Shown: in pieces, positions 1 through 64,000 of the stretch | Numbering within the stretch: the first letter of the stretch is position 1 | Layout: each line of letters opens with the position of its first letter | UHGV virus genome: UHGV-0010228 | Source of the DNA: a virus | Strand: one strand, 5' to 3' | DNA: 64,000 nucleotides | Translations under genes and position numbers: made by a program | Notes under the pieces: generated by a model | Databases searched by the model: none | What the model was told of the DNA's origin: nothing | What the model saw: only the letters and a program-made list of their open reading frames with translations

Positions 1-726
1 TTCATGGGAATCTGTATCATATTGTAAAATTATAAATCCTTTAGGCTCTTCTTCTCCAAAAACCCATCTATCAAAAGATCCTGTATATAACAATGGGTTT
101 TCAAAATACATTGTATGCCAATGTCCAGCGATCATTGGACCTTTGATTAATGAACTAAAAGTACCATAACTAAATATAACATTCCTATTATGTGATTCAT
201 TTGAATGCTGAACCACAATATCTGGCAATACAATATCAAAACTACCATGAAAGAACCCTATATCTGGAATGCTCATTATATTCTTCATATACTTCTTCAT
301 ATATTCGTCAGTTGCAATTAATTCATCTGGACAATACATACATTTCATATTAGGCAGAGTTTCTTCTATTGTATTTTCAGTAAATATTTTATAATAACTA
401 TCGTCATCTTCATATACTCTAAAAGCTTCTAATTGGTTATTGTCGTGCTCATGGGTTCCTTTAACAACTCTAATTTTCTTTATATTATTTTCTTTACAGC
501 AATTTACCAATTCATCCATCCATTGCAAAGCAAATAGTGCTGATTTAGAATTTAGAGTTAATTTATAATCAAAATAATCTCCACAGATAACAACCATATC
601 GAGATTATTCTTCATCTCTCTAATAGTATCTAATACTATACTTAGATTTGAGTAGAGAGTTTTAGCTTCAACTGCTCCCCAGTGTATATCTGAAATTACT
701 AACATATTATATTTCATAATATTCAT
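1..726 (-). CDS. SbcD/Mre11-family metallophosphoesterase nuclease, N-terminal portion (gene continues past window start)
   Basis: Minus-strand translation from ATG at 717 or 726 (AGGAG upstream) reads MKYNMLVISDIHWG...GDYFD...GTHEHD...GHWH. These are the calcineurin-like phosphoesterase motifs I-IV of Mre11/SbcD. There is no stop before position 1. Confidence 0.6.
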   Translation of the reverse strand, partial: MNIMKYNMLVISDIHWGAVEAKTLYSNLSIVLDTIREMKNNLDMVVICGDYFDYKLTLNSKSALFALQWMDELVNCCKENNIKKIRVVKGTHEHDNNQLEAFRVYEDDDSYYKIFTENTIEETLPNMKCMYCPDELIATDEYMKKYMKNIMSIPDIGFFHGSFDIVLPDIVVQHSNESHNRNVIFSYGTFSSLIKGPMIAGHWHTMYFENPLLYTGSFDRWVFGEEEPKGFIILQYDTDSHE

Positions 727-814
727 ATCTCCTTTATCAAATAAATAATATATCAATTTCTGATTTTTATGAATAATATCAGAAAAATGATATATTATAT
801 CGATGAATACATAT

Positions 815-822
815 GTATAATT
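815..822 (+). promoter_or_regulatory. Extended -10-like TGTATAAT box upstream of gene 845
   Basis: tgtataat sits 22 nt upstream of the GGAGG RBS and TTG start. A host sigma-A-type -10 is possible. No clear -35. Confidence 0.25.
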
Positions 823-844
823 TAATGTTTGGAGGTTAGTTAAA

Positions 845-1510
845 TTGCATTTATACGAAAAAGACGGGAAAAAATATCCATCAGTAACAACAATTGTACA
901 TTCTTTAGGAAGTGATGATATTGTCAAATGGTCAAATTTCTTAGGATTTAAGCATATTAAAGTACAAACTGAATTAGATAGAACTGCATCATTCGGAACA
1001 TTAGTTCATTCACATTTACAACATATCGTTGATCCTTCGTGTACTGATGAATTGATAGAACCAAAAAATTCTATTGAAAAATATGATCTTGATAAAGTTA
1101 TTAAAATATTTAATGATTATTTCAAAAATTTTAAATATGAAACTTTATTTACTGAAAGATTTATATTATCTGAAGAATTAGGATATGCAGGTACAATGGA
1201 TTGGGTTGCTAATGTAAATGGTAAAATAATGCTAAATGATTTTAAAACTGCCAAAGCCCCATATGTATCAATGATGTTTCAATTAGGTGGCTATTATAAT
1301 TTATTACAATCAATAGGTCAAGATGTCGATCTAGCATCTATTATAACAATAAATACATCTGGATGTAGAATGCACCCAATACATAAAGAAGATTTAATAT
1401 TTTATGCTAATGTATTTAATAGTCTTGCTAAATTTTATATATCAACGGAATTATACAATAATCCTAAACCTAAAATAGATTATGATATAATATCATCATT
1501 GCAGGAGTAA
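845..1510 (+). CDS. PD-(D/E)XK-like nuclease (RecB/Cas4/YqaJ-type fold suspected)
   Basis: 221-aa ORF with TTG start and GGAGG RBS. Motifs GTMDW...LNDFKTAK (D...D/E-x-K) and QLGGYY resemble PD-(D/E)XK recombination exonucleases. It lies adjacent to the Mre11-like gene. Confidence 0.45.
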   Translation: MHLYEKDGKKYPSVTTIVHSLGSDDIVKWSNFLGFKHIKVQTELDRTASFGTLVHSHLQHIVDPSCTDELIEPKNSIEKYDLDKVIKIFNDYFKNFKYETLFTERFILSEELGYAGTMDWVANVNGKIMLNDFKTAKAPYVSMMFQLGGYYNLLQSIGQDVDLASIITINTSGCRMHPIHKEDLIFYANVFNSLAKFYISTELYNNPKPKIDYDIISSLQE

Positions 1511-1515
1511 TTCAT

Positions 1516-1887
1516 ATGAACATAATAAATTATTTAACACAAAAACGTGATAAAAAAATTCAACGTGAAGTTGAATTGGAAAAACAAATGATTGATGAAT
1601 ATATATACTTAAGAAAGAATAAATTGCCAATGCCTAGGAGTAAACTAGGAATGCGAACAGATATAGTTGCTAAATACTTTAAATTATTACCATATACATC
1701 AGCATATACTTCAAATTCATTATCTCATGATGATATTTATATGGAATATTATACTGTAGAGAATGAAGCTAGAGTTGGCAGTAAAATGGGTAATCCTAAT
1801 ATAGCAATTCTAAATGATATATTAGACAAAGATAGAGTATTTCAACGGGTATATGATAAGATCGTTTATAAGAAAATTCATTTATAA
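1516..1887 (+). CDS. hypothetical protein (123 aa)
   Basis: ORF translationally coupled to the previous gene. AGGAG lies just upstream. Confidence 0.6.
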   Translation: MNIINYLTQKRDKKIQREVELEKQMIDEYIYLRKNKLPMPRSKLGMRTDIVAKYFKLLPYTSAYTSNSLSHDDIYMEYYTVENEARVGSKMGNPNIAILNDILDKDRVFQRVYDKIVYKKIHL

Positions 1888-1957
1888 AAAGAATAGTTCT
1901 GAAACTATTCTTTTTTTAACAATTATGTAAATTCTAGAGAAAGCGAGGGATATATTT

Positions 1958-2959
1958 ATGAGGCACTATACAAATAGTGATATTTTTCAATATATTAATC
2001 GTGGTAATAACTTCCAATCGGATGTTGCTAATACGGTAAGAGCTATAAATCCTTCAATCATTATAAATGATATGATTAAATCTTCAATTGCTGATTTAAC
2101 CAAGACAAGTAAAGAGGGCGTATTAGTTAAGGTTATAGATGCTATTAATAAACACGACTTATTATTAATTAATCCTCCTATAGAAGTAAGATTACCAGAA
2201 TATGCACCATTTATAAAGGCTAAATTTAAAGGTAAAGTATGTGTAATAATTGATGTTAGTAGATACACTTCACCTATATTAAATTCAAAAGATGAATTAG
2301 CTGGTTATAAAGTTGATATTAATAAGCTTTATAACTTAATTATTCCTGCATATATTGCTTTAAAATTCTATGTACCGAACTCATTATTACCAGCCGAAAC
2401 AGCTAAAGGATTAGCTAAGGTATGGGCAAGAATGTTTTGTAATGTATTGATGAGTAATGCTATTGGCATATTACAGAATCATAGTGAAAGATTAGAAGCA
2501 TTTATGTATTTTGCATTTAAATTCTTCTTAATATATTACTTAGAGGAACCTGCTAATCTGGTTGATAAGTTGGCAGAATCTACACTTGAAAATGGAAAAT
2601 CTCAGTATATATTAATAATAGAGGATAAATGCAAATCTCTTGGTATTAATATGTATGAGGATTTTGGTACTTTATGCCGAACTTTATTTAATAACGATAT
2701 TACAAATATTAAAGGTGCCATAGCTAAAGTTAACGATATGAACCAATCAGAACTTATAAATGCGTATATTCGTCAGTATGGTACTAATGCAATTATGTCA
2801 TTATGTGCAGTAGAATATTTTACTTGGACTATATTTGCAGCATATAATAAATGCAACATAATGAAAGACCGTGGTCTTGAAAATGTATTATATGGCAGGC
2901 GTGGAGAATATAAACGAGAAGTTCCAAAATTATTCGATTCGATATATAAAGAATTATAA
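1958..2959 (+). CDS. hypothetical protein (333 aa)
   Basis: Long ORF with GAGGGA RBS, followed by a terminator. Confidence 0.65.
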   Translation: MRHYTNSDIFQYINRGNNFQSDVANTVRAINPSIIINDMIKSSIADLTKTSKEGVLVKVIDAINKHDLLLINPPIEVRLPEYAPFIKAKFKGKVCVIIDVSRYTSPILNSKDELAGYKVDINKLYNLIIPAYIALKFYVPNSLLPAETAKGLAKVWARMFCNVLMSNAIGILQNHSERLEAFMYFAFKFFLIYYLEEPANLVDKLAESTLENGKSQYILIIEDKCKSLGINMYEDFGTLCRTLFNNDITNIKGAIAKVNDMNQSELINAYIRQYGTNAIMSLCAVEYFTWTIFAAYNKCNIMKDRGLENVLYGRRGEYKREVPKLFDSIYKEL

Positions 2960-3006
2960 AAAAAAAAAAAAAATAAAACCCGGAGACAATGTCTCCGGGT
3001 TTTTAC
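2958..3006. terminator. Bidirectional rho-independent terminator
   Basis: A21 run, then cccggagac-aat-gtctccggg hairpin, then TTTTT. Confidence 0.75.
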
Positions 3007-3007
3007 T

Positions 3008-3400
3008 CTACTTAACCTCTAAACATATATCGAGTCCTTTGAACTCGATTTTGTTCGAAGCTATTTTTGGATCTTCGGATGATGAGGATCCAATTGCCCA
3101 ATTAGTGATCTCACCTCTATGCCACAGAGGTGAAAATATGTCTGCAGGAGCGGATGCTCCTACTTCCCAATATTCCAGAATAGTTAAGATTCTGGAATAT
3201 AGAAGTTTTTCAACAGCCGTTGCACGGCTGTTGTCGTTTGATGGTTCTGAATTCGCCATCAGATTTTTAAAGAGGAGATATGCTCCTCTTTTATCTTCTA
3301 CAATCAAATTTAACTGGGCAGATAAATCTGTCCAGTTATTGAAGGCGTTCATAGTCTCCAGAATATCGAATAATTCTGTAAATGGTTTAAAATTTCTCAT
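3008..3400 (-). CDS. 130-aa ORF of uncertain reality (overlaps the hairpin array; may be non-coding)
   Basis: Has GGAGG RBS, the conserved promoter motif upstream and a terminator downstream, so the locus is transcribed. However the same interval also carries a 189-aa ORF on the + strand, and nine strong hairpins lie inside it. Confidence 0.35.
   Translation of the reverse strand: MRNFKPFTELFDILETMNAFNNWTDLSAQLNLIVEDKRGAYLLFKNLMANSEPSNDNSRATAVEKLLYSRILTILEYWEVGASAPADIFSPLWHRGEITNWAIGSSSSEDPKIASNKIEFKGLDICLEVK
3029..3378. other. Array of nine consecutive stem-loops (candidate structured ncRNA)
   Basis: Hairpin coordinates (stem/stem): 3029-3035/3043-3049; ggatc 3069-3073/gatcc 3087-3091; tcacctct 3111-3118/agaggtga 3126-3133; aggagc 3146-3151/gctcct 3156-3161; ttccagaat 3173-3181/attctggaa 3189-3197; caacagccg 3211-3219/cggctgttg 3225-3233; aaagaggag 3269-3277/ctcctcttt 3283-3291; aactgggcagat 3312-3323/atctgtccagtt 3326-3337 (one G-U); cagaat 3359-3364/attctg 3373-3378. 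The region is GC-elevated. Confidence 0.55.
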
Positions 3401-3432
3401 AGTAATATTCCTCCTATATTATTTATACTATG

Positions 3433-3449
3433 TACTATAATTTCACTTT
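3433..3449 (-). promoter_or_regulatory. Conserved promoter-like motif (minus-strand ATATATTATTAAAGTGA) for the 3008..3400 locus
   Basis: One of at least 11 copies of the same 17-mer. A TATAAATA-like box and GGAGG follow it. Confidence 0.5.
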
Positions 3450-3466
3450 AATAATATATCAATGAA

Positions 3467-3502
3467 AAATAAAGATATTACGGTATATTCTATATATAGA
3501 AT
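3467..3502 (-). terminator. Terminator hairpin attacggtatattctata|tatagaatataccgtaat (repeat copy 1)
   Basis: 36-nt perfect palindrome downstream of gene 3532..4008. An identical copy lies at about 48056..48091. Confidence 0.6.
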
Positions 3503-3531
3503 ATACCGTAATTAATATAATGAAATTATAG

Positions 3532-4008
3532 TTAATTATTAGTTATAATTTCATATATCATGTCATCATGATAAGTCCCATACTTATCTCTCACAGCATC
3601 TTTGAGGACATGTTTGTTCCCGCCATATTTAGTCATGATTCTATCATAACCTTTACATGCTGGATTTCCACCAATCGCTCTCCATTCGATTCTATGGAAA
3701 CGATTAATGAGTTCATCTATCTTGCGATAGACATCACGTCCAACAATTATATTTCCTCTATCAAAAGAAATATACCCGAATCGAGATACATTTGATGAAT
3801 AATAATCAACAAAGTACTCTAAATACCCAATCAATTCTTTGGCTGAATTGATTATTGCAAATTGATAGTTGCCTTTATTTGGTTCATCATTTATTATTAT
3901 AGGTGAATTATATAATCCTCCCATATAATAAAAGAACTCATCAGTATAAAAATACTCTAGGCTTCTTTTATATATTTCCTCTTTATACAATATCGCTGGT
4001 ACTAACAT
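3532..4008 (-). CDS. hypothetical protein (158 aa)
   Basis: ORF with GGAGG RBS, the promoter motif upstream and a terminator downstream. Confidence 0.6.
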   Translation of the reverse strand: MLVPAILYKEEIYKRSLEYFYTDEFFYYMGGLYNSPIIINDEPNKGNYQFAIINSAKELIGYLEYFVDYYSSNVSRFGYISFDRGNIIVGRDVYRKIDELINRFHRIEWRAIGGNPACKGYDRIMTKYGGNKHVLKDAVRDKYGTYHDDMIYEIITNN

Positions 4009-4051
4009 AGTATTATTATTCCTCCTTATTATGTAAACTAGATGTATTTAT

Positions 4052-4068
4052 TCATTTTAATAATATAT
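4052..4068 (-). promoter_or_regulatory. Conserved promoter-like motif copy (AATATATTATTAAAATGA, followed by ATAAATACAT)
   Basis: Same motif with the same spacing to GGAGG and ATG as the other copies. Confidence 0.5.
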
Positions 4069-4081
4069 TAATAAAAAAAAA

Positions 4082-4110
4082 GATATTACGGATAATTTCT
4101 CCGTAATATC
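4082..4110 (-). terminator. Terminator hairpin gatattacgga...tccgtaatatc
   Basis: Downstream of gene 4121..4849. Shares the ATTACGG stem base with the 3467 and 48056 hairpins. Confidence 0.55.
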
Positions 4111-4120
4111 TTTAATTTAT

Positions 4121-4849
4121 TTACTCCATTTTCCCAGCGAAAACTAAAATGTCTAATACTTCATTATTATAAACATACCCAGCACACCTACAGCAATAAC
4201 GTGAATTATTTAATAATAAATGAATTGGATTGATTTTACCAGAACATTTAAATATATCTGAGATATGAAGTGTTCCACTCATAACACATAAATAACTCTT
4301 TGCCGTCTTAATTAACGAATAGGCATATCTTTTCGTTCGTTTTCCATCGAGGCTATTGAAGCCCCTGCACCTTGTTAAATCTATAGATATAACTGATATT
4401 AATGTTTTTACCATCTTAGCATATACCAATTTGAATTTTGCATCAATAATCGGTGAACGACGACCAATATCTTGATATTCATATTTAAGTGTTGCATAGT
4501 GATAAGTAAATGTCCAATGATAAATCATATATTCAGGTGTCGTAGCCGGAATTTGTATGCTTCGAAATTTGTTTGTCATTTTACGACACTTTCTTGGTTC
4601 ATCGAGTTTTGATTCGAACTCGTTTAAATCGTGTAATATATCTGCAAGTTTAATTGGAATCACACCACCAGCATCATTCATAGCTTTATCAAACTTTTCT
4701 TCTAAAGTTGGTATAACCTTAAGAAATGCCGTTTCCAAATTGTATTTTGGAGAGTCATCAGTCGTCTTATCTTCCTCTTTTTCATCATTAACTAACTGCG
4801 TTTCATCCTTTAACTGTAAATCACCCTTTAAAATATCTTCTTCTCTCAT
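4121..4849 (-). CDS. hypothetical protein (242 aa)
   Basis: ORF with GGAGG RBS. Confidence 0.65.
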   Translation of the reverse strand: MREEDILKGDLQLKDETQLVNDEKEEDKTTDDSPKYNLETAFLKVIPTLEEKFDKAMNDAGGVIPIKLADILHDLNEFESKLDEPRKCRKMTNKFRSIQIPATTPEYMIYHWTFTYHYATLKYEYQDIGRRSPIIDAKFKLVYAKMVKTLISVISIDLTRCRGFNSLDGKRTKRYAYSLIKTAKSYLCVMSGTLHISDIFKCSGKINPIHLLLNNSRYCCRCAGYVYNNEVLDILVFAGKME

Positions 4850-4891
4850 AATAATTTATCCTCCTTATTATGTAAATTAAATGTATTTATT

Positions 4892-4908
4892 CACCATAAT
4901 AATATATT
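4892..4908 (-). promoter_or_regulatory. Conserved promoter-like motif copy
   Basis: Minus strand reads ATATATTATTATGGTGAATAAATACAT...GGAGG. Confidence 0.5.
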
Positions 4909-4920
4909 TTTATAAAAAAA

Positions 4921-4952
4921 TTTAGAATATCGCAATATTGCGATATTCTAAA
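4921..4952 (-). terminator. Terminator: perfect palindrome tttagaatatcgcaatattgcgatattctaaa
   Basis: Follows gene 4971..5357 on the minus strand and is followed by a T-run on that strand. This ends the nrdD operon. Confidence 0.6.
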
Positions 4953-4970
4953 TTTCTATAACTTGATTTT

Positions 4971-5357
4971 TTATCGTCTTTCTGATAAATAATTAACTAT
5001 TGAATCATAAAATTGATCAACATCAATTATCTCAGATTTATAATTATCAATCCGCCTTACGAAACCAAATATTATAGTTGCTTCTTTGCGGAACCTTTTA
5101 AAATATATCGATGGATTGGTTGCATATGGATTTATCACATTATTCATCCCTATACGTATGTATTTTCTGCATCTCTCAATACAATCATATATTCTAGTTG
5201 CAATAGCTGTAATAGGGATATTTAATGGTGTTCTATTACATTCTAAATGTATAGCAATTTTAAATCTCTCTTTAAGAATGTTTTCATAAAGATTACTAAG
5301 TTTAATATTAATATCAAATTTAGTCATTCCATTATTAACCATCCATTTTCTATACAT
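4971..5357 (-). CDS. hypothetical protein (128 aa)
   Basis: ORF with GAGGAGG RBS. Confidence 0.6.
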   Translation of the reverse strand: MYRKWMVNNGMTKFDINIKLSNLYENILKERFKIAIHLECNRTPLNIPITAIATRIYDCIERCRKYIRIGMNNVINPYATNPSIYFKRFRKEATIIFGFVRRIDNYKSEIIDVDQFYDSIVNYLSERR

Positions 5358-5372
5358 AATAATTCCTCCTCT

Positions 5373-5741
5373 TTATAACCCTTTTATTCTATTATATCTA
5401 CGCATAAGATTACTTATATCAATAATTAATTCCTCACGTATATGATATATCATATTAGTTTGAAATGAATCTAATAATTTATCATATTTTTCCATTGAAA
5501 GGCTTTTTTCATATACCTTAACTATGTATTCATGTACTGAAAAAAGTCTTTGGGTAACTTCGAGTGAATCATGACATTTTTCTCTAGGCTCATCTTCCCA
5601 ATATAATTCAAGATCAACTAAGAATTCTTCAAGATCTTTATCATATAATCTAAGGGCTTTCTTATAGATTTTATTCAATGCACTAAATACAAAATATACA
5701 TCTGATAATGATTTTATATTCTCAATTTTAAAAATGTTCAT
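5373..5741 (-). CDS. hypothetical protein (122 aa)
   Basis: ORF with GAAAAGGAAA RBS, located immediately after nrdD exon 2. Confidence 0.6.
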   Translation of the reverse strand: MNIFKIENIKSLSDVYFVFSALNKIYKKALRLYDKDLEEFLVDLELYWEDEPREKCHDSLEVTQRLFSVHEYIVKVYEKSLSMEKYDKLLDSFQTNMIYHIREELIIDISNLMRRYNRIKGL

Positions 5742-5772
5742 ATTATTTCCTTTTCTAAATAAAGTGATAAAT

Positions 5773-5840
5773 TTAAAGATGTAGAACTCGAGAATTTATT
5801 TCTTTGGTCTTACCCTCATTCCAGAAATTGCTTCCAAGAT
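5773..5840 (-). CDS. nrdD: Anaerobic ribonucleoside-triphosphate reductase NrdD, exon 2 (C-terminal 22 aa)
   Basis: Minus strand reads at|ctt gga agc aat ttc tgg aat gag ggt aag ... cat ctt taa. Joined to exon 1 it gives ...RRTCG-Y-LGSNFWNEGKTKEINSRVLHL*. A G (omega-G) precedes exon 2. Confidence 0.8.
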
Positions 5841-6156
5841 CTTTTATACCCTCGGTTTCCCGATATTTTAGTAGGGGAATAGACTATACAATACTATTTC
5901 TGATTATTTTTATGACAAAATCGACCTTTAGAATCTCGTGCCTTAAAACACAGAAATAGTTCTCTATTATAGTCGTTGAACGTCCATCCTATATTTCTAT
6001 AGATGTTTCGCTGCGTTTGATTACCCAATCCTTAATGATTTTACCATACCGATTCCGTTACTAATCGCCACTATCTATATCACTATGATAGCTTGGTTAT
6101 TAAGGCTCTAAGGGACTCCCCGCAGTTTAAGAGATTTAACGTGGACTATCTCGTTA
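5841..6156 (-). ncRNA. Group I self-splicing intron in nrdD (316 nt, no ORF)
   Basis: Internal guide GUCCAC (complement of + 6141-6146) pairs with exon end GUGGAU, with a terminal U-G. P-like element AACUGCGGGGAG, R element GUUCAACGACUA and S-like element UAUAGUCUA are present. The segment is GC-elevated and ORF-free. Confidence 0.8.
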
Positions 6157-8248
6157 ATCCACACGTGCGGCGTACCACTGTAAGTTTAGTATGATCACGA
6201 CATCCGCAATTAGGGCATTCCCAGTCTCCATCTTTTATGACTATCTCACCATCAAATCCGCAATTACCACAGTAATCGGATTTGGTGTTAAATTCTCCAT
6301 ATAATATATGATCGTATATGAACTTAATTAAAGCTTCTACTGCAGATAAATTATTTTTCATATTAGGTATTTCTACATATGAAATACAACCACCTGTACT
6401 TATATTCTGATATGGAGCTTCAAATTCAAATTTACTAAATGCATCTATTTCTTCTCTAACATCAATATGATAAGAATTTGTATAATACCCTTTATCGGTG
6501 ATATCTTTTATATCACCGAACTTTTCTTTATCTATTTTTGCAAATCTATAGCATAAAGATTCAGATGGTGTACCATATAATGCATATCCTAAATTCTCTT
6601 CTTTATTCCATTCTACAACTTTATCTTTCATATACTGTAAAACTTTAAGGGTAAATTCTTTTCCTTCTTTACTAGTATGTGATTTACCTAACATTGCTAT
6701 TGATAATTCATATACACCGATATAACCCAGAGATAATGTTGAATATCCACCAACTAATAAATCATCAATAGTATCTTCTGCATTCAACCTAGCTAATGCA
6801 CCATACATCCAATGTATAGGTGATGACTTAGCTTTAGTACCTCTGAGTGCTTTATATCTCAAATATAATGCTCTATGGCATAATTCAAGTCGTTCATCAA
6901 ATAACTTCCAGAATTTATCCATATCACCATTAGCAATTATACCTATCTGTGGTAAGTTAATACTTACTACACCCTTATTAAATCTACCTTCAAATTTATA
7001 ATTTCCATTTTCATCTTTCCATGGTGATAGTGCAGATCTACATCCCATAGGTGAGAACACATTTCCTTCATAATTCTGTCTCATTATCTTAGCACTGATA
7101 TAGTCCGGATACATTCTCTTAGCTGTACATTTAGCCGCTAAGTGTGTGAGATAATCATATTTACCACCTGTAAGATTATTATGCTCATCAAGCACATAGA
7201 TAAGCTTAGGAAATGCTGGTGTTATATATACACCATATTCATTCTTAATACCCTGATACCGCTGATTAAGAATAGCTTCAATTATCTGTGCAACTTCTTC
7301 AATATATGGATCATCTGGTTTAAGATTTAAGAAAATTGTAATAAATGGTGATTGACCATTTGTAGTCATTAATGAATTTAACTGATAATCAATAACCTGG
7401 ACTCCAGCTTTTAATTCTTTATCAACCATATCATCAACTATAGACTTTATAGTTTCTTCATCAATTTTACCATGTGATGATTCTCGAATTTGCTTATCAA
7501 ATTTCTCTCTTGATTTTCTAAGATACTTTCCCAAGTGTCTAATATCTACAGACTGACCACCATATTGTGAAGATGCAACTGCAGCAATTATCTGAGTCAT
7601 AATGGTACACGCAACTCTAAATGATTTAGGACTTTCAATCATCTTACCATTCATTACAGTACCATTATCAAGCATATCTCCTATATTTATGAGACAGCAG
7701 TTGATTATTGGTTGTAGAAAATAATCTGCATCATGGAAATGAATGATACCATCTTCATGAGCTTTTACAATATCTTTAGGTAATAAAAGTCTCTTAGTTA
7801 AATCTTTAGAAACTTCACCTGCTATTAAATCTCTCTGAGTAGAGGCTAAATATGCATCTTTATTTGAGTTTTCTTCCATAACATATTTATTATTATATCT
7901 AACTAATGATAATATCGACTCATCTGTTGTATTCTGCTCACGAACTAAATTTCTAGAATATCTATACGTAATATATTCTTTAGCAACAGGATATTCTTCA
8001 TTTACTTCATATCTAAGAATATTATTGATTACCTGCTCTTGAATATATTCAACATCAGCAATAAATTCAGGATCATCTGCAAGATAGGAATCAATATTAG
8101 CTTCTACATTAGAAGCTATTCTCTGAATTAATTTTTCGCTAAATCTAGCATTTTCAGGAACCTGTAAATTTGCTTTACCAATAGCGCTTGCTATCTTTTC
8201 TTTGTTGAAATCAACAATCTGACCATTTCTTTTACGAACTTTAATCAT
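6157..8248 (-). CDS. nrdD: Anaerobic ribonucleoside-triphosphate reductase NrdD, exon 1
   Basis: About 697 codons with a C-terminal Zn ribbon (CGNCG...CPNCGC). The sequence ...VVRRTCG runs into the intron. The annotated ORF's 'LTR*' tail is intron read-through. GGAAGGAGAA RBS. Confidence 0.85.
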
Positions 8249-8283
8249 TTTATTCTCCTTCCAAAAATGTTAAAATATCTTTA

Positions 8284-8300
8284 TCATTTTTATAATATAT
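8284..8300 (-). promoter_or_regulatory. Promoter-like motif variant upstream of nrdD (ATATATTATAAAAATGA)
   Basis: Same motif family, 35 nt upstream of the nrdD RBS. Confidence 0.4.
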
Positions 8301-8439
8301 AAGTTATAAAAAGGTTAATAATTAATACAAAAACAAGTTTTAGATACTTGTCGGTTAATAAATTTATTACAAATACTATTTATATACATATTCAACAACA
8401 CCGTAATTGCTTGATAATACTCGGAAAGGAAGTGATTTA

Positions 8440-11379
8440 GTGTCAACGATTACCCCTAACTATACTAATATATCAGATATTAAAAATACATGGTTAGAAT
8501 CAATTGCACCTAATTACTTTGATTTTGATAATACAAATAATTATCAGTCTGGTATATTTGGTTATATAAATGAAGTTATGGCTGAAGCGGTTGAGGATGG
8601 ATTCAATAGTGTAACTATTGCTAGAAAAGAATTCTATCCTGTAACTGCACAATATATATCATCTTTTTACAAGATGGCATCAATGCAGCAGGTTAGTTTA
8701 CCAATGACAACACCTGCCAGATGTAATGTATCATTAGCTATACCTCAGAAGCAAATTCTTGAAAATAGTACAATAAATGATGGAGTATATGAATGTACGA
8801 TAGATTCGACGTTGCAGATATATGCGGATAATCTACAATTTATGTTAGATTATCCAATAAAAATATTATCTACTAAATCAGATGATGGTACATATGTACA
8901 TGTAATACATTATGATACATCCATAAATAATTCACTCAGTAATGCTGATAGTGAAACTTACATTTCTAATAAGGTTATGGACGCAGATGGTACTAAATAC
9001 CTCATATTATTCATAAAAGATGTACGTCAGTTAGAAATGACAACTTTTTCTCAGATCATACAAAGAGATAGTGGTGTAAATACAGTTACATTCGAAAAGG
9101 ATTTTGAGGGTGATATTGCCAACTTCGAAGTATTCTATAAAGAATCTCAGAATTCTAAAAAGATACAGTTAAAGAAAGTTCTACGATATTCTAACTATCC
9201 AGGTGAGCCATTTATCTGTTATGAATTTATTACATCTAATAAAATTAGATTTACTTTTCCAGATAATAGTGCATTCACTCCCGGTTATAACTCTGAAGTT
9301 ATCGTAAATATATATACATCTCAAGGTGAAGCTGGAAATTTCGAATTATTCTCTGGTCAGTTAACGTGTTCAAATAATTCAGAAGATTATCCATATAATG
9401 CAAACTTCTCAATATTCGGATATGTAAATGCCAGTGCAACTGGTGGTAGAGCTAAAATGACTGATGATGAATTTAGAAATGAAGTTATCAAAGCCTATGC
9501 AACTAATAATGTACATACAATAGCAAATGACTTACAGATGTATTTTGATGACGAATCAAATGCGATAGAGAATGTAAATCTAATGTTTAGAAAAAAACGA
9601 GATGATGCATTCATTAGATTATTTGGATCATATGCATTAATGAAAGATGCATCTGCAATGGTAATTCCTACTAATACAGTAAATCTTAACTTGCACAAAA
9701 CTGATTTAGTTGATAGATCTGATAATGTAACTAGAATTATGATAAAACCTGGTACGATATTTGAATATATCGAACCAGAATCTGAAACAAATTTTGATTT
9801 AAAGATTAATAATGATATATCTATATTAGATATTGATGATAATACTTCTATGTATTTTATAAATCCATTCTTAGTAGGAATTAATATATCTCCAAATTTA
9901 GTTGGATATTACTTAAATTCGATAGATAGTACTAAGAGTGTAGATTATACATATGTAAATGATCAGACAACTAATCAGTTCTCTTGCACAGGAATTAAGT
10001 TTTATAGAAACGCTATTAATGGAAGTAATTACTATGAAATTACTACTCAGATAATTCCTGCATCAGAAATATTTAATCCTGATTATTGTGTAACTAAAAC
10101 CGATGTTTCTCTCACTGAAAACATGATCGTTGCAACTGATAGTGGTCGTATTGTTGACAAGACTTATGTATACGATGACGACAATCAGATTGGTTACGTT
10201 GAGTATACATATAAATATAATAATGGCACTGTGGGTAAGATCCAAGGTAGTACTGCGATTAAACCTGATAATAGTAGAGTTATTGGTTATAATGTACTAT
10301 ATGAAATCGGTGAGGATTTTGTTGTTGGTGACATTATTGCCACTAAGAAAGATATTGATTTAGGATCTCTTACTATTGTAGGTGACATCAATAATGAATT
10401 ATATGCTAATGAGCTTTATATTCCATTTGTACTTGATTCATATAATGATACTGATGGATATTTTGAATTTAAGGCATATCTTGCTACAGATGACGATATT
10501 GGATTAAATGCTAAATTTAATGTTACACATGGTATATTTGACATTAATGGAGAAGAAAATTCAAACCTTGCAATAAATAACGATAATTGCATATTTAATT
10601 TCTGTGCATTATATAATAATCCAGGTAATAATTTAAATCATAAATATTCAACGTTTAAGAATCTCGAGCAGTACACGATGACTAATATGTATTCTACAGA
10701 TTCTAATGACTTAATCGCATTTATTGAATCATATACATTTATTCGTAGTACAGTAACTTTCGTTGATAATCCAGAAGATGCATATAACTATGGTATTGAA
10801 ATTAAAGAATTACCTATGCTACAAGCGTGGTGGGCTTCTAAAGAAGAAAACTATAGCTATTTCATTAATAAGATAAATAGTATTAATGAAGCTTTATTAA
10901 GTATCTCCGATACTTTAGAAAATAACTTTAGTATAGATCTGAAGTTTTATAATACTTTTGGTAAATCTAGATTTTATAAAGTTGGTAATAATAATGAAGG
11001 ATCTACTCTTCTTGATAGTATCCGTTGTAGATTTAGATTTGGTATATCAGTAATGACATTAACTTCCCAGGATACATTCTTATCTCGTTTTAGGGCTCAT
11101 ATAAAATCATATATTGAAGATACAACAAATATTACGGTTAATGGTCAGAGCACATATATAATGAATCTTATAGCAGATCTTAAAAAGACATTCTCAGAAG
11201 TTATCTATATTGAATATTATGGTTTTAATAAATATGATCATATGGCTCAAAAAATTATAGGCCCAAGTTTAGATAAATATACTGAGGATTATATACCTGA
11301 ATTTATAAATATTGGTGTTGTATACACTGATGAAGGTGAAGCATATCCTGATATTTCAATCACCTTAATTGACGAATAA
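8440..11379 (+). CDS. large hypothetical protein (about 980 aa; possibly virion structural)
   Basis: Long ORF. A GTG at 8440 with AAAGGAAGTGA RBS is a more plausible start than the TTG at 8407. Confidence 0.65.
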   Translation: MSTITPNYTNISDIKNTWLESIAPNYFDFDNTNNYQSGIFGYINEVMAEAVEDGFNSVTIARKEFYPVTAQYISSFYKMASMQQVSLPMTTPARCNVSLAIPQKQILENSTINDGVYECTIDSTLQIYADNLQFMLDYPIKILSTKSDDGTYVHVIHYDTSINNSLSNADSETYISNKVMDADGTKYLILFIKDVRQLEMTTFSQIIQRDSGVNTVTFEKDFEGDIANFEVFYKESQNSKKIQLKKVLRYSNYPGEPFICYEFITSNKIRFTFPDNSAFTPGYNSEVIVNIYTSQGEAGNFELFSGQLTCSNNSEDYPYNANFSIFGYVNASATGGRAKMTDDEFRNEVIKAYATNNVHTIANDLQMYFDDESNAIENVNLMFRKKRDDAFIRLFGSYALMKDASAMVIPTNTVNLNLHKTDLVDRSDNVTRIMIKPGTIFEYIEPESETNFDLKINNDISILDIDDNTSMYFINPFLVGINISPNLVGYYLNSIDSTKSVDYTYVNDQTTNQFSCTGIKFYRNAINGSNYYEITTQIIPASEIFNPDYCVTKTDVSLTENMIVATDSGRIVDKTYVYDDDNQIGYVEYTYKYNNGTVGKIQGSTAIKPDNSRVIGYNVLYEIGEDFVVGDIIATKKDIDLGSLTIVGDINNELYANELYIPFVLDSYNDTDGYFEFKAYLATDDDIGLNAKFNVTHGIFDINGEENSNLAINNDNCIFNFCALYNNPGNNLNHKYSTFKNLEQYTMTNMYSTDSNDLIAFIESYTFIRSTVTFVDNPEDAYNYGIEIKELPMLQAWWASKEENYSYFINKINSINEALLSISDTLENNFSIDLKFYNTFGKSRFYKVGNNNEGSTLLDSIRCRFRFGISVMTLTSQDTFLSRFRAHIKSYIEDTTNITVNGQSTYIMNLIADLKKTFSEVIYIEYYGFNKYDHMAQKIIGPSLDKYTEDYIPEFINIGVVYTDEGEAYPDISITLIDE

Positions 11380-11423
11380 AAACATCAACATAAGAAAATT
11401 GCAATAGAAAGGTGGCTAAAGTA

Positions 11424-13085
11424 ATGATAAATAAGAACTTACTTAGAACTGGTCTTATAAATAAATTTACTAACCAATTAATGGAATCGGTTGTAACTGA
11501 GGCTTTTGTTCGTGGTCTTCCATTCAATAAAGAAGACATGACTCATGAACTTGATTCATATAGAAATTATGTTGGATCGGTACTTGAAAGCTTAGGCGGT
11601 GGCTATATATTACTTGAAAATGCAGTTAAGAATAGCAAGCCTGGTTATATACATGATTTAGCAATCGATATAGTATCGACAGCAATTGAAGCAGCAGATA
11701 GAGTTGTAAAGGAGTCTAGTGAAGTTACAGATCCTGAAAATTCTATGTATTCAATAATTGATGAATCAGAGTTTACGGCTGAAGAACTTTCTAGATTTAA
11801 AAAGAAAGGCTCAAATATATCAATTAAAGATGTGGGTAAGGTTATCAATAAAAAGGTTATTGATACTATTAAATTAGAAAAAAATGAATATGAAGATTCA
11901 GAGGATCTTAAGGAAAAATTATCCGCAGCATTAGATGATGCTACAGATAAAGAAGATTCTGAAAAGAATGCTGGAGACGAACCATCAACTGCAGATGATT
12001 CTACTTTATCTGAGGATGATCTAAACGATCCAGATCTCGGTGATGATGATTCTAAAGATTCAGAACCTATAGAAAATGAAAAGAGTGGGTTAGAATCACT
12101 TTATCGTACTAATCTTACACCATTTGATGTTGTTAAACCTATTAGCTTATTCTCAAAGTTACAGGATCTTTGTCTCGAATCTGTATTATGTACAAATGAA
12201 GTATATAGTTCATTACCATTTGAGACTTTAACAAAGATAACTATGGAATCTACTTTAAGCGATTTTTCGCCAAAGAGTAGAACTATTGAGGAAGAATTAG
12301 AAAGTCTTAAACTTGCATCAGAATCTTATAGAGACTCTGACCTTTCTAATGATTCATTTAAATCTAAAATAGACACTGCAATGTCATGTGCTATATGTAT
12401 TGAGACTATATTAGAAACCCTTAATACCCTTAGATTATATAAGCCATCATTAGAATCGGTAAGAGATTTTGTTGATAAACATATCACATATACATCAGCA
12501 ACAGAATCAGATCTTAATGCTATAAAGAATAAGTTAACTGGAATTTCTAAGAGTATGCTTGCTGATGCTGCAGATAATGATTCTATTGAGGATTTAAGAA
12601 ATGTATATACACATATTGAATCAATAGTTGAAAGTGTAGAGGAATTACCACCAGAATACGACTCAATAAAAAATGATGTTCATGCAGCATTTGAATCAAC
12701 TGCTAAGTATATATATGATAAATGTGTTGATCTTAACAATCACTATGATGCAGTTACTGAATCTATATATGATATTAAGAATAGAGAAGCTAATATAAGT
12801 GAATTTGATAAGATCGCTAGAACTTATGGTAAGCACCCAAATGTTAGTGAAATAAGAATCGTATTTGATTCTGCAAGTGAGAATGTTGGAGCTGTATCAA
12901 TCGATGCATATGGTAGAAATGGTAATAGACTTGATAGCACAATAGCAGTTATGCATGGCCATGAGTCTTATAAAACATTCAAAGATTGTGTATTAGAAGC
13001 TGCTCAGTTATCTAAACTTCCATATACTGGAAAGAATCTTAATTACTACGATAAAACTACTTGTAAGCTTCATAATTTATACTAA
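11424..13085 (+). CDS. acidic hypothetical protein (about 554 aa, D/E/S-rich middle region)
   Basis: ATG at 11424 with AAAGGTGG RBS. The listed 11412 GTG start is less likely. Confidence 0.6.
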   Translation: MINKNLLRTGLINKFTNQLMESVVTEAFVRGLPFNKEDMTHELDSYRNYVGSVLESLGGGYILLENAVKNSKPGYIHDLAIDIVSTAIEAADRVVKESSEVTDPENSMYSIIDESEFTAEELSRFKKKGSNISIKDVGKVINKKVIDTIKLEKNEYEDSEDLKEKLSAALDDATDKEDSEKNAGDEPSTADDSTLSEDDLNDPDLGDDDSKDSEPIENEKSGLESLYRTNLTPFDVVKPISLFSKLQDLCLESVLCTNEVYSSLPFETLTKITMESTLSDFSPKSRTIEEELESLKLASESYRDSDLSNDSFKSKIDTAMSCAICIETILETLNTLRLYKPSLESVRDFVDKHITYTSATESDLNAIKNKLTGISKSMLADAADNDSIEDLRNVYTHIESIVESVEELPPEYDSIKNDVHAAFESTAKYIYDKCVDLNNHYDAVTESIYDIKNREANISEFDKIARTYGKHPNVSEIRIVFDSASENVGAVSIDAYGRNGNRLDSTIAVMHGHESYKTFKDCVLEAAQLSKLPYTGKNLNYYDKTTCKLHNLY

Positions 13086-13125
13086 AATAATAAGGATAGA
13101 TGTTTATAAACATCTATCCTTATTA

Positions 13126-13494
13126 TTATATTTTAATGACCCATCTACCCTCTATATTAAATACTACTGCACGAGAAATAAAAATTCCCCATGATGTCGA
13201 ATCTGCTGATTCATCCATACTACTCATCCAATCATTTTTTATCTGATCAAGTGCTTCAAATCTTGAGCCTGTTTCTATATTCGTATCATAGAATGATGAT
13301 TGATATAAATCAGGTTCATTTTTTAATTCATAATTAGAATTACAAAATTGATTAATTTTAGATACTACATAATCGTAATTATGATGTATTGGGTAAATCG
13401 GGGATACTTCCTTACTACAATCAATTCCATACTTAGGTTTTTCTAATAATATATCCTCAATTAACTCAGTGGGCTTAGCATTTAATTTCATCAT
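13126..13494 (-). CDS. hypothetical protein (122 aa)
   Basis: AAGGAGG RBS. The start overlaps the stop of the upstream gene (ATGA). Confidence 0.6.
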   Translation of the reverse strand: MMKLNAKPTELIEDILLEKPKYGIDCSKEVSPIYPIHHNYDYVVSKINQFCNSNYELKNEPDLYQSSFYDTNIETGSRFEALDQIKNDWMSSMDESADSTSWGIFISRAVVFNIEGRWVIKI

Positions 13495-14114
13495 TTATCC
13501 TCCTTACACATATATTTCATATATGCAACCGTTTTTTGTATACGTTTTCTATTATAATCGCAATCAAAATCTTCTTGATATCTAATTTTGATATTAATTC
13601 TAGGTTTAATAGAATAGTATAATTCTACACGTCCGGGATTGATGATATAATCATCTAATAATAATGAATCATATCCACTCATTGTATCAGGATATGTTTT
13701 AGCTAGATTATCCCAATCTGGTTTTTGTAAGGGTCTAATTTTCTTTTTTTCTGCTAAATATGTATCTACATTACTCATACTTTTAGGAGTTGGCAAATAT
13801 GCTTCAATAGTATATTCAACTCTTGTGCATATAGTATCTAATTCTTCAATAAATTTTTTCATCCGTTTTCTGTTCTTTTTAGCATCTTTAACATAAAATC
13901 CAAATTTACCCTGCCTAGGTCTTGGTGATGCTTTAGGAACCCATGGAATCGTTAAATTTATTTCTTCCCATTTAATTTTATCAATTTGCTTTTCTTTTTC
14001 TTTAACTTTATTAAAATCTATTCTTTTTGTATTTTCTAAGTATTCTAATAATTCTTCTGTTGTGTCTGGTAATTTACTATACAATTTTTCATATTCAATA
14101 TCTTCTTTATACAT
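13491..14114 (-). CDS. hypothetical protein (207 aa)
   Basis: Coupled within an operon. Confidence 0.6.
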   Translation of the reverse strand: MYKEDIEYEKLYSKLPDTTEELLEYLENTKRIDFNKVKEKEKQIDKIKWEEINLTIPWVPKASPRPRQGKFGFYVKDAKKNRKRMKKFIEELDTICTRVEYTIEAYLPTPKSMSNVDTYLAEKKKIRPLQKPDWDNLAKTYPDTMSGYDSLLLDDYIINPGRVELYYSIKPRINIKIRYQEDFDCDYNRKRIQKTVAYMKYMCKEDK

Positions 14115-14117
14115 AAT

Positions 14118-15635
14118 CTATCCTACTAACGTCGCAAATCTTCTTAATTTTGTTGCTAACGTATCACCCATTTTTCTAGCAAATGACCTAGGTACATCTC
14201 TAACTCGGTTAAGGCAAAATGCGGTAAATAAATCAACCTTTTCTCTAACATTTGATGATTTTAAATCTGCTCCACATAAATTACCGAGATATTCAATTAA
14301 ACCTTCATTTCTCATGAATAATAATGGATGATCTGAATTTGTTAACATTAATTGACTATATAAAGGAGTTATTGTAATAGTAACATTCCATGCAGTCGAT
14401 AATCCATCAATAGTCCATGCTGTCATATCATCACCACCACGGTTTAATTCTATTCCAGATATTACTGCCAATTGACTATTAAACATTCCTGGCTGATATA
14501 CACGAATAACAAATGGGAATGTATACATATTATCCGATATCTGTCTAGGTAAAGACATTGCTAATAAATGTAGTGCCGGCACCATACAATTTAAGAATAT
14601 TGATACTGGATCTCCATATGGAGAGACAAAATCCATACTACATCTAATATCTTTATTATATGTAACACCTGAGAGCATTGATGGAAAGACCATCTGTCCA
14701 CCATTTAATAATCCAGTTCCTAGCATCGAAAATATATCACCGTCACCACCAGATAATGAACTTATCATATCAGTTAAATCTTTAGTAACGTCTGAACTGA
14801 AAAATCCACCTTTATGTTCTCCTTGGAGATAATAATATAATGATGCAGATGCAGTTCCTAATTTTTGTGCAGCATCTGATAGTAAAGGAGAATCTCCTGT
14901 ATCTGTCTGTATATTTTCAGATATATTAGTTTCCTGATTATTTACAAAGAAATGAATATAGTTCTTATCACTAAAGAAATCACCTGATGTAAATAATGTT
15001 TTATAGAAATCTGTCCATATCGATCTAAGAGCAGAATCTTTAGTATTCTTATAACTCGCTCTATATCTCCAATACATATAGTCAAAGTTTTTTAATTCAA
15101 CAGATGTATTTGGCATTAAATAATCGCCAATACCCATAAGAATGGCTGATGCTCTACATAATACATTTAAATACTTTGCATATTCTTCAGTATCTTGCTT
15201 AAAATCGAAAAGTTTCATCGATTCATTACCAATCTTACGTTTACCACTTATTTCTTGCTGAACTTTATATAATATTGCACTATTACCTCTAGATGCTTCT
15301 AATATTGAATTACTAAATGAAGTTTTATCTGAATCTGTAAATTTAGGTAACATAGTTACTTTACCTGGCAATATTGATATTATTGTAGGATTTGATAATA
15401 TAGTTCTAGAATACACCCTTCCAAACCCAGAGCCCATTTCATTTGTATATTGTAAATCAATATCCATATTATATTTAGGCGGTACACCCATAGCTCTAGT
15501 TATTCTTGTTATATCAACCGAGTAATAATCTCTCTCAAGATGCCCAGCAATGGAGTTATCAGTTGGGTCATAATCCTGAGTACTAGATGCTTGATTAGTG
15601 TTTTTCTTAATTGCACCAAATGAGAAAATTCCCAT
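14118..15635 (-). CDS. hypothetical protein (505 aa), directly downstream of the giant gene (possibly virion-associated)
   Basis: GGAGGTGAAA RBS. Long ORF. Confidence 0.65.
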   Translation of the reverse strand: MGIFSFGAIKKNTNQASSTQDYDPTDNSIAGHLERDYYSVDITRITRAMGVPPKYNMDIDLQYTNEMGSGFGRVYSRTILSNPTIISILPGKVTMLPKFTDSDKTSFSNSILEASRGNSAILYKVQQEISGKRKIGNESMKLFDFKQDTEEYAKYLNVLCRASAILMGIGDYLMPNTSVELKNFDYMYWRYRASYKNTKDSALRSIWTDFYKTLFTSGDFFSDKNYIHFFVNNQETNISENIQTDTGDSPLLSDAAQKLGTASASLYYYLQGEHKGGFFSSDVTKDLTDMISSLSGGDGDIFSMLGTGLLNGGQMVFPSMLSGVTYNKDIRCSMDFVSPYGDPVSIFLNCMVPALHLLAMSLPRQISDNMYTFPFVIRVYQPGMFNSQLAVISGIELNRGGDDMTAWTIDGLSTAWNVTITITPLYSQLMLTNSDHPLLFMRNEGLIEYLGNLCGADLKSSNVREKVDLFTAFCLNRVRDVPRSFARKMGDTLATKLRRFATLVG

Positions 15636-15672
15636 TTAATTTCACCTCCTTATATTATCAAGTTTGTTAATA

Positions 15673-15708
15673 GATGATGAGATAGTAAATTTACTATCTC
15701 ATCATCTT
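15673..15708 (-). terminator. 18-bp-stem hairpin between the giant gene and the next gene (terminator or attenuator)
   Basis: agatgatgagatagtaaa / tttactatctcatcatct perfect inverted repeat. The U-tract is weak on the minus strand. Confidence 0.4.
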
Positions 15709-15716
15709 ATTTCTAT

Positions 15717-18700
15717 TTATAATGTAGCTATTTTATTATACATTGAATTTAGATTAGGATTCTTTAATGATTTTGCACTTTTTGCTCTACTTCCAGTAGA
15801 AATATTATTTGTCTTATTACCACCAATAATTGTAGTGTTACCACTATTTGTAATGTTAGTTGGACTAGAATTCTTACTGTCACCATACCACTTGTCAATA
15901 GTATTAGCAATAGTATCGAGTCTAGATTCAACTCCATCATTATTAGCATTAATAAATGTATTCTTATTAATAAATCCACCATTTTCAGAATTGCCTCCGA
16001 AGTATGGAGCATCTGGGTTTATATTATATCTCTTTGCCATATTAACATTTGCTATATTTAACTTCTTATTATAATCAGGCCCTAAACCTACTAAGCTATA
16101 TGATGCAGGATTGATCCATGACCCGTTTTTCTTTACACCATAATGTAAGTGGTTACCTGTAGACTTGCCAGTAGATCCAACAAGACCAACTTTAGCACCC
16201 TTAGCAACTCTAGCGCCCTTAGACACTAAGCGCTTACTCTGATGAGCGAAGTAATGTTGAGTTCCCTTACTATCTGTTACTACAACAAGATTACCAAATC
16301 CACCAGTACTACCAGGAGATTCCGATCTAGTAACAGTACCCGATACAGGTGTATAGATTGGAGTTCCAGCTGGTGCTGCAAAATCTATACCATTATGCAT
16401 CTTACGTTTACCGCTCTGTGGATCTGATCTATATCCGAATGGACTTGAAATTCTCGTGTACTTCAATGTTTTCTGAATGGCTTCTTTAGCATTATTACCA
16501 ACTACATTAACTGATGAACCAACTGAAGAGCCAGATAAAGAAGAAGATGATGACTTAGATGTAGTATTAGTGTTTGATGATTTTCCAGATGAGTATTTAG
16601 AATTTATCCAATCCCATAAATCTCCCATCTTTGATGCTTTCATTGCATTTCCAACACCTTCTGCATATCCACTTATCATTTCACCCCACGTGGAGTTACC
16701 ATATCCAATCGGAAGATCAATATCTCCCCAGCCATAGATATTTTTTCCACCAACAGAATCGTATTGTCCTAAATTATAATTTACATATAACCGCTTTAAT
16801 TTATTTTCATAATCAATTTTTGCCATCGGGATATTATTTGGATAATCATACGTTGATGTGCAGTATCCAGCATTAGCAACTGCGTGCATTGCATCATATG
16901 CTGTAGTTGCAGTTCTAGCACCACTATATAACTTACCCGAAAGCACATCCCAATATCTAACTACACTATCACCAATGGTATTATATTTAGCCAACTTACC
17001 TTTTGGCATTACACCAAACATATTATTACTACTGAGAGCTCCACCGGCTGATCCTAAGCTTGTTTCTTGAATCGCTTGCGCCAGCGTTAATGAAGGTGGT
17101 AATGATGTTGATCTGGCGTTATCTTGAGCAAATTTTGCAAGAATATTTAATCTTTCACTTAATGATTTCTTTGCCCACTGTCTTCCACTAACATTTAATT
17201 CAGCCGGTATAGTAATTGAAGATCCGTTAAAATCTACAATTCCCGTACTACCTAAGGTTTTACCATCTTCAGCAGTTTCATAGTCTGATGATACATCACT
17301 TTCCAATTCAGAAGCAATTGCTTCCCATGGATCTGTACCATTCACATATGCTGTCATATATGAACTAATAGCACCCGCAAGTCGCTTTAATTTTGTGAAA
17401 AGATTCTCGCCTTTTAACGAACCTAAAAAGTTCATAACTCCTTCTCTAGTATGCTCTAATAAGCCGGAAGCTAAAGATTCATCAGTTGCTGCAATACTAG
17501 ACATATCAACTCCGTTTACATAGTATTCAGAATTATCAACTCTTTCTTGCATATCTTTAATTTTTGAAGATGATAATCCCCAGTTTACGTAAATATATGA
17601 CAATCTAGTTCTCTCGTGCTGTTTTATTACACTTTTAGACTTATATGTAACATTTGTACCTGTTTCAGTTTCACCATCTTTAATTACTATCGAATATTTA
17701 TTATATTTTTTATTTATTGGAATTTCGACATATCTCCAATAATCTCTTAAAGTATAATATTTATCCCTATCTGCTGATTGCATTACTGTATCTACAAGTC
17801 TTCTTAATTCAGCATCAGTAATTTTAGATACTGGAACGTTTTTCTTTCCAATAGTAGCAACATTACATACATCTGTAGATTTATTAAAATAATCAATTTT
17901 TGTTATTGTAGTATCATTCGATCCAGTCGAACTTTTCCACTTTTTATATACATATTCATAGATATATCTAGTTCTAAAAATATTATCACCATAAGTATTA
18001 ACTTTCTTTCTCCAACTTAATGCTTCATATTTTTTATATCCTTCTACAATATATTTATCATATAACTTAAAATCGGATTTTTTGTAAGATAATATTAATG
18101 AATATAGCGCAGTATTTCCAATACCTGCTAAATCTTTAGTTTGTTCAGGGACTGGTGGAATAGATTTCTTAATTGCACAGAATTTATATGGATCCGCTAA
18201 ATACTTATTTTCAATATCTCTTGAAGTCAGCTTCGTTTTATTTGCTGCATTATATAATTTTGATGGTGCCGGCGGATTATAATTTGTAGTTGTTTTAGCT
18301 TCATTTTTCTTTGCAGTTGTAATATCTTTAACCAATTTTGATTTATTGGATAGCTTATTAAGGGTTGATGATATCAGTCCATACCCAAATGGTATATCAT
18401 ATGCAGTCTTTTTTGTTTTATACATATCTGGAATATTGATATTACCATAACCATATGACCATCCACCAGTTGCATTGTTGATGACTGATGATGCTGAATA
18501 ACTCTTAGTCTTACCATCCATTGGATCTTTGATAATGATATTACCATTTGAATCCATACCTGATGCTACAACTATATGACCAGCTGATGTGAATGGATCA
18601 TTTGTATGATCTCCTCTACCGGCTACTATTGTAGGTACTCCAGATTTTATATTTGTATATAATTCGGATCCTCTAGTTACTTGATGAGGCTTTAATCCCA

Positions 18701-21700
18701 TTTCTGCAGCACCTTTGGTGAATAATGCTGCATTAGCCCCGCCCTGAGTAATATATCCATTAGCAGCTGCCATTTTACCAATGTCTCCAGGTGAAATCAT
18801 TTTACCATTAATATCATTTGCAATCATTGCTAATGATGTAGGTCCACATCCACCGTTTGCCATAGTAGATGGCTGTCCATTTGGTAATGTGCCTAATGGA
18901 ATACTTGACCACTGAGCATTTTTCTGAGATAATGCCTGACCATATCCAAAACCAACAGGTCCTCTGCCAAAACCAGCATTATTTATATTTGAAGATTTAT
19001 TTCTATTATTAGATGTATTAGTAGATGCTCCACTTCTAATAGTACCTCCACTAACATCATTCGTTATATAATCATCATTATAATCAGTCATAGTATAGCC
19101 ACTGTATGCACCAGCAGGTTTACCATAACCTAAAGCTTTATTCATAGATATGATTGGATGTCGAATCACACTCCATACACGTTTTATTACACTTCTATTT
19201 GCTATAGTGTCACTATATTCATCTAATGTTAAATCATCACCATTTTCTGCATTATATTGAGCAGCTTCTTCTTCAAATCTTTTCTGAGCTTCATCAAGAT
19301 TAAGAGCAAACTGATCATTGAATAACCCAGATAATTTATCATATAAGAACGATGCAAATTCACATTTAAGATCACATCCTTTAAATGCACCTACAACTTC
19401 TAATGTTAAGTCTATTACAATACCTACACTAATACCCATAAGGCATTTCATTACTGATGATATGAATCTCATTAATAAATCAACATCATTTGCATTTACT
19501 TTGAATAAATTAGCAGCTTCAAAGAATCCAGTTGCTAAATCGTATACACCGAATAATATTCCTATCGGAGAAGTAGTTATTCCGGCCTTAGCTATCTGAG
19601 TTCCTAATAAAGTTGCATATTTCATATATATTCTATCTTCTGATAATATAAATGTTAACTTATCTTTGAGCCATGAACTAATAGCAGATATTGTTTTAGC
19701 AATAACTGTCTTTTGTCCACTCTTATCTTTCATTATTTTACCTAATACTTTTAGTACAACCTTATTCTTTGCAATTGCACTTATTCCTTTTTCTACTAAT
19801 CCAAATGCTTTTCTAATAAGACCTTTTCTACTTTCTTTAACTGCATCACTAGCTCCTGTTTCAACAACGCTCTGTGTTGATTTCTTAAGAATATCTTTTT
19901 CAAAATCAGTTGTTGCTTCACCTGCAGCAGCCTTTGCAGTTGCTTCAGCAATAGCACCAGCTTCGGACTTTGACATAGTAAATCCAAGATCAAGGGCTGT
20001 ATCTTTAATAATGTTTCTTCTAGCAATATCCACAATTGATTTGCTTACAGATTCTGATGCATATTTTTCAAGTACTCCTAATCTTTCTTCAACTGGAAGA
20101 TACTTTAATACTTCTTCTAATAATTCTTCAGGTGCTTTATGAACACTAAGGCCTTTAGCAACCATAGCTCCAGCACCACTTTTAACATTACCAGCAGCAC
20201 TTTCAGCAGATATTCCTTTGAGAATATCATATGCTTGCTTATCATCTATATTTGAAACTAATACTTTATTGACTTCGTCTAATGTCTTATCAGATATATT
20301 ATTTAATGCGCCATTCTGTAATACCCTAGCTCCAATATCAGATGCACGTCCACTTCTAAGACCTGTAGAAGATACTATAGTATTTATACTTGATCCTGCT
20401 ACTGATCTAGCAACTGAACTCGTAGCTTTAATAGCGGCATCGCCTAATGCGGCACCTCTAGCTCCACCATATAATGCCCCTGTAACTGGCGAAATTCCTC
20501 CTGGCATTAATCCAAAAGCTCCACCAACCGTAGCACCCAGGACTGCACCGGCACCCTTATATAGCAATTTTCCAGTTCTACCACCACGAGCAGCATTAAT
20601 AGCACCTCTAACAAATCCATTTAATCCTATTCTTTGTGCATCAGTATGCTCAGCATATGTTGCATTTCCATCTTCATCAATACCTATAGCATCTTGATCT
20701 CTAGTATATGAAATAGTACCATCTTCATCAACATCAATAACATTATTACCATTAGCTTGCAAGCCTTGAATCATTGATGCTCTTTGCTCTTTGCTCATGT
20801 GAGCAGTTGATAATGTGTATACTTCAGTTGTATCAGTTTTAAACTTCCATCCTGGGACTAGTTTACCAACAGTAACATTCCATAATGCTTTAAGAACTGA
20901 TCCTGCTATAGTTGGAATTACAGAAATAAATGCATTCATCATTGGTTCTGCTAATGTATTAAACATGACCTTTATAACATCAGCAATATAATGAGCATTC
21001 TTTCCTATATTTTCAAATACTTTAGTTATTGATGGGAATATGTATTGATTCCAATACATTGGGAAGTTTTCTGAGAACTTATTAATACCATTACCAATAG
21101 ATGTTAATCCATGCTCTAATGTTGGTAATACATATTGATCCCAAATTGCTCCACGCTCAATGAAATTAGAGAATTCCTGAGTCTTAGCTTCAAGTCTAGC
21201 CTGGAAACCAGGTCTTATAATTTCAGCTATACCTATAGTTATACCTGCTACAGTGTATGCAGGAATAATTTTCTTAACACCAGCAACTACTAATTTAGCA
21301 GGAAGGGTATTGCCAACCGCACCTAATACACTTCCAGATACTCCTAAAATCTTTCCAAGAGCTTTTCTAATTATAGATGTATCATTTTCAGTTGGTTTTT
21401 CTTCTTCTTCATTAGTTTTAGCAGCAGATGTTGCACCTATAGTTGCAACTGAAGTTGCACCTTTACGAACTTCCTCAGTATCTTCATCTTTTCTATTAAG
21501 AGCAAAAAAGCTCTTAATATTATTTTTCATATTTTGAACATTCTCATTTTCTGTTATTTTATATTTATCCATTATACGTTTACCGAAACGCTTTAATGGA
21601 TTTCCTTTTGACGTACTCTTTCTCTTCTTTCTAACATCATCACCAGTAATATCACCATCTGTATTGATTTCAACATCAACTGCAGCAGCATCAGCAATAT

Positions 21701-24700
21701 CCTGATTAATTTTATTAGCTTCTTTCTGAAGATTTTCATTTTCTTTAGCAAGATTTATCTGTTCTTCCTGAAGCTTATGATTTAATCCTGCTAATTCATT
21801 TGTCTCTCTGAATAAATCAATTATCTTCTGTAAGTAAGATGACTTAGCGTCGTCATTATCTTTAATCTTAGATTCTACAAAATCTGCTAAACCATTAATA
21901 CCTTCAGGACCTAATCCCTTATCAATTTTACCAGATTTCTTAACTCTCTTAAGATTTTCAATAACGCTAGCATTAGATGCATCTTCTGATGTTCTACCAC
22001 CAAATGTGAATCCTGAAAGATCTACATCTCCTGCATACGCAGCTTTAATTAATTTATCAAGGAATATATCTTTATTAATACCTACTCTAGAATACATCGC
22101 ATCATCATTAAATCCAACATTCATTCTCGTAGCTTTTCTGCGTATATCTCCATATTTTCTAACATATTCTTCACGCATAGCTTCATATTTATTCTTGTCA
22201 GCTTCAAACTGATTCTTCTTTGAATTATATCTAAATCTCTTTTTCTCATTCTCATCTTTACGCTTTCTCTGCTTTACAAAATCTCTAAAATTACCAGTAG
22301 CAAAATATCCTGATTCTCTATATTCGTTAAATAAATCATCATCTAAGATATCTGCACTAAGATTACCAATATCTTCGATACCCATACCACTAGTATCTAT
22401 TCCATGTCTCTTTAACTTCTTTAATATTCTATCTGCATATTCAGTTCTATCAGCTTCACTAGTAAATTCATTTATTTTAAGATGGCTATTTAAAGCCTTC
22501 CCAGCAAAGAAATCTCTTATTGACTGGAGATAATCTTCTACTGCTGTCTGATAGCGCATAGTGCGTTCTCTTGCAGCTTTTTCTTCTGGGCTTTCCTGAA
22601 CTTTAACACCATCACGCATTATCTGCTCTTCAAGTGTGCCATTCTTTACAGCCTTAGACCATTCTCCACGTCTATAAAGTAAATCCATAATATCATCAGA
22701 TGTTTGTAATCTATTCAGATACTTATCATCTTTCATACCTGCTTTACGGAACATCTCACGATATCTCTTCACCTGTTCATCTGTTAAATCTACTTCTCTA
22801 CCACCAAGATCTTTAATTGTGATATTTTCTCTGATCTTATTGACCTTTTTCCACATCTTATTTTCTTTCTTGGCAGCTTTAGCTTTTGCATTTAGATCAT
22901 CTAAATCATTATCTGCTGTCATCCAATCAAATGCATTTCTACCAAGATCTGACATTTGATCAGCCCATCCTTCTTTTGCAGCTCTAGCTATATCACCTTT
23001 ACCTCTAATAGCTTGGAATATATCTACAGCTTTTCCTAATCCTGTTCTGCTATTACCAGCTTCACGTTCAGTTCTCCACTTACCCATGAGCATAGTAGCA
23101 ATATTTCTACGATATTCTTTTCTATAATCACCCATAGCATCTTTACGTTTACCACGAGTCAATAACTCTAAACCACGAAGACCTATAGAAACCGGAGCAA
23201 CTGCACCATAGATTCCTAATGACGCCGTTTTAGTTACAGCTTTAGTGATAAGCTTAGTTAATGACGCTACTGGACCAAATATTCTATGAAGGGCACCTTC
23301 AATAATAGTCTTAGCACCATCACCTATTTTTTCAATAACCGCTTTTATATTGTCTACAATATTATCTTTAACTTCTTTTATACTATCAACTATTGGACCA
23401 AATGCTTTTCTAAATGGTATTGTAATATTTTTTCTAATGGTATTTAAAGTTCCCATTACATGTTCTTTTGCAGGTCCTATGATATTATCAATTATAGTAA
23501 CCTTCATAACATTAGCCATTCGTCTTAAAAGACCATTAGTTTTTCTACCTATTACATTACCATTTTCATCAACTTGCTCTGTACCAAATAAGTATTCATT
23601 AAATTTCTTACTTGCAGAACTCATTCCGATTACCATACCAGCAATACCCATACCAATAGGTCCACCAGCAGATAATGCTGCAGGAATAAATCCCATATGA
23701 GACATCGTAGTAGCAGTTAATGCACCAATAGCAAAACCTTTTATTCCCTTACCGATCATAGGGAATAATTTGCCGAGTCTTTCTTTAGATTTATTCCAAT
23801 GATTTGATAACCAAGTTCCGCTGCGTTTTCCATCAGCACCTTTTTCACCAAATAACATTGATTGGAAAGACTCATTATTCTTTAATATACCTAATGCCGC
23901 ACCTAATAACGCACCACCAATTACACCAGAAGGTAATAATGCAGATGTTAACACTCCACCAGCACCAAACTGAGATACTGTCGAAGGCAATACTATTGAT
24001 TTTATAACACCTAATGTTGCACCACCAATTGCAAATGGTAAAGCTTTCTTAAATGATGCTTGCATCTTTTTAGTGAATATACCACCATGACGCTCACCAT
24101 TATCATCCATCTTACCAAACATTACAGACTGGAATGCTTCGGTGTGACTAAGAATTGATAGACCAGCCGCAGCGATAGCTCCACCTAATACAGTGTGAGG
24201 TAAAAATGCAAGACCGGTTAATCCTAAATTTTGTCTAGTTGCTAATAATCCGAAAATACCACCAGCTATTGCAGCTGCAGCTGCTTTAGGAGCAATCTTC
24301 TTTGCAGATTCTTTAAATTTTTCAAAGATATTCTGAGTAACTTTCTTTTTCTTAGTACTATCATTACTACCTTTTATATCTTCAGCAACATCTTCTGCTG
24401 CATCTTCAATTTTTTCTGCACCATTATATATCGTTAACGCAAATTGATCTTTTGCTGACTCGATCATATCCGCGGAATTATCAACTCCAACTGTGAATCT
24501 TTTCTTAGCACCTATAAGTTTCTTTCCAGTGAATCGTTTATAGTTACGCTTAGGGCCTTCTAATAATTTTGTCTCAGTAGCATTTATATATTTCTTATCT
24601 TCTACATCATCTGTAAGATTACTAGTAATATTTACTGTAGATTTTCTATCTCCTGGCTTTCTGAGTTTCCTCTTAAGAGATTCTTTTGTAACCCCTTCAG

Positions 24701-27680
24701 CCAATTGTACTTTACGAGGATCATTTTCCATTTGATAAACTTTATTTCGTTTATCTTTTCTATGTCTATCAGTCCATGATAAATATTTAAGATAAGTTTC
24801 ATTATTTTGCCAATCCTCACCAAATAAGTAAGTCATGGTACCACGCTGAATCTTATCGTATCCTTTTCCTAATTCTTCTTTGGTCTTTTTCCAAAAAGAC
24901 TTTTTACCATCCTTAGCTTTCTTAACCTGATCTTTAAATATACCATCTTTTTCATCAAAGAAATATTTCTTTATCTTTTCTCTAAGTTTTTTAGATGGTT
25001 CACTATCCCAGAATTTTGATAATAATCCATTTTCACCAAATAATGAAGATGTGAAATTAGTAAAGCTTGCAGATAAATTAGAAATTGCTATTGTATTAGC
25101 ATTTGCATTCTGCATTAAAGCTTCTTCTGGGGTATTTGGTGTTGGAGCATCTTGTAATCTATTAACTAAATTATTTCTAAGAGCAGTATCCTGTGCAACC
25201 TTTCTCTGGTCTCTACCAAGAATATCTTTTGGATTTCCGGTAATGTCCATCTTTTCAACTTGTGCACGAATATCATCAGTATCATTACTATGCCTAGCTC
25301 TTCGATTACGCATTCTATTGCGTAATGCTGCTTTATTACCACTAAATTTTACAGACCGTTTAGTACCAACACTATATGTGTTATAATCCAGATCATCAAA
25401 ATCAAAATCATCGGCGCTTCTAACTGGTCTGTAATGTTTATAATCGAAATCATCTTCGAGATCTTTATTTATCCCATATACAGTTCTAAAAAGTCTATCA
25501 TCTACAGGATCTACAAATTTTGATCTAGCATATTTATTCATTCTCTTCTTGCGCATTGCTTCGGCACGTTTAGGAGAGAATTTTCCAACAATTTTTTCTC
25601 CAAGATGAGTATTCTTTACTATCCATTCTTGATAATATTTCTTAATTATTTTCTTACATTCAGTCTTTTGCTCATTGATAGATGTAGCTTTATCGGCTAC
25701 CTTTTGTATTTCTTTATAAAATCCAGGTTCTGATGCGATATCTTCAATAATATCATCAGTAATTCCCATTTCTCGCATATAGTTCAATATACGTTCATCA
25801 ATCAAGCTTGAATCCATAAAGGCATATTCAAAATGGTTAATATCGAACTTTCTTCTACCACGTTCATCAGTACGTTTAAACTTTATATTATTTCTTCTAT
25901 CATTCCAAGCAGTTTTTCCGTACTGATTATTAATGTTTCTAAATATTGAAGTATCTGATGATCCAATATCAAATAACTTCTCGTTCAATCCAGCAATTGA
26001 CTCATTTATATAATTATCATAATCCATTATAGCTTGCTTATATAGATTATAATTTTCTTTCTTAAGATATGAGATTGCCTTTGCGAACTCAATACGTGCT
26101 TGTTTATCATCTATATTATCAAATATTCTATCATTAGTAATTTCACTTACTCTAGATGAAACCTTTTTTCTTTGCTTCTTATCACCAACTCCATTTATTG
26201 CATCAGTAATAGATTCGGCCATATTATTAAGAGAATATTTAAGCTCATCATTGAAATCTTTTTCAATACGATCTTTAGTCTTGAACATTCCTGTTTCATA
26301 ATCATAGTATCTCTTATTACCTTTACTATATGAAACTCGATTAAATCCATTAGGATCAACATTGAGATTTGATTTGGATAATATCTTACTGATATTAGCA
26401 ATATTATTATCCATACTACTCAAATATTCAGGAATTACTTCAACTATAGCTCTTTGAGCATATCCATTCCATGGTAAAGCATCTTTTGTATATCCACTAA
26501 GGCTTAATCCTTTTAATTTATTTCGGTCATTACCAAAAATATCACTAATTCCTAATAATGACCATATCATCTGCCCACCAAAGCCTAAACCTTTTGGTGA
26601 ATAACTCCCAATTCTTTTCAATATCTCATCGGCATATTTGCCAATCTTTTCATCAAATTTCTTTAATGATTTTGGCATTGCCATACCAATGAATTTTTCT
26701 GCAATAAATCCTACAGGATCATTCTTTATTTTCTTTATGGTATCTCCTCCGCCCATTCCTTGACCAGGAAGCATGAGCTGAGCCATTGTACCTAATAATG
26801 AATTTCCAAAATTATTTTTAACGTATCCAAGATATTCTTTTACATTAAATCCACTAGAAGTGTCAAAGTTTTTGCTTGAAGGTTTATCTTTAGAATATTT
26901 ATATTTTGTCATATTTTCAAGCATATCGCCAATTCCACTCATCATATCATTTGCAGATGAGAAGAAATCGCCCATAGTTTCATATGCTTGAACTGTATTT
27001 GAATTATGAAATTCTAACAGTTTTTCAATATTATCATTTATTCTATCAACCTTATGATTTAAGGTCATAAGTGATGAATTCAACAAATTCGTTCCATATA
27101 GAACTGAATTTATTATAGCATCAGCATTAGCACTAGAAAGTTTTGCATTTGTCCTATTTATACTATTAGCTAAATGCTCCATTCCTTTTACTTGTGCCGA
27201 ACTTGATAGCACAATTGACTTCGCAACACCAGCAGATGCATTCATATACACTTCTGCGTTTTTTGAATTATTTGTACTATCAGAAAACTCATCATCATCT
27301 AAAGCAAAATCATCATTTAAATCAAAATCTCCCATTATATCATTTTCAAATGAATCATATAATTCATCTGATACAATATTTGAGAAGACTCCCGAATTTA
27401 ATTGCTCTTTTGCTCTATTAAAAGTATCTCGAGCAGCTTTAGCGAGTTTATTTTTACCCATCTCTCTCTGCTCTTGGGTCTGCACATTCTTAAATTTTCT
27501 TGATGTATTTCTTATCTCCTTATTAATTTCTGAAATACCTTGTGCAGTATTATATGTTGATGGTAATACTTCTTTAGCAGTTATCTTAAAAGCATTACCA
27601 ACTGACGATCCAGCATTTCTTACCCAAGATTTTTTCTTAGATCTCGAACTGCTAGATCTAGATTTTATAGTTCTAGCCAA
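15717..27680 (-). CDS. Giant 3987-aa virion/tail protein: tape-measure-like glycine-rich TM region plus C39-like peptidase, lytic transglycosylase and M23 peptidase domains
   Basis: Uninterrupted ORF with TTG start and AAAGGTGG RBS. The middle has Gly/Ala-rich membrane-spanning segments (AAAAIAGGIFGLLA..., GGPIGMGIAGMVIGM). Domain motifs: GGCGPTSLAM...GHIVVASGMD (C39-like); LTLAQAIQETSLGSAGG...NNMFGVM (SLT/lysozyme-like); HNGIDFAAPAGTPIY...GNHLHYGVKKNG (M23). Confidence 0.85.
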   Translation of the reverse strand: MARTIKSRSSSSRSKKKSWVRNAGSSVGNAFKITAKEVLPSTYNTAQGISEINKEIRNTSRKFKNVQTQEQREMGKNKLAKAARDTFNRAKEQLNSGVFSNIVSDELYDSFENDIMGDFDLNDDFALDDDEFSDSTNNSKNAEVYMNASAGVAKSIVLSSSAQVKGMEHLANSINRTNAKLSSANADAIINSVLYGTNLLNSSLMTLNHKVDRINDNIEKLLEFHNSNTVQAYETMGDFFSSANDMMSGIGDMLENMTKYKYSKDKPSSKNFDTSSGFNVKEYLGYVKNNFGNSLLGTMAQLMLPGQGMGGGDTIKKIKNDPVGFIAEKFIGMAMPKSLKKFDEKIGKYADEILKRIGSYSPKGLGFGGQMIWSLLGISDIFGNDRNKLKGLSLSGYTKDALPWNGYAQRAIVEVIPEYLSSMDNNIANISKILSKSNLNVDPNGFNRVSYSKGNKRYYDYETGMFKTKDRIEKDFNDELKYSLNNMAESITDAINGVGDKKQRKKVSSRVSEITNDRIFDNIDDKQARIEFAKAISYLKKENYNLYKQAIMDYDNYINESIAGLNEKLFDIGSSDTSIFRNINNQYGKTAWNDRRNNIKFKRTDERGRRKFDINHFEYAFMDSSLIDERILNYMREMGITDDIIEDIASEPGFYKEIQKVADKATSINEQKTECKKIIKKYYQEWIVKNTHLGEKIVGKFSPKRAEAMRKKRMNKYARSKFVDPVDDRLFRTVYGINKDLEDDFDYKHYRPVRSADDFDFDDLDYNTYSVGTKRSVKFSGNKAALRNRMRNRRARHSNDTDDIRAQVEKMDITGNPKDILGRDQRKVAQDTALRNNLVNRLQDAPTPNTPEEALMQNANANTIAISNLSASFTNFTSSLFGENGLLSKFWDSEPSKKLREKIKKYFFDEKDGIFKDQVKKAKDGKKSFWKKTKEELGKGYDKIQRGTMTYLFGEDWQNNETYLKYLSWTDRHRKDKRNKVYQMENDPRKVQLAEGVTKESLKRKLRKPGDRKSTVNITSNLTDDVEDKKYINATETKLLEGPKRNYKRFTGKKLIGAKKRFTVGVDNSADMIESAKDQFALTIYNGAEKIEDAAEDVAEDIKGSNDSTKKKKVTQNIFEKFKESAKKIAPKAAAAAIAGGIFGLLATRQNLGLTGLAFLPHTVLGGAIAAAGLSILSHTEAFQSVMFGKMDDNGERHGGIFTKKMQASFKKALPFAIGGATLGVIKSIVLPSTVSQFGAGGVLTSALLPSGVIGGALLGAALGILKNNESFQSMLFGEKGADGKRSGTWLSNHWNKSKERLGKLFPMIGKGIKGFAIGALTATTMSHMGFIPAALSAGGPIGMGIAGMVIGMSSASKKFNEYLFGTEQVDENGNVIGRKTNGLLRRMANVMKVTIIDNIIGPAKEHVMGTLNTIRKNITIPFRKAFGPIVDSIKEVKDNIVDNIKAVIEKIGDGAKTIIEGALHRIFGPVASLTKLITKAVTKTASLGIYGAVAPVSIGLRGLELLTRGKRKDAMGDYRKEYRRNIATMLMGKWRTEREAGNSRTGLGKAVDIFQAIRGKGDIARAAKEGWADQMSDLGRNAFDWMTADNDLDDLNAKAKAAKKENKMWKKVNKIRENITIKDLGGREVDLTDEQVKRYREMFRKAGMKDDKYLNRLQTSDDIMDLLYRRGEWSKAVKNGTLEEQIMRDGVKVQESPEEKAARERTMRYQTAVEDYLQSIRDFFAGKALNSHLKINEFTSEADRTEYADRILKKLKRHGIDTSGMGIEDIGNLSADILDDDLFNEYRESGYFATGNFRDFVKQRKRKDENEKKRFRYNSKKNQFEADKNKYEAMREEYVRKYGDIRRKATRMNVGFNDDAMYSRVGINKDIFLDKLIKAAYAGDVDLSGFTFGGRTSEDASNASVIENLKRVKKSGKIDKGLGPEGINGLADFVESKIKDNDDAKSSYLQKIIDLFRETNELAGLNHKLQEEQINLAKENENLQKEANKINQDIADAAAVDVEINTDGDITGDDVRKKRKSTSKGNPLKRFGKRIMDKYKITENENVQNMKNNIKSFFALNRKDEDTEEVRKGATSVATIGATSAAKTNEEEEKPTENDTSIIRKALGKILGVSGSVLGAVGNTLPAKLVVAGVKKIIPAYTVAGITIGIAEIIRPGFQARLEAKTQEFSNFIERGAIWDQYVLPTLEHGLTSIGNGINKFSENFPMYWNQYIFPSITKVFENIGKNAHYIADVIKVMFNTLAEPMMNAFISVIPTIAGSVLKALWNVTVGKLVPGWKFKTDTTEVYTLSTAHMSKEQRASMIQGLQANGNNVIDVDEDGTISYTRDQDAIGIDEDGNATYAEHTDAQRIGLNGFVRGAINAARGGRTGKLLYKGAGAVLGATVGGAFGLMPGGISPVTGALYGGARGAALGDAAIKATSSVARSVAGSSINTIVSSTGLRSGRASDIGARVLQNGALNNISDKTLDEVNKVLVSNIDDKQAYDILKGISAESAAGNVKSGAGAMVAKGLSVHKAPEELLEEVLKYLPVEERLGVLEKYASESVSKSIVDIARRNIIKDTALDLGFTMSKSEAGAIAEATAKAAAGEATTDFEKDILKKSTQSVVETGASDAVKESRKGLIRKAFGLVEKGISAIAKNKVVLKVLGKIMKDKSGQKTVIAKTISAISSWLKDKLTFILSEDRIYMKYATLLGTQIAKAGITTSPIGILFGVYDLATGFFEAANLFKVNANDVDLLMRFISSVMKCLMGISVGIVIDLTLEVVGAFKGCDLKCEFASFLYDKLSGLFNDQFALNLDEAQKRFEEEAAQYNAENGDDLTLDEYSDTIANRSVIKRVWSVIRHPIISMNKALGYGKPAGAYSGYTMTDYNDDYITNDVSGGTIRSGASTNTSNNRNKSSNINNAGFGRGPVGFGYGQALSQKNAQWSSIPLGTLPNGQPSTMANGGCGPTSLAMIANDINGKMISPGDIGKMAAANGYITQGGANAALFTKGAAEMGLKPHQVTRGSELYTNIKSGVPTIVAGRGDHTNDPFTSAGHIVVASGMDSNGNIIIKDPMDGKTKSYSASSVINNATGGWSYGYGNINIPDMYKTKKTAYDIPFGYGLISSTLNKLSNKSKLVKDITTAKKNEAKTTTNYNPPAPSKLYNAANKTKLTSRDIENKYLADPYKFCAIKKSIPPVPEQTKDLAGIGNTALYSLILSYKKSDFKLYDKYIVEGYKKYEALSWRKKVNTYGDNIFRTRYIYEYVYKKWKSSTGSNDTTITKIDYFNKSTDVCNVATIGKKNVPVSKITDAELRRLVDTVMQSADRDKYYTLRDYWRYVEIPINKKYNKYSIVIKDGETETGTNVTYKSKSVIKQHERTRLSYIYVNWGLSSSKIKDMQERVDNSEYYVNGVDMSSIAATDESLASGLLEHTREGVMNFLGSLKGENLFTKLKRLAGAISSYMTAYVNGTDPWEAIASELESDVSSDYETAEDGKTLGSTGIVDFNGSSITIPAELNVSGRQWAKKSLSERLNILAKFAQDNARSTSLPPSLTLAQAIQETSLGSAGGALSSNNMFGVMPKGKLAKYNTIGDSVVRYWDVLSGKLYSGARTATTAYDAMHAVANAGYCTSTYDYPNNIPMAKIDYENKLKRLYVNYNLGQYDSVGGKNIYGWGDIDLPIGYGNSTWGEMISGYAEGVGNAMKASKMGDLWDWINSKYSSGKSSNTNTTSKSSSSSLSGSSVGSSVNVVGNNAKEAIQKTLKYTRISSPFGYRSDPQSGKRKMHNGIDFAAPAGTPIYTPVSGTVTRSESPGSTGGFGNLVVVTDSKGTQHYFAHQSKRLVSKGARVAKGAKVGLVGSTGKSTGNHLHYGVKKNGSWINPASYSLVGLGPDYNKKLNIANVNMAKRYNINPDAPYFGGNSENGGFINKNTFINANNDGVESRLDTIANTIDKWYGDSKNSSPTNITNSGNTTIIGGNKTNNISTGSRAKSAKSLKNPNLNSMYNKIATL
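16100..16465 (-). other. M23 (LytM-type) metallopeptidase domain of the giant protein
   Basis: HxxxD...HxH motif set: HNGIDFAAP, then NHLHYG near 16154. Confidence 0.7.
16760..17180 (-). other. Lytic transglycosylase (SLT-like) domain of the giant protein
   Basis: AQAIQETSLGS... catalytic-Glu motif encoded near 17040-17110. Confidence 0.6.
18455..18900 (-). other. C39-like (papain-fold) peptidase domain of the giant protein
   Basis: GGCGPTSLAMIAN...GHIVV. The cysteine is encoded near 18840-18850. Confidence 0.55.
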
Positions 27681-27764
27681 ATTAAATTCACCACCTTTCA
27701 GCTATAGATTAAATTTAGCCTAAACTTTTATCGGTCTGTTTTTATAGGTTAATTTAGGGAATTA

Positions 27765-27805
27765 AATAAAATAGATAGTTTATATAAACTATCTATTTTA
27801 TTTAG
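27765..27805 (-). terminator. Terminator hairpin for gene 27809..28216
   Basis: aaataaaatagatagtttata / tataaactatctattttattt inverted repeat. Confidence 0.5.
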
Positions 27806-27808
27806 TAT

Positions 27809-28216
27809 TTAAATCTTTTGTGGTATATGTGTATATACACAGCCTTCATCACCATCACCGGAATCAAACTTACAATAATTAATATACTTTAAAGCAATTA
27901 ATTGCGCCAAATCTTCATGAATTCCTAAACAAATGTGCATATCCTGACTCATCTCACCAATAACGAAATATGTTTGACGACCTTCATCAATTGTTTCTAT
28001 ATCTCTATACCAACTTTTTAATTGACTTATAGATATTGGTTCATAATTATTATCTTGGGCAAATTGATATTTTTCATATATTTCTTTTCCCGTAAGCTTT
28101 TTTAAATCAGAATTATATGCGTTTAATACGCGTCTTGCTTCATCATTAAATTCTTTAGTTGCAGTTAATGCTATTACTAATTTAAGGAGATCATTTTCAA
28201 TCTGTTTTATTATCAT
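27809..28216 (-). CDS. hypothetical protein (135 aa; start uncertain)
   Basis: ORF from the first ATG with no RBS. The frame stays open for 38 more codons upstream (see findings). Confidence 0.5.
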   Translation of the reverse strand: MIIKQIENDLLKLVIALTATKEFNDEARRVLNAYNSDLKKLTGKEIYEKYQFAQDNNYEPISISQLKSWYRDIETIDEGRQTYFVIGEMSQDMHICLGIHEDLAQLIALKYINYCKFDSGDGDEGCVYTHIPQKI

Positions 28217-28338
28217 ATTTCTATCTTTAAAATAACCCTTAGGATAAGGTGTAAAATCATATTTTATTTGGCTTTTTATAGTATCCAGATTAAGATAAAT
28301 ATAATCAGGTGCTTTTCCTTTCGGAATATATTCCGATT

Positions 28339-28896
28339 TTATCTATCACCATATTTTTTATAAAATTCATCCACATTATCTTGATAATATCTAGTTATAT
28401 TATTTATCATTGTGGTAATATCTAAATATACAAACTCTCCCCTGTCGTTAGTAAATAAATAAGCAATATCTTGATCTCCAATCCAATAATATACAATCTG
28501 TCCACCGAGTTTTATTTTGAAAAAATCATTATTGTAAGTTTTAGAATATTCCTTAAATTTTTTATTATCTGGATCTACATCATTAACTGATATTTCAGTT
28601 TCATCATCAGGTCCAAAAATCTTTCGAAATTCTTTTAAAAATAATGCTTTGTTATATTTAATTTTATTCGGATAGCATAATTCGATATAAAGATTTAAAA
28701 AGTTAGTGATATAATTTAAATCTTCATATTTATCTCCTTCTATTACTCCATTAATTTGAGGATCATTGTATACAACTCTTGAAATTTTTCGCATGAGTAC
28801 ATTCTGAGCTTTCTTTTGACTTCTTGCTTCTTTTTTAACAGCTCTTATATCTTTTAATTTAGAAATTAATCCTTCCATTACTATTATATCATTCAT
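28339..28896 (-). CDS. hypothetical protein (185 aa)
   Basis: GGAGG RBS. Preceded by the 68-bp leader repeat. Confidence 0.65.
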   Translation of the reverse strand: MNDIIVMEGLISKLKDIRAVKKEARSQKKAQNVLMRKISRVVYNDPQINGVIEGDKYEDLNYITNFLNLYIELCYPNKIKYNKALFLKEFRKIFGPDDETEISVNDVDPDNKKFKEYSKTYNNDFFKIKLGGQIVYYWIGDQDIAYLFTNDRGEFVYLDITTMINNITRYYQDNVDEFYKKYGDR

Positions 28897-28965
28897 ATAT
28901 AATACCTCCTTATATTATATAGTATTAATATAATGTATAATAAAAAAAAACAAGTGAATGACTAA
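28897..28965 (-). promoter_or_regulatory. 68-bp leader/promoter repeat, copy A
   Basis: Nearly identical to 30502..30572 (tattaatataatgtataataaaaaaaaacaagtgaatga). Confidence 0.5.
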
Positions 28966-29901
28966 TATTAGTCATTCACTATTATTAACTATATTGATTA
29001 TAATTCATTATATACCACAACTACCACTCCGTAGAATATACACACTTTGTCTCGCGATCATGCAACATGTTAACCATGACCTAACACCCCGTCGCCACCG
29101 TTTGCTTCTTCGGATCTTCAAGCTTTCGAAAACCCGCTTAAAATATACTACCCGCCACGTTACACGGTTTGCTATCTACATCGGCTCTTTCGAATGCAGA
29201 ATGCTCAAATGTTGAAACTTTAAATATCACTTAAGGACATTTATCATTACAACGCAATCATAGCATTAAATGTGCAGATTTAGATAGCAACAAATAATGC
29301 AATCATGTTTCGAGTATATTCTAAACGGGGAGGTTCTCTAATTGCACCGCCACGCCCAGTGAGGATGTTAGTCACCTACAGCAGTAATTGCGTAGAGCTA
29401 TATAACATCGTTAATTATAACCTAGTTATTTATTATCTTTAGTATATTATATAAAAGATTAGCTTCTTATTGTATCTAATCTATCTAGTAGAGTATTTAT
29501 TACCATCTACTAAATCTAGTCTATATAATATAAAATTCTTATATTATAATCATATTATAAACTATCATATTGTAAAGTGTCCTGATAATATTAATTGACA
29601 CGAATGTGAAGCCTATGTATATACTTCGAATTACAACAATATCGTTTTTAGATATCTTATTGACTAGCTATTAGTATTATTATGAACTATATAGCAATTC
29701 TTATCATATAATATCAATAAGAGATAGCGCGATTAAAAAATAAAAATAATCAATCAAAAAAGAATATCGCTAAATATAATATAACTATATTATAGAATTA
29801 TTCGTCACATAATTAATTTTAAATCCCATTTAAAATTAATTTCTATAATTATGTTATATCAATATAAAAAAATAAAATCAAAAACCATTTTGTTATTATT
29901 A

Positions 29902-30501
29902 TCAAATCATGCCCATCATCATCAGATTATTCTGCTGCAGCATTTGTTGCTGTTGCATCATATCAATATGTTGTTGTTGCATTTGTTGCTGTTGCATCTG
30001 AGCAAATAATAATGCAAGCGATTGACGATCCTTTGGTGACATATGAGTATTAATTCTATCTATCAATTCTTTTCGTGTCACACATCTTAATTCATCATAA
30101 ATGAAAAAATAGAATTTAGTCGTACCGATAATTGATTTAAATTCCATAACAGCAAATTTGACGCCATGAGTTTTAGTATTGATATATGTAATTTTAGTTT
30201 TAATTTTTGCATTATCATACTCTATTTTTTTAGTATATTTCCTCTCTTTAGCTTGCACTATTAATAATTCTTTAAACAATGCATCATCTTCCATCGCATG
30301 TTTAAGTGCTATCTCAAGACCTCCATTAAATTCTCTAGATCCATCATCAAATGTGTTACAATATAATCTAACCAATTCAGTATCTGATGCTTTTTCTAAT
30401 TTTTTCGGAAGGTTCCTTATAGCATTAAATATCTTTCCTTCATATGCATAATCATTATCTATTACATTATATGATTCTAATGTATTATATAAATCAAACA
30501 T
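29902..30501 (-). CDS. hypothetical protein with Q/M-rich C-terminus (199 aa)
   Basis: GGAGG RBS, leader repeat copy B. C-terminus reads MQQQQMQQQHIDMMQQQQMLQQNNLMMMGMI. Confidence 0.6.
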   Translation of the reverse strand: MFDLYNTLESYNVIDNDYAYEGKIFNAIRNLPKKLEKASDTELVRLYCNTFDDGSREFNGGLEIALKHAMEDDALFKELLIVQAKERKYTKKIEYDNAKIKTKITYINTKTHGVKFAVMEFKSIIGTTKFYFFIYDELRCVTRKELIDRINTHMSPKDRQSLALLFAQMQQQQMQQQHIDMMQQQQMLQQNNLMMMGMI

Positions 30502-30572
30502 TATAATACCTCCTTATATTATATATAATATTAATATAATGTATAATAAAAAAAAAACAAGTGAATGAATCA
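30502..30572 (-). promoter_or_regulatory. 68-bp leader/promoter repeat, copy B
   Basis: Direct repeat of 28897..28965. Confidence 0.5.
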
Positions 30573-31012
30573 CATGATACAGTGGATCTATACAAATCAA
30601 CATTATAATGAGTCGGCCCCGACTATTCATATAATATTAATATTGTATAGATCCTAGTATCATAGCACAATCTGCAGAATAGCAGAAGGTTGATAGTCTT
30701 CCTTTCCTTTCTATAATATCTACTTTCACATGATACTATCATGTTACGTTAGAATGATATTTCATTCAAGTGATCAATATTTTAGATTTTGTCTATCCTT
30801 TATATTTTTAATACTTTGACAAATTGAGGAAATTTATATAGTTTTATAACACCACCCTACAAGTTACCGCTAACCCAGTAACCCCGATGTTAATATGCTA
30901 GCTAGGATAAATCATCTTACATGCAATGCAACACGAGAATGTAGTAATGCAGCAAGATAATTTATCCTAGCCTATATAAGTTCACTTTAATAATATATAA
31001 GTATAATTTTAA

Positions 31013-31423
31013 TCATTTATGCTGAAGAAAGAGCATTTTTAATCTCTCCAATAATGTATGTTTATCAGTATGATTATCCATATTTACACAATCATACATA
31101 TATGCTACAATTTTATCAATAACATAGTTGACCAATCTAGGAATTTCATATCTACCCTTCGAATATTCGTATTCGCAATTATATGAGCGAGTTACTATTT
31201 CATCATATACCACACTTTTATAACTTATCATCACCCATATTGATCGATTATCGTTTTCTTCTAAACTATTAGTCATCTTAACTGTAATTGGAAATTTAGG
31301 GCCTAAATAAAATTCATCTGAATGGATCGTTTGAGATTCATAGTTAGATATTTTTCTAATTAATCTTTCGATCTTATATCTTAACATCATTTCCGGCGCT
31401 TCATTTAATATAAACTTATCCAT
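31013..31423 (-). CDS. hypothetical protein (136 aa)
   Basis: Standard ORF. Confidence 0.55.
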   Translation of the reverse strand: MDKFILNEAPEMMLRYKIERLIRKISNYESQTIHSDEFYLGPKFPITVKMTNSLEENDNRSIWVMISYKSVVYDEIVTRSYNCEYEYSKGRYEIPRLVNYVIDKIVAYMYDCVNMDNHTDKHTLLERLKMLFLQHK

Positions 31424-31453
31424 ATAAATTTCCTTTCAAAAAAAAAAAATAAG

Positions 31454-31477
31454 AGAGCTATTATATAATAGCTCTCC
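31454..31477. terminator. Bidirectional terminator gagagctattata|tataatagctctc flanked by A and T runs
   Basis: Perfect 24-nt palindrome with A11 upstream. Confidence 0.65.
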
Positions 31478-31500
31478 ATAATTAATATTAATTATTAAGT

Positions 31501-32085
31501 TTAAAGTTCTTCCTTTAACCATGGAGGAACTGCATTTGACACCTTAAGTGCTGAATGCTTCTTTGTCTTCATAACTCTACCAGTATCTACCGGAATTGAC
31601 TTTCCATCTGGCTGAGTTTCAAACTTCTTAATTGCAGTTTTCTTTTCAGCAACATCTGTTACTGAAATTGCCATCTGAGTTTCTTCCTTATCTGTAATAG
31701 GGAATACATACTTTCTTCCAGCCTTGATGTAATCCTTAATTACAGTACCAGCAACTTCCATAACTGCAGATGCCTGTTCCTTTGAGAATGTAACTGTATC
31801 GATCTGATTTACTTCTTCCTTATCAAGTCCTAACTGCTTAAGTGTAGGCTTGAGTGATTCTCTATATCTTGTAGCTGGCTTTGTTTCAGTTGCTACAGGC
31901 TCACCATCTGCACCTACAGAACTCTTCTTATATTCATTCTGCACATATTCTGGTGAATTCATTAAAGCCTGAGCAAGACCTACAAGATCTGTAGTTGATG
32001 AACTTACAGGATGCTTACCTGAAGCTCTAACAGTTCCCTTAACTTTCTCTTCTACAGTCTTCTTCATTTCATCGTACTTTGACAT
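31501..32085 (-). CDS. hypothetical protein (194 aa, relatively GC-rich codon use; possibly abundant)
   Basis: GGAGATTAAAAAAATG RBS. Terminator immediately downstream. Confidence 0.65.
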   Translation of the reverse strand: MSKYDEMKKTVEEKVKGTVRASGKHPVSSSTTDLVGLAQALMNSPEYVQNEYKKSSVGADGEPVATETKPATRYRESLKPTLKQLGLDKEEVNQIDTVTFSKEQASAVMEVAGTVIKDYIKAGRKYVFPITDKEETQMAISVTDVAEKKTAIKKFETQPDGKSIPVDTGRVMKTKKHSALKVSNAVPPWLKEEL

Positions 32086-32159
32086 TTTTTTAATCTCCTT
32101 TTCATGATTCAGATTTAATTATAAATTAAATTACTCGTGGTGTTCGTTGAGTTATAAAT

Positions 32160-33857
32160 TTATAACGTAGTTGCTCCAGATGGTGGATTTACCATCTTAG
32201 TTGATACTGGTTCTGAATTATTGAATTCATTTACAAGTTCTTCCCTGTCCATTTCAGAATATTCAGCGGAAGTTTCACTATCAGTAGCTATCACTTCAGT
32301 AGCTTCAACTACATCAACAGATTCTTTCAGTTTTTCCGCCTTCTCTTTAGCTAACTGAGCATCTGCCTGAGCTTTGAGCTTTTCCCAATATTCTTTATAA
32401 ATAGTTACTAACTGCTTATATGCGACGTCACCTTCTTTAATTCCATACTCATGAACTCGATTTAAGAATTCTCTATATGGCAGATGGAAGATTTCTGGAT
32501 CTATATCTTCATAATCATCTTCATCATCTTCGTCGTCATATTCATCTTCATCAATTTCTTCTTCAATATCTTCACTATCATCATCACCATTTATAAGTTT
32601 ATTAAATGCTGCTATTGCAGCATCTTCTTCAACTACAGGTTTAGTAGTTTTCTTTTCAACTACTATTTCGTCATCATCATCTTCGTCTTCAGTTAAATAT
32701 TCAATAACATCATATACAACTTTAGACAAATCTTTGATCTGATTCTTTAATTCTGAAACTTCAGTGTTAGTAGATGGTACTACTTTAGGCTTTGGAGTAA
32801 TGTTTGAAGACTGATTATTAGCATTCTGACTCTGAAGAGATATCAGTGTTGACATCATATCAATCATCTTATCTATCCTTGGGTCATACATATTCTGCTG
32901 CTGAGACTGAAGATTTTCAGTTCTCCTAGAGTGATTATATGGCGATCCACCTCTTCCATAACGGCGATTTGCGTAATCTTCCCCATAGACATACGCATCA
33001 AATTCATAATCGTCATCATCGTCATCATCTGGTTCACCTAATTCAGCAATCTGATCATCACTTAAACCATCTAATATGGAATAACCTGATGATGAACGAT
33101 AGTCTTCATCATCATTATTACGGTTATTATTTCCTGGGTTTATCATCTTAAATGAACCATTCTTAAAATCGGGTGCATTACCCATCATTCTCTGATAATC
33201 CATGTATGCATTATAGTTATCTAAATCTTCCTGTGTGTATACGTCCGGAAGACGATAAAATTCATTGTATTTCGAATATTCTTCTTCATCTTCATCGATT
33301 AAATCGTCATCGAAGAAATCTCCTAATCCGAAATTATGATGAATTCCATCTTTATCACTATCAATAAAGTTCATTAAACCTTTATACTTATTTTTATAAC
33401 CTTTAGCATTAAGATTTAAATATGACTTAAATTCTATTATAGTTTTCTTATATGCCTTATTATAGAATTTCAGTTCTTTCTTTAATGCATCAACATTTTT
33501 GCCATGTTTCTGTCTATCCTTAATACGATTTCTAGTATGCTTAATATCACATACTAAATTTATTAAATCCCTCATTGCCATCATAAGAGATTTAGATCCA
33601 ACTAATCTTTCAAGATTATTACGACCAACATATTTGTCAATCATAAATAATATCATCTTTGAATCTTCACAACGTATTATTCTAGATGCAAATCTATCCG
33701 CACCGAATAATTCATTGAAGATATCATCAACTGCGGAGACATTATCAGGAACTCTAGTTCCCATATTTACACATAAATTCACCATGCTTTTAGCAAGATA
33801 CATGTTTGATACATGTCTATACTTATATTTCTTATTCTTCATCTTCATCCTCCACAT
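32160..33857 (-). CDS. highly acidic hypothetical protein (about 560 aa; D/E/N tracts)
   Basis: Start probably at the ATG at 33842 (GGAGG 6 nt upstream) rather than 33857. Confidence 0.6.
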   Translation of the reverse strand: MWRMKMKNKKYKYRHVSNMYLAKSMVNLCVNMGTRVPDNVSAVDDIFNELFGADRFASRIIRCEDSKMILFMIDKYVGRNNLERLVGSKSLMMAMRDLINLVCDIKHTRNRIKDRQKHGKNVDALKKELKFYNKAYKKTIIEFKSYLNLNAKGYKNKYKGLMNFIDSDKDGIHHNFGLGDFFDDDLIDEDEEEYSKYNEFYRLPDVYTQEDLDNYNAYMDYQRMMGNAPDFKNGSFKMINPGNNNRNNDDEDYRSSSGYSILDGLSDDQIAELGEPDDDDDDDYEFDAYVYGEDYANRRYGRGGSPYNHSRRTENLQSQQQNMYDPRIDKMIDMMSTLISLQSQNANNQSSNITPKPKVVPSTNTEVSELKNQIKDLSKVVYDVIEYLTEDEDDDDEIVVEKKTTKPVVEEDAAIAAFNKLINGDDDSEDIEEEIDEDEYDDEDDEDDYEDIDPEIFHLPYREFLNRVHEYGIKEGDVAYKQLVTIYKEYWEKLKAQADAQLAKEKAEKLKESVDVVEATEVIATDSETSAEYSEMDREELVNEFNNSEPVSTKMVNPPSGATTL

Positions 33858-34395
33858 AATTATCTAATGTATCAGTTAATTCGTCTGGATCGTGAAAATC
33901 ATTATCTTCAACATCATCAAAGATTGATTCATCTTCATCTAAATCATTCTTATATAATTCAACATATCTGCCAATCTGATCTTCGACAATATTTCTATAA
34001 GTATCTTCATCTGATATTATATCAATACAATTATTAATGATCGTATCCTTATATTCATCACTGAATTCATCAATTGAGATATCGTCAGAATATGACTCAA
34101 TGATATCATCATATGCAGATGAAAATGCTGATCTATCGTGATATGTTATTACGTCAGATCCATAAAATTCTTCCATAGCATCTGAATATTCTTTCTTAGT
34201 TTTATAACCAGAAGGATCAATGAATGATTCCATATCATTCATTGCTTTTGTGACTTCATCTGCAATGTTTAAAATCTTTTCGTCATCTTCATTATCTGTG
34301 TAAGATGATACCATTGCATAAAAGTTTGATAATCTGCTCATTGTGTTTTTCTCCTTTTTAATTAAGTAATATAATTTATTAGTGTTATTCACCAT
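33832..34395 (-). CDS. acidic hypothetical protein (187 aa)
   Basis: AAAAGGAGAAAAA RBS. Overlaps the downstream gene's start. Confidence 0.55.
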   Translation of the reverse strand: MVNNTNKLYYLIKKEKNTMSRLSNFYAMVSSYTDNEDDEKILNIADEVTKAMNDMESFIDPSGYKTKKEYSDAMEEFYGSDVITYHDRSAFSSAYDDIIESYSDDISIDEFSDEYKDTIINNCIDIISDEDTYRNIVEDQIGRYVELYKNDLDEDESIFDDVEDNDFHDPDELTDTLDNYVEDEDEE

Positions 34396-34432
34396 TAGAG
34401 ATAATTATAAGCGCGGATTTCTTATAATTATT

Positions 34433-34449
34433 TCACTAAAATAATATAT
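34433..34449 (-). promoter_or_regulatory. Conserved promoter-like motif copy (ATATATTATTTTAGTGA)
   Basis: Upstream of gene 33832..34395. Confidence 0.45.
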
Positions 34450-34464
34450 CATTATAAAAAAAAT

Positions 34465-34492
34465 AGAGGATGAAGAATAAACTTCATCCTCT
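34465..34492 (-). terminator. Terminator agaggatgaag...cttcatcctct
   Basis: Hairpin plus T8 on the minus strand, after lipoprotein gene 34524..35279. Confidence 0.65.
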
Positions 34493-34523
34493 TATGCTAG
34501 TTATTTATATAATTAGCAAATTT

Positions 34524-35279
34524 TTACCAACCCTGATAATCGTAAAGATTTGCTAAATCTTCATCAAGAAAATCCATTGCCTCATCATATGCAACATCAA
34601 GATCTTCTTCTGTTATACCCATGACATCTCCAGCATTATTATTGAAAGTGTCATTTATATAATCTGTAGATATATAATTATATCCACATACAGTTGATAT
34701 AAATTCCTGAATTTCTGGAGCACATGCCATACGCCATTCATAAGTTGGATACTTATTTACTATCTTAACTTTTAATGGTTTAGAACTGGCTTGATTCCAA
34801 TGAACTGTAAAATCATACGATTCTCTTAATTCGTTAAGAGAATCAACATATGACATACCAGATAGCAGTCCTAACTGAGCCTGAAGGAGCATAGCTCCAT
34901 AATCATTGAAGTTAAGAGTTCCATATGTTATCTCATACTCCTTAACCTCGTCATTATCAGTTATAGTATCAAAACTGATAATGTCAAATCCAGTTGCACA
35001 GTCTTTTGCAACTATTTGTGCAACTTCTGAAATTTCTGACTCTGAAATTCCCATTTCTCCTTCACCTAACCACGAGAGCCAGTTTTCTAACGTTTCCTGA
35101 ATACCATACCCAGTAAACTTTTCAAACTGACTCCAGCTATTTTTTGTATTAATTTGCTCAAAAGTATTATACACCATTTCGGATGATTTTGCACATCCTG
35201 TGAATAATAATATTGACGCAATAACTAATACTAATACGGTAAAGATACTTTTCTTCATTTTATTTCCCTCCTTATACAT
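34524..35279 (-). CDS. lipoprotein (251 aa)
   Basis: Signal peptide plus lipobox: MKKSIFTVLVLVIASILLFTGC. Confidence 0.7.
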   Translation of the reverse strand: MYKEGNKMKKSIFTVLVLVIASILLFTGCAKSSEMVYNTFEQINTKNSWSQFEKFTGYGIQETLENWLSWLGEGEMGISESEISEVAQIVAKDCATGFDIISFDTITDNDEVKEYEITYGTLNFNDYGAMLLQAQLGLLSGMSYVDSLNELRESYDFTVHWNQASSKPLKVKIVNKYPTYEWRMACAPEIQEFISTVCGYNYISTDYINDTFNNNAGDVMGITEEDLDVAYDEAMDFLDEDLANLYDYQGW

Positions 35280-35877
35280 AAAGATTATTCCATTCTACAA
35301 CCGAATACTGATCGGTTCCATCCATTGGCATTTGGTCTGAATATGCCCAATAAATGCCAATTACATGATATTCCTCATTAGGATTTATTCTTAATCCTAT
35401 AGTCTTTTCATAATCCAAAACAATTTCTGGATCGGTAACATTTTCAATTGGGCTGAATGTGTTTGGAAAATATGGATCTTCTATAAAGTGTGAGAAAAAT
35501 TCATCATCAGTAGCAATGATATATATATTCTCAAGGTCTGGAAAATATAATGCAATTTCTGGACCTTCCCCATAATAATTTCCAGTAACATGTGATCCCA
35601 TATCACTTTCATCGATATCAATAAGAGCAAATTTTGCTCTACTCTTATCAATATAATCTAAATAGGTCATTGTATCTTCAACTATAGATTTTAATTCATC
35701 AGATGGTATATACCCGTTAAATTCTGAATTGGGATTTACATCCCAGTTATACTGATAACTATCCTCGTCAGAAGATACTGGTGATGATTCTATAGGGTTT
35801 TCTTTGGCTGGTGATTCTCCAACTCCACAACCTGATAAACCTATAATACCTGCTAATATTAATGCTACAATTTTCAT
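35272..35877 (-). CDS. lipoprotein (201 aa)
   Basis: MKIVALILAGIIGLSGC lipobox. GGAGGAAATAAAATG RBS. Confidence 0.7.
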   Translation of the reverse strand: MKIVALILAGIIGLSGCGVGESPAKENPIESSPVSSDEDSYQYNWDVNPNSEFNGYIPSDELKSIVEDTMTYLDYIDKSRAKFALIDIDESDMGSHVTGNYYGEGPEIALYFPDLENIYIIATDDEFFSHFIEDPYFPNTFSPIENVTDPEIVLDYEKTIGLRINPNEEYHVIGIYWAYSDQMPMDGTDQYSVVEWNNLYV

Positions 35878-35917
35878 TTTATTTCCTCCTTAATAATAAC
35901 TTATAACTAGCATTTAA

Positions 35918-35934
35918 TCACTATAATAATATAT
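35918..35934 (-). promoter_or_regulatory. Conserved promoter-like motif copy
   Basis: ATATATTATTATAGTGA upstream of the lipoprotein pair. Confidence 0.45.
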
Positions 35935-36003
35935 CAATTTAAAAAAATACAAATATCAGGAAGCTTTAACATTTCATTAAAATGTATACAAGGAGGTGTA
36001 CAA

Positions 36004-39000
36004 ATGCTATTCGAAAATTATGAAGATTGGAGAGTATATCCACCACAACCGAGGATATATTTCCCTAAAAATTCTTCAAAAAATAAAACTGCAGGATATG
36101 GATCAGCGTTATTTTTATTAACCCCCAAAACTACATCATCTTTCGAATTTATGAAAGATAAAAATGTAGCACTCAGAATGTCTTTATATAAATACTATAT
36201 GATAGAGACGATGTATAAAGAAAAAATTGGTCGAAAAAATGTCATATTAAATATGACTAGACAGATGGAAGCTTTATATAATGAAAATAATGTTGAAAAA
36301 GATACTACAATATCTTATATTCCTAGACCTCAGAAAAAAGCTAGATTAAAATCTGGTAATAATATAATTGTAGATTTATCAATGTGGATGGAATTATATC
36401 TTAAATATACAGTAACTATTCAGAATCCTAAGGAAAAGTGTAGAATATTTATAGATTTATTAGATAAATTGCTTAATGATAGTAATTATAATAATTATGA
36501 AAAATTAGTATGCATAGATATAAATTCATGGACTAATAGAGCGGCAGATTGTGTTATGATGAATCGCGATCTACTCAATAACCCTCTATCAATTTTAATT
36601 TATGCTATGGTTAAATATCCGGATTTATTAAATGGAAAACTTAAAAACTTTAGAATATATCTCGTAAATAGATCTAGTAAGCAGATTTTTCTCTTTAATA
36701 CAAAAGATATTATTAAAGATAATTATAACAAATTTAAGAGTAAGATCAAATTATTCAAGGGTATATCTATATCATCTTCTGAAACTCTTGAGGGCGATAC
36801 CAATATATCAGAAGGTGAAGCCAAGGCTATCGCTATCAATAATTATAAAAATAAAGTATTAAAGTCAATGAAGAGTAATCTCTTAGGTAACAGTAAGAAT
36901 ACTGAAATTCGAGAAATTACTGACGATGATGAATTGATTGATAGTAATGATGATTATGATGAGATCTTCGATGTTACTAAAGAAATAGAAGAAGAATCTG
37001 ATGAAGTAAAACCAACCGATGAAGATTCTAATCTTTTTGATGAAATGGGAGCAGAGTTAGATCTTGATGCTGAAGCTTTGGCTGAATTAGATAATATGAT
37101 TGGTGATATTGATGATGTATCAACTGATGATATATTGAATACTCCAGTAGATGAAGTTGCAGATGATCTTGCTGAACGTGTTAAAAATAATGTATTCATT
37201 GCGGAATTTAAACCTAAGAGGACAAGTGAGCAAGAAGAGCGAAATCGTGAAATGATGGATATTCAGGCAATAGCTCTTAATCAGGAAAATATTGATAATG
37301 CAAAAACCAAGATAATTGATACAACAGATTTTTCAGACTATATCAATTCTTCCAATGTAAATATTCTTAAATCAAAATATGTTAATTTTGATAAAGACTA
37401 TGTTGAAAAGAAAATGGAAGGTGACATAGACAATGCTGTTGCTTGCTTATCTGGAGCGACAGATAAGATATTCATCACCAATAAAGAAGTTATTGATTCT
37501 TCAGACTCTTTAAATCTTAAGAGGACTTTAAAATATTCCCTTGAAGATGAAAAAGGTAATAAAATGACAATAACTTTTGATGTACCTATTATAATTGATA
37601 ACTGCTATATCTATGTAAATGGTAGTAAGAAGTTGATAGGTCATCAGTTTATATTAAAACCTCTAGTAAAAACTGGTCCTGATACTGTTCAGTTAGTAAC
37701 TTCATATAATAAAGTATTTATCACTAGAGATGGCGTTGTAGATTATATATCTTCTAGCATTATAACTTATATGGAGAAGAATCCAGAGAAGTTTAAGTGT
37801 GTTAGGGGTAATTCATCAATTAAGAATAAGAAATATAACACAGCATTAGATTTTACAATGTATGCTAAGTTATTTACTAGATTTACAATTGGTGATGAAG
37901 AATTTATTACCGGCATTGAAGAATTTTATGATAGATACAATAAAAAATATCCAACTAAAAAACTTAAGTTGGATAAAAAGAAAATTGCTGAGAAGTATCC
38001 AATTTCATTTAATAAAAAGACTGGTGAAATAAGATATATGAAATCAACTGAAAGTTTTTCGGATATCTTATTATCAATCATTGATGAAGAAGATAAGAAA
38101 GCAATTAGTAGAATTAAAAAGAAACCTAGACTGGTTTATGTTAGGGCTAAATTAATGGGCCAAATATTCCCAATGGCTCTTCTTTTAATGTATCATGAAG
38201 GATTCGCGTCTATAATGAAACGTGCAGATATTGCTTATCAATTCACAGATAAGAAGTCATATAATAAAATGGATAAAATGAGATATGATTTCTTAGAACT
38301 ATCGGATGGATTAGTCGTCTGGGAACGTAGAAATATGTTAACTTCATTACTCATGAATGGCTTAAAGCGATTAGATTTTACACCTTATACAATAGAAGAG
38401 TTAGAATCTAAGGATACTTATAGGTCATTATTAGTCGACTTATATAATGGGGATAATTCTATTTCATATAAAATAGATCAGTTCTATGATTTTACAATAG
38501 ATTCTATTACTAAGGAGATATTAGAGGATATGAATTATCCTACAAATCTTCCTGATTTATTAATATTAGCAGTTAAGATGTTATGTGATAGCGCATATGC
38601 TCTTGAAAATAATATGAATAATATGAGAATTAGAAGTAATGAGGTAATTCCAGCGATTATTCATAAAGAAATAGCAGATGCATATAACTTATATAGAAAG
38701 ACATCTTATAAGAAGAAACCAGTTAATGTATCTATTAAACCAAATATCATAATTGATAAATTACTATCTGCTGATACCAATCTCATCGAGGAATTTAGTA
38801 CTATAAATCCTGTATTAGAGATAGAAAAAGCTCGTTGTGTAACATTTAAAGGCTATAGAGGTATACAGTTAGATAGAGCGATAACTCTTCCTAGACGTGG
38901 ATATGATCCATCAATGTTAGGAATTATGGGAATTTCAACATCATCAGATGCTAACTGTGGTGTAAATAGACAGATGACATTAGAACCTGCGATTACATCT

Positions 39001-39128
39001 ACAAGAGGATACTTGGAGGTAAATGGTGTTGAAAATGTAAATTCTTTAACAGATGCTAATTTACTATCGCCAGCAGAATTATTAACACCACTCGGTGTTA
39101 TACATGATGACCCCGATAGAACTGCGAT
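36004..39128 (+). CDS. Multisubunit RNA polymerase beta-like subunit, exon 1
   Basis: AGGAGGTG RBS. C-terminal part aligns by eye with bacterial RpoB: ...LDRAITLPRRGYDPSMLG... (compare RERAGFEVRDVHPTHYGR), RGYLEV (YGFLETPYR), LTPLGVIHDDPDRTA ([14 protein letters not shown]). The exon ends ...gcg at| and the 'IKKSLLDVAV*' tail is intron read-through. Confidence 0.75.
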
Positions 39129-39541
39129 CAAAAAAAGCTTGTTAGATGTCGCAGTATAATACCTTGTGAATTGCGGGGATAATTGATACTTTTTATATAC
39201 TAAATCATTATAGTAATATAATGATGGCGAGGGGTAATTCCTTAGGTATAGTAATAATTATAAAAAGAATATTAAATCCGCATCTAATGCTCTTTATACG
39301 AGAAAAGTTCAGAGACTATCGAAAGCTAGATATCTATCATTTATAGAAATATATAAAATACTATACAATATATAGTATGGATAGATTGAGATAACCAAGT
39401 GAGTAGAGTAGAGCCAAGTTATTGGGTTAGTATATATATGATATTAGTATATAGTAAATCTATTAAATCGAAGCGCAAGGGTTAGATTTTATTTGGTAAA
39501 AGAGTAAGATCTAATAAGATATAGTCCGCGATCACATTGTG
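39129..39541 (+). ncRNA. Group I self-splicing intron in the RNAP beta-like gene (413 nt, no ORF)
   Basis: Classical core elements: P gaattgcgggga (39168-39179); Q aaatccgca (about 39282); R gttcagagactat (about 39307-39319); S aagatatagtcc (39516-39527). Internal guide gtcgcag (39148-39154) pairs with exon end cugcgau (39122-39128), with a U-G closing pair. Omega-G at 39541. Confidence 0.85.
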
Positions 39542-40724
39542 GTCTTACAAGCAAACGAAATACATGATTCCAGTTGCTGATTCGTCACCAGTGTTAATAG
39601 GTAATAAAGTTGAATCTATTTTACCATATTTAATTTCAAATGAATTTGTTGTTGATGCTAAGCAAGATGGTGAAGTTGTTGAGATTAAAGACGATTATTG
39701 TGTCGTAAAATATAAAGATGGAACTTATTATTCTATAGATATTGGAAGTAGAATTAAGAAAAATGCAAGTGCAGGTTTCTTTATAGACAATAAATTAACT
39801 TGCAATTTAAAAGTTGGAGATAAATTCAAAAAGGGTGATATTTTAGCTTACAGTGATAAAGCATTTACTCCTAATAGAGATGGTAAAGGCGCATCTATGA
39901 ATTTAGGAGTATTAACAAAAATTGCAATTGTAAGTAATTGGGATGTATATGAGGATAGTGCACCTATCACTAAAAAATTAGCTGAACGGTTAGCTACAGA
40001 TATGGTTTGGGAAAAAGCAGTATCATTAAATCCTGGTACTTACATTGAAAAGATGGTTAAGATTGGTGATAAAATAAAGACTGGTGAATCACTGATGTTA
40101 TTTGAAGAAGTTGATGATACGGATTTCGCTGCTGTTCTTAAACAGATTCGTGAAGAAAATCAAGAAGAACTTATTGAAAGCACAAAATCAACTATTACTT
40201 CGAAATACACAGGAGAAATTGCTGATATTAAAATATATTCAACTGTGCCAGTTGAAGAGATGGATGAATCTTTAGCTAAAATAGTGACCGATTATTATAA
40301 AAAGGTCGAAAAAAGAAATAATATTCTTGAAAAATATAAGAATCCTGGAGATTGTAATTATTATAAATCTGGACAGATTATATCTGAGGAATCTAAAGTT
40401 ATGAAACCATCTAAATCTGGTAAGATTAAAGGTGAGTATGCCGAAAATTCAGTAGTTATTGTATTCTATGTTAAGTATAGAGATGTAGCTGCTAAGGGTG
40501 ATAAAGTATGTGCACAGTTCGCACTTAAGGGTGTTTGCTCACATGTTATAGAAGAAGGATTAGAGCCATATTCTGAATATAGACCAGATGAAGAAATATC
40601 AGCTCTTATTGCACCTCTTGCAGTATCTGCAAGAAAAGTTCCGTCAGTATTCAAGATGATGTTTGGTAATAAATTGCTTATAGAATTAAAACGACATTTG
40701 AAAGATATGTACTTAAATAACTAA
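39542..40724 (+). CDS. Multisubunit RNA polymerase beta-like subunit, exon 2
   Basis: Junction codon at+g gives Met: ...HDDPDRTA-M-SYKQTKYMIPV (compare [20 protein letters not shown]). Downstream GDILAYSDKAF...NLGVLTKIAIVSNWDVYEDS (compare GDVLADGPSTD...NMRVAFMPWNGYNFEDS). Also ALKGVCSHV...LIAPLAVSARKVPSVFKMMFGNKLLIELKRHL (compare GNKGVISKI...[22 protein letters not shown]). The protein stops at about E. coli residue 1100. Confidence 0.75.
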
Positions 40725-40736
40725 ATAAACAAATTA

Positions 40737-40772
40737 TGAATATAAGATATTGTCTAATATCTTATATTCATA
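40737..40772 (+). terminator. Terminator hairpin after the RNAP gene
   Basis: tgaatataagatatt-gtcta-atatcttatattca. Confidence 0.55.
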
Positions 40773-40848
40773 ATTCTATATAAATTTTATGAATATATTA
40801 TTTTGATGATAATATTATATTTCTTAAACAGTGAAAGGAGAATTAAAA

Positions 40849-41925
40849 ATGGAAACTACGAGAAAAATTACACACAAAACGATAAAGAACGGTGAGGTTC
40901 TTGTAGACTCAACAAACACAGAAGTTACTACAATTGAAACGGGTGATAATTATCATAGAGAAATCACAATTTCAAAAAGCGAATCCGGGGAAAATGAATT
41001 TGTTTCATTTAAAGGGGTTCGTCATTTCTCCGATAATTCTTATCGAGATGAATCATATTATATTACTAACGAATCATTAGTTGGAAATGTCTCAGATGTT
41101 ACAGATATTGACGAAGGTGATTATCATATTACCATTGAAGAGCACTACTATTGTATCATTGAGGGTAATTACTTAAATAATATTCCTGAAACTCTTCCTG
41201 AAGATTCCTTAATTCTTGAACGTGTGATGGTTACTAGTAAATCTAAAACCCCTTCAGGAATTGAATATGCTGCAACTGCAGTAACTGAATGTAAGACTAC
41301 TGAAGGTATGGATGAGTATAACTATATGGTATCTACACATACTTTACCAACAGATACCGAATCACCATTTGGTGGTAAAACGCAGCTTATTGCAGTTAAT
41401 TCACTTGAACCTGGAAGAACTAGAGTTAGATTAGTATGTGTTACTGTACCTGATGATGATTCTAATCCTGAATTATTATTTGCATTTGAAAATGTAGGTA
41501 GTAAGGATTCAGATCCTTCAGCATTTATTTCAACACATATTAATTATGATCAGATGGATTCCGTTTTAAATATATCTATAACAGATCTTGAAGATGGAAA
41601 TGTGTATATTGAATTAAAGAATGAAAACGTTGAAATCGAAGTTGGAGTATCGTTAGAAGAATTCAAGAGTAGAAAAGTTACAGATATTAATGGTGCAATA
41701 TATCTCGAATCTAATATTGGGGATGATAGTAGAAACACACTTGAACTTATCGGTGATAGTGGGTTCGCTAAGATCGAACAGATCATCTCATTAATAACAT
41801 GGGATAAAGTGATTGAAAAAATCAATGATGTTTTGAAGTATATTAATAACAGTGAAATTGCAAATATAACTTTCATGTTTGAGGACGGTGAAGCACATTT
41901 TGATCCTGATTATATTCAGGCATAA
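40849..41925 (+). CDS. hypothetical protein (about 358 aa)
   Basis: ATG at 40849 with GAAAGGAGAA RBS (the listed GTG at 40831 is unlikely). A + strand copy of the promoter-like motif lies at about 40783-40800. Confidence 0.65.
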   Translation: METTRKITHKTIKNGEVLVDSTNTEVTTIETGDNYHREITISKSESGENEFVSFKGVRHFSDNSYRDESYYITNESLVGNVSDVTDIDEGDYHITIEEHYYCIIEGNYLNNIPETLPEDSLILERVMVTSKSKTPSGIEYAATAVTECKTTEGMDEYNYMVSTHTLPTDTESPFGGKTQLIAVNSLEPGRTRVRLVCVTVPDDDSNPELLFAFENVGSKDSDPSAFISTHINYDQMDSVLNISITDLEDGNVYIELKNENVEIEVGVSLEEFKSRKVTDINGAIYLESNIGDDSRNTLELIGDSGFAKIEQIISLITWDKVIEKINDVLKYINNSEIANITFMFEDGEAHFDPDYIQA

Positions 41926-41954
41926 TAATATTGCTATCTAAAATTTAATATAAT

Positions 41955-41991
41955 AAAGTATCACAAAATTTTGTGATACTTTATTTTTTTT
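41955..41991 (+). terminator. Rho-independent terminator
   Basis: aaagtatcacaaaa/ttttgtgatacttt followed by T9. Confidence 0.75.
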
Positions 41992-42493
41992 CTGAAAATA
42001 TTTTGATAGATTTTTAAACGATATATTACTCAGATGAATCTTTCGTTTCATAAGAGTTTATATAGAAATATTTCTATATAAACTCTTATTCCTAGTTGTA
42101 TATAAATGAGCTTATATAAATATAAATATTTATATAAGTAGATAGATATTAGAATTTATATATAATCTATATAGAGTTTATAGAGCTTTTATATATAAAT
42201 ATAGTAGATATTATATATATTTATATAAATAGAAAATAAATTATAAATAGTTATGAATTTTATTAAAGAATATTATTTACAGTTATATAAATAAATCTAT
42301 ATAAATAAATCTATATAAATATTTCAATACTCAATAAATATAAAAATACTCTTTAATAAATATATTATATAATAGAATATAAATTATATCCGATATAAAA
42401 ATACCCTACCCTGACGGCATCCGAGCAATATATCTTCGATATAATGTTATGGGGTATTTTTAAGTTTTCAACCCCCGAAAGGAGTCAATTAAA

Positions 42494-43006
42494 ATGAAAT
42501 TTTACAGAGCAGATTATGGTGCATACACATTAGCAATTTCAGAAAAGGAAAAATATGCTAGAAAGTATGCAGAAGATATGAGATGTCTATCTTCAAATAG
42601 TTCAGATAATAAGTCATATACTATTAAAGAAATAGATACAACATATGATGAATTAATGAATAATGATTTAGAAGGAAGATTAGTTCAGAAAATGGGTAAA
42701 GGATTATATCTTACATATGAAGATATATATCTATTAGATAAAGAATCTTCCAACTTTATATCTTTATATGAAAATACAATCAAATCTCTACAAGAATTAG
42801 CATATTATAGTTCAAAGATACCTTCTAATACAGGATTAACAGAAAAATTTAAAGATCTAAGAAGTATAATGGTAGATTACAATTCTAATTTTCAGAAAGC
42901 AAAATTCTCAGCTGCAGTACAACACAACTCACCAGTATTTTCTGAAAATATAGATGAATATATCTTTTATGTATTCGGATCTAATGAATTAAAATGTTCA
43001 AATTAA
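42494..43006 (+). CDS. hypothetical protein (170 aa)
   Basis: GAAAGGAG RBS. Terminator hairpin at 43023..43058. Confidence 0.65.
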   Translation: MKFYRADYGAYTLAISEKEKYARKYAEDMRCLSSNSSDNKSYTIKEIDTTYDELMNNDLEGRLVQKMGKGLYLTYEDIYLLDKESSNFISLYENTIKSLQELAYYSSKIPSNTGLTEKFKDLRSIMVDYNSNFQKAKFSAAVQHNSPVFSENIDEYIFYVFGSNELKCSN

Positions 43007-43150
43007 TTATAATATAAAAGAAATATAGTAGAAGGCTAAAAGCCTTCTACTATATTTACCACACAGATTTTCAAAAAGGAATGAATTATTTGAGGAAAAA
43101 TTTATACAATATGTTTTCAAATTTACATATATGTTTAGTATATTCTAAAA

Positions 43151-43630
43151 TTAAAACGGATTATATTGCATAGCCATAGAACTGAATTTCTCAAGAATTA
43201 TTCCACCATTATCAGGATTCTTCCAATATTCTTTAGAAGTTTTTGAAAAATTTAAATTACATTCAAATTTAATAAATTCTTTAAATTTTTTATATGGCAT
43301 TCTACACATATGCATCCAACAATCCTTGAAAAAGTCATCATAAAGATTATTTTTTATAGCCCATTTGTAGCCAGGAGTAGTTCTTGATGTGAATAGATAT
43401 GGTGCATCCCATAATATCATTTGTTCACCTTCCATTTTAGCAGTGAATATAATTATGTAATCTATACCGTTATTAGGATTGTAATTTAAATATGCATATA
43501 TACGAGTTAGTTTGGGGAAATATATCTTATAATTATCTAATAAATTCTGAAATACAATTTGCCTATCATTTGGTGAAATAAACATTAATTCGTTCATAGG
43601 TGGAACTACCTTATCTCTTATCTTAATCAT
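43151..43630 (-). CDS. hypothetical protein (about 160 aa)
   Basis: Start at the ATG at 43630 (MIKIRDK) with AAAGGAGGAATCAAAAA RBS. The listed upstream ATG (43696) has no RBS and would read through the palindrome. Confidence 0.6.
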   Translation of the reverse strand: MIKIRDKVVPPMNELMFISPNDRQIVFQNLLDNYKIYFPKLTRIYAYLNYNPNNGIDYIIIFTAKMEGEQMILWDAPYLFTSRTTPGYKWAIKNNLYDDFFKDCWMHMCRMPYKKFKEFIKFECNLNFSKTSKEYWKNPDNGGIILEKFSSMAMQYNPF

Positions 43631-43665
43631 TTTTTGATTCCTCCTTTTCATCATTAAATAGAGTG

Positions 43666-43703
43666 TTAAAGAGTGTATAGAGAATTCTCTATACACTCTT
43701 TAA
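43666..43703. promoter_or_regulatory. 38-bp perfect palindrome (candidate operator) in a divergent promoter region
   Basis: ttaaagagtgtatagagaa|ttctctatacactctttaa, centred on GAATTC, between divergent genes 43151..43630 (-) and 43849..44976 (+). Confidence 0.5.
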
Positions 43704-43848
43704 TCGGGAATAAACTACACTAGGATTTATATTACAATAGGAGATTTAGTAATTTTCTTTTTTCTAGGTTTTACATACATGTTAATACAATATAAAAATT
43801 TATTTATATTAATATATTATTAATTTGATAGGAGGAAATATAAATATT

Positions 43849-44976
43849 ATGAGAAAAGGTATAATCTTAAAGAATAGTGGTAAATATAGTATCAAATCTT
43901 TACCAAAATTAATTCCAAAAAGAAATAAATTAGATAAGATTAAGTATATCTTATTACCAATAATGGGAGATATGTATAATATATACTTACCATTAATACC
44001 AACTGAATTAATGTATTCTACAAAAATTACAGTTAATATGATATTAGGCACATATTCTGTTGACTATGAAACTGAAGAGATCATATACTTAGATGAATTA
44101 TATGATGATAGAGAATTTGATGATTATATATCGTTTATAAATTATATTTATACTATATATAAATCAGATGGATTCAATATTGTATTTTCATCATTAAAAT
44201 CAGACTCATTTAATGTTGAAATATTTGAATTCTTAAAAGTTACAAGTCTGGATATTAAATTTTATAAAGATAATGAATTAAAAGATAAAATCTTTTATGA
44301 ATCTGAAGATCCAGATTATCAAAATTATTATATAAATGGAGTTGAAGCTATAAATCAAGATTTAATATCGTTATTAGATAAAATAATAGTTCCAACGTAT
44401 AATCCACATAGTCAACCAAAAAGATTGGAAAGTATATTATTTAATGATTTAGGATATGAATTCTCACCAATAAATGATTTAAAAGATAATCATATTTATT
44501 GCGATTTTGTATTATATCCAATATATGAATTTAATAGTTTCATAATGATATCTCCAGATGAAATAGAAAATCTCAGCAAAAATTATTCATCTAGGTTATA
44601 CATCTTAACATTGCCCAAAATAATTAAGTATTATAATGATCCTCAAGTAATGAATAATATTAAAAATCTAATAATACGAGATGAAATATCTGGTGAGTTG
44701 GATGTATGGGATTACTTTGAGTATTCAATATTATATTATGATCGTATATTAACTTTAATACCATATATAGAGTATATTTGCTTATATTTAGAATATATAT
44801 ACATGAATTATCTTGATGATAATATTAATCCTGGAGAAAGCAATATACTTATTAAAGTTAATAGTGATGGAAGAAGATTATCTGATTGTGATTACTATCT
44901 TTTATCAGAATTAAAAGATCGTAATAATATAAATTCAATTATATCTAAACTATTAGAAGGAGAAGACAATGATTAA
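43849..44976 (+). CDS. hypothetical protein (about 375 aa)
   Basis: ATG at 43849 with TAGGAGGAAA RBS. The core motif TTAATATATTATTAAT lies immediately upstream. Confidence 0.65.
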   Translation: MRKGIILKNSGKYSIKSLPKLIPKRNKLDKIKYILLPIMGDMYNIYLPLIPTELMYSTKITVNMILGTYSVDYETEEIIYLDELYDDREFDDYISFINYIYTIYKSDGFNIVFSSLKSDSFNVEIFEFLKVTSLDIKFYKDNELKDKIFYESEDPDYQNYYINGVEAINQDLISLLDKIIVPTYNPHSQPKRLESILFNDLGYEFSPINDLKDNHIYCDFVLYPIYEFNSFIMISPDEIENLSKNYSSRLYILTLPKIIKYYNDPQVMNNIKNLIIRDEISGELDVWDYFEYSILYYDRILTLIPYIEYICLYLEYIYMNYLDDNINPGESNILIKVNSDGRRLSDCDYYLLSELKDRNNINSIISKLLEGEDND

Positions 44977-45679
44977 AAACATGATAATGAAAAGTAGATT
45001 CTTAAAAATCTATATGCCTTTAGATGAGAAAGATGCTTTATTAATATTGAATGAAGCAAGCCAGATCTTTGATAATGGTATAGTGATTTATCCTCACGAT
45101 ATCGATTCACCTATAGATCCAGAATCGTGCTATATAATAAAACATAAAGGTGAATCTCCAAATGGTGACATATTCAGATATATATCTGATTGTGCAATAC
45201 TTAATGGGTCAGATTCGATTCCATCAACACTAATTCCAATGGAATTAGAAATCGCACCAGCAACAAATATTCATATACTAAGTAAATTAGATACTGAAAG
45301 ATCAAATGATAAATTCATAATTTATCCATGTACAGATATGAATTTAATAATCAAAGTAAAGACAAAATTTTATGAAAAAGTAGTATCATCAGTAAAAGGT
45401 GTCAGATTTGATTTTGCATTGAAACCTATAGGTGAAGTACTTAATAGATATAACATATTTAATTCAACTGCATTGATATCTGATATATTTCTGGTTGTTA
45501 AATATATGCTTTATCTACCATATATCGTAATGGCATATGGAGATGCGTGTGCACTTAAGATATCTATAGAATATAAAGATAAGTCAACAACTAATATTCT
45601 ATACTCATATGATGATGTTGTTCATGGTAATATTATAGCTGATGTAATGGAGGTGATAAATTGGAAGGAATCTCATTAG
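44969..45679 (+). CDS. hypothetical protein (236 aa)
   Basis: Overlapping start (ATGA). GAAGGAGAAGA RBS. Confidence 0.65.
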   Translation: MIKNMIMKSRFLKIYMPLDEKDALLILNEASQIFDNGIVIYPHDIDSPIDPESCYIIKHKGESPNGDIFRYISDCAILNGSDSIPSTLIPMELEIAPATNIHILSKLDTERSNDKFIIYPCTDMNLIIKVKTKFYEKVVSSVKGVRFDFALKPIGEVLNRYNIFNSTALISDIFLVVKYMLYLPYIVMAYGDACALKISIEYKDKSTTNILYSYDDVVHGNIIADVMEVINWKESH

Positions 45680-45763
45680 ACAAAATTCTGGAGAGTTTAA
45701 ACTCTCCAGAAAATAAACTGATAAATCCAAATTATAAAGGTAATATAGAGGAGGACAATACTG

Positions 45764-46378
45764 GTGATATTTGATAAACTTACAATGAAAATTATTAATA
45801 ATGAAAAGAAATTGATAGATTTAAATAATAGTGAATCTACAGCATTTGCTGTAGATATTATAACAGAATATTGTGTCCACAATAAAACTCATATAATACA
45901 AATAGTAAAATCGTCTATTGTAGCATTACTATTAATGATTATAATGATATTTTCTTGGATAAATATGTATAAGCATCAAGTTGTGATAAATATGGATTAT
46001 GATTTATTAGTTGCAATAGATCATATTTTATTAACAATATGTAGCATATATGCGCTATATTATTTAATTTCATCTGGAAAAATAACTGTATTATTAGTTG
46101 ACGTATATAATTCAATTAATCACTTAGGTAGTTTGAGTAAACTTCATAAAGAAATTAATAGTATCGATCCAGATGAACTCAAGACTAATAAATCTAAGGA
46201 ATTATTTAGCCAAGCAATTAATCAAGTTGTAAATCTTAGTGAACTTAAAACTGCATATTTAATTGCTGATCATTTATCATATGCCAACGAATATGTATCT
46301 TTCAATAGAGTGCGAAATTTCATGAATAAATTGGTTGTGTGTTATGTTGCGTTAACATCTTTCTTAATATATATTTAA
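45764..46378 (+). CDS. membrane protein (204 aa)
   Basis: GTG start with GAGGAGG RBS. Several hydrophobic helices. Confidence 0.55.
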   Translation: MIFDKLTMKIINNEKKLIDLNNSESTAFAVDIITEYCVHNKTHIIQIVKSSIVALLLMIIMIFSWINMYKHQVVINMDYDLLVAIDHILLTICSIYALYYLISSGKITVLLVDVYNSINHLGSLSKLHKEINSIDPDELKTNKSKELFSQAINQVVNLSELKTAYLIADHLSYANEYVSFNRVRNFMNKLVVCYVALTSFLIYI

Positions 46379-46396
46379 ATTGGAGGTTAAAATACT

Positions 46397-46858
46397 ATGA
46401 GTAATATGAAAAATTTTAATCTTAATAATCCGTTCGTTATTAAGTGTAAAGAGAGTTATGATAATCTCAATAAGACAATAATTGAATCTATCAAGGCTTC
46501 AATTGAGATGATTATTGGTACCTTTATAATAGTGCTAATAGATTTATTAGGGCATTTTCTTATGCCTGAATATAATAATATCACTAGAGCACTGATAAGT
46601 GCAATTGTATTATTTACATTAGTTATTATATTATCAACCCTATTAGTTGATAATATAATACGCAAATCTAAATTAGTTGATATAAATAAATTAATAGATT
46701 CAAATTCATTTGAAGTATTAAATGCTAATAATGAATTACTATTCAATACCAATCTTGAAATAGAAAATCTAGAAGGTAAATGTAATGTTATGATAAATGT
46801 ATTTATTGTAACATTATGTGTTGAAATTGTTAGTCAGATTATATTATGGGTGGTGTAA
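46397..46858 (+). CDS. membrane protein (153 aa)
   Basis: TGGAGGTTAAAA RBS. Three hydrophobic helices. Confidence 0.6.
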   Translation: MSNMKNFNLNNPFVIKCKESYDNLNKTIIESIKASIEMIIGTFIIVLIDLLGHFLMPEYNNITRALISAIVLFTLVIILSTLLVDNIIRKSKLVDINKLIDSNSFEVLNANNELLFNTNLEIENLEGKCNVMINVFIVTLCVEIVSQIILWVV

Positions 46859-46861
46859 GTT

Positions 46862-47359
46862 ATGGAAATAAATGGAATAATTAAAAAATATAAGTTATCA
46901 TCTTTACCTGAAGATATCAAAAGTGATATATTATCTATGAGCCCTAAATATATTCCTGAGATTATTAAAACTAATACTTCTACATTTATAAAGGCTAATG
47001 ATATAGCAATGATAGATAATTGGTCTAAATCATATATTAGATTTATATTGTATGATGTAAATGGTAAAATGATCGATAATGATGGGGATTATATTGAATA
47101 TGATGATTCGTTATATATGGCAAGATATTCAATATCATCTATAGCTACAATAGATCAGTTGAATATGGATTATGTAGTTAAATGTGATGATATTGAGTTA
47201 TATGGAGTTATTGATGGTAATGGTAATACTAGATATATAGGATTTATATCTATGGACTTAGATAAATTTCCAGATTTAAATTCAATAATATTTGGAGAAG
47301 AAAATAGAGAAATAATTTATAATAAATTCTTCAAGTATAATCAGAATATAAAAAAATAA
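46862..47359 (+). CDS. hypothetical protein (165 aa)
   Basis: Coupled to the previous gene. Confidence 0.6.
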   Translation: MEINGIIKKYKLSSLPEDIKSDILSMSPKYIPEIIKTNTSTFIKANDIAMIDNWSKSYIRFILYDVNGKMIDNDGDYIEYDDSLYMARYSISSIATIDQLNMDYVVKCDDIELYGVIDGNGNTRYIGFISMDLDKFPDLNSIIFGEENREIIYNKFFKYNQNIKK

Positions 47360-47374
47360 ATTTATTAAAGTCTA

Positions 47375-47410
47375 TATCAAAGAGAGTTCCAACATTGGAA
47401 CTCTCTTTGA
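47375..47410. terminator. Bidirectional terminator between convergent genes
   Basis: atcaaagagagttccaa-ca-ttggaactctctttgat. Confidence 0.7.
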
Positions 47411-47441
47411 TAGTTTGGTAGAAGATATTTTTTATTTTTCT

Positions 47442-47981
47442 TTAGTAATGCACTACTCCTCCAAGTGCATCCATGATAGGGTCGAGCTTCCGACCAATGT
47501 GCTTATATATACGCATATGGTCGTTAATTTCTGGAGTGAATTTTCCTCCAGAAACTTCAAGCTCCTTCTGGATCAGTTTTTCCAGCTGATCCATAGCTCC
47601 TATAAGAGCCTTTGCTTTTTCGTTGAGTTCTTCGTTATTCATCTTTGAGTAAGAAGAATTCGTACTTGAAAAAGCTTTCTTTGCTTTGTCTCTTGTAAAG
47701 CAAAGTAAAGATTTGAGTTTCTGAGCTGCCGGTGGAAGGATCTTAGCTGCAGCATATGCTGTACCATATGTTACAGCACAAAGGCCGGCATATGCTCCTA
47801 ATACAGCAGCCGTTACTTTTATAGCATCTGCAGGAGTTGCCTTAAGGTCAGTTGTTTTTTCAACTTCCTCGTTCTCGATCTGTTCTCGAGCCTCAACGAC
47901 TCTGCGATCCTGAAGATTTGATAATAAATTCTCTTCAGTTGTAGTTGTAGTATTAACCTGATTCATCTTATTTTTTCTCAT
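47442..47981 (-). CDS. hypothetical protein with a hydrophobic segment (179 aa)
   Basis: AAGGAGG RBS. Promoter motif upstream. Confidence 0.6.
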   Translation of the reverse strand: MRKNKMNQVNTTTTTEENLLSNLQDRRVVEAREQIENEEVEKTTDLKATPADAIKVTAAVLGAYAGLCAVTYGTAYAAAKILPPAAQKLKSLLCFTRDKAKKAFSSTNSSYSKMNNEELNEKAKALIGAMDQLEKLIQKELEVSGGKFTPEINDHMRIYKHIGRKLDPIMDALGGVVHY

Positions 47982-48021
47982 AGTATTTTCCTCCTTATTA
48001 TACTATATGAGTTGTATTTAT

Positions 48022-48038
48022 TCACTTTAATAATATAC
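48022..48038 (-). promoter_or_regulatory. Conserved promoter-like motif copy (GTATATTATTAAAGTGAATAAATACA)
   Basis: Upstream of gene 47442..47981. Confidence 0.5.
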
Positions 48039-48055
48039 TAATAAAAAAAAAAGAA

Positions 48056-48091
48056 ATTACGGTATATTCTATATATAGAATATACCGTAAA
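48056..48091 (-). terminator. Terminator hairpin, identical repeat copy 2 (attacggtatattctatatatagaatataccgtaa)
   Basis: Identical to 3467..3502 over 35 nt, and continues the identity through ...taatataatgaaa. Confidence 0.6.
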
Positions 48092-48114
48092 TAATATAAT
48101 GAAAACAATTCATA

Positions 48115-48276
48115 TTAGTCATCAAACTCGATAGGTTTGATGTCATCAGCAACTTCTTTAAGTTCATCAAGAGTCATAACTTCATCATCATATACTGCAT
48201 TAGCAGTATTAATAATAGTTGCTAATCCTCCTATAATAGATAATGCACCAAATGCATAATTGAGTAATCTCATCAT
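48115..48276 (-). CDS. small protein (53 aa, central hydrophobic segment)
   Basis: GGAAAGGAG RBS. Sequence MMRLLNYAFGALSIIGGLATIINTANAVYDDEV... Not in the supplied ORF table (below its size cut-off). Confidence 0.4.
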   Translation of the reverse strand: MMRLLNYAFGALSIIGGLATIINTANAVYDDEVMTLDELKEVADDIKPIEFDD

Positions 48277-48330
48277 TTTTGTGTGCTCCTTTCCATAATT
48301 ATCATTATTATATAGTTATATTTATATAAA

Positions 48331-48359
48331 AAAGATAAGTCGATAATCAACTTATCTTT
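48331..48359 (-). terminator. Terminator aaagataagt...acttatcttt
   Basis: Hairpin followed by a T-run on the minus strand. Confidence 0.55.
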
Positions 48360-48366
48360 GGTAGAG

Positions 48367-48492
48367 TTTATCTACCTGTTAATTCTTTTCTTATAGCATT
48401 ATAACCATCATTAACTAACCGAGTAGTAATGGTTGTAAAGAATGCTGTGATTATAGCTGTTAATGCTATAATCCCTATTTTCTTCCATCCCA
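48367..48492 (-). CDS. small membrane protein (41 aa)
   Basis: GGAGGTTACTATT-ATG. Sequence MGWKKIGIIALTAIITAFFTTITTRLVNDGYNAIRKELTGR. Confidence 0.45.
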
Positions 48493-48517
48493 TAATAGTA
48501 ACCTCCTATGTATTTAT

Positions 48518-48534
48518 TCATATTAATAATATAT
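48518..48534 (-). promoter_or_regulatory. Conserved promoter-like motif copy (ATATATTATTAATATGAATAAATACAT directly before GGAGG)
   Basis: Upstream of small gene 48367..48492. Confidence 0.5.
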
Positions 48535-48578
48535 TGAAAAAAATAAAGTATAATAAGTGCATTGAAGCACTCACGCTT

Positions 48579-48794
48579 TTATTTGCGTGAGTGCTTTTTT
48601 CTTCTCATATATTTGGATATCTTCTGATATCCAAATATAATTACTGCTTCTGATAGGAGTATTCCTACTCCTATTATAATTGTCTGGAAATCTGCGCCGC
48701 CAATGCAGCAGCAGATGCCGACTACAGTTATTGCGAATATGAGTATGGACAGTGTCCATACCCATATTCTTTCAATTGGAGTTGTGTTTTTCAT
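48579..48794 (-). CDS. small membrane protein (71 aa, two TM helices)
   Basis: ORF 48579..48794 preferred over the overlapping 48571..48765 frame. A strong hairpin (gcactcacgc/gcgtgagtgc) overlaps its 3' end. Confidence 0.5.
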   Translation of the reverse strand: MKNTTPIERIWVWTLSILIFAITVVGICCCIGGADFQTIIIGVGILLSEAVIIFGYQKISKYMRRKKHSRK

Positions 48795-48795
48795 T

Positions 48796-48963
48796 TTAAC
48801 ACCCCCAATTGTTATGTAAGAGATTTATATTCATCTCTTCCTGACGAAGCTGCTCTGCCTGAAGGCGCTGCTGCTCCTCTTCCATTAATTTGTGGGCTTT
48901 CTTAATAAGCCCACCGCCACCTTTCTTTTCAGTCTCTCTAACTTCTTTAAATCTAATTCTCAT
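48796..48963 (-). CDS. small protein (55 aa, MRIRFKEVRE...), tandem paralog B
   Basis: GAAAAGGAGGAATAACATC-ATG RBS. The listed 88-aa ORF is an over-extension. Confidence 0.5.
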   Translation of the reverse strand: MRIRFKEVRETEKKGGGGLIKKAHKLMEEEQQRLQAEQLRQEEMNINLLHNNWGC

Positions 48964-48967
48964 GATG

Positions 48968-49111
48968 TTATTCCTCCTTTTCATCATATCCCATAAGTTC
49001 TTTATAAAGGCGTAATGCTTCTTCAGAGAAGCCACCCTGTGAAGATTTTTTGTTTTCTTCACGTTCTTTCACCTCTATTATCTCTCTCACTTCTCTAATT
49101 TTTATTCTCAT
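48968..49111 (-). CDS. small protein (47 aa, MRIKIREVRE...), tandem paralog A
   Basis: GGAGGAAATACT-ATG RBS, with the promoter motif upstream. The N-terminus is homologous to paralog B. Confidence 0.5.
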   Translation of the reverse strand: MRIKIREVREIIEVKEREENKKSSQGGFSEEALRLYKELMGYDEKEE

Positions 49112-49158
49112 AGTATTTCCTCCTTTATTATACACTATGATTATAACTTCACTTTAAT

Positions 49159-49175
49159 AATATATGAATATACAA
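49159..49175 (-). promoter_or_regulatory. Conserved promoter-like motif copy
   Basis: ATATATTATTAAAGTGA upstream of the small-gene pair. Confidence 0.5.
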
Positions 49176-49234
49176 TCCAGTAATTACGGTCAAATAACAA
49201 TGCTCTAATTTATATAAAGGAGGCGATCTATATT

Positions 49235-49879
49235 ATGGAAATGCCAAATATAGAATACACAGGAGATATATCAAAATTCATAACTACTGAAGATGATATG
49301 TATAATAATATAATGTATTATAAAGATAATGATTTCTTTATGGATTCAATGAATTATTCTAAATTCATAAAGGGATGTGAAAGATTAGTTAGAACTTCTA
49401 AGGACTATTCTAAATTCGTTAGTGTGATAAAGAATGAATTTGGTATCGACTATTGTCAGGTCTCACCAAAGATACATGATGTAGATACTCAAATTGAAAT
49501 GCATCATGGACCATTATTCACGTTATATGATATATGTGAAGTAATAACTAATTATTTCTTAATGTCTAATTTTAAAGTAAATTCATTTAGAATAGCAAAT
49601 CAAGTAATGCAAGAGCATTGGGATCTTAGAGTACAAGTAATAATGTTATCCACTACAAATCATGAAGCAGTTCATAATAGAGATATATTCATAAACTATA
49701 ACCAGGCAATTGGTGATATTGATTCATTCATTAAGCGATATACGCCATATTTATCAGATGAGCAGAAATATAAGATCTGGAATTACTTTAATCTTTGTAA
49801 TAACAATCCGGCGTTTGCTAAGAGTTTTGATAGAGGTATATTAGATCTTGATTATGTTAAAAAATATATAAAGTTGTAG
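49235..49879 (+). CDS. hypothetical protein (214 aa), paralog of 57247..57948; possible diverged HNH-like motif
   Basis: AAAGGAGG RBS. IEMHHGPLFTLYDICEV...NHEAVHN aligns with IEIHHEPFTLFDIVQTV...HDLVHAD in the paralog. Confidence 0.6.
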   Translation: MEMPNIEYTGDISKFITTEDDMYNNIMYYKDNDFFMDSMNYSKFIKGCERLVRTSKDYSKFVSVIKNEFGIDYCQVSPKIHDVDTQIEMHHGPLFTLYDICEVITNYFLMSNFKVNSFRIANQVMQEHWDLRVQVIMLSTTNHEAVHNRDIFINYNQAIGDIDSFIKRYTPYLSDEQKYKIWNYFNLCNNNPAFAKSFDRGILDLDYVKKYIKL

Positions 49880-49927
49880 TCATATAAAACTTAATTATAA
49901 TTTATAAATCTGAAAGGAGACTTAATT

Positions 49928-50341
49928 ATGAACGAAAATCTTCAGACATTATTAGCATCATGTGCACCATTACTGATTTTATTAATAACTATTATAACTG
50001 CATATGTAGTTAAGCTTATTAATAAAATATGTGATGATACTACAAGTAAAACTAATAATGAAATGCTTAATTATGCAATTGATGCTGTTAATTCAATATC
50101 GGTAACAGTTGTAAAAGCTTTTAATCAGCAGATAGTTGACGATCTTAAAGCAAAATCAGAAGATGGCAAATTAACTATTGATGAAATTAGAATGATTAAA
50201 ACCGATGCGATCAATACAATTAAAGAATCATTAACTGATACAGTTAAGGAAACTATTGAAACTGCATATGGTGATTTAGATCAGTATATATCAAATACTA
50301 TTGAATCAGCAATATCTGATGTTAAAAATGAAAATAAATAG
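49928..50341 (+). CDS. hypothetical protein with N-terminal TM helix (137 aa)
   Basis: GAAAGGAGA RBS. Confidence 0.6.
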   Translation: MNENLQTLLASCAPLLILLITIITAYVVKLINKICDDTTSKTNNEMLNYAIDAVNSISVTVVKAFNQQIVDDLKAKSEDGKLTIDEIRMIKTDAINTIKESLTDTVKETIETAYGDLDQYISNTIESAISDVKNENK

Positions 50342-50367
50342 AGAAGGGATATCCCTTCTCTATTTTT
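50340..50367. terminator. Bidirectional terminator agagaagggat|atcccttctct plus T5
   Basis: Perfect hairpin between convergent genes. Confidence 0.7.
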
Positions 50368-50369
50368 AA

Positions 50370-50888
50370 TTACTTCTTATCATTATCTTTAGTAGCATGA
50401 TATTTATTAATAGTATCGGAATCAGTATACTTTTCCGGCACATCAACATACTTATGAATCTGACTTCTAGGATGGATCTTTACAACCACACCAGTCTCAT
50501 TCATAGCTTTAATTATTGCCTTAGCAATTTCTGCTTTCCATTTAGGATTAGCAAAATGGAAATACTGAATAGCTCGACCAATTAATTCTTTAGTAGCAAC
50601 TGGATCATTTTTAACTATAAGAGGATATTTTCTCTGACGCTTACCATCTTTATCTGTGAATACAATAGCAAAGGCTTCATCTGGAAGTGCATCTCTAGTT
50701 TTAGAATCCAATATCTGCTTCTTTCTAACGCCCTCAAAGGCAAAATCAAATACAGACTCAAATGCTAAATCTTCTTCACAAACTTCATCATCCTGAGTAT
50801 GATTTATATCATTTAACTGTTCAATTAAAATATCGAGATCATAATTTGGATCAGTATCGCCAAAATAAAAATCACTTACGATTCCCAT
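50370..50888 (-). CDS. hypothetical protein (172 aa)
   Basis: GAAAGGAGAATTATC-ATG. Confidence 0.6.
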   Translation of the reverse strand: MGIVSDFYFGDTDPNYDLDILIEQLNDINHTQDDEVCEEDLAFESVFDFAFEGVRKKQILDSKTRDALPDEAFAIVFTDKDGKRQRKYPLIVKNDPVATKELIGRAIQYFHFANPKWKAEIAKAIIKAMNETGVVVKIHPRSQIHKYVDVPEKYTDSDTINKYHATKDNDKK

Positions 50889-50978
50889 GATAATTCTCCT
50901 TTCGTAATTCAGAATTTTATTGAATTGTTAAAAAATTAAATAGATAGTAGAATGATATCTACTATCTATTTAATTTAT

Positions 50979-51611
50979 TTAGAGGTCTTCTTTATCCGCT
51001 ACAGGAGTAGGAGCTTTGTAAGGGTCGAAAATAACTTCATTTCGATATACTCCTATAGCATCTTCAAGATTAATCTTTTTGCTTACAAATGCAAATGATC
51101 CTCGATTATTAGTTATTTCTGATAAGTCAATATTATTTACAGATTCACCATCAATAATATCTGTAATAATATTCTTTATATAACCATAATGCCGACGAAT
51201 GTTTTCGCCTTCTTTAACAGATATCATTACAAAATCTGTACTATTAATATCAACATTATATGGCCCATGTATTGTATCGAAAGTGAATACAAAGTCGGAT
51301 TCTTTATTTCTAGGACTTGGTATTCTTCCATAACGAATAAATACTCTCTCTGCAGATATGATATCTGAGAGTAATATTGTACGAGGAATTGTAAGATGTG
51401 TTGGTCCTTCTTCAGACCACTGAACATTAGATTCTAATGTAACTTCCTTTTTTTCTTCATTTATGATTACATTACATATAGATGCTATCAATTCCATCCC
51501 ATTGTTTAATCTAAAATGATATGTGCATGATGATGAAATGAATCCTGATATTGGCTGATCTTCCTTAAATACAGGAATATTCCATCCCTTTCTAACAGTA
51601 GCTGATGCCAT
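50979..51611 (-). CDS. hypothetical protein (210 aa)
   Basis: GAGAGGAGATTAAC-ATG. Confidence 0.6.
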   Translation of the reverse strand: MASATVRKGWNIPVFKEDQPISGFISSSCTYHFRLNNGMELIASICNVIINEEKKEVTLESNVQWSEEGPTHLTIPRTILLSDIISAERVFIRYGRIPSPRNKESDFVFTFDTIHGPYNVDINSTDFVMISVKEGENIRRHYGYIKNIITDIIDGESVNNIDLSEITNNRGSFAFVSKKINLEDAIGVYRNEVIFDPYKAPTPVADKEDL

Positions 51612-51706
51612 GTTAATCTCCTCTCTATAAAAACTTTCTTTAAAAATAAAATATTAATAAGTTATTTACATTGTAATAATATAATATTAGAGAGGAGACT
51701 CATTAA

Positions 51707-51865
51707 ATGAAATATAAAGTAACATGGTATAATCAGAATGAAATAGTTTCTGTTGAACCAGAATTAATTGAAGCTGCAAATGAAGAAGAAGCTAGATCGA
51801 AGGCATATATTAGGTATAATGGTAACCCACCAGGACCTATGGTATATTTAGAGGAAGTGAAATAA
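51707..51865 (+). CDS. small protein (52 aa)
   Basis: AGAGGAG RBS. Sequence MKYKVTWYNQNEIVSVEPELIEAANEEEARSKAYIRYNGNPPGPMVYLEEVK. Below the ORF-table cut-off. Confidence 0.4.
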   Translation: MKYKVTWYNQNEIVSVEPELIEAANEEEARSKAYIRYNGNPPGPMVYLEEVK

Positions 51866-51868
51866 ATT

Positions 51869-52258
51869 ATGAAAGAAATTATTATTATAATATTTACGAT
51901 TTTTGCTTTCATGTTATTATTTATAACGATTGCTTATTATGAATTTTATCAGTATAAAAAATGGATTGCTAGAAAGATGCCAATTCAAAATGATTTTGGA
52001 ACTCTAATGCAGATATTGACTGCAACAATAAAAACCGAATTAGATCTATATGAAGATGATATATTTAGTAATAAAGGTGGTATTACTAATAGCAACTTCG
52101 ATAATTATTATAACGATCTATGTTTGAGAATCATCAATTCACTATCTAAGCAATTTATAGATCAGCTTACACAATATATTACATATGAAACTATAGTACG
52201 ATATATAGCTAGATCTGTAAAAAAATATTTGTCAGAAAAAGTTAATGGGACATTTTAA
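51869..52258 (+). CDS. membrane protein (129 aa)
   Basis: N-terminal TM helix. Confidence 0.55.
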   Translation: MKEIIIIIFTIFAFMLLFITIAYYEFYQYKKWIARKMPIQNDFGTLMQILTATIKTELDLYEDDIFSNKGGITNSNFDNYYNDLCLRIINSLSKQFIDQLTQYITYETIVRYIARSVKKYLSEKVNGTF

Positions 52259-52260
52259 AA

Positions 52261-52294
52261 ATATAGGATATGGAAACTTTCCATATCCTATATT
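52261..52294. terminator. Bidirectional terminator atataggatatggaaa/tttccatatcctatat
   Basis: Palindrome between convergent genes. Confidence 0.65.
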
Positions 52295-52296
52295 TA

Positions 52297-52698
52297 TTAA
52301 TTATTTTCCTTCATAGCTTTCTTAGCTTCTTTAGCAGCCTTACGTCTAGCAAAGAATCCTCTAAGACCAGTCTTCTTTACTGGTGTTAAATCTTTGCCCT
52401 CTTCCTTAAGTTCTTTAATCCTTTCAGTATCAAGTGGCTTCATTTCAGATTCCTCCTCCTTTTTTTCCATGTTATTTAAATTTTTTATTTTATTCTTTTC
52501 GAGTATGATATGAACTTCATTATATAAAGCACCATCTAATTCCTTAAGACGAACATGCATATCCTTGCTAATCGTTGTTTTAGATACGTTAAATTCCTTA
52601 GATGCTGCAAGCATTGTTGATTTATGATTAACAATCCACTTAGCTTCGTCAATAACCCGCTTATCAATAACTTCACTAAATACAAATTCTTTTTCCAT
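52297..52698 (-). CDS. SpoIIID-like helix-turn-helix transcriptional regulator (133 aa)
   Basis: ASKEFNVSKTTISKDMHVRLKELDGALYNEVHIIL resembles SpoIIID (IAKEFGVSKSTVHKDLTERLPEINPDLANEVKEIL). Lys-rich C-terminus. AGGAGGAGTAATTTTC-ATG. Confidence 0.55.
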   Translation of the reverse strand: MEKEFVFSEVIDKRVIDEAKWIVNHKSTMLAASKEFNVSKTTISKDMHVRLKELDGALYNEVHIILEKNKIKNLNNMEKKEEESEMKPLDTERIKELKEEGKDLTPVKKTGLRGFFARRKAAKEAKKAMKENN

Positions 52699-52712
52699 GA
52701 AAATTACTCCTC

Positions 52713-53459
52713 CTATTTTAAGAATAGTTTGGTTAATGGTAGAACTATATTTTTATAATTAAATGAAATATCTAAATCATTTAAATCATCTTCAGTTATC
52801 TCATCAATTATCGTAGAATATTCTTCGATCATTAGTCGATATTGAGAATCTGAATTATATTCTCTATAATGATCAAGTATAAGATCTTTATTTTTATAGG
52901 CTTGTAGATACTCTTTTAAATATTTATTTACTGAGTAACCATTATTACCTATTGTTGTAATATCCCTAATAAATCGATTCATACCATTATCATGTAATTT
53001 TATTTTATCATCTGGAAGTCCTTTAACATCAAACGACTTTCCAATATAGAATTCGTATTGTGGAATAAGAAGAAAATGCTTGTATTTATTCTTGGCCACA
53101 AAATTAACTATATTATCTAAAGAATTATACTTTATACTATAATTCTTTACAAATATAGCATCTCTTTTTATAGAGATTATGTTATCTTCAGGAATTTTAT
53201 TCAATTCTATAAAAAGATTAACTGCATCATTAAATCCTCGTTCTAATTTAGAAGCAAAGTCGGGATCTTTTTGCATGATCCCGACTTTTATAACTCGCTT
53301 CTCTTTTGATAAATTGGCCAATTTATCAATATCTTTATCAGGTAATAAGTTATAATATTTCATTATAGAAGTATTACCTGATTTGATATCCCATTCGACT
53401 ATTTCAGAATTTAATATAAGAGGATTATTCTTATTTGTCCTGAACATTAGTCTGACCAA
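52713..53459 (-). CDS. hypothetical protein (248 aa)
   Basis: Operon member. Confidence 0.6.
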   Translation of the reverse strand: MVRLMFRTNKNNPLILNSEIVEWDIKSGNTSIMKYYNLLPDKDIDKLANLSKEKRVIKVGIMQKDPDFASKLERGFNDAVNLFIELNKIPEDNIISIKRDAIFVKNYSIKYNSLDNIVNFVAKNKYKHFLLIPQYEFYIGKSFDVKGLPDDKIKLHDNGMNRFIRDITTIGNNGYSVNKYLKEYLQAYKNKDLILDHYREYNSDSQYRLMIEEYSTIIDEITEDDLNDLDISFNYKNIVLPLTKLFLK

Positions 53460-54157
53460 AGAAAACGATCAAGATCGTCAGTAAGCCCAAACGAATACTC
53501 ATCTTTGTGCTTTTTCTTCTTATCTTTCTTTTTCTTTTTCTTATCCATCTTATCATCTTCATCATGATGTTTATCCTTTTTATCTTTATCTTTTTTACCT
53601 TTAGATACTTTATCTTCTAAGTCAGATATTCTATTGGATACCTTATTTAAATCTTCCTTAGAAAGCTTCTTTCCTAAAATTTTCTTATTCTCTTTAAGTA
53701 CGTCTTCCATATATATAAACTGTGGAAGATTCTTAAATAATTTTTTATATTCATTTAAGAATCTTATTCCCATAGCTTTATATACTTTATTAGGTAATAC
53801 TATAAATACATTAATTTCAGGAATTGGTTTGTTTGCATTAGATAATGCAAACATTGTTTTTACCGCCTTAATCATTGAAGCTTTAACTCTACGATTATCA
53901 AAATAATCATCAATTATATCTTCAACCTTATCAGGATCATAATCGTCGTCGTCATCATCTTCTGTTAAGATTTTAATTAATTTTCTAGGCGGTGTAAAAT
54001 TCCCATCTGAAGTGCAATGGCTAAATGTATCACTAATTGTTTTAGCTGTAGATACTGAAGATCCTGTATCTTCTCCATCTATTATGAAATAATCATAATC
54101 TGGAAGGATCTTCTTCGCCATCTTTTCAAAACTCTTTTTCTTACAAATATAAATCAT
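53447..54157 (-). CDS. hypothetical protein with poly-Asp tract and Lys-rich tail (236 aa)
   Basis: TAGGAGGTAAATAGT-ATG. Confidence 0.6.
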   Translation of the reverse strand: MIYICKKKSFEKMAKKILPDYDYFIIDGEDTGSSVSTAKTISDTFSHCTSDGNFTPPRKLIKILTEDDDDDDYDPDKVEDIIDDYFDNRRVKASMIKAVKTMFALSNANKPIPEINVFIVLPNKVYKAMGIRFLNEYKKLFKNLPQFIYMEDVLKENKKILGKKLSKEDLNKVSNRISDLEDKVSKGKKDKDKKDKHHDEDDKMDKKKKKKDKKKKHKDEYSFGLTDDLDRFLWSD

Positions 54158-54158
54158 A

Positions 54159-54965
54159 CTATTTACCTCCTATAGTACTTTCAATATTAATTAAATCTGG
54201 AAGCTTGAAACCATTTAACATTTCCATAGTTTCCATCTCTAACTTATCATAATGATTTGCCATTTTCTGAATTATTCTATGTGGCGGAACTTGCAATCTA
54301 CATTTTGGGTTATTACATTCAAAACGTGTATAATTTCTATCCCATTCCAATTTAGCACCACATCTTGGGCATCTAAATAATTCAGTTTTATTTTCTAATG
54401 TTAATGGATATAAATATCCATAATCAAGAATACGAATTTCATCACCTTCAGGTGTTTCAATATATCCATAATTAGCAGAATTTTTTACTGTAAATCCAAT
54501 ATCATCAAATATAAACGCTGACGATATTTGTGATAACATATCTTTGATTACTGGCTCATTATATATAAATTGCTCCTGATCCATAACATTTACATACTGT
54601 TGACATAATATTAACATATTAGTCTCATATGATTTTGCTAAGAATCTAGGCATTTCTGCTGATCGTTTAAATTCCGTAAAATTATCAACGATCCCTCGTC
54701 TATCAAGAGCGACTTTAAATACAAAATTATTTTTCAGTAATCCAATTCTATTAGTACCAGTACCTAATTCATCAAATCCATATGGTTCACATATATATTT
54801 TATAATTTCTGCTCTAGCATTATTATCCATTATATCAACTGATAATGCCTGATAAAATAATGCTTTTAATATCTCATCAGGGAAATATTCCTTGATGAGA
54901 CTTTCTGGCACCTCTTTCTCGACAGTTTTATTAAAATCAAGATCGAGGTTTGGTAATTTAAACAT
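54159..54965 (-). CDS. hypothetical protein with C-terminal Zn ribbon (CPRCG...CNNPKC) (268 aa)
   Basis: AAAGGAGATTTATA-ATG. Confidence 0.6.
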   Translation of the reverse strand: MFKLPNLDLDFNKTVEKEVPESLIKEYFPDEILKALFYQALSVDIMDNNARAEIIKYICEPYGFDELGTGTNRIGLLKNNFVFKVALDRRGIVDNFTEFKRSAEMPRFLAKSYETNMLILCQQYVNVMDQEQFIYNEPVIKDMLSQISSAFIFDDIGFTVKNSANYGYIETPEGDEIRILDYGYLYPLTLENKTELFRCPRCGAKLEWDRNYTRFECNNPKCRLQVPPHRIIQKMANHYDKLEMETMEMLNGFKLPDLINIESTIGGK

Positions 54966-54977
54966 TATAAATCTCCT

Positions 54978-56195
54978 TTAATATCCTAAATCCAAATCAG
55001 AATCTGCACTCATTCCATAATCATATTCACCAATTTCATAATCATCGATATCTATATCTGATAATCTGAATGACATTTCACCATTACGGAAGAATGACCT
55101 TCGATGACCATTTAGTACGTTCATGATACGACTATCTGATTCAAATTCTTCTTTGGCTCGTTTCTTGGCTTTCTTCTGACGCTTTTTAAGTTTCTTCCTC
55201 TCTTTCTTAGTCATTGGTGTTACTCCACATTCTGCACCAATCTTCTGACGAAGCATTTTAGCACCAGATTTACCAAGATCCTTCATCTGATCTCCAATAT
55301 CAAGGCCACATTTATACATATATGTGGCAACTTCAATCTTATCGATATCAGACTGACGGACTAATCTACCATTCATTACTTGAACCGTATCCATAGCTTC
55401 AAGTCTAGCTATTTCACTTTCTGTCATACCATCATATTTATGCATTTCTTCATAAATTGCAATAATTGAATCTGGATCTTCAGTTTCGCGTCCTTTCTGA
55501 TCAAATCGAATTGGTTTATTAGAATTGATGAAATCAATGATAGCATCAGTATCTGCCATACCAGAATATTTAAGATAAATATTCTTCTTCCTCTTCTTTC
55601 TTTCCTGCCGTCTATATTCATATTCCATTTCTTCTGGAACATAATCCATATCAAATACTTCATCAGGAAGATCTAATACTGCAGGATCTACAGGATGTGT
55701 TTCAGCATAACGCTTCATCACAAATCCTTTCATTTTATTAAAGAATCTATCATCATCTCTCCATACTGGAATTGGAGAATTTAATAACTTCTTATTCTTC
55801 TTCTTCATCTTTAATTTAGGTTCTGGTGGAATATATATATCTAATACACCTCCATCAACTAAAGATTCAACAAAGTCCAGAGGACCATACATATCTGTAA
55901 TCTTTGCAATATATTCATCGTATATATCAATAGCATCAGCCCAATCAAAATAGTCACCATATTTGCGACGAATTGTGCGAGCTTCACTATCATCAATTGA
56001 AGATGTTGATACTGATCTTGTCAAATAATCGTCATCTTCAAAGTTGTTATGTTGAACACTTAACACGAAATCTGGGAGCTCAATCAAATCTGTTTTTGCG
56101 AGCTTCATTATCTGCCTAGCTCTTTCGTGTAAATCTTCAATATCATAATCATCTGGATTAGCAACATCCATAGGATTATCTATCATATCAAACAT
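54978..56195 (-). CDS. hypothetical protein (405 aa)
   Basis: TAGGAGGTTAGGTCTAA-ATG. Confidence 0.6.
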   Translation of the reverse strand: MFDMIDNPMDVANPDDYDIEDLHERARQIMKLAKTDLIELPDFVLSVQHNNFEDDDYLTRSVSTSSIDDSEARTIRRKYGDYFDWADAIDIYDEYIAKITDMYGPLDFVESLVDGGVLDIYIPPEPKLKMKKKNKKLLNSPIPVWRDDDRFFNKMKGFVMKRYAETHPVDPAVLDLPDEVFDMDYVPEEMEYEYRRQERKKRKKNIYLKYSGMADTDAIIDFINSNKPIRFDQKGRETEDPDSIIAIYEEMHKYDGMTESEIARLEAMDTVQVMNGRLVRQSDIDKIEVATYMYKCGLDIGDQMKDLGKSGAKMLRQKIGAECGVTPMTKKERKKLKKRQKKAKKRAKEEFESDSRIMNVLNGHRRSFFRNGEMSFRLSDIDIDDYEIGEYDYGMSADSDLDLGY

Positions 56196-56331
56196 TTAGA
56201 CCTAACCTCCTATATAATATTTTATTCCCATTCTTCATTGTAATAATATATTAGCAAAAAATAAACTTAAGAATTGATAAGGATAGGAGCTAGTAGCGTT
56301 TAACTACTAGCTCCCTATCGGAGAATAAATA

Positions 56332-56595
56332 CTATGAGATTGAAGATTCTTCAGAATTTATCTCTGAAATATCTTCCGGATTTATATCAACATCTGAATT
56401 AGATGTAGATGTCGCTTCCGCTTCAATATTGTCAGATTCGATGTTACCATCTCCACCATACTCTGGATCGTCAGCTGGGCAACACGCATAGTCTGGTGCT
56501 GATCCATCCTTAGAGAATATACCTTTTGCGATCCACAGTCCTGCGCATACAATTGCAATACCGATAATTACTAAAACCTTTTTAATTCCTGACAT
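56332..56595 (-). CDS. small secreted/membrane-anchored acidic protein (87 aa)
   Basis: N-terminal hydrophobic helix then a D/E/S-rich tail. AAGGAGGACATAAAA-ATG. Confidence 0.55.
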   Translation of the reverse strand: MSGIKKVLVIIGIAIVCAGLWIAKGIFSKDGSAPDYACCPADDPEYGGDGNIESDNIEAEATSTSNSDVDINPEDISEINSEESSIS

Positions 56596-56636
56596 TTTTA
56601 TGTCCTCCTTTATAAGTACTTATAAGATGTATTTTA

Positions 56637-56653
56637 TCACATTAATAATATAT
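56637..56653 (-). promoter_or_regulatory. Conserved promoter-like motif copy
   Basis: ATATATTATTAATGTGATAAAATACAT upstream of gene 56332..56595. Confidence 0.5.
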
Positions 56654-56674
56654 CAATAAAATTAATATCTATTT

Positions 56675-57175
56675 TTACATTCTATAAAATCCTTCTATAG
56701 GAATATAATCATCGAATTCTTCGTCTATATCATATACAAATTTACGATAAAAATCTGGTAAATTATATAACTGATCAACAAAATTAGTCGCTAAGTATCC
56801 AGTGATTTTATCGATTGTTGATACAATATCAGATTCATTTCTAATTTTACTTTCGTCAATACATAATACAATATAATTTGATGAATAAATTTCAAAATCT
56901 AAATCACCATTCGTGATTATTAAGAATAAACCCTTTAATGGTTCTAATGTCTCTGTCTTACATAATACCCCAACTACCATCGAACCTGAAATTATAGCAT
57001 TACGTTTACGACCATTAATTGGATATAATTTATGTAAATTTCGAAGTATGTCCGAAATAGAGAGATCAGTAACATCTAAATTTAACTGAACATAATCAAG
57101 ATCAGTTACTTTTTCTGGTAAGAATTTCTTCAGAAAATTTTCCTTTGACTCTACCATTATATCAACTCCTTTCAT
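56675..57175 (-). CDS. hypothetical protein (166 aa)
   Basis: AAAGGAGTTGATATA-ATG. Confidence 0.6.
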   Translation of the reverse strand: MKGVDIMVESKENFLKKFLPEKVTDLDYVQLNLDVTDLSISDILRNLHKLYPINGRKRNAIISGSMVVGVLCKTETLEPLKGLFLIITNGDLDFEIYSSNYIVLCIDESKIRNESDIVSTIDKITGYLATNFVDQLYNLPDFYRKFVYDIDEEFDDYIPIEGFYRM

Positions 57176-57246
57176 ATTTTTAATATATTAGTTTATAATA
57201 TAAATAGAGATACATATTTGTATCTCTATTTATAAATTTATAATTA

Positions 57247-57948
57247 TTATTCACTTTTATCTTTCATACTCATTGCATTTTTCCATTCTTCTGGAATTTC
57301 AGGTAAATTTACACCTTCAATATTAACATATACGAATTCTGTGTCTAGTACATCTGATAATATATCTGGGCACTTAAGACTTAATTCAACCTTAGCTTCA
57401 AGTTTTTCTATCACTTTAGGATCCATATATTCTTCATATTCATTAAAGAATCTATCATATGAATGATATATTTTCTGCAATGGAATAAATATCTTATCTG
57501 CATGGACTAAATCGTGCATAGTTTTAGATAGTGGGACCAAACCAACTTTACCCTCATAGTGCAATTCTTCAACTTCATCGGCTACTGTAAAATGATTCAG
57601 TGGAATACCTAAAGCTTCATATTTATTAACTACTGTTTGTACTATATCAAATAATGTAAATGGTTCATGATGTATCTCTATTCTATATCTTCTACCATTA
57701 GAAGTTGATAATCCTTTTAATACCTCACAGCGATTCATATCTAAATTATTTTTTAAGAATTTTATATGATCTCGATATTCATCGGATCGTCTAATCATCA
57801 TTTCTACATCTTTAATAAATCTAACTTTATCCTTAGTTTTATTAAATACTATAACCGGGCGTTCTAATTTCTCATCTAATGATATATTAATAGAAGATTC
57901 TGGTCTTTCTCTCTTAGTGTTTGCTAATGCACTACGATATAATATCAT
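57247..57948 (-). CDS. hypothetical protein (233 aa), paralog of 49235..49879
   Basis: Shared HH...N...H segments with the paralog. Confidence 0.6.
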   Translation of the reverse strand: MILYRSALANTKRERPESSINISLDEKLERPVIVFNKTKDKVRFIKDVEMMIRRSDEYRDHIKFLKNNLDMNRCEVLKGLSTSNGRRYRIEIHHEPFTLFDIVQTVVNKYEALGIPLNHFTVADEVEELHYEGKVGLVPLSKTMHDLVHADKIFIPLQKIYHSYDRFFNEYEEYMDPKVIEKLEAKVELSLKCPDILSDVLDTEFVYVNIEGVNLPEIPEEWKNAMSMKDKSE

Positions 57949-58703
57949 ACATTAAACCTCCGTCCTTCTGGAATTATAATTGGAGACATTTCTTCGCAAT
58001 GCTTCAATTCCTCATATGTTGTAAAACTATGAGCTCTAAGGCATGAAATTGCTTGTGGGACTTCTTTTGCAATTTCCCAATAGTTTGATCCTCCATAAGT
58101 GTTAACCCTATATGGCATATGGATGTAATCAAAATTATGGTATAAAGTTTTTTCATCAATAAGCCTTTTAGCTTTTCTAGGTGTCATATAATTTGCAAAA
58201 TATATTCTACCAATAGTATTAGACCAAGTTGAGACTAATATATCAGAACCCCTTCTAGCAATAGGCATCTCTCTAGTATCAAATGTTATTGTATAAACTT
58301 CTCTATTAATATTTTTATCTCCATATAAAGATATTGTGTGTGATTGCGACTCAATTACATCAGATAAGAAATCATCTGAAGTTCCAATCCCAACTTTATT
58401 ATTAGTTAATATATAACATTCTTTCTTAAGATGATGCTTAAGTTCGTACCATAAGTTATATATATCCGAGATATATATAACATCTATTGCTGGAGGTACA
58501 ATATAGATTTTTTTATATGACATTTTCTTAGCTATGTTGTATCCATCATTAAAGAAATTAGGAACTAATGGAATCATTATAAGAGTATCATTCCACGAAT
58601 TCGTCATACAATATATAGTAGATCTATAATAATCTCCATTTTCATACGGCGGTCTAAATAACCCATAATATCCAATTAGTGGATATGAAGAAGGATAACT
58701 CAT
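57945..58703 (-). CDS. hypothetical protein (252 aa)
   Basis: TAGGAGGTGAATAGAT-ATG. Overlaps the next gene by 4 nt. Confidence 0.6.
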   Translation of the reverse strand: MSYPSSYPLIGYYGLFRPPYENGDYYRSTIYCMTNSWNDTLIMIPLVPNFFNDGYNIAKKMSYKKIYIVPPAIDVIYISDIYNLWYELKHHLKKECYILTNNKVGIGTSDDFLSDVIESQSHTISLYGDKNINREVYTITFDTREMPIARRGSDILVSTWSNTIGRIYFANYMTPRKAKRLIDEKTLYHNFDYIHMPYRVNTYGGSNYWEIAKEVPQAISCLRAHSFTTYEELKHCEEMSPIIIPEGRRFNV

Positions 58704-58791
58704 ATCTATTCACCTCCTATTAGATTATCTAAATGTTATTTATTATTCCTCGAAAACACGAGGATAAAATAAATACATGTAATAAAGAGAG

Positions 58792-61119
58792 GTGAAATAT
58801 ATTGTCATGAATACAACATATGATATCTCACTATCAAGTGAAGTATATGCCAATTTGATAATGACTTTATCAACAGGAATAGTTTGGAAAAATTTATCCT
58901 TGGCAAATACTTATGATAATAAAGAAAATTTATATTCATCCGAAATATTCATTTCCGCCAATAGAGGAATGTTATCATTTGAAATTGTAGATGAAATTCC
59001 AAAAGAAGTATTTATTAATCTGGGATATTCCGATGATTTAGCAACTAAATATTCTTTAAGAAAATCATTAATCCCACAAGAAGAAAGAAATGCTGTAATT
59101 ACAGAATATCAAAAAGCATTATGTACAATAAATCCAAATACTGGAAGACCTGGATATAATTGTCCACAAATAGATGCTGATGGAAATTCAGTTGATAATT
59201 GGGTTGAAGTGTATAGTGAAAAAAATAATTATTATAGAATGCTAATAGGATTGCCAGATTTAGAAGATACTGATTTTGTATATAATACTAAATCTGTAAA
59301 TTGGCCTATGAATGTCCCAATACATGAAATGACATTCGTTCAAAGATTGGAGATAGAAGAGAGTGGATATTTGGATGAGCTAATAAAGCAAAATCCAAAG
59401 AAGAAATATCTTCAGTATGTTGGTTCTAGAATGATTGATCTCTATTCTGCTAGAACTTCTGATAGATTCGATATATTATGGATGAATGATATATCTTCAC
59501 AATCAACTATAAAAGATGAGTTTATTGATGTATATAATAATAATAAAAATCTCGTGAATAGAGTGTATTATACTGATGCATATCGCAAGTATAATACACA
59601 ATATGATTCATTTTTAGCATTATCAATATTATTAATGACAATACAGGTTATGAATAGTAAATATCTTGAGAAAGATATAACAAGAGATTTTTATGATGTT
59701 GAATCTTTAAGAGCAGTTTATGATTCATATGGAGTACCATATTATAATGAGATACCACTCGAATATCATAAACGAATTGTAAAGAATATAAATCATCTTA
59801 TAACATATAAAGGTAGTAATACTGTATTTAAAGATCTATTTAAGATATTCGACCTCGAATCAATGAGTATATATCAGTATTATTTAGTAAAACGTCATAA
59901 AGTTGATGAAAATGGTAATCCTATATTTATATATGAGAAAGATTCTGCTGGTAATAAAGTTTTATCTGATGAAAGTTTTGATTATTCGTTTTCTAAAGTT
60001 AAATTAGGAACTGACCCATCATTAGCAATTGCAGATGAAGCCAATACTATACAATATGATGATATTGTAGAATCAGATCCATACTGGATAGAAGATGCAG
60101 ACTTAAAAAATAAATTAGCATCTGAGGAATTTAATTACAATGAAACTAAATATATAGGTATTCAATCAATATTTGATTTAATGGGTTTAACATATCAGAA
60201 TAGCTATGCTATTAAATTAATTCTAGATAATAAATCTATATTAAAAACTCTGTATATTACATCAAATACTGGTATAAATGCCAGTCTATATGATCTAATC
60301 ATATATTTAGGAGCATTATTCTGTAAGAGTAAAGGATGGGAAGGCGTCATTACTAAAGATTTAGCAACTACAACTAAATATCTTGGATTCAACTATAAAG
60401 ATACTATAAATACTATAAAATCTAAAGACTATTATTGGAAATATATCGAAAAGCATCCAGATATGAAAAATAGATTATTTAACTATATTGATGGTATGAA
60501 TATTACAGCTAGTACTAATGTAGTAAATAATGCAATTGATGTAGTCATTGATCTGAAAAATTTCTTACTTGAAGGAATGAGATCTTCTCAAACCAATGAT
60601 GAATATTTTGTATATCGAGATTTATATAATAGCTTATTAGTCAGTGAATTTGTTGGTGATGCTTTTAATATTAGTGGATCAAAATCTACAACATTTAGAG
60701 AAGTATTATCTAAGAATAATAGTTCATTATATACAAGATATCTCGAATCATCCGAACCTAATATTGAAATGGAATATGTTATAGCCGCAATTGAAAAGAT
60801 GATACCTAATTTATCATGTTTAAGAAATGCGTGCGATTTAGATGTTAGCACATTAACATCTGCACTATTTAAAATTCTTGGATATTTCAAATCTGCTAAA
60901 GCAGAATTGGTTGGATATGATATTGTATATATGATAACTTCTAGAAGTACAACGTTCCTTAGATTAATTGATATAGTTAAAAGAACCGGAAAATATACAA
61001 CGTGGATAAATGAAGAATATCCACTAATTGATAGATTTAAGCATATGATAGATAAGCAGACATTTATTGATAATATGCAAATAATGTTTAGAGATGAACT
61101 TGAAGAAGTTATATTATAA
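58792..61119 (+). CDS. large hypothetical protein (about 770 aa)
   Basis: Start is either the GTG at 58792 or the ATG at 58806 (AGAGAGGTGA upstream). An ATAAATACAT box lies at about 58767-58776. Confidence 0.6.
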   Translation: MKYIVMNTTYDISLSSEVYANLIMTLSTGIVWKNLSLANTYDNKENLYSSEIFISANRGMLSFEIVDEIPKEVFINLGYSDDLATKYSLRKSLIPQEERNAVITEYQKALCTINPNTGRPGYNCPQIDADGNSVDNWVEVYSEKNNYYRMLIGLPDLEDTDFVYNTKSVNWPMNVPIHEMTFVQRLEIEESGYLDELIKQNPKKKYLQYVGSRMIDLYSARTSDRFDILWMNDISSQSTIKDEFIDVYNNNKNLVNRVYYTDAYRKYNTQYDSFLALSILLMTIQVMNSKYLEKDITRDFYDVESLRAVYDSYGVPYYNEIPLEYHKRIVKNINHLITYKGSNTVFKDLFKIFDLESMSIYQYYLVKRHKVDENGNPIFIYEKDSAGNKVLSDESFDYSFSKVKLGTDPSLAIADEANTIQYDDIVESDPYWIEDADLKNKLASEEFNYNETKYIGIQSIFDLMGLTYQNSYAIKLILDNKSILKTLYITSNTGINASLYDLIIYLGALFCKSKGWEGVITKDLATTTKYLGFNYKDTINTIKSKDYYWKYIEKHPDMKNRLFNYIDGMNITASTNVVNNAIDVVIDLKNFLLEGMRSSQTNDEYFVYRDLYNSLLVSEFVGDAFNISGSKSTTFREVLSKNNSSLYTRYLESSEPNIEMEYVIAAIEKMIPNLSCLRNACDLDVSTLTSALFKILGYFKSAKAELVGYDIVYMITSRSTTFLRLIDIVKRTGKYTTWINEEYPLIDRFKHMIDKQTFIDNMQIMFRDELEEVIL

Positions 61120-61133
61120 GGAGGATAAATAAT

Positions 61134-61940
61134 ATGGCAGAAATTATAAAAGATAAGCTTAATTTTAATGAAGGCTTTAGTAAGGGTAAGATAACACATG
61201 GAATCTTGTATGAAAAGACTCATGATGATAATGGAAGAGAGATAATTAAAAAAGTATCCGATAATAGTATCGTATTTGGTGGTGCTATGACAGCTTTAGA
61301 GAAGTTAACTGGGACACAGGCTAAGTTTAAACCTGCAACGTTAAATGAGATATTAGATATACCAGTTAGTGGAGGAACCCCAGGTAAAGAAACTATTGCA
61401 TTATTTGGTGTAGGTATCGGAGGATCAGGATTAGATTGGGGATCAGTTGTAGCTCCTGATATTAAGCAGAGAAATGTAATTGATCAAATCCCATTACGAT
61501 ATGGTAGTGTATTAAATGATTCTGACGCTAATATGTACTATTTAAAGAAAGCTAATAGTGGAGATCCGGGTACATATTCTTGGTATTTAAAGGAATTTAC
61601 TGATGACCCTATCATATCAGCATTTTGGAAGAATGCTATAGAAACTGATGAAGATGGTACTGAAATTACTGGAGAAGTGTTTGATTCTAAATCTACAGAA
61701 GGTATAGAAACTTTCGCAGAATTCCATTTCAATCTTAATAAGTATGATGTGCGCGACTATTTTGAAGCTACTGGTGATTTAACATATGCAAGATACAATA
61801 CATTCGGATTTTATCTTGGTGAAAAAGTTGGTAATGAATATGCAAATGTTAGATTATTCTCTGTAGTTACATTTAAAAATAGAGATGTATCCGAATCTAC
61901 TATATCAGAATATATTTATAGAGTATATGCATTAATATAA
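61134..61940 (+). CDS. hypothetical protein (268 aa)
   Basis: TAAGGAGGATAAATAAT-ATG. Confidence 0.65.
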   Translation: MAEIIKDKLNFNEGFSKGKITHGILYEKTHDDNGREIIKKVSDNSIVFGGAMTALEKLTGTQAKFKPATLNEILDIPVSGGTPGKETIALFGVGIGGSGLDWGSVVAPDIKQRNVIDQIPLRYGSVLNDSDANMYYLKKANSGDPGTYSWYLKEFTDDPIISAFWKNAIETDEDGTEITGEVFDSKSTEGIETFAEFHFNLNKYDVRDYFEATGDLTYARYNTFGFYLGEKVGNEYANVRLFSVVTFKNRDVSESTISEYIYRVYALI

Positions 61941-61950
61941 AAAAATAATA

Positions 61951-61980
61951 AATAGGATAGCCTAAGGCTATCCTATTTAT
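61951..61980 (+). terminator. Terminator aataggatagcc-taa-ggctatcctatt plus T-rich tail
   Basis: Perfect 12-bp stem. Confidence 0.7.
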
Positions 61981-62116
61981 TATATATAATGTAAGAAAAA
62001 GAAGACACACAACTTTCAACTTTTCAGAATTTACATATATGTTTATAAAAAATTTATATCTATATCTAGAGATATTTTAACATTTAGATAATGATTTAAG
62101 GAGGTGATTTGTAATT

Positions 62117-62920
62117 ATGAATTACTTAACTAAATATAGCGGACCAATAATAGATCAAGCATTAGAAAAAGCTCTTAATTGGGAAGAAGTGCCTAATGGA
62201 TTTATAAAAATTTTATCTACTGAATCATCACCATATGATTTAAATACTATAAAAAATCCTGGTAACTATCAGATAGTATATACTACTAATGGACCAAGTC
62301 AAGGATTAATGTATAGACCGATAAATTTATATGTATCAGTTTCCGAAGATGTTACATATCAGATGGTGAGATGCTTTAGTGAATGGTACATGCGTTTCTA
62401 TGATGTTGAACTTGATAAGTGGACAGAATGGGAATTGAGCCAAACTGAAGCGCAGGTTATATTAGATAGTACTGCACCGACGAATCCTAGTGAAAATACT
62501 GTATGGATTGACACTTCTCATGGAAATCCTATAATTAAGAAATGGAATGGTAGTGTTTGGTTAGAGTATTATCCTGATAAGATAATGATGAAGTCGATAT
62601 ATGATAAAAATAATATGAATACCGATTTCTTTGATTATGTCGATAAAGCATTAGCGGATATTGCAGGTGGCGATATTGGTACTATAGTAAATAACCACAT
62701 TAATGATAGTACAATACATGTAACTCAAGAGGAAAAGACTAAGTGGAATAACGCCGCATCTAGAGAATATTTAAGTGATGAAGTATCTGCAATGGAAGAT
62801 CGAATTAATTCTGCACTTGAAGATAAGGTTTCTAGTATCACGAAAAATATAGCAGCAAGTGATTCTATAGATGTTACTAGATTAAAACGAGCAGTTGAAA
62901 GACTCGCTTTATATATATAA
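62117..62920 (+). CDS. hypothetical protein (267 aa), paralog family with the next gene (possible fibre/receptor-binding-type)
   Basis: TAAGGAGGTGATTTGTAATT-ATG. Motif PTNPSENTVWID...KWNGSVW...IYDKNN. Confidence 0.6.
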   Translation: MNYLTKYSGPIIDQALEKALNWEEVPNGFIKILSTESSPYDLNTIKNPGNYQIVYTTNGPSQGLMYRPINLYVSVSEDVTYQMVRCFSEWYMRFYDVELDKWTEWELSQTEAQVILDSTAPTNPSENTVWIDTSHGNPIIKKWNGSVWLEYYPDKIMMKSIYDKNNMNTDFFDYVDKALADIAGGDIGTIVNNHINDSTIHVTQEEKTKWNNAASREYLSDEVSAMEDRINSALEDKVSSITKNIAASDSIDVTRLKRAVERLALYI

Positions 62921-62937
62921 AGGAGGTGTAATTCAAA

Positions 62938-64000
62938 ATGCCTCTAGGAAATTATACAATAAATGGTCAATATAATTCAGAAAAAATTATAAATGGTATC
63001 TTATTTGATAAGATCATATATAAAATATTAAATTGGATGCCTAATGAAGTTACATGGGAAAAGGTTGGATTAGACGAATCTAATCCTTTTGATTTAAAAG
63101 CCTCTAGAAAAATATCTAATGCTTCAGAATTAAAATCTTATGCGGTTTTTAATTATATTAATGGACCAGAAAATGATATATCAAATGCAGTTGTTGGTAG
63201 TCCTTTAAATGTTATATATACACATAAGATCACTACTAGTGATAATAAAATGACACCTTATGAGTTTGCATTTTATAAAAATCATATATATTATAGAAAT
63301 CCAAATTCTACAAGTAATAAGTGGTTAGATTGTGATAATATTGATAGATTTGGCAATGAACGAATTATTATATCCAGAGAACAAATTAGACCAACTAATC
63401 CATCTGGTAATATGATATGGCTATCATCAAATGGAAAGCTTTATATTTATATAAATGGAAAATGGTATGATCCAACTATAACAGATATGATGGATAGAAC
63501 CATCTACGATAAAAACAATCGAGGTGAAAATCCATTTGAATATTTCCATGATAAAATGCAAGATGTATTAAATGAATACAATAAATTCTTAAAGCATAAA
63601 AATAATCTTTTTAAATTAATTCATTTATTAGAAACAGAAAGAGCTTATTATGAAACATTAGTTTCTCAAAAAGATATTCAGAATGCTCTTGATACTAGTT
63701 ATTTCAATAATTATCTAGATAAGATTCAGGAATATATTCAATATAAACTAGATCTTTATTACAATAATGAATTATATGGAAATTCGATATGTTCTTGGGT
63801 TGAAGTTCCACAGTATGTATTAGGAGATAATCACACATATAATGATATTAATGATATTTATTATAGTGAAAATATTTTAGGTATAAAAATAGGCAGTACG
63901 TTATCACTATATAATACATCAAATGATTCATATGATACATATAAGACAATAAGTTCTAGCGCTGCATTTATTGATTACGTGGTAGATAATAATTATTTAT
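62938..64000 (+). CDS. hypothetical protein, paralog of 62117..62920 (3' end beyond the window)
   Basis: AAGGAGGTG RBS. No stop before the window end. Shares PTNPSGNMIWL...NGKWYD...IYDKNN with the preceding gene. Confidence 0.55.
   Translation, partial: MPLGNYTINGQYNSEKIINGILFDKIIYKILNWMPNEVTWEKVGLDESNPFDLKASRKISNASELKSYAVFNYINGPENDISNAVVGSPLNVIYTHKITTSDNKMTPYEFAFYKNHIYYRNPNSTSNKWLDCDNIDRFGNERIIISREQIRPTNPSGNMIWLSSNGKLYIYINGKWYDPTITDMMDRTIYDKNNRGENPFEYFHDKMQDVLNEYNKFLKHKNNLFKLIHLLETERAYYETLVSQKDIQNALDTSYFNNYLDKIQEYIQYKLDLYYNNELYGNSICSWVEVPQYVLGDNHTYNDINDIYYSENILGIKIGSTLSLYNTSNDSYDTYKTISSSAAFIDYVVDNNYL

Follow-up and report, generated by a model that had tools for sequence, protein, structure and literature searches.

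Positions 3029-3378 of a 64,000-nt stretch of viral DNA (the whole of which is referred to as the window) hold a run of short, nearly perfect hairpins that coincides with open frames on both strands. The question raised by this locus is whether the run is a structured non-coding RNA or lies within a gene, and how so many stems came to stand side by side. An inverted-repeat scan of 3029-3378 found ten short-loop hairpins with stems of 6-13 bp. The original prediction had listed nine, and all of the stems quoted there were seen again. The - strand of 3008-3400 folded at -135.4 kcal/mol (dinucleotide shuffles, -82.3 ± 5.0; z = -10.6) and the + strand at -136.6 kcal/mol (z = -8.8). Measured against dinucleotide shuffles, as had been suggested for this region, structure was well beyond chance on both strands.

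Chance rates were obtained by permuting the bases of the window within 300-nt blocks, with composition preserved. The shuffled window contained approximately 69 perfect stems of at least 7 bp per 64 kb (approximately 0.3 per 300 nt) and 6 stems of at least 9 bp per 64 kb; the rate of 0.1 per 300 nt first estimated was of the right order of magnitude. The region is the GC-elevated island that it had been described as (GC 0.39, against approximately 0.27 in the surroundings), and GC-richer sequence generally folds more stably. The array might on this account be no more than chance, or a product of base composition where an AT-rich genome has a GC-richer patch. This reading, whose probability is close to nil, is refuted because shuffles preserving either dinucleotides or protein and codon usage gave z-scores of -7.6 to -10.8 (-7.6 for the window allele when synonymous codons were shuffled and the protein was kept). 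The 130-aa open reading frame at 3008-3400 (- strand) ranked first of the 140 coding segments of the window by local folding (span ≤45 nt), and its residual after regression on GC was the largest in the window. The GC excess of the window allele was wholly in the stems (45% GC, compared with 29% in unpaired positions). The ranges were 45-52% for stems and 26-29% for unpaired positions, and 36-51% and 21-28%, respectively, at third codon positions. Positions 1-3506 were 100% identical in an independent assembly (L008), and the hairpin region is therefore not an assembly artefact. The hairpins are real and far beyond chance.

A tRNA scan found no tRNA. Two candidate roles were considered and rejected. 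For a restriction-site decoy, approximately ten 6-bp palindromes were counted in 511 nt, with an expectation of approximately 8 by our own rough estimate. For anticodon-loop or CRISPR-repeat mimicry, no motif was common to the loops and stems.

The source is a jumbo phage of the human gut, uncultivated and of the AR9 / Staphylococcus S6 / Listeria LPJP1 type, with its own multisubunit RNA polymerases. Contigs bearing the 130-aa gene reach 224-257 kb. Positions 36004-39159 and 39537-40724 matched PHROG RNA polymerase beta families (split beta fragments), and tblastn with the RNA polymerase returned LPJP1, S6-like and phiR1-37 jumbo phages, with beta approximately 30% identical to known phages. 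Jumbo phages of Firmicutes were the nearest relatives. A self-contained transcription unit had been predicted around the array, and its promoter motif, GGAGG and bidirectional terminator were all found. The unit is monocistronic. Its early promoter, TATATTATTAAAGTGAA (3442-3458, - strand), has the form TATATTAT-N6-G with a predicted start at G3444, and reads TATATTATTAAAGTG at 3444-3458. It matches the early consensus of the AR9 virion RNA polymerase, AAATATATATTAT-(6N)-G+1 (PMC5312081). The motif had 17 matches in the window (3.7 expected), and the promoter core was invariant in 11 aligned upstream regions. Early timing and a start at approximately 3444 are predicted from this sequence match.

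The 5' UTR (3401-3444, - strand) is A/U-rich and unstructured, and contains the ribosome-binding site AGGAGGA (3409-3415, - strand) 8 nt ahead of the ATG. The first 15-22 nt of the coding sequence were without a local hairpin (span ≤45 nt) in all five alleles compared below. Downstream lies a bidirectional intrinsic terminator (2975-3003, both strands; 13-bp stem with 7 GC pairs, A-run upstream, T-run downstream), which is common to a convergent 333-aa gene (1958-2959, + strand) and carries a compensatory G-C to A-U change in alleles L005 and L006. Transcription beginning at approximately 3444 and ending at this terminator would give an mRNA of approximately 470 nt for the 130-aa orphan protein. 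A perfect 36-bp palindrome (3477-3512, - strand; 16-bp stem, 4-nt loop, followed by a T-rich tract) serves the upstream gene (3532-4008) as terminator and also forms the stem-loop half of a stem-loop-plus-early-promoter cassette.

The headline of the original prediction was a structured non-coding RNA (an sRNA, a decoy or a protein-binding array) with accidental open frames. Very strong folding and some covariation would suit such an RNA, as would a protein without known family. Profile searches of the 130-aa protein against Pfam, PHROGs, NCBIfam and PDB gave nothing usable, and AlphaFold on a 5-sequence alignment reached a pLDDT of 45, so that the model was too poor for a fold search. The pattern of change among alleles is nevertheless that of a protein-coding sequence. 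dN/dS was 0.11-0.36 in all ten allele pairs for which it was computable, third-position changes were abundant, indels were in frame (130-136 aa), and start, ribosome-binding site and stop were conserved. The Rfam scan that had been proposed found no family at gathering score in the whole window, and thus no known structured non-coding RNA family; the best local match, an L20 leader (31 bits, gathering score 58.7), spanned the terminator. Open frames of 130 aa (- strand) and 189 aa (+ strand) were both present as described. The latter does not bear on the question, since 15-66% of synonymous shuffles left the antisense frame open, and one homolog has 2 stops in it. An overlapping antisense gene was rejected because the open frame follows from the amino-acid composition of the 130-aa protein. 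The minus-strand frame is a genuine gene under purifying selection, and a non-coding RNA is very improbable. What fits the data is the last of the alternatives first listed, an extremely structured mRNA that encodes a 130-aa protein.

The gene at 3008-3400 belongs to a fast-evolving orphan family. Five protein clusters and one remote match (P0009, E = 9.5e-5) were all that emerged when 5.8 billion clusters were searched by profile and 1.8 billion representatives exhaustively by HMM. Scans of IMG/VR and JGI metagenomes found no further alleles, DNA copies from other samples were identical to alleles already in the set, and a DNA search of phage records with 2000-5000 gave no match. Five alleles were compared (the window, L001, L003, L005 and L006). 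As only five were available, and three of them are close, all evolutionary counts given here are small. Between the window and L003, divergence was 13-22 mismatches per 100 nt in approximately 2960-3457 and 0-1 in the flanks, the change being abrupt at both the promoter and the terminator. Neighbouring genes of 242 aa and 158 aa were variably present in L001 and L003. Recombination with old alleles could by itself account for the excess divergence of the 130-aa gene, with no raised local mutation rate.

Against synonymous shuffles, the five alleles gave z-scores of -7.6, -8.9, -8.2, -3.0 and -4.6. When a structure derived from one of the five sequences was applied to all of them, 81% of cells were paired (38-45% for slid controls). 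Pairs changed on both sides numbered 10, compared with 5.2 ± 1.6 after shuffling, and 4 of 500 shuffles reached 10.

Individual hairpins (all - strand) fared differently. The array had been put forward as a structure that homologs should maintain, and at 58-61% identity this was true of part of it: H1, H7, H8 and H9 (about half) were lost, and H2, H3, H5, H6 and H10 were kept or rebuilt by compensatory changes. H1 (3359-3378; 6 bp, 8-nt loop) was seen in the window and L003 only. H2 (3311-3338; 13 bp, 1 mismatch) was retained in all five alleles while changing from ACAG/CTGY to GACG/CGTC among them, and its 3' arm in L001 has GTCC replaced by GGAC. H3 (3269-3291; 9 bp) showed compensatory changes from A-U to G-C in L001 and from G-C to U-A in L006. 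H4 (3239-3261) has 6 bp and an 11-nt loop. H5 (3211-3233; 10 bp, 3-nt loop) is replaced in L006 by an unrelated 9-bp stem. H6 (3163-3205) has a 12-bp perfect core at 3170-3200 with an outer extension, and three of its pairs covary in L005 and L006. H7 (3146-3161; 6 bp, 4-nt loop) is missing from L005 and L006. H8 (3111-3133) has 8 perfect bp, or 11 with 1 mismatch, and 10-12 bp with one G-U on the sense strand; a C-G to G-C swap in L003 alters two amino acids (P to A and G to A). H9 (3067-3093; 7 + 2 bp, or 10 bp with 1 mismatch in the scan) is specific to the window. H10 (3029-3049; 7 bp Watson-Crick, 9 bp with wobble on the sense strand) is nested in an outer helix at approximately 3016-3060, and 96% of its cells were paired over the five alleles.

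Slower synonymous evolution in stems was not seen: synonymous change was equally frequent inside and outside. Amino-acid differences between the window and L005 were fewer in stems (30%) than outside (51%, p = 0.02). Evolution of the stems is concerted rather than slowed.

The 130-aa gene has counterparts elsewhere in the window. A second hairpin-dense, GC-elevated early gene (179 aa; 47442-47981, - strand) has homologs that behave alike. Three alleles of 58-61% identity gave z-scores against synonymous shuffles of -5.0, -8.8 and -11.0, and 21 pairs in the family had changes on both sides. Its promoter (48021-48037, - strand) is nearly identical to that of the 130-aa gene, and its stem-loop (48056-48091, - strand) is a copy of 3477-3512 with 1 mismatch. 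The entire block 48021-48091 is nearly identical to 3442-3512, and the two genes also have in common their 5' UTR and opening codons (MRNFK in homologs). Similar stem-loop-plus-promoter units were found upstream of 3532-4008 and of 4121-4849. A third hairpin-dense early frame encodes a predicted membrane protein of 71 aa (48579-48794, - strand), has perfect stems of 9-14 bp within the coding sequence, and ranked second of the 140 segments (z = -6.3), its density being read from this window alone. Coding z-scores of the window were shifted relative to an LPJP1 control. Hairpin density as a trait of all early-promoter genes was rejected, several such genes having ordinary z-scores.

Signs of how the hairpins arose were present in their loops. 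In L003 the H5 loop reads TGC instead of GCA and the H6 loop GTTAA instead of TTAAC, each an inversion of the window sequence, and the 5-mer at the centre of H9, TCATC, has its exact reverse complement, GATGA, in L001 and L003. All three inversions are centred on the hairpin axis and occurred in place, with loop length kept. The three close alleles thus gave 3 inversions (two of 5 nt and one of 3 nt) among approximately 60 differences, and reverse-only and complement-only controls gave 0. No inversion was found in 3 kb of flanks among the close alleles. At larger divergence, 3-mer 'inversions' were no commoner than in controls. Loop inversion, stem extension and multi-base compensatory change are types of template-switch pattern (PMC8794818). 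From these footprints in the sequence, template-switch copying errors seem to generate the hairpins and to keep them perfect.

Our preferred reading, to which a probability of about 0.5 is assigned, is a self-maintaining palindrome array, built by template switching, within the structured early mRNA of a coding accessory gene. Intramolecular template switching during DNA replication would create, extend and perfect short-loop palindromes (quasi-palindrome correction and loop inversion), a single event copying one arm onto the other or flipping the loop. Such events would account for the perfect stems, for 'compensatory' double changes in which amino acids are altered, and for the inverted loops. 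The array may have accumulated in a small, fast-evolving accessory gene that is swapped as a cassette, with a stem-loop-plus-promoter unit on one side and a terminator on the other, and its mRNA would be unusually structured, with the initiation region left open. The GC-rich stems were probably kept since local hairpins shield the A/U-rich early mRNA from single-strand-specific RNases; any such benefit of structure is, like the mechanism itself, inferred. Template switching alone leaves the GC-richness of the stems, and the presence of hairpins in better-conserved protein segments, unexplained.

The array may instead be a selected RNA element, that is, a dual-function or protected mRNA in which the stems are held by point mutation and selection, and template switching is incidental. 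Possible purposes are an RNase block, translation pacing, masking of an internal Shine-Dalgarno-like AGGAG, and hiding from type III or type VI CRISPR. Extreme z-scores, found for three allele lineages and again for a second gene family, are consistent with this, as are the GC enrichment of stems at synonymous sites, the initiation region held open and the coincidence of hairpins with conserved protein segments. One-sided changes in L001 (8 G·U, 1 A·C) and the better folding of sense than antisense in four of the five alleles of the 130-aa gene point the same way. Over all orthologous stems, however, strand asymmetry was absent (23 G·U against 17 A·C, p = 0.43), and on these counts RNA-level and DNA-level selection cannot be separated. 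Synonymous sites in the stems were not slowed, about half of the stems were dispensable in L005 and L006, and the loops track the codons, none being a stable RNA tetraloop. Point mutation plus selection would, moreover, not predict arm swaps or loop inversions centred on the axis. An element held by selection on the RNA is a possibility that we regard as doubtful.

Selection might also act on the palindromes as DNA, which would then serve as cruciform or hairpin sites for a phage protein, as replication or recombination signals, or as back-up terminators against read-through from the convergent + strand operon. In the window allele, and in two of the three alleles of the 179-aa gene, the antisense fold was as stable as the sense fold, and the 130-aa gene stands at a convergent junction. 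Long perfect palindromes are abundant throughout the window, non-coding DNA included (66 perfect stems of at least 9 bp, compared with 6 expected). T-rich tails follow four of the approximately ten hairpins on the + strand, a number close to the approximately 2.5 expected by our own estimate from + strand base composition. A role as back-up terminators for the + strand was rejected, the tails not being clearly above that expectation. The stems share no sequence motif for a binding protein and turn over between alleles, and the 179-aa and 71-aa genes are equally hairpin-dense. A function at the DNA level is accordingly judged quite unlikely.

The preferred reading of a template-switched array may be extended to one in which the array is a built-in diversification device. 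In the early accessory genes of this phage lineage, dense GC-rich hairpins would provoke frequent loop flips and arm conversions, which would rewrite one to four codons at once and regenerate the hairpins, giving locally faster protein evolution against host defences without a reverse transcriptase, a mode distinct from diversity-generating retroelements. In a related version, structure would be selected because it guards the first mRNAs made against RNases or RNA-targeting immunity. Both versions are unlikely, if slightly less so than a function at the DNA level.

If the pattern holds, the locus would be a clear natural case of hairpin-templated mutation shaping a protein-coding gene under purifying selection. 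It would also be a warning for RNA-structure screens, as extreme folding z-scores and covariation can stem from a mutational mechanism and are no proof of a functional RNA. The findings draw attention to small early genes, as a class, that lie in exchangeable promoter/terminator cassettes in an unstudied gut jumbo-phage lineage. Host takeover and anti-defence are good candidate functions for such genes, which also raise the question of whether structure helps early mRNAs to last through the first minutes of infection.

Among known systems, the early units of AR9 (Lavysh et al. 2017, PMC5312081) are alike in having an extended AT-rich promoter (TATATTAT, 6 nt, G start) and many small early genes, each with its own promoter and hairpin terminator, in a phage with genes for split beta and beta' subunits of RNA polymerase. 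The present phage differs in belonging to a distant gut lineage, with an RNA polymerase beta approximately 30% identical to those of known phages and a timing and transcription start that are predicted from sequence. The word 'hairpin' is absent from the AR9 paper (PMC5312081).

The cassette arrangement resembles the promoter-early stem-loop (PeSL) cassettes of T4-type phages (PMC2839356, PMC4122927). In those phages, too, a terminator stem-loop and an early promoter stand repeatedly between small variable ORFs, and gene presence, absence and replacement map to the cassette boundaries. As described in the two papers, PeSLs are intergenic cassettes and not hairpins inside coding sequence. The present phage is of another group and promoter type, with no T4-type sigma-70-type early promoter, and the parallel appears to be one of architecture, not of homology. 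The unit at 3442-3512 is best regarded as an analogue of the PeSLs and not as a member.

Template-switch hairpins (Mönttinen and Löytynoja 2022, PMC8794818) share perfect stems, multi-base compensatory changes, stem extension and axis-centred loop inversions with the array described here. Those hairpins are in RNA genes and the events are rare, whereas here the gene is protein-coding, the ratio of such events to point changes is high, and amino acids are altered. As regards structure, RNA-phage genomes and the toxin mRNAs of type I toxin-antitoxin systems (PMC6733600) are likewise coding transcripts mostly covered by secondary structure. Their folds are defined long-range or regulatory ones. 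CBASS-activating phage RNA (cabRNA) is another highly structured coding RNA, and the same difference applies to it: the 130-aa gene is made up of independent short-loop hairpins with no common motif, which turn over between alleles.

The interval 2950-3460 was scanned for inverted repeats, and ten with short loops (H1 to H10) were found at 3029-3378, one more than the nine originally predicted. Stems comprised 6-13 bp and the majority were perfect. All ten lie inside a 130-aa ORF on the minus strand (3008-3400). The minus-strand fold of this 393-nt ORF was -135.4 kcal/mol against -82.3 +/- 5.0 for dinucleotide shuffles (z -10.6), and the plus-strand fold was -136.6 kcal/mol (z -8.8). Even against protein-preserving synonymous-codon shuffles, z was -7.6. 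The hairpin array is real and far above chance expectation; given these scores, chance as its origin is given virtually no weight. The locus sequence was identical in an independent assembly. When the whole window was folded in sliding segments with GC correction, the ORF stood out most or nearly most strongly, and it ranked first of 140 coding segments for local folding. GC content was 0.39 in the hairpin interval versus approximately 0.27 in the background. Within the ORF, the excess was confined to stems (45%, versus 29% unpaired); at third codon positions the values were 40% and 28%. In three stems (3111-3133, 3146-3161 and 3269-3291), SD-like purine runs (AGAGGTGA, AGGAGC and AAAGAGGAG) pair with anti-SD-like CCUC runs. 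Every internal SD-like sequence of the ORF is thereby predicted to be sequestered within a hairpin, possibly as a by-product.

The transcription unit originally proposed from a promoter motif, a GGAGG ribosome-binding site (RBS) and a bidirectional terminator was borne out. AGGAGGA is located 8 nt 5' of the ATG, and the promoter TATATTATTAAAGTGAA lies 5' of the ORF at 3442-3458 (minus strand). This motif had 17 matches in the window versus 3.7 expected. Its core was invariant across eleven aligned upstream regions, most of which comprised a terminator hairpin and T-run before the motif and AGGAGG plus ATG after it. The promoter agrees with AAATATATATTAT-(6N)-G+1, defined experimentally as the early promoter of the Bacillus jumbo phage AR9, where the injected virion RNA polymerase reads it (PMC5312081). 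The terminator (2975-3003, both strands) is a 13-bp hairpin with an A-run on one side and a T-run on the other, and is common to a convergent plus-strand gene of 333 aa (1958-2959). From promoter, RBS, ORF and terminator, the 130-aa gene would be a monocistronic early transcription unit of ~470 nt, its early class and start site being assigned from the motif. Split RNA polymerase beta fragments are also encoded in the window, with nearest relatives (~30% identity) in jumbo phages of Listeria, Staphylococcus and Yersinia. Human-gut contigs carrying the 130-aa gene reached 224-257 kb.

Homologs of the 130-aa protein were found in only four other clusters (58-84% identity, syntenic in all four), plus one remote match. 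Start, RBS and stop were conserved, indels were in frame (lengths 130-136 aa) and third-position changes were abundant. dN/dS was 0.11-0.36: purifying selection acts on the ORF as a protein-coding sequence. A search of Rfam returned no family above threshold for the window sequence, and no recognisable family or confident fold was obtained for the protein. A true ncRNA, which the original prediction had proposed with accidental ORFs on both strands, is therefore very improbable. The plus-strand 189-aa frame was rejected as evidence of a gene. This frame remained open in 15-66% of synonymous shuffles, because antisense stops in its phase arise only where Tyr, His or Gln codons have particular neighbours, and it contains two stops in the distant allele L006. 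Its openness is equally uninformative as a sign of structured RNA.

All five alleles of the gene folded better than their own synonymous shuffles, extremely so in the three close alleles (z -7.6, -8.9 and -8.2) and moderately in the two distant ones (-3.0 and -4.6). Hairpins H2 (3311-3338), H3 (3269-3291), H5 (3211-3233), H6 (3163-3205) and H10 (3029-3049) persisted family-wide, and H1 (3359-3378), H7 (3146-3161), H8 (3111-3133) and H9 (3067-3093) were mostly limited to the close group. On the local structure of the window allele, 81% of cells were paired versus 38-45% when partners were slid one to three columns. Ten pairs had changed on both sides, versus 5.2 +/- 1.6 in shuffles, with the structure taken from the window allele. 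These included C-G to G-C in H8 of the close allele L003, altering two amino acids, G-C to U-A in H3 of L006, and three covarying pairs in H6 of L006 and the other distant allele, L005. In L006, an unrelated 9-bp stem occupies exactly the H5 site of the other alleles.

Neither of two tests that might have favoured selection on the RNA gave it clear support. Synonymous sites in stems changed at the same rate as those outside. Simple purifying selection on stems predicts slower stem sites; equal rates with retained pairing are the pattern predicted by concerted change of both arms. A sense-strand wobble test for RNA-level selection on one-sided changes gave 23 G·U versus 17 A·C (p = 0.43), nor did the count over the whole window reach significance. 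RNA structure selected via ordinary mutation is considered possible but doubtful.

Between close alleles, several difference clusters were exact in-place reverse complements on the hairpin axis. In the H5 loop, L003 carries TGC where the window and L001 (a second close allele) carry GCA; in the H6 loop, L003 carries GTTAA and the window TTAAC; at the H9 centre, L001 and L003 both have GATGA and the window has TCATC. The H2 3' arm of L001 showed a GTCC/GGAC flip, and the H7 loop (ATCC versus GAAT) was a near-inversion. Reverse-only and complement-only controls in the same comparisons gave none, and no inversions were found in 3 kb of flanks, despite 2,447 summed pairwise differences. The footprints published for template switching are inverted loops, compensatory changes of several bases at once and lengthened stems (PMC8794818). 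Replication template switching is a well-supported source of the footprints, with small numbers that fall short of proof. Our main reading, given a probability of roughly 0.5, is that template switching would produce palindromes and homogenise their arms within an accessory gene that is under weak constraint and exchanged rapidly, the highly structured mRNA being a consequence of palindrome build-up. Within this reading we lean towards stems being kept for stabilising an A/U-rich early mRNA, because GC enrichment of stems extends to synonymous sites, the initiation region stays open and hairpins are not limited to variable protein segments. A palindrome-driven diversification device or immune-evasion structure is unlikely.

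Mismatches between the window and L003 numbered 13-22 per 100 nt at ~2960-3457 and 0-1 per 100 nt over 3 kb of flanking genes; L005 versus L006 gave a similar pattern. dS between the window and L003 was 0.35 in the 130-aa gene versus 0.03 in the adjacent 333-aa gene. The boundaries of the hot spot were the terminator and the promoter, and exchange of old alleles explains it no less well than a raised local mutation rate would. A perfect 36-bp palindrome plus promoter (3442-3512) has a near-identical copy at 48021-48091, and small genes neighbouring the 130-aa gene varied in presence among relatives. The same stem-loop/promoter cassette precedes a GC-elevated, hairpin-dense 179-aa gene (47442-47981, minus strand). 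Three alleles of this gene (58-61% identity) gave z of -5.0, -8.8 and -11.0, with several hairpins conserved in position and 21 pairs changed on both sides. The two genes are unrelated, and with the 179-aa homologs on contigs L003, L009 and L011 included, promoter, entire 5' UTR and first codons are held in common (ATGAGAAATTTTAA, MRNFK, in L009 and the 130-aa family). This suggests recombination breakpoints just inside the coding sequence.

Perfect stems of at least 9 bp numbered 66 across the window versus 6 expected. Coding segments had a mean z of -1.3, ten being below -4; in 42 kb of the Listeria jumbo phage LPJP1, used as control, the mean was -0.6 and no segment was below -4. A 71-aa gene (48579-48794) ranked second in folding, and some early-promoter genes were without hairpin density. 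The 71-aa gene belongs to a series of very small early ORFs at 48115-49135 (minus strand; 41, 53, 71, ~54 and ~47 aa), several with predicted transmembrane segments and most starting ATGAGAA (M-R); the block 48579-49135 is missing in L009. The 5' segments (26493-27680) of a 3,987-aa ORF (15717-27680, minus strand) were among the hairpin-richer coding segments (z ~ -5). Intergenic terminator-like palindromes (13086-13127, 27763-27804, 40732-40775, 50933-50976, 61945-61983 and others) were unusually long and perfect. Stems of at least 12 bp numbered thirty in the window versus 0.1 expected, reaching 20 bp without mismatch. The long palindromes are consistent with active arm homogenisation throughout the window. 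A DNA-level role of the palindromes is improbable.

A GC-richer insertion of ~316 nt (5841-6156, minus strand), missing from L001 and L003, splits nrdD. The ORF at 6146-8248 encodes 700 aa versus 719 aa in relatives, and coding picks up again for its final ~68 nt at ~5773-5840. Because the Rfam group I intron model RF00028 matched 5860-6197 (28.9 bits, E = 1.9e-5, below threshold), the anaerobic ribonucleotide reductase gene is probably interrupted here by an ORF-less group I intron. The non-coding region 41930-42390 (15-18% GC) contains tandem-like TCTATATAAATAAA repeats and three perfect palindromes of 12-18 bp (41952-41985, 42050-42089 and 42111-42138), and may be an origin of replication or have a regulatory role.

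In T4-type phages, modules are shuffled by way of promoter-early stem-loop cassettes (PMC2839356, PMC4122927). The architecture of the 130-aa locus parallels these cassettes; phage and promoter both differ, and the locus is an analogue only. In the literature searched, no report was found of self-renewing hairpins that fill a coding sequence and alter its protein through loop flips, or of such an early-gene class in a gut jumbo phage. The ingredients are each already known: AR9-type early promoters, stem-loop-plus-promoter cassettes, template-switch hairpin maintenance and structured mRNAs.

Follow-up and report, generated by a model that had tools for sequence, protein, structure and literature searches.

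In Bacillus phage AR9, dRNA-seq and primer extension gave the early-promoter consensus AAATATATATTAT-(6N)-G(+1), and transcription from these promoters does not depend on protein synthesis (PMC5312081; Lavysh et al. 2017). Conserved A/dU-rich promoters are also known from Yersinia phage phiR1-37, in which 56 were confirmed by RNA-seq (Leskinen et al. 2016, PMC4848604). The AR9 study also describes, for both phiKZ and phiR1-37, a conserved start located 6 nt after the consensus element (PMC5312081).

We consider it highly probable (roughly 0.88) that a motif recurring in a 64-kb stretch of DNA (here called the window) from an uncultivated jumbo phage (~256 kb, 30% G+C) represents early promoters of the AR9/phiR1-37 class. 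This promoter class is already known; what is new is its occurrence in another uncultivated giant phage.

A recurrent motif upstream of genes

The consensus of the motif in the window is [T-run]-A-T-T-R-ATATATTAT-T-A-N3-T-G-A. Of the 16 copies, 15 have T at -6, 13 have A at -5, and all have T at -1, and the G and A just downstream of the block were invariant, with the G located 7 nt after TATATTAT. When a weight matrix trained on the 16 copies (positions -19 to +2) was scanned over the 64 kb, there were 19, 17, and 15 matches at 12, 15, and 18 bits, compared to 1.25, 0.4, and 0.13 expected from a first-order Markov null. All 17 matches of at least 15 bits were intergenic and oriented toward a gene with a ribosome-binding site (RBS) and a start 21 to 93 nt downstream, with the exception of 30983(-), near which there is no ORF. 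An earlier note on this DNA had reported a recurrent 17-mer, and this repetition is real: ATATATTATTAAAGTGA had 20 matches with ≤3 mismatches versus 4.5 expected, and none of the shuffles gave 20. Among 8-mers within 100 nt upstream of genes, TATATTAT was the most enriched after Shine-Dalgarno words (17 of 55 genes versus 2.4 expected). The motif also occurs beyond the window. Four further copies were present in 17 kb of flanks, several uncultivated viral contigs of 235 to 285 kb carry multiple copies, and relatives at 86 to 96% nucleotide identity retain all motif sites.

The sites, with predicted start positions (+1), are as follows.

737..757, minus strand: predicted early promoter; G738; 22.5 bits; RBS and ATG 21 nt downstream
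786..806, plus strand: predicted early promoter; G805; gene 845-1510; 17.8 bits; intergenic, 40 nt from the start codon
3443..3463, minus strand: predicted early promoter; G3444; 130-aa ORFan 3008-3400; 29.0 bits; 5' UTR 44 nt; terminator 3477-3512 directly upstream
4052..4072, minus strand: predicted early promoter; G4053; 158-aa ORFan 3532-4008; 26.8 bits; terminator 4079-4113 upstream
4891..4911, minus strand: predicted early promoter; G4892; 242-aa gene 4121-4849; 20.9 bits; strong hairpin ~4917-4954 upstream
8284..8304, minus strand: predicted early promoter; G8285; anaerobic ribonucleotide reductase (NrdD) gene 6146-8248; 20.7 bits
30982..31002, minus strand: predicted early promoter; G30983; 26.0 bits; kept in relative L024
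34433..34453, minus strand: predicted early promoter; G34434; 169-aa gene 33832-34341; 23.9 bits; 5' UTR 93 nt; hairpin 34465-34492 upstream
35918..35938, minus strand: predicted early promoter; G35919; 201-aa gene 35272-35877; 27.7 bits
40789..40809, plus strand: predicted early promoter; G40808; 358-aa gene 40849-41925; 20.0 bits; hairpin 40733-40774 upstream; kept in L024
42356..42376, plus strand: uncertain candidate, AR9-flavoured variant AATAAATATATTAT-ATAATA-G; gene 42494-43006, 119 nt downstream
43808..43828, plus strand: predicted early promoter; G43827; 375-aa gene 43849-44976; 24.0 bits; GGAGG and ATG 22 nt downstream
48022..48042, minus strand: predicted early promoter; G48023; 179-aa ORFan 47442-47981; 25.9 bits
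48518..48538, minus strand: predicted early promoter; G48519; 41-aa ORF 48368-48493; 19.5 bits; 5' UTR 26 nt; terminator 48564-48597 upstream
49149..49169, minus strand: predicted early promoter; G49150; small ORFs in 48579-49111; 26.7 bits; 5' UTR 39 nt
51668..51688, minus strand: weaker predicted early promoter; G51669; 210-aa gene 50979-51611; 16.8 bits, 9.7 leave-one-out; 5' UTR 58 nt
56235..56255, minus strand: predicted early promoter; G56236; 405-aa gene 54978-56195 and genes downstream; 22.8 bits; 5' UTR 41 nt
56637..56657, minus strand: predicted early promoter; G56638; 87-aa gene 56332-56595; 27.7 bits; 5' UTR 43 nt
57172..57192, minus strand: weak candidate early promoter with TATATTAA core; G57173; ~160-aa gene ending 56675; 14.8 bits; hairpin 57199-57234 upstream

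The copies that the earlier note had placed at 4052, 4891, 8284, 34433, 35918, 48022, 48518, 56637, and 43812(+) were recovered, two of its coordinates were off by 10 (3433 becomes 3443, and 49159 becomes 49149), and the copy at "about 40783"(+) lies at 40789-40809. Its list lacked good copies at 737(-), 786-806(+), 30982(-), 51668(-), and 56235(-), as well as a weak copy at 57172(-). The "degenerate forms" described from the 28897 and 30502 leaders scored <10 bits and represent a different repeated leader. The variant at 42356..42376(+) scored 14.4 bits with an AR9-trained matrix but <10 bits with the window matrix. The promoter at 786..806(+), divergent from that at 738(-), is kept in relatives L031 and L033, and the promoter of the NrdD gene (Pfam match at 7e-177) is kept in L012, L031, and L033. 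No ORF with an RBS was found in the ~430 nt after the promoter at 30982..31002(-), and an Rfam search of that region returned no family; it is a candidate for a non-coding RNA or a long leader.

Leaders, terminators, and cassette turnover

Measured from the invariant G, the 5' UTRs were 21 to 93 nt long, mostly 37 to 45 nt, and ended in an RBS and start codon, as previously noted. These short leaders contain a strong GGAGG site, and each precedes one to a few early genes; among these are NrdD, a metallophosphatase-DnaB operon, many ORFans, and, in the adjoining sequence just beyond the window, gyrase B. The metallophosphatase-DnaB operon, headed by the promoter at 737..757(-), runs past the left end of the window; its first gene is an orthologue of AR9 g002, the operon of which has an annotated early promoter.

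Terminator-like sites were enriched in the window (14 versus 2.0 expected; 19 versus 3.5 expected). A hairpin and T-run were located directly upstream of the motif at ~10 of 18 sites; for these, the terminators that the earlier note had attributed to each cassette are real.

3477..3512, minus strand: intrinsic terminator (hairpin and T-run) closing the upstream cassette; repeated as a module that includes the promoter
4079-4113, 48057-48090, 48564-48597, 34465-34492, 40733-40774 (plus strand), 57199-57234: equivalent hairpins

ORFan cassettes flanked by terminator-promoter modules have been gained or lost between close relatives, with boundaries that fall in the modules. The cassette of the promoter at 4052..4072(-), with ORFan 3532-4008, is wholly missing from L033 and L031, and in L024 the module at 35918..35938 is duplicated and flanks an extra three-gene cassette on both sides. 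Three indels suggest that recombination may take place at these modules.

The virion RNA polymerase gene and predicted late promoters

36004..40724, plus strand: virion RNA polymerase (RNAP) beta-subunit gene; exon 1 36004-39128, exon 2 39542-40724
35968..35979, plus strand: predicted late promoter of the AR9 type, AACATTTCATTA, in front of the virion RNAP beta gene; one of nine sites
1929+, 11392+, 49207+, 58766+, 62090+, 58726-, 50918-, 27729-: other AACA-N6-TA sites (position of +1 A)

The RNAP beta gene is split by an intron-like insert of ~413 nt (39129-39541), and the junction of its exons is set by the uninterrupted 1434-aa allele P0021. Both ORFs had PHROG RNAP beta matches (7e-79 and 1e-77) and mapped to AR9 g189, an annotated virion RNAP subunit. 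The product is predicted to be part of the enzyme that reads the early promoters. This was the one RNAP subunit gene in the 64-kb window; other virion or non-virion subunits were not seen there.

The late motif AACA-N6-TA was found 9 times in the zone 15 to 60 nt upstream of start codons versus 0.75 expected (12-fold; p = 4.5e-8), and spacer and letter controls gave no comparable enrichment. It precedes the virion RNAP gene and homologues of AR9 virion proteins, and never an early-motif gene in the window; the early and late motifs separate gene classes there.

We infer the start site, the enzyme reading the motif, and the timing of transcription from homology. A split beta/beta' multisubunit RNAP would be packaged in the virion, injected with the DNA, and recognise ATATATTAT at -15 to -7, with flanking preferences for A-T-T-R at -19 to -16, T-A at -6/-5, and T at -1. 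Transcription would begin at the invariant G, 7 bases after TATATTAT, and early transcription would require neither the host RNAP nor new protein synthesis. Most units would be closed by a hairpin and U-run terminator right before the next promoter, and virion-type genes, including that for virion RNAP beta, would use AACA-N6-TA instead of the early motif.

Alternative explanations for the motif

If the motif copies were host sigma-A promoters, TAnnnT (-6 to -1) would serve as the -10 hexamer, ATATATTAT would be an AT-rich extended or UP-like element, and the host RNAP would transcribe the cassettes. The T at -6, A at -5, and T at -1 do mimic T1, A2, and T6 of TATAAT, and a consensus scan returned two sites as TTGATA/TTCATA-17-TATAGT/TATAAT. 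Because of this resemblance to the sigma-70 -10 hexamer, some use by the host polymerase is possible. However, no -35 hexamer is conserved, and the region 17 nt upstream holds nothing but the T-run of the terminator before it; TG is absent at -15/-14; and the invariant TATATTAT would be located in the spacer, which is unconserved in sigma-A promoters. Consistent with the view in the earlier note that this is not a sigma-A -35/-10 pair, sigma-70-like sites were not enriched in the window (61 versus 69.9 expected; 136 versus 143.6 expected). Furthermore, the invariant G and A fit a start 7 nt after the block rather than a -10 element, and the same motif is found in Yersinia, Bacillus, and Staphylococcus phages with early transcription that is independent of the host enzyme. 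Thus, it seems very unlikely that these are host promoters. There is next to no likelihood that the promoter is bipartite, with ATAAATACAT as a T4-late-like TATAAATA box for a gp55-type late sigma factor. The earlier note had proposed a bipartite element of ~28 nt in which the 17-mer is usually followed by ATAAATACAT, but this was overstated: ATAAATACAT was exact in 4 of 18 sites (4053, 4892, 48023, and 48519) and partial in one or two more. It occupies +2 to +11, downstream of an invariant G whose counterpart in AR9 is the mapped start, and the conserved promoter spans ~21 nt (-19 to +2). The four sites read AATAAATA, with A as the first base versus the T of TATAAATA, and one site has the related TAAAATACAT. 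None of the genes behind these sites is a late gene; they comprise small ORFans and replication or nucleotide genes, and late-type genes have AACA-N6-TA instead. ATAAATACA, present in only 4 to 5 of 18 sites, is the predicted transcript start and not a promoter element, and ATAAATACAT belongs not to the promoter but to a leader and terminator module of 85 to 110 nt that recurs between cassettes.

Such repetition could also indicate that the motif is mainly a recombination or operator module, a dispersed intergenic repeat or regulator site positioned upstream of genes through cassette duplication. Some copies are within longer repeats; the promoter and terminator module at 48021-48104 is 93% identical to 3442-3525 (84 nt), and a second repeat extends over 70 nt at 84% identity. 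The gain and loss of cassettes bounded by modules would fit as well. However, most copies have only the 21-nt motif in common, with unrelated flanks, and the strict orientation, the distance to the RBS, and the identity with experimentally mapped phage promoters fit a promoter. Any role in recombination would supplement promoter function, not substitute for it, and we regard the module as a highly improbable primary explanation. The earlier guess that the motif resembles early promoters used by jumbo-phage RNAPs was right because the motif matches AR9 and phiR1-37 promoters, an AR9 RNAP beta homologue is encoded in the window, and the AR9 late motif is present.

Comparison with known phage promoters

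The 34 annotated AR9 early promoters extracted from KU878088 have in common with the window the core ATATATTAT (-15 to -7), the 6-nt spacer, G+1, and A+2, and T is preferred at -1; one reads ATATATTATTAAAGTGAA, exactly the 17-mer of the earlier note. AR9/PBS1 are also similar in their 5' UTRs, which are short and AT-rich with a strong Shine-Dalgarno sequence, in the classes of downstream genes, with orthologous metallophosphatase-DnaB and gyrB operons carrying the same promoter class, and in the companion late motif AACA-N6-TA, which in AR9 is read by a second, non-virion RNAP. However, AR9 has AAAT rather than ATTR at -19 to -16 and mixed A/T rather than T-A at -6/-5, and therefore specificity appears to have drifted relative to AR9. 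In cross-scans at 10 to 12 bits, 11 to 12 of 34 AR9 sites and 7 to 9 of 18 window sites were recovered by the other's matrix, and the AR9 RNAP beta subunit is ~28 to 32% identical to that of the window. A dUTPase-like gene adjoining the window is without an AR9 homologue, which makes it doubtful that this genome, like those of AR9 and phiR1-37, contains uracil.

The closest RNAP beta in the phage database (~36% identity) is from MarsHill phages. Staphylococcus jumbo phage MarsHill has the TATATTAT core upstream of 29 genes (bioRxiv 10.1101/2020.12.14.422802), and sites such as AAATATATATTATAAAAGTGAA were present in the 41 kb examined, but the upstream part is AR9-like (AAAT) and its promoters are predictions. 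Phages of the phiKZ type (virion RNAP, Chimalliviridae) follow the same logic, with an injected multisubunit RNAP that recognises a highly conserved ~10-nt AT-rich block centred at about -10. Their consensus, however, varies from phage to phage, and they build a nucleus-like compartment, of which no evidence was seen here. The window-trained matrix had no match in 11 distant RNAP-encoding jumbo-phage loci (~200 kb total).

The arrangement of cassettes resembles the promoter-early stem-loop cassettes (PeSLs) of T4-type phages (PMC2839356, PMC4122927), in which composite terminator and early-promoter modules flank single ORFans and close relatives differ by whole cassettes with boundaries inside the modules. 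PeSL promoters, however, are sigma-70 early promoters read by the host polymerase, whereas those in the window are of the virion-RNAP type.

Phage phiR1-37 differs in its Gram-negative host, in an RNAP beta that is only ~32% identical, and in that no late AACA-N6-TA motif has been reported (PMC5312081), whereas this motif is clear here. Nevertheless, its annotated promoters (NC_016163), ATTGATATATTATTAAATTGA, are almost letter for letter the window motif, which they match much more closely than do those of AR9. They have in common ATT[G/A]ATATATTATT-N4-TGA, with T at -6, T at -1, G at +1, and A at +2, and the order of a rho-independent terminator, a promoter directly after it, and then an RBS and gene. 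In 41 kb of phiR1-37, the window-trained matrix recovered 7 of 9 annotated promoters and matched nothing else.

Sequence and placement of the early motif

The 17-mer ATATATTATTAAAGTGA, which an earlier note had singled out as a recurring promoter-like element, matched the window 20 times with three or fewer mismatches versus 4.5 expected, a count that no shuffle reached. In an unbiased count of words in the 100 nt upstream of 55 ORFs, the AT-rich block TATATTAT was the top 8-mer after Shine-Dalgarno words (17 genes versus 2.4 expected). The consensus, obtained from 16 copies aligned at an invariant G (predicted +1), is T-rich from -25 to -20, followed by A-T-T-R from -19 to -16, ATATATTAT from -15 to -7 (invariant from -14), T at -6, A at -5, three variable bases, T at -1, G at +1, and A at +2. 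Matches to a weight matrix spanning -19 to +2 greatly exceeded the first-order Markov null at each threshold.

Matches to the early-motif weight matrix
Threshold 12 bits: observed 19, null 1.25
Threshold 15 bits: observed 17, null 0.4
Threshold 18 bits: observed 15, null 0.13

All matches of at least 14 bits fell in non-coding DNA, which makes up 13% of the window. With the exception of 30983(-), they were oriented toward a gene on the same strand, with an AGGAGG-like site and start codon 21 to 93 nt, mostly 37 to 45 nt, past the G. The block TATATTAT, near -10, was invariant in the 16 training sites and in the site at 805(+), and was replaced by TATATTAA in the weak site at 57173(-). The 6-nt spacer is fixed: in all 18 listed sites the base 7 nt past the block is G, and in 17 this G is followed by A. 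TATATTAT occurred 60 times, 23 of them with a correctly spaced G; these 23 include 17 of the 18 listed sites and a candidate at 42375(+). A 13-bit match at 39206(-), inside an intron-like insert, was treated as a chance match. Several TATATTAT words on both strands, together with short inverted repeats, were seen in 29216-29901, an AT-rich, ORF-poor region of ~685 nt.

The motif reported in the earlier note is therefore real, but its site list needed revision. Position 3433 becomes 3443, 49159 becomes 49149, and "about 40783" becomes 40789-40809, and the following sites had been missed.

737, minus strand, early-motif site
786-806, plus strand, early-motif site
30982, minus strand, early-motif site
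51668, minus strand, early-motif site
56235, minus strand, early-motif site
57172, minus strand, weak early-motif site

The "degenerate forms" placed at 28897 and 30502 scored below 10 bits and are not early promoters of this type; they belong to a separate repeated leader. The two paralogous leaders, 28897-28955(-) and 30502-30560(-), consist of a terminator T-run followed by ATTATACATTATATTAATA...TATAATATAAGGAGG and carry neither the early nor the late motif. Genes 28339-28896 and 29902-30501 sit behind them.

Genome and polymerase

The window has a G+C content of 27 to 35%. No tRNA was found in it, and a megablast search of the phage database with 20 kb returned no close relative. Identical proteins placed the window on a 256,540-bp contig present in several metagenomes, and relatives were found on contigs of 231 kb, 224 kb, and 107 kb. 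The window thus comes from an uncultivated jumbo phage that belongs to the AR9/phiR1-37 group, whose members carry their own multisubunit RNA polymerases. The genes identified in the window include the following.

36004-40724, plus strand, virion RNA polymerase (RNAP) beta gene, split by an insert
15717-27680, minus strand, 3987-aa ORF with C39-like peptidase, glucosaminidase, and M23 peptidase domains near the C terminus
52297-52698, minus strand, SpoIIID-like gene (TIGR02844, 3.8e-14, below the family cut-off)
49235-49879, plus strand, and 57247-57948, minus strand, the only two proteins of the window found to be paralogous (31% identity)

The beta ORFs 36004-39159 and 39537-40724 jointly span the PHROG profile "RNA polymerase beta subunit" from end to end, and both map to AR9 g189, annotated as "virion RNAP subunit". 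The second is 32 to 36% identical (tblastn) to sequences of Staphylococcus phages PALS_2, S6, and MarsHill, Listeria phage LPJP1, Yersinia phage phiR1-37, and Bacillus phage PBS1. The polymerase survey covered the window, in which the beta gene was found; the beta' subunits and the non-virion set lie outside the sequence examined. From the example of AR9, early promoters are predicted to precede some of the non-virion subunit genes. The N-terminal region of the 3987-aa ORF shows weak similarity to g204, the tape measure protein of AR9, and both members of the paralogous pair have the AR9 paralogues g242 and g261 as homologues. The anaerobic ribonucleotide reductase NrdD is encoded in the window; together with the SpoIIID-like gene and the G+C content of ~30%, it hints at an anaerobic, spore-forming Firmicute host.

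Comparison of the early motif with jumbo-phage and other promoters

In AR9, 41 early promoters were mapped by dRNA-seq and primer extension, with the consensus AAATATATATTAT-(6N)-G+1, and the early transcripts were assigned to the injected virion RNAP because they were visible within 5 min and did not require protein synthesis (PMC5312081). The 34 early promoters annotated in the AR9 genome (KU878088) agree with the window sites in ATATATTAT and its position, the 6-nt spacer, G at +1, A at +2, and a bias toward T at -1. The 17-mer of the earlier note is identical to ATATATTATTAAAGTGAA, the sequence of one AR9 site. TATATTAT is present in 31 of the 34 annotated AR9 promoters and in 7 of the 9 annotated in phiR1-37. 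AR9 differs in the flanks, with AAAT versus ATTR in the window from -19 to -16 and mixed bases versus T-A at -6 and -5, and matrices trained on either set recovered a third to a half of the other's sites. As phiR1-37 sites score fully with the window matrix, this partial recovery was read as lineage-specific flanking preferences.

The phiR1-37 promoters are closer to those of the window than the AR9 promoters are. Those annotated in NC_016163 include ATTGATATATTATTAAATTGA, ATTAATATATTATTAAAATGA, and GCTGATATATTATTTTAGTGA, and an annotated rho-independent terminator immediately precedes each of the three. The window-trained matrix found seven of the nine annotated promoters in 41 kb of phiR1-37 with no extra match, and had zero matches in 11 distant viral contigs that encode an RNAP (~200 kb in total). 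RNA-seq has confirmed 56 promoters of the same type in phiR1-37 (PMC4848604), and the same core lies upstream of 29 genes in MarsHill. According to a review, all jumbo phages that encode an RNAP carry, upstream of early operons, a conserved AT-rich block of ~10 nt centred near -10 (PMC7598289).

We place the probability that the window motif is a virion-RNAP early promoter of the AR9/phiR1-37 type, with its predicted start at the invariant G, at about 0.88. The start site, enzyme, and timing in the window phage are predictions by homology: as in AR9 (PMC5312081) and phiR1-37 (PMC4848604), transcription would begin early at the G and would need neither host RNAP nor new protein synthesis. The guess in the earlier note that a jumbo-phage polymerase reads the motif early is supported by both the match to AR9 and phiR1-37 promoters and the presence of the virion RNAP beta gene.

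Two other kinds of promoter were weighed. The sigma-70/sigma-A promoter has a TTGACA-like -35 hexamer 16 to 18 nt upstream of a TATAAT-like hexamer. TAnnnT at -6 to -1 of the early motif resembles a -10 hexamer, so minor use by the host polymerase is possible. However, a conserved -35 hexamer is absent, the invariant block would fall inside the sigma-A spacer, and matches to sigma-70-type consensuses did not exceed shuffles (61 versus 69.9 expected; 136 versus 143.6 expected), with a match at 10 of 12 consensus positions in only 2 of the 18 sites. It is therefore very improbable that the motif represents host sigma-A promoters, a reading that the earlier note had also set aside.

That note further described ATAAATACA, following the motif, as a T4-late-like box. 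T4 late promoters precede late genes and have TATAAATA around -10. Yet ATAAATACA starts with A rather than T and occupies +2 to +11; it is exact in 4 of the 18 sites and partial in one or two more. The sequence AATAAATA, likewise in 4 of the 18 sites, lies downstream of the predicted start and before early-type genes, and ATAAATACA is part of a leader that recurs along with the terminator. A T4-late function for this element can practically be dismissed, and ATAAATACA is read as initially transcribed sequence within a regulatory module that was duplicated.

Predicted early and late gene classes

NrdD, a metallophosphatase-DnaB operon, ORFans and, just outside the window, gyrB are among the genes that follow the early motif. 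The AR9 orthologues g002-g007 and g024 (metallophosphatase-DnaB, gyrB) are likewise behind annotated early promoters. Pfam found no family for ten small early-cassette proteins, so function offers no guidance for those ten genes.

The AR9 late promoter, used by the non-virion RNAP, precedes late genes and reads AACA-(6N)-T-A/G, transcription starting at the final base (PMC5312081). In the window, AACA-N6-TA occurred in nine copies 15 to 60 nt upstream of start codons versus 0.75 expected (p = 4.5e-8). Controls showed no similar enrichment: a 5-nt spacer, a 7-nt spacer, or TG gave 0, 3, and 0 copies, and shifted or altered tetramers gave 0 to 6 versus ~1 expected. The base at +2 was A in all nine (AACA-N6-TAA).

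Late-motif copies in the window (position of the predicted +1 A)
Plus strand: 1929, 11392, 35979, 49207, 58766, 62090
Minus strand: 58726, 50918, 27729
Further candidates with a 7-nt spacer: 46366 (plus), 32132 (minus), 15656 (minus)

The late motif precedes, among others, the virion RNAP beta gene, the gene for the 3987-aa giant protein, and homologues of the AR9 virion proteins g281, g260, and g204 (tape measure). The early motif is absent from virion-type genes, which carry AACA-N6-TA instead, and no gene in the window had both motifs. For annotation, sequence alone suffices to place ~18 transcription units of the window in the early class and 9 in the late class.

The motif beyond the window

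The motif is not restricted to the window, a point on which the earlier note had made its proposal depend; more copies were found in flanks, relatives, and other viral contigs. Flanks reached via identical proteins added 17 kb and four more early-motif sites, one of them upstream of gyrB. Relatives at 86 to 96% nucleotide identity retain all sites, with substitutions upstream of -15. A pattern scan of IMG/VR found phiR1-37 itself and several uncultivated contigs of 235 to 285 kb with two to five matrix matches within 3 to 15 kb. An exact search of IMG/VR for the 26-mer of motif plus ATAAATACA gave no match, and a single-protein scan with a beta fragment found relatives at 23 to 31% identity only, none with the motif.

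An intron-like insert, a candidate structured transcript, and a dUTPase-like gene

The insert in the beta gene (39129-39541, ~413 nt) is ORF-free. The allele of a related genome (P0021, 1434 aa) is uninterrupted and reads ...DRTAM|SYKQ... across the junction. Exon 1 then ends in U and the insert in G, the arrangement found in group I introns. Rfam detected nothing in the window at the gathering threshold, and at E values up to 1 gave no Intron_gpI or other credible match for the insert. AR9 g189 contains several introns.

The strong early promoter at 30983(-) is followed by ~430 nt without an RBS-preceded ORF.

30555-30983, minus strand, candidate early non-coding RNA or long structured 5' UTR

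This region contains hairpins, including a long one at ~30900-30970, ends near a T-run before the leader of gene 29902-30501, and is conserved in a relative (L024). Its leader had no credible Rfam match at E values up to 1.

A dUTPase-like gene lies in the flanking DNA, ~6 kb to the left of where the window begins (L022 2007-2453, minus strand; TIGR00576, 3e-20, 72 bits, below the NCBIfam cut-off); it has no homologue in AR9. Uracil-containing DNA is a property of AR9/PBS1, phiR1-37, and S6. The dUTPase-like gene calls for caution about uracil replacing thymine in the window phage, whose lineage possibly has thymine DNA despite its AR9-type early and late promoters. If so, uracil would not be essential for the AR9-type promoter code.

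Repeated cassette modules

Terminator hairpin, T-run, promoter, and leader recur in this order as a module of ~85 to 110 nt with up to 93% identity.

Regions containing modules
Window: 3385-4140, 4850-4960, 47965-48110
Relatives: L024 9000-9921, L031 12300-16200, L033 12090-14310

Regions 3442-3525 and 48021-48104 are 93% identical, and 4012-4081 and 4851-4920 are 84% identical. Paralogy of the cassette genes was rejected as the reason for the similar leaders, since the genes are unrelated ORFans with no BLASTP match between them. Whole-cassette indels with boundaries in modules were seen among close relatives in a small sample of three: the 158-aa gene 3532-4008 is missing in two relatives, one relative has an additional 371-aa cassette, and another has an additional three-gene cassette flanked by a duplicate of 35918-35955. 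These boundaries suggest recombination within the modules.

Relation to known systems

Similar modules flank variable genes in the PeSL cassettes of T4-type phages (PMC2839356, PMC4122927), which use a host sigma-70 promoter whereas the window modules would use a phage-polymerase promoter. It is a tentative reading, at slightly below even odds, that the modules are also PeSL-like recombination substrates through which related jumbo phages gain, lose, and exchange individual early ORFan genes, and the related reading of a lineage combining AR9-type promoters with thymine DNA is tentative too.

As of a 2020 review, the promoter-recognizing subunit of the virion enzyme had not been identified (PMC7598289). 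More diverged pairs of promoter and polymerase aid the search for this subunit by co-variation. None of the findings overturns current understanding. The two-polymerase code of AR9 and phiR1-37, with its early and late motifs, reaches a deeply divergent phage whose RNAP beta is ~28 to 36% identical, and the virion-polymerase promoter is conserved among phages of Yersinia, Bacillus, and Staphylococcus and the window lineage.

Follow-up and report, generated by a model that had tools for sequence, protein, structure and literature searches.

A putative self-splicing group I intron without an open reading frame interrupts nrdD of a huge low-GC phage, one base past the radical-glycine codon

The 64-kb stretch of phage DNA analyzed here (the window) carries on its minus strand an open reading frame (ORF; 6146..8248) of 700 aa, ending in VVRRTCGLTR and a stop codon, which an earlier note on this DNA had read as NrdD, the catalytic subunit of class III ribonucleotide reductase (RNR), with a zinc ribbon. 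Pfam and the sequence itself confirm this assignment: the ORF matches ATP-cone, NRDD and Gly_radical, and the CxxC...CxxC ribbon is also there. Beyond the stop codon the reading frame is resumed by a short second segment, and the locus is made up of the following features:

6157..8248, minus strand: nrdD exon 1, codons 1-697 and base 1 (U) of the codon for Tyr698
6160..6158, minus strand: codon GGA of the nrdD radical glycine G697, the last complete codon of exon 1
5841..6156, minus strand: predicted group I intron, 316 nt
5773..5840, minus strand: nrdD exon 2, AU completing Tyr698, then LGSNFWNEGKTKEINSRVLHL and the stop TAA (5775..5773)

Exon 1 encodes the ATP-cone, the catalytic barrel, the Cys4 zinc ribbon and G697. 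Joining 6157 to 5840 keeps the frame and gives a 719-aa NrdD with the C-terminus RRTCGYLGSNFWNEGKTKEINSRVLHL followed by the stop, that is, the RxCGYLG...RVxH ending that had been predicted for this junction, and the Pfam NRDD coverage grows from 1-541/562 (589.9 bits) in the unspliced ORF to 1-562/562 (622.3 bits, a gain of 32 bits; E=1.1e-186), together with Gly_radical and ATP-cone. The ligated-exon junction predicted for the nrdD mRNA is ACGTGTGGAT joined to ATCTTGGAAGC, with the residues TCGYLGSNFWNEGK across it. The spliced protein aligns end to end with the NrdD structures 9d3x and T4 1h78, down to the last residues of both, the T4 C-terminus being one that the earlier note had proposed for comparison, and G697 corresponds to the T4 radical position G580 (Ala in the 1h78 crystal chain). 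The 22 codons of exon 2 keep the conserved YLG..FWN.G..EI..RV.H residues and the stop is at its usual position, and the features typical of class III NrdD (catalytic domain, ATP-cone, Cys4 zinc ribbon, RxCGYxG loop and tail) are all present in the spliced protein. The full 719-aa NrdD, with its RRTCGYLG loop and 22-residue C-terminal tail, is predicted to derive from spliced mRNA only, and the unspliced mRNA would yield the 700-aa form, terminating 11 nt inside the intron. The proposal that splicing restores the glycyl-radical motif holds in this respect for the loop and the tail, but not for the radical glycine, whose codon is already in exon 1. The class III RNR of the window phage is probably intact. 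The same 700-aa ORF sequence was found on further assembled contigs, among them an identical 6.3-kb Logan contig and contigs of the 0.2-1 Mb class, and the interruption is therefore not an assembly artefact. A contig from the metagenome run ERR7738254 is identical.

The GC content of the intron is 36%, elevated as previously noticed with respect to the downstream flank and most of nrdD (about 21-30%), though exon 1 is just as rich in GC towards its end. Stops close all three frames of the intron, and its longest ORF, with 44 aa and a TTG start, falls short of the size of a homing endonuclease; as had been claimed, the window copy lacks the internal endonuclease ORF that distinguishes a mobile (endonuclease-encoding) group I intron. 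The elements of the predicted fold are located as follows:

6141..6162, minus strand: P1, exon GUGGAU (6162..6157) with guide GUCCAC (6146..6141), U6157·G6146 at the 5' splice site
6148..6153, minus strand: P10 5' strand CGAGAU, within the P1 loop, pairing with the exon 2 start AUCUUG (5840..5835), 6 bp
6130..6134, minus strand: P3 5' strand UCUCU, partner AGAGA at 5965..5961
6124..6117, minus strand: P element UGCGGGGA
6012..6124, minus strand: P4-P5-P5abc domain, from the Rfam alignment, RNAalifold and the family covariance model
6124..6119 with 6020..6019 and 6015..6012, minus strand: P4, UGCGGG with UC/CGCA, AAA bulge
6114..6112 with 6026..6024, minus strand: P5
6105..6030, minus strand: three-way P5a/b/c extension
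5985..6005, minus strand: P6 hairpin with GAAA loop
5981..5970, minus strand: R element GUUCAACGACUA
5968..5974, minus strand: P7 5' strand GACUAUA, overlapping the R element; partner UAUAGUC is the S element, 5888..5882
5893..5960, minus strand: P8, 10-bp stem (5960..5951 with 5902..5893), internal extension of 48 nt
5849..5877, minus strand: P9, outer CCC/GGG and inner UCGG/CCGA stem with GAAA tetraloop
5841, minus strand: terminal (omega) G, directly before exon 2, invariant in an 11-sequence alignment

The P, R and S-like elements and the omega G are found where they had been recognized from the sequence. The in-frame stop UAG of the unspliced ORF (6148..6146) overlaps the P1 guide, and P7, which makes a pseudoknot with P3, is presumably the guanosine-binding helix. 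Neither P2 nor P7.1/P7.2 was seen in the window intron, P3' lies directly after the R element and J1/3 is GUUAAA. The phage type of group I intron is subgroup IA2, in which the Twort and SPO1 introns are classed; the subgroup of the window intron is uncertain.

The search with Rfam Intron_gpI (RF00028) that the earlier note had indicated gave a full-length alignment (1-253/253) with P, Q, R and S placed, at 28.9 bits and E=1.9e-5 in 601 nt, a score under the gathering threshold of 50 bits. Rfam scans of the whole window (gathering score, E-value) returned no intron match, Intron_gpI being recovered only in the narrow search, and three family members located in other genes (L008, L010, L011) passed the gathering score with 51.7-58.6 bits. 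Compensatory changes in homologues inserted at the same site of nrdD support nearly every helix of the predicted structure. In four same-site introns 97.9% of the cells were paired vs. 39-46% in slid controls, with 21 pairs changed on both sides vs. 0-3, and in eleven the corresponding values were 90.2 vs. 36-46% and 26 vs. 7-11, the structure being derived from the window sequence itself, which inflates the paired cells relative to the slid controls. Across the eleven introns P3, P6, P7 and P9 had 98-100% of cells paired, with covariation in five of five pairs of P3 (98%), three pairs of P7 (98.7%) and all four pairs of the P9 inner stem, in which every cell was paired; the values of P5a (50.6%) and P8 (80.6%) in this alignment come from misaligned columns of the 'type B' relatives described below and are structurally uninformative. 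The pairing of the guide GUCCAC with the exon GUGGAU, including its terminal U·G, had already been suggested, and P1 proved perfect (6/6 bp) in 14 of 14 copies at this site, where the guide follows the exon in a compensatory change from A-U to G-C; in the 11-sequence alignment the splice-site U·G was invariant and the adjacent pair covaried. P10 formed 5-8 bp in 10 of the 14 copies and covaried with exon 2 (e.g., CCGAUAU with AUAUCGG). The P4-P6 domain was also arrived at independently by RNAalifold on eight family members from four host genes, 24 of its 44 pairs being compensatory, and a family-specific covariance model retrieved two loci, at 162.9 and 82.7 bits, the next best match having E=0.73. 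The fold of the isolated intron had a free-energy z-score of -1.58, 4 of 100 shuffles folding as well, and was not used as evidence. R-like matches in the AT-rich window amounted to 7 vs. 3.1 expected at up to 2 mismatches. The marks of a group I intron found at the locus are thus a conserved P3-P8 core, the U·G of P1, the omega G with P10, and a host gene that is restored by exon joining and has an empty-site allele.

An insert at the position RRTCG/Y was detected in at least 40 pattern-selected public loci, with exon 2 identifiable in at least 37 and intron lengths from 160 to 711 nt. A loose junction pattern scan of genome contigs gave mostly chance matches; among the matches listed, L172, L186, L224 and L225 were relevant after filtering. 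The carriers include the Enterocloster phages CB457P1, CB473P1 and CB473P3 (OP172753.1 and relatives), the human-gut 'Bacteriophage sp.' MT835556.1 and IMG/VR gut-phage contigs, and in these relatives, like in the window, the insertion follows the first base of the Tyr codon behind the radical Gly. Phage CB457P1 harbors a homologous insert of 293 nt, which begins after TGTGGGT and ends in a G before ATATAGG and is 74% identical to the window intron over 189 nt, and its sibling CB457P2 provides the empty site, with an uninterrupted TGTGGGTATATAGG and the intron-less nrdD DNA ...CGTACTTGTGGGTATATAGGAACTC. Uninterrupted is also the closest NrdD found, MT835527.1 (65% identity). The same-site introns share with that of the window the set of helices, the lack of P2, a P9 with GAAA cap and the pairing scheme of P1 and P10, whereas their host phages differ, with NrdD proteins 46-62% identical to the window one. 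The window copy is distinguished by a longer P8 extension and the AAA bulge in P4, 'type B' relatives by an additional hairpin in P4 and a P5 extension unlike that of the window, and a mini form of 160 nt recurs unchanged in 21 contigs, the largest of about 401 kb.

Some members of the series encode a protein. The L019 intron has an ORF in P8 that matches Pfam HNH_3 (E=2.7e-13), and the L097 intron a similar one, again in P8, HNH-like as read from the sequence alone. Because P8 of some same-site members encodes an HNH homing endonuclease, the insertion site most likely serves as a target for endonuclease homing, and on this reading the window copy would be a version that lost the endonuclease gene or never had it. 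No homing endonuclease, free-standing or remnant, was found near nrdD when the L019 HNH protein served as tblastn query and the neighboring ORFs were compared with Pfam, the tblastn revealing no homolog of this protein in the window either. With the locus as query, megablast against phage genomes detected no close relative of the window phage, the match being limited to 53 nt, and a description of the RRTCG/Y insertion site was not found in the literature searched.

The parallel previously drawn with the T4 nrdD (sunY) intron is valid in generic terms, as in both phages a group I intron lies in the gene for the catalytic subunit of class III RNR and splicing is required for full-length NrdD, but it does not extend to the position. 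The T4 intron is inserted between residues equivalent to about 250-283 of the window NrdD, ~410 codons upstream, and the T4 RRTCGYLG is contiguous, unlike that of the window; furthermore the T4 intron has a length of 1033 nt and harbors the gene for I-TevII, a GIY-YIG endonuclease. Membership in the T4 nrdD (sunY) lineage, or positional homology with it, was rejected in view of the other insertion site and the lack of I-TevII in the window copy. A blastn search with the intron matched 306 phage records, and T4 did not appear among the matches listed. Wider relatives occur in Herelleviridae and other Firmicutes phages (the Twort-like Staphylococcus endolysin intron, SPO1-like Bacillus phages), in Lak phages and in crAss-like phages (e.g., the cr271_1 DNA polymerase intron), and resemble the window intron in P4-P6, including the three-way junction of P5abc, and in P, Q, R and S elements that are nearly identical; the mean column identity of the window and wider phage introns is 74% over 168 columns. 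The genes that host these relatives are different (endolysin, DNA polymerase, unknown), as are their P1 guides, and they contain extra sequence between the R element and P3', whereas P3' directly follows R in the introns of the nrdD site. In the 'Jug' jumbo gut phages nrdD is fragmented by group I introns, some junctions being reported as spliced in metatranscriptomes (Sci Adv 2026, PMC12880540). IMG/VR contigs of about 356-401 kb carry the 160-nt intron at the same RRTCG/Y site and, judging from their size and fragmented nrdD, appear to be Jug phages. The window phage does not belong to them: nrdD alone matches the contigs (55-62% aa identity), and Jug-type nrdD has several further interruptions while that of the window has one.

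Taken with the empty-site comparison and the restored protein, the sequence anatomy and the covariation make it very likely that an ORF-less self-splicing group I intron interrupts nrdD of this huge low-GC phage, one base past the radical-Gly codon, as one member of a family that recurs at precisely this site in gut phages. We infer its catalysis, and likewise homing and the loss of the ORF, and the steps of the mechanism are taken from the established group I pathway. P1 would be made by the guide GUCCAC and the GUGGAU at the end of exon 1, and a free guanosine in P7 would attack after U6157; the terminal G5841 would then dock in P7, with P10 (CGAGAU with AUCUUG) aligning exon 2, and the exons would be ligated.

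The window hosts a second intron of this kind, in the gene for the RNA polymerase (RNAP) beta subunit:

39129..39541, plus strand: second group I intron, 413 nt, splitting the RNAP beta-subunit gene
36004..39128, plus strand: RNAP beta exon 1
39542..40724, plus strand: RNAP beta exon 2

The nrdD-family covariance model, built without the RNAP intron, assigned it 82.7 bits (E=5.7e-15), while an Rfam search of 2.2 kb did not recover it. The kinship between the two introns suggested in the earlier note is thus sustained at the level of the structural family, but not by the shared 8-mer UGCGGGGA on which it had been based, a conserved core element common to many phage group I introns. Because blastn between the two introns showed no significant similarity, the kinship appearing only with the covariance model, their predicted relationship is structural and of family level, not a recent duplication. 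The search for nrdG that had also been recommended was negative in the 64-kb window, where tblastn with three NrdG sequences gave nothing better than E of about 1. Since the nrdD ORF also lies on contigs of the 0.2-1 Mb class, nrdG may be elsewhere in the genome, or it may be supplied by the host.

In relatives nrdG comes right after nrdD, and its absence from the window, the score under the Rfam gathering threshold and the lack of an endonuclease ORF, a condition in which introns are expected to decay, would all fit a degenerate, non-splicing group I relic, with nrdD inactivated to a truncated pseudogene followed by a fossil tail. We nonetheless regard this as quite unlikely, as the window copy has all its core helices intact, its P1 and P10 agree exactly with the exon sequences as they now stand, the 700 codons of the exon 1 ORF run without interruption and exon 2 has retained conserved residues and stop. 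Moreover, ORF-less same-site copies are kept across divergent phages with compensatory changes, and selection on the fold is therefore implied.

Phage RNR genes that are split and work without splicing have been documented (Aeromonas phage Aeh1 nrdA, as cited in PMC3653736), and nrdD of the window could similarly be a gene in pieces, whose 700-aa product would assemble with a tail peptide translated on its own or with a separately encoded glycyl-radical 'spare part'. Exon 2, however, has no in-frame start codon or ribosome-binding site (...GGGUAUAAAAG/AUCUUGG) and alone would give just 21 residues, splitting a Tyr codon, the intervening 316 nt are a conserved ribozyme fold and no spacer, and tblastx of ten nrdD loci against the window matched 5773..8000 only, with no second NrdD-like C-terminus of the kind that the earlier note had named as contrary evidence; such an arrangement is highly improbable. 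Hardly any credit can be given to a chance resemblance or to another kind of interruption (intein, group II intron, translational bypassing, assembly error), for which nothing specific speaks, although an AT-rich window does yield short motif matches by chance. The family-specific model separates its two loci sharply from the next best match, an intein needs an in-frame ORF where all three frames are closed, Rfam scans found no group II signature in the window, known bypass gaps fall far short of 316 nt, and an independently assembled contig is identical.

A further, quite improbable idea is a switch role of the intron during anaerobic infection, in which it would fix the ratio in which activatable and non-activatable NrdD subunits make up the dimer, the unspliced message giving a stable 700-aa NrdD that would keep G697 and miss the 22-residue tail. 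In T4, according to a title cited in PMC3653736, how efficiently splicing proceeds is coupled to translation and growth state. If the switch existed, the repeated occupation of the site, from 160-nt minimal to HNH-bearing forms, would reflect functional retention and not homing alone.

Read as a self-splicing intron, the feature is real but ordinary for phages, leaving the current understanding of group I introns unchanged, and its recurrent insertion site is unmarked in public annotation. At least two essential genes of the window phage, nrdD and RNAP beta, would depend on predicted RNA self-splicing. The ORF-less, minimal (160 nt) and HNH-bearing forms found at one site beside a catalytic codon constitute a tidy natural series, useful for the gain-and-loss cycle of homing introns and for the limits of group I ribozyme shrinkage. 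Gene callers stop NrdD at ...RTCG in each intron-carrying genome and miss a second exon of 21-29 codons that completes the glycyl-radical loop and tail, which affects at least 37 public loci; in GenBank, the nrdD CDS of CB457P1 (WAX11094.1) is simply truncated, with no intron annotated.

The nrdD gene of the window is interrupted near its 3' end, as the earlier note had proposed with coordinates that proved exact, and the interrupting insert is, judged on sequence, a group I intron. The features concerned are:

8248..6146, minus strand, unspliced nrdD ORF, 700 aa
8248..6157, minus strand, nrdD exon 1
6156..5841, minus strand, intron, 316 nt
5840..5773, minus strand, nrdD exon 2

The unspliced protein matches the Pfam families ATP-cone, NRDD (E=7e-177, over profile positions 1-541 of 562 only) and Gly_radical, and ends in CPNCGCRDHTKLTVVRRTCGLTR followed by a stop. 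When 6157 is joined to 5840 the reading frame is kept, and the product has 719 aa, ends in RRTCGYLGSNFWNEGKTKEINSRVLHL and a stop, covers NRDD from 1 to 562 of 562 and gains 32 bits. Residues 2-719 align with the solved NrdD 9d3x, and the alignment with T4 NrdD (1h78), a C-terminal comparison that the earlier note had suggested, reaches residue 604 of 605, including YLG, FN.GK.KEI and RV.H. Opposite G697 of the window protein the T4 chain has an Ala; as this chain is the G580A crystal form, with Ala at the radical position, G697 is the radical glycine. No complete codon of exon 1 follows its GGA (6160..6158), and the intron is inserted after the first base of the adjacent Tyr codon; what is severed is therefore a 22-residue tail and not the glycine. 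The proposal that splicing restores the glycyl-radical motif thus holds for the tail, which is rejoined, but not for the radical glycine codon, already present in exon 1.

The roughly 400 nt between the nrdD ORF and the next gene have stops in all frames and a longest internal ORF of 44 aa, in agreement with the earlier description of the intron as ORF-less, and at 36% GC the intron stands above the downstream flank and the greater part of nrdD (about 21-30%). The exon end GUGGAU (6162..6157), its complement GUCCAC (6146..6141), the P element UGCGGGGA (6124..6117), the R element GUUCAACGACUA (5981..5970), the S element UAUAGUC (5888..5882) and G5841, directly before AUCUUGG... of exon 2, were all found where that description had placed them. 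The structure, derived from the window copy and numbered from position 1 at window 6156, comprises:

P1: exon -6 to -1 with intron 11-16, U·G at the splice site
P10: intron 4-9 with exon 2 +1 to +6
P3: intron 23-27 with 192-196
P4: intron 33-38 with 137-138 and 142-145, AAA bulge
P5: intron 43-45 with 131-133
P5abc: within intron 52-127, three-way junction
P6: intron 152-172, GAAA loop
P7: intron 183-189 with 269-275, pseudoknot with P3
P8: intron 197-206 with 255-264, 48-nt extension
P9: intron 280-308, GAAA loop
Omega G (the terminal G): intron 316

In this structure P2 (J1/3 being GUUAAA) and P7.1/P7.2 were not seen. Rfam returned no intron match at its gathering score, nor did an E-value scan of the whole window; the proposed search with Intron_gpI, when run on 601 nt, aligned the full length of the model (1-253; 28.9 bits, E=1.9e-5) and brought the P, Q, R, and S elements into register. 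By blastn, the intron core matched 306 phage records (Staphylococcus, Enterococcus, Bacillus, Listeria, Lak, crAss-like phages and others). Four fetched examples lie in endolysin, DNA polymerase, unidentified ORFs or unannotated sequence, not in nrdD, and three of them exceed the Rfam gathering score, so that the family membership of the window intron is also backed by transitive homology.

Comparison with other phages fixes the insertion point. A tblastn search of phage genomes with the spliced protein gave 2923 records, the closest of which (MT835527.1, 65% identity) has an uninterrupted nrdD (...ACCTGTGGTTATCTTGGCGAG). In the Enterocloster phages CB457P1, CB473P1, and CB473P3 the match ends at residue 697, whereas in their siblings CB457P2, CB473P2, and PMBT24 it continues through residue 719. 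CB457P1 (OP172753.1) reads ...ATGTGGGT|TAACTTTATAGGCTCACGTTAAACC...GGGGTATAAAGG|ATATAGGAACTC around a 293-nt insert (3608..3900), and CB457P2 reads ...CTTGTGGGTATATAGGAACTC at the same place; this pair, with and without insert, sets the insertion point, identical to that of the window. In blastn, too, the window intron matches the CB457P1 insert best (74% over 189 nt, E=2e-22). The GenBank nrdD CDS of CB457P1 (WAX11094.1) stops inside this group I intron, which is unannotated, and the 29 codons of the second exon are absent from the annotation; introns are not mentioned in the paper discussing these Enterocloster phages.

The helices are supported by covariation among introns at the same site. 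Four such introns had 97.9% of cells paired vs. 39-46% in controls with slid pairing, and 11, representing seven or more sequence types, had 90.2% vs. 36-46%, percentages biased upward relative to the controls since the structure was taken from the window sequence. Pairs changed on both sides, a count less exposed to this bias, numbered 21 vs. 0-3 and 26 vs. 7-11, respectively. None of 500 shuffles of the four-sequence alignment reached the observed pairing percentage, and the same held for three of four other measures. Across the 11 sequences P1, P4, P6, and P9 were paired in 100% of cells, P3 in 98% (five of five pairs covarying) and P7 in 98.7% (three covarying pairs), the low scores of P5a and P8 being due to misalignment of a second architectural type by MAFFT. 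P1 was complete (6 of 6 bp) in all 14 copies checked, its guide following the exon (GGAU with GUCC; GGGU with GCCC or GCUC), and P10 co-varied with exon 2 (e.g., AUAUCGG with CCGAUAU). RNAalifold, run blind on P4-P6 of eight family members from four host genes, recovered these helices; compensatory changes were present at 24 of the 44 pairs.

The junction pattern RRTCG|Y was scanned for in IMG/VR and GTDB genomes, where matches before filtering were mostly due to chance; after filtering, at least 40 loci carried an insert there, with exon 2 identifiable in at least 37. An identical 160-nt mini-intron without the P5abc extension occupies 21 of the loci listed (L013, L018, L021, L045, L056, L065, L072, L084, and 13 more, from IMG/VR), on contigs that reach about 401 kb and whose nrdD has further interruptions; these are probably the "Jug" phages, jumbo gut phages whose size range fits (PMC12880540). 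The remaining loci have ORF-less introns of 236-394 nt, apart from two with an ORF in P8: L019 (711 nt), whose product matches Pfam HNH_3 (E=2.7e-13), and L097 (574 nt), the same 160-nt mini-intron with an inserted ORF that reads as a similar HNH-type protein. Given this recurrence and the HNH ORFs, the stretch coding for the radical glycine and its neighbours is a recurrent insertion target, most likely that of an HNH homing endonuclease. No gene related to the HNH type of L019 and L097, and no other endonuclease adjoining nrdD, was found in the window. Downstream of nrdD exon 2 in MT835556.1 (about 4850..5100), a stop-interrupted sequence resembling an HNH/NUMOD-type N-terminus (..IPDFAGYYASADGHI, then a stop) may be a free-standing homing endonuclease in decay, next to an intron that has no ORF. 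Three IMG/VR loci (L039, L081, L113) have an intron 5' end near the nrdD-site type (TGTGGAT|TACACAATCTAGTCCACGTTAAA, then a P element) behind a reading frame that is not NrdD, and may hold a related intron in another gene whose exon ends in the same heptamer. A Clostridium sp. MAG contig (JAKSUK010000071.1) carries a group II intron (607..1319; Rfam D1-D4 and domain 5/6 above gathering score) about 4 kb upstream of its nrdD group I intron.

Elements of this kind are long known: group I introns have been reported from phage genes for nucleotide metabolism ever since T4. The earlier note had drawn a parallel with the T4 nrdD intron, which stands as far as a group I intron in the same gene is concerned, but the insertion sites differ. 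The T4 annotation gives nrdD as a join of two segments that encloses I-TevII; when the window protein is compared with T4 by tblastn, the break falls between residues about 249 and 277-283, and the C-terminal RRTCGYLG...HRVKH of T4 is contiguous, unlike that of the window. The T4 intron is therefore ruled out as positional homolog and represents a separate insertion event. Among 128 surveyed phage genomes with RNR genes, nrdD was split more often than any other RNR gene (PMC3653736), and huge gut phages are rich in introns (PMC12880540). What is new, though minor, is the RRTCG|Y insertion site in nrdD, its recurrent use and its being unmarked in the annotated carrier CB457P1.

A second group I intron interrupts the multisubunit-type RNA polymerase beta gene of the window:

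39129..39541, plus strand, intron, 413 nt, within gene 36004..40724

The ORFs 36004..39159 and 39537..40724 match phrog_3148 at 287-1055 and 1060-1421. P1 pairs ACUGCGAU, ending at 39128, with the complementary GUCGCAGU in the gap, and a 3' splice site after G39541 is consistent with the frame and with continuity of the phrog_14872 profile (1008 to 1011). The joined protein, ...GVIHDDPDRTA-M-SYKQTKYMIPV, can be aligned without a break to the motif EHDDANRALMGANMxRQAVP of bacterial beta; the intron thus interrupts the conserved HDD..R..M....Q..P. As the splice site lies only 15 nt past the P7 3' strand, P9 would be minimal or absent. A covariance model of the family P4-P6 domain and R, built without this intron, matched the gap at model positions 1-156 (82.7 bits, E=5.7e-15), which bears out the suggested kinship with the nrdD intron, and gave nothing below E=0.73 in the rest of the window outside both introns. 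Rfam gave nothing at E<=1 for the RNAP intron, and plain blastn found no similarity between the two, which are therefore related in structure but not recent copies. Beta exon 2 is followed by a 106-nt gap (40725..40830) and a plus-strand ORF (40831..41925, 364 aa) without family match; the family model found no intron in either.

The source is a huge phage, and the 700-aa ORF has been recorded from contigs of the 0.2-1 Mb class. The phage genome search found no close sequenced relative of this phage, and no tRNAs were found in the window. In relatives nrdG lies directly downstream of nrdD; the search for it called for in the earlier note found none anywhere in the 64-kb window. Its place is occupied by two small ORFs, both without Pfam or PHROG match:

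5373..5741, minus strand, ORF 3' of nrdD, 122 aa
4971..5357, minus strand, next small ORF, 128 aa

The plus-strand ORF 845..1510 has a weak PD-(D/E)XK nuclease match, short of the cut-off (Pfam E=2.7e-4). The window also holds a giant ORF:

15717..27680, minus strand, 3987 aa

The sole recognisable part of its product is a C-terminal M23-type metallo-endopeptidase/endolysin-like domain (residues about 3740-3870), and a giant tape-measure protein or a virion-associated lysin are possible identities.

Follow-up and report, generated by a model that had tools for sequence, protein, structure and literature searches.

A probable gp181-type giant tail protein with exchangeable enzyme modules in an uncultured low-GC jumbo phage

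Tail lysins and tape measures of described phages

In phiKZ, the structural lysin gp181 (2237 aa) is part of the tail (PMC5380687). Its gene, orf181, is essential and was called 'likely the tape measure', and orf182 codes for a baseplate protein (PMC12676376). The gp182 protein forms a ring that acts as a spacer between tube initiator and hub (PMC13250141), and gp181 is neither named nor modelled in the phiKZ structural atlas. Even in phiKZ, a lumenal position of gp181 and its function as a ruler are presumptive. The only gp181 chain in the PDB is its gp144-like lysozyme domain. In SPN3US, particles without tails lack the counterpart gp239 or contain it at a level reduced more than 10-fold (PMC5105663, PMC10052503).

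Related proteins are arranged differently in other jumbo phages. Phage phiR1-37, whose host is Gram-negative (Yersinia), encodes g083, a 2553-aa 'putative tape measure tail fibre protein' devoid of fused cassettes and followed by a small separate peptidase gene, g084. The Staphylococcus jumbo phages MarsHill, Madawaska and DC4 encode two tandem paralogues, a tape-measure protein (TMP) with an M23 domain (~1990 aa) and a 'tail lysin' with PF18013 and NlpC/P60 domains (~1960 aa), both helical and transmembrane-containing. Two paralogous copies fit poorly to a simple ruler.

Among siphophages, the tape measures of T5 (Pb2), vB_SauS-phiIPLA35 and mycobacteriophages combine a helical ruler, hydrophobic segments and one or more C-terminal wall hydrolases; PMC5380687 lists Pb2 among the virion-associated lysins, and PMC8570332 cites the muramidase of the phiIPLA35 TMP. 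The tape measure of Thermus phage P23-45 reaches 5002 aa for an 800 nm tail and carries an N-terminal RNA polymerase (10.1101/2022.12.01.518664), so that a length of 3987 aa sets no record and enzymes can be delivered by tape measures.

A 12-kb gene in a jumbo phage neighbourhood

The stretch of viral DNA analysed here (64 kb, hereafter the window) contains a single open reading frame whose limits and length of 3987 aa agree exactly with those given by an earlier note on the sequence, and which lies on the minus strand with a TTG start codon and a strong ribosome-binding site (Table 1). An open frame of 12 kb in DNA with a GC content of 30-35% is a real gene rather than a chance occurrence. 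Proteins 92-99.6% identical to its product (P0001-P0003) were found in other metagenome assemblies. An AT-rich inverted repeat followed by a T-rich run, seen by eye but missed by a GC-dependent terminator scan, separates the gene from its upstream ORF and is a possible terminator of the upstream unit, as judged from sequence. Rfam and tRNA scans of the 64-kb window were empty.

No match was obtained against 50,697 phage records, either by megablast with the gene or by tblastn with aa 1-3000 of the protein, so its kinship with known phages is visible by profiles only. Two further protein searches with internal segments gave none or almost no matches although the parent protein was in the database, which was put down to the word index of the search rather than to biology.

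Table 1. Features of the giant gene and its surroundings (positions in the window).
Feature	Position	Strand	Residues	Remarks
RusA-like resolvase	13491..14114	-		same position as phiR1-37 g086
505-aa neighbour	14118..15635	-		homologue of phiKZ gp182, Goslar gp203 and SPN3US gp238
Perfect 16-bp palindromic hairpin	15672..15707	none		in the 81-nt gap 3' of the giant's stop codon
Giant ORF	15717..27680	-	1-3987	438.6 kDa, pI 9.4, TTG start; probable gp181-type tail protein
C-terminal module	15720..16049	-	3878-3987	helix, Asn/Thr-rich stretch, terminal amphipathic helix
M23 metallopeptidase	16086..16454	-	3743-3865	H3762, D3766, H3813, H3844, H3846
GYG junction LPIGYG	16698..16706	-	3659-3661	right breakpoint of swapped cassette
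Exchangeable cassette	16707..18377	-	3102-3658	orphan module (aa 3102-3500) and GH73 domain
GH73 (Pfam Glucosaminidase) domain	16770..17135	-	3516-3637	putative catalytic Glu3539
GYG junction IPFGYG	18378..18386	-	3099-3101	left breakpoint of swapped cassette
C39-like papain-fold cysteine peptidase	18444..18926	-	2919-3079	ends in GYG (aa 3077-3079)
G-x-G junction GFGYG	18939..18953	-	2910-2914	just 5' of the C39-like domain
Conserved hydrophobic block	19131..19883	-	2600-2850	ends in the first GYG (aa 2851-2853)
Second Gly/Ala-rich hydrophobic region	20421..21413	-	2090-2420	
Gly/Ala-rich hydrophobic block	23181..24383	-	1100-1500	putative membrane-inserting segments
N-terminal conserved domain	26121..27680	-	1-520	predicted nearly all alpha-helix
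Shine-Dalgarno-like AAAGGTGGTGA	27688..27698	-		7 nt 5' of the giant's TTG
AT-rich perfect inverted repeat, 15-bp arms, then T-rich run	27768..27799	-		seen by eye; possible terminator
Two ORFs for one phage multisubunit RNAP beta-like subunit	36004..40724 (36004-39159, 39537-40724)	+		

The neighbourhood is that of a jumbo phage. The 505-aa product of the downstream gene has no Pfam match but is related to phiKZ gp182 (E 1e-14) and SPN3US gp238 (8e-10), and matches the PDB chains 9xqs_K and 11lx_H; its Goslar homologue gp203 is a protein of the tube-initiator complex. The RNAP beta ORFs diverge from the giant gene as phiKZ gp178/gp180 do from gp181, and the window also carries NrdD. The nine genes upstream of the giant have no Pfam or PHROG match. 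The order RNAP beta, divergent giant, gp182-like gene and RusA is found in the window and in two related contigs of 231-262 kb. Its core, i.e. RNAP beta nearby, giant and gp182-like gene, recurs in phiKZ, SPN3US and phiR1-37; phiR1-37 also keeps the resolvase, and Madawaska keeps only the adjacency of giant and gp182-like genes.

A profile of the N-terminal domain (Z = 1e5) recovered phiR1-37 g083 (aa 9-422, E 8e-37), the tail lysin (4e-13) and TMP (3e-6) of Madawaska, phiKZ gp181 (aa 468-576, 1.4e-4) and, at the same profile positions as gp181, SPN3US gp239 (0.03). The hydrophobic-block profile matched g083 as well (aa 895-1063, 9e-10). Conserved gene order and N-terminal profile homology together point to a gp181-type tail protein, which we consider the likely identity of the giant. 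Its phage is taken to be an uncultured jumbo myophage of low GC content, a distant relative of phiKZ, phiR1-37, AR9 and the Staphylococcus jumbo phages. A tail location of the giant would follow from what is known of its homologues gp181 and gp239.

Comparison with the homologues

The giant shares with gp181 and gp239 its locus (divergent from RNAP beta and upstream of gp182/gp238), the N-terminal profile similarity and a C-terminal peptidoglycan hydrolase. Pairwise sequence similarity to gp181 is nevertheless barely detectable, and the giant is 1.8 times longer. It carries GH73, M23 and C39-like domains, whereas gp181 bears a single domain of the lysozyme-like or transglycosylase kind, a homologue of gp144, and lacks both a C39-like domain and an enrichment of G-x-G motifs.

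The best sequence relative among cultured phages is phiR1-37 g083. It shares with the giant the order giant, gp182-like structural protein and Holliday-junction resolvase, and its C-terminal '...AKRIAQGG' resembles, by eye only, the giant's ending. Unlike the giant, g083 lacks a C39-like domain.

The Staphylococcus jumbo pair lies upstream of the gp182-like gene, is N-terminally homologous to the giant and also carries wall hydrolases; together its members amount to 3955 aa versus 3987 aa. The M23 domain is nonetheless in the middle of the Staphylococcus TMP and near the C-terminus of the giant. A fusion of two such paralogues was ruled out as the origin of the giant, because neither an internal repeat nor a second N-terminal domain was found in it. 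The siphophage tape measures resemble the giant in architecture, but they have no detectable sequence relation to it, measure 1000-2000 aa, bear one or two enzyme motifs and belong to non-contractile tails. P23-45 is likewise a siphovirus, with its RNAP cargo at the N-terminus and a tail length that matches protein length, whereas the giant carries other cargo.

N-terminal and hydrophobic regions

The N-terminal region is predicted to be mostly helical and non-globular. In the AlphaFold2 model, aa 1-520 are almost entirely helical, albeit at low confidence (pLDDT 58), and one helix spans ~120 residues; the motif AIVEVIPEYLS occupies aa 411-421. Against the PDB, the N-terminal profile gave insignificant coiled-coil-type matches to influenza HA2 and nothing else.

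The Gly/Ala-rich hydrophobic region pointed out by the earlier note was recovered in both composition (25-28% Gly+Ala in aa 1101-1400) and hydropathy (four separate Kyte-Doolittle peaks above 1.5 in aa 1129-1266). It is among the best conserved blocks of the family, the block at aa 1100-1500 being kept in 53 of the 54 non-redundant relatives compared.

Enzymatic domains and C-terminal module

As read from the sequence, the catalytic motifs of three enzymes, a C39-like cysteine peptidase, a GH73 glycosidase and an M23 metallopeptidase, are intact. The C39-like domain matches Pfam Peptidase_C39_2 (PF13529; aa 2941-3054, E 3.9e-10, 40.9 bits versus a cut-off of 24). In 44 relatives, Cys2945 and His3035 are invariant and Asp3052 is present in 43. 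The core of its AlphaFold2 model (pLDDT >90) has a papain-like fold, with Foldseek matches to PCAT1, ComA, 3erv, PeiR and staphopain.

The second domain matches Pfam Glucosaminidase (PF01832; aa 3516-3637, E 3e-12, 47.7 bits versus a cut-off of 30.2). It contains AQAIQETSLGS, of the form A-x-x-E-S/T, whose Glu3539 we take, by analogy with GH73 enzymes, to be catalytic, followed by NNMFGV and GYCTSTYDY. The earlier note had read AQAIQETSLGS as a lytic transglycosylase. This identity was dropped in favour of the GH73 family, as neither SLT nor any other transglycosylase Pfam model matched the giant at E <= 0.01.

The third domain matches Pfam Peptidase_M23 (aa 3760-3858, E 1.4e-27, 96.1 bits versus a cut-off of 28.7), with metal motifs HNGID (H3762/D3766) and HLH (H3844/H3846) intact and PDB matches to 3slu, 6muk, LytM and lysostaphin. 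It is followed by a variant junction, VGLG (aa 3864-3867). NCBIfam yielded M23-type matches and one weak match at the start of the GH73 region, and nothing else. Apart from the transglycosylase, the components listed in the earlier note (ORF, hydrophobic region, C39-like and M23 peptidases) stand; of its three peptidoglycan hydrolases, two can be retained as GH73 and M23 domains and the C39-like domain is not secure in that role.

Irrespective of the preceding enzymes, the C-terminal module is alignable across the family, and it is a candidate anchor to the baseplate hub. Its HMM matched none of the cultured relatives.

A family of giants with exchangeable cassettes

The giant belongs to a family of 57 proteins of 2744-4877 aa, in which the N- and C-terminal ends are conserved and the enzyme sets vary; the length range is largely due to cassettes. 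All long contigs carrying relatives measure 200-265 kb. The family itself, the presence of the C39-like domain in 51 of its 57 members and the swappable C-terminal modules bounded by G-x-G motifs are new here. The phiKZ gp181-type tail protein would thereby also occur in a clade of uncultured phages of 200-265 kb, where it has grown to 2700-4900 residues and carries interchangeable wall-degrading enzymes.

The C-terminal enzyme modules are swappable cassettes with recombination breakpoints at the bounding G-x-G motifs. Between the giant and P0002, the cassette is only 28-55% identical, versus 91-100% per 100-aa bin on both flanks. Its orphan part (aa 3100-3510) has no Pfam family and no relative outside its own cluster among 1.84 billion representatives. 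GYG occurs five times in the giant (1.2 expected) and 192 times in the whole family (62 expected). The junctions are clade-specific: GYG here and GGRG, YGRG or GFGP in other clades, GGRG being present 3-5 times in one of them versus ~0.15 expected. On the two sides of the C39-like domain, Gly2910 (n=28) and Gly3077 are kept in at least 90% of diverse relatives. The junctions mark natural cut-and-paste sites of lysins and would be useful for engineering chimeric lysins.

Role of the C39-like domain

The C39-like domain may cut peptidoglycan, or it may process the giant at its G-x-G motifs. That it could be a processing protease is suggested by its place in the family core and its fold, close to that of double-glycine leader peptidases. 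The giant would then be a self-processing polyprotein with two wall hydrolases and a maturation protease, whose cuts at G-x-G junctions would set the lysin cassettes free, or unlatch them, while the tail is being assembled or in the course of infection. We hold this reading to be tentative and, on balance, doubtful.

Several observations speak for it. The domain keeps its invariant Cys/His/Asp triad where the bona fide lysin modules vary, and the double-glycine peptidases PCAT1 and ComA are among its best low-rmsd matches (2.5-3.2 A, 19-26% identity). The motifs flank the C39-like domain and other modules and exceed their expected counts, and their enrichment was observed in 32 of the 51 members bearing the domain, in none of the other six members and in none of the four cultured relatives compared, which also lack it. 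A precedent exists in TP901-1 and Tuc2009, where a Gly-rich motif precedes the lysin domain of Tal and, in TP901-1, is a site of proteolytic processing (PMC11409707). The analogy is functional: Tal belongs to the gp27-like baseplate hub/fibre proteins rather than to the tape measures, lacks a C39-like domain and has a longer run of Gly as its motif (NGGGNSGGGD). Against it, the association of motif and domain is confounded by phylogeny and has a small negative set, enrichment falls short of significance in 19 of the 51 members that bear the domain, and the motifs could be mere linkers tolerated at recombination joints. C39-like domains are also present in endolysins as presumed wall peptidases, e.g. 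the N5 domain of mycobacteriophage LysA (PMC3314691), and the pseudomurein endoisopeptidase PeiR matches the fold equally well. The full proposal, in which the domain cuts the clade-specific motifs and so frees or activates exchangeable cassettes of a self-processing tail polyprotein, seems unlikely to us. If true, it would constitute a modular 'plug-and-cut' system not described for tape-measure-type proteins, and a maturation protease of this kind would be a new means of arming a phage tail.

Ruler or cargo

The protein was termed tape-measure-like in the earlier note. This is apt for a tail and lysin protein of the gp181 kind but not in the sense of a canonical tape-measure match: no canonical model of Pfam, PHROGs or NCBIfam matched outside the M23 domain, the sole curated match, phrog_167, was obtained through the M23 part, and aa 1-2900 had none. 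The giant gene adjoins that of the gp182/gp203 homologue, as expected beside tube-initiator and hub genes; in T4, the tape measure likewise adjoins such genes (29-48-54). As far as its sequence and surroundings tell, the giant is probably the tape measure, a candidacy judged within the 64-kb window since the rest of the genome may hold another tape-measure gene.

An unusually long tail, which the earlier note took to be implied by protein length if the giant is a true tape measure and not largely non-ruler cargo, does not follow. Relatives with tails of 200 nm (phiKZ, 2237 aa) and 233 nm (MarsHill-type, 1992 + 1963 aa) already carry versions of 2000-2200 aa and exceed 1.5 A/residue, a rule that cannot convert protein length to tail length in this lineage. 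These ratios of residues per nm, far above canonical, could also mean that the giant is packed and ejected as a tape measure but that tail length is set otherwise, most of its length being spacer, membrane-active or enzymatic cargo. The duplicated Staphylococcus paralogues, the cassette-driven variation in family length and the wide phiKZ tube lumen (~68 A) agree with such cargo. We nevertheless find it rather improbable, as phiKZ-like phages have no other known ruler candidate, the essential orf181 was itself called a likely tape measure, and the conserved ends of the giants fit a ruler anchored at both.

As a tape measure, the giant could act by analogy with tape-measure proteins such as T5 Pb2 and T4 gp29. 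A few copies would lie inside the tail tube with their C-termini at the baseplate hub, beside the gp182-like spacer ring. The N-terminal ~2850 residues would form a scaffold or ruler and, once the sheath has contracted, insert into the membrane. The enzymes at the C-terminus would exit first and open the peptidoglycan locally for the passage of tube and DNA, GH73 acting on the glycan strand and M23, perhaps with the C39-like domain, on the peptide cross-links. The giant may be about twice the size of phiKZ gp181 mainly through extra helical and hydrophobic spacer and enzyme cassettes, and would not need a proportionally longer tail.

Location in the virion and host

Podophage ejection proteins, too, are large and feature hydrophobic segments and a wall hydrolase, and the giant gene adjoins virion RNAP genes, which encode head proteins. 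An internal head or ejection protein comparable to T7 gp16 or the phiKZ inner-body proteins is still very improbable, because gp239 is missing or depleted in the tailless, DNA-filled heads of SPN3US, gp181 is assigned to the tail and the adjacent gene codes for a baseplate ring. A non-phage origin, as a polymorphic toxin or a wall hydrolase or secretion protein of a conjugative element, is suggested by the CdiA-CT toxins, the top Foldseek matches of the C39-like domain, and by the VirB1-like proteins of Gram-positive conjugative elements, which also combine multiple transmembrane segments with a C-terminal hydrolase, but is effectively refuted by the genomic context (RNAP beta, gp182-like, RusA and NrdD genes; long contigs of 200-265 kb).

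Bacterial homologues of aa 3501-3870, which cover the M23 part only, are scattered over Bacteroidota, Proteobacteria and Bacillota and are uninformative about the host. A Gram-positive host is plausible from sequence comparison: Listeria, Staphylococcus and Bacillus are the hosts of its nearest relatives in culture, and the lysin domains of the family fit such a host.

Domain architecture of the giant protein

The giant is a real gene, and the earlier note, which had described it as a single ORF of 3987 aa, was right in outline: its coordinates are as claimed (Table), and other metagenome assemblies hold proteins of 3987-4011 aa that are 92-99.6% identical to it, which makes its frame a conserved gene. 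The computed mass is 438.6 kDa and the computed pI 9.4. The sequence AAAGGTGGTGA ends 7 nt ahead of the start codon, with an AT-rich inverted repeat also upstream. The hairpin downstream of the stop codon could terminate or attenuate transcription from either strand.

Three Pfam families score above their gathering cut-offs (Table). The C39-like and M23 peptidases proposed from the sequence are both borne out, with the expected active-site residues in place (C2945, H3035 and D3052 in the former, H3762/D3766 and H3844/H3846 in the latter). The region once read as a lytic transglycosylase belongs to GH73, with the expected E3539 in place; no SLT-type model matched the giant in the Pfam search and that identity was dropped. 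The Gly/Ala-rich hydrophobic region was found at ~aa 1100-1400. Outside the three enzymatic domains, no match to Pfam, PHROGs or NCBIfam was obtained, tape-measure models included. The window protein contains no internal duplication, for which reason its origin as a fusion of two Staphylococcus jumbo-phage paralogues was rejected.

Features of the window and of the giant protein
Feature	Position	Strand	Remarks
NrdD anaerobic ribonucleotide reductase	6146-8248	-	E 1.5e-219 to phrog_487
990-aa ORF	8407-11379	+	converges on tail genes
557-aa ORF	11412-13085	+	converges on tail genes
RusA-like Holliday-junction resolvase	13491-14114	-	directly after baseplate spacer gene
gp182-like gene	14118-15635	-	505 aa
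Perfect 16-bp palindromic hairpin, 4-nt loop	15672-15707		in 81-nt gap between giant's stop codon and gp182-like gene
Giant ORF	27680-15717	-	3987 aa, TTG start
RNAP beta-like subunit (phage multisubunit type), two ORFs	36004-39159 and 39537-40724	+	
GYG	aa 2851		end of conserved block
GYG	aa 2912		just ahead of C39-like domain
Peptidase_C39_2	aa 2941-3054		Pfam
GYG	aa 3077		C39-like domain end
GYG	aa 3099		next module's start
Orphan module, ~400 aa	17181-18377 (aa 3102-3500)		
Glucosaminidase/GH73	aa 3516-3637		Pfam
GYG	aa 3659		past GH73
Peptidase_M23	aa 3760-3858		Pfam

Orthology with gp181-type tail proteins

Homology between the giant and its cultured relatives is almost invisible in pairwise BLAST. 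A profile that covers the first 520 aa in the giant's family, used with a deliberately large Z (1e5), matched phiR1-37 g083 (aa 9-422, E 8e-37), the tail lysin (E 4e-13) and TMP (E 3e-6) of Staphylococcus phage Madawaska, phiKZ gp181 (aa 468-576, E 1.4e-4) and, at the same profile positions as gp181, SPN3US gp239 (E 0.03), a protein that aligns colinearly with gp181 (E 1e-29). Gene order is identical in the window and in related contigs of 231 and 262 kb: giant and RNAP beta genes run divergently, and past the giant come the gp182-like gene and then the resolvase. Three cultured phages share the core of it, with RNAP beta nearby and the giant ahead of the gp182-like gene: phiKZ (gp178/gp180, gp181, gp182), SPN3US (gp240/241, gp239, gp238) and phiR1-37 (g083, g085, g086, with RNAP beta g099 ~12 kb downstream and not divergent). 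In Madawaska only the adjacency of giant and gp182-like gene is retained (TMP, tail lysin, gp182-like gene).

The protein encoded by the gp182-like gene matches phrog_20401 ('virion structural protein') and is homologous to phiKZ gp182 (E 1e-14; PDB 9xqs_K), Goslar gp203 (PDB 11lx_H) and SPN3US gp238. The phiKZ structural atlas shows gp182 as a hexameric 'spacer' ring between tube initiator and hub (PMC13250141); Goslar gp203 belongs to the tube-initiator complex. A longer gp182-like baseplate protein (648 aa) with an SH3_3 wall-binding domain is encoded by a related contig (L004, 20854-22800).

Among the homologues, phiKZ gp181 is classed as a structural lysin and placed in the tail (PMC5380687), orf181 is described as 'likely the tape measure' and as essential (PMC12676376), and gp239 is missing or >10-fold depleted in tailless SPN3US particles (PMC5105663, PMC10052503). 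From gene order, N-terminal profile homology and these published data, we conclude that the giant is in all likelihood the gp181-type tail protein of the window phage, a tape-measure/lysin of an already known kind.

The Madawaska 'tape measure protein' (L002, 2871-8849) and 'tail lysin' (8873-14764) are tandem paralogues. A stretch of 55 aa is 96% identical between them (aa 1756-1810 versus 1582-1636), which suggests recent gene conversion.

A C39-like core and exchangeable lysin cassettes

What is new in this protein type is a family-wide C39-like core and recombining lysin cassettes bounded by G-x-G motifs. A family search with aa 1-2900 as query retrieved 57 proteins; they range from 2744 to 4877 aa, and the longest contig carrying one measures 265 kb. 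Conservation is block-wise: aa 50-500 and 1150-1500 are common to nearly all members, aa 2650-2800 and 2900-3060 (the C39-like domain) to most and aa 3100-3987 to the closest relatives only. The last ~110 residues, in which an Asn/Thr-rich stretch joins a helix to a terminal amphipathic helix, still align family-wide, so that the ends are conserved and the enzymes in between variable (M23, GH73, CHAP, PF18013, NlpC/P60, SLT and VanY).

GYG occurs five times in the window protein against 1.2 expected, always at module borders in the last quarter, and a GLG variant lies past M23. Family-wide, 192 were observed against 62 expected (consensus [LVI]-G-Y-G-[PNK]-G); in other clades the same junctions are occupied by GGRG (3-5 per protein, ~0.15 expected), YGRG or GFGP. 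The window protein and its close relative P0002 share 98% identity over the N-terminal 1500 aa and 91-100% per 100-aa bin outside the cassette, falling to 28-55% between IPFGYG (aa 3101) and LPIGYG (aa 3659). Comparison of close family pairs located 26 identity breakpoints in the C-terminal region. A junction motif lies at most 10 residues away from 20 of them, where 3.1 would be expected (p about 4e-14 in a binomial test, with breakpoints that are not fully independent). These data show that the enzyme modules are cassettes that can be exchanged and that G-x-G motifs delimit them.

The swapped segment includes the orphan module, for which no Pfam match was found, nor any relative beyond its own cluster among 1.84 billion representative proteins. 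Its identity is only some 30-50% between phages with >95% identical flanks; a host-interaction module that evolves fast or has been swapped is a possible reading. A word-index protein search with internal segments of the giant gave no match or hardly any despite the presence of full-length P0001, a family member, in the database; negatives for inner fragments of very long proteins are therefore untrustworthy in that search.

The C39-like domain is present in 51 of the 57 members, sometimes twice (P0016, P0024, P0025, P0041 and P0049). The extra copy of P0016, P0024 and P0025 (aa about 750-1130) falls in the first third of the protein, well away from the lysin cassettes. An AF2 model built from 28 sequences has a core pLDDT >90 and, in Foldseek against the PDB, matches the double-glycine leader peptidases PCAT1 and ComA (rmsd 2.5-3.2 A, 19-26% identity), papain-like CdiA-CT toxins, the pseudomurein endoisopeptidase PeiR, staphopain and the B. 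anthracis C39-like protein 3erv, whose domain type is the N5 domain of mycobacteriophage endolysins (PMC3314691). Either role, wall peptidase or glycine-specific proteolysis, therefore fits the modelled fold. Motif enrichment is significant in 32 of the 51 members with the domain, in none of the six without it; four cultured relatives that lack the domain show no significant enrichment either. We hypothesize that the G-x-G motifs may be cleavage sites of the C39-like domain; processing at a Gly-rich site has a precedent in TP901-1 Tal (PMC11409707). Self-processing, if demonstrated, would raise the interest of the giant.

Tail length and proposed mechanism

With 1.5 A for each of them, the 3987 residues would reach about 600 nm, and the earlier note had expected an unusually long tail if the protein is a true tape measure and not largely non-ruler cargo. 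The tails of relatives are short for their protein length: scaling from phiKZ (2237-aa gp181, 200-nm tail) and MarsHill-type phages (homologues of 1992 and 1963 aa, 233-nm tail) gives roughly 250-470 nm. A lumen-packing estimate was made with 1.21 A^3/Da and the 68-A lumen reported for phiKZ, on the assumption of a similar tube. A tube 200 nm long would then offer about 7300 nm^3, enough for 3-6 copies of the 439-kDa protein (1600-3200 nm^3). The giant's length does not call for an extreme tail.

By analogy with the tape measures T5 Pb2 and T4 gp29, the giant would occupy the tube lumen, its C-terminal module placed at the hub and spacer ring and its helical N-terminal body acting as scaffold or ruler. 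Upon contraction the C-terminal enzymes would exit first, opening the wall, and the hydrophobic blocks may insert into the membrane. The tape measure of P23-45 reaches 5002 aa (10.1101/2022.12.01.518664).

Genomic surroundings

The GC content of the window is 27-35%. The nearest cultured relatives of its RNAP subunit are from Listeria, Staphylococcus and Bacillus jumbo phages (28-32% identity), followed by phiR1-37, Fusobacterium phages and phiKZ-like phages. These nearest relatives and the lysin repertoire make a host in Bacillota plausible. NrdD points to an anaerobic host. In related contig L003, an HNH_3 gene (31861-32033) adjoins the NrdD gene.

The RNAP beta-like subunit is broken at about profile position 1055/1060, with a 377-nt gap between its ORFs. 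In L004 (1-5033) an HNH_3 endonuclease gene lies between the two pieces, which suggests an insertion site of homing-endonuclease or intron type; an Rfam scan of the window found no intron family.

The resolvase also adjoins the spacer gene in phiR1-37 (g086) and both related contigs, a DNA-metabolism gene unexpectedly stably tied to tail genes. The 990- and 557-aa ORFs are both kept in the related contigs, the former with phrog_18960, a phage family of unknown function, as its sole match.
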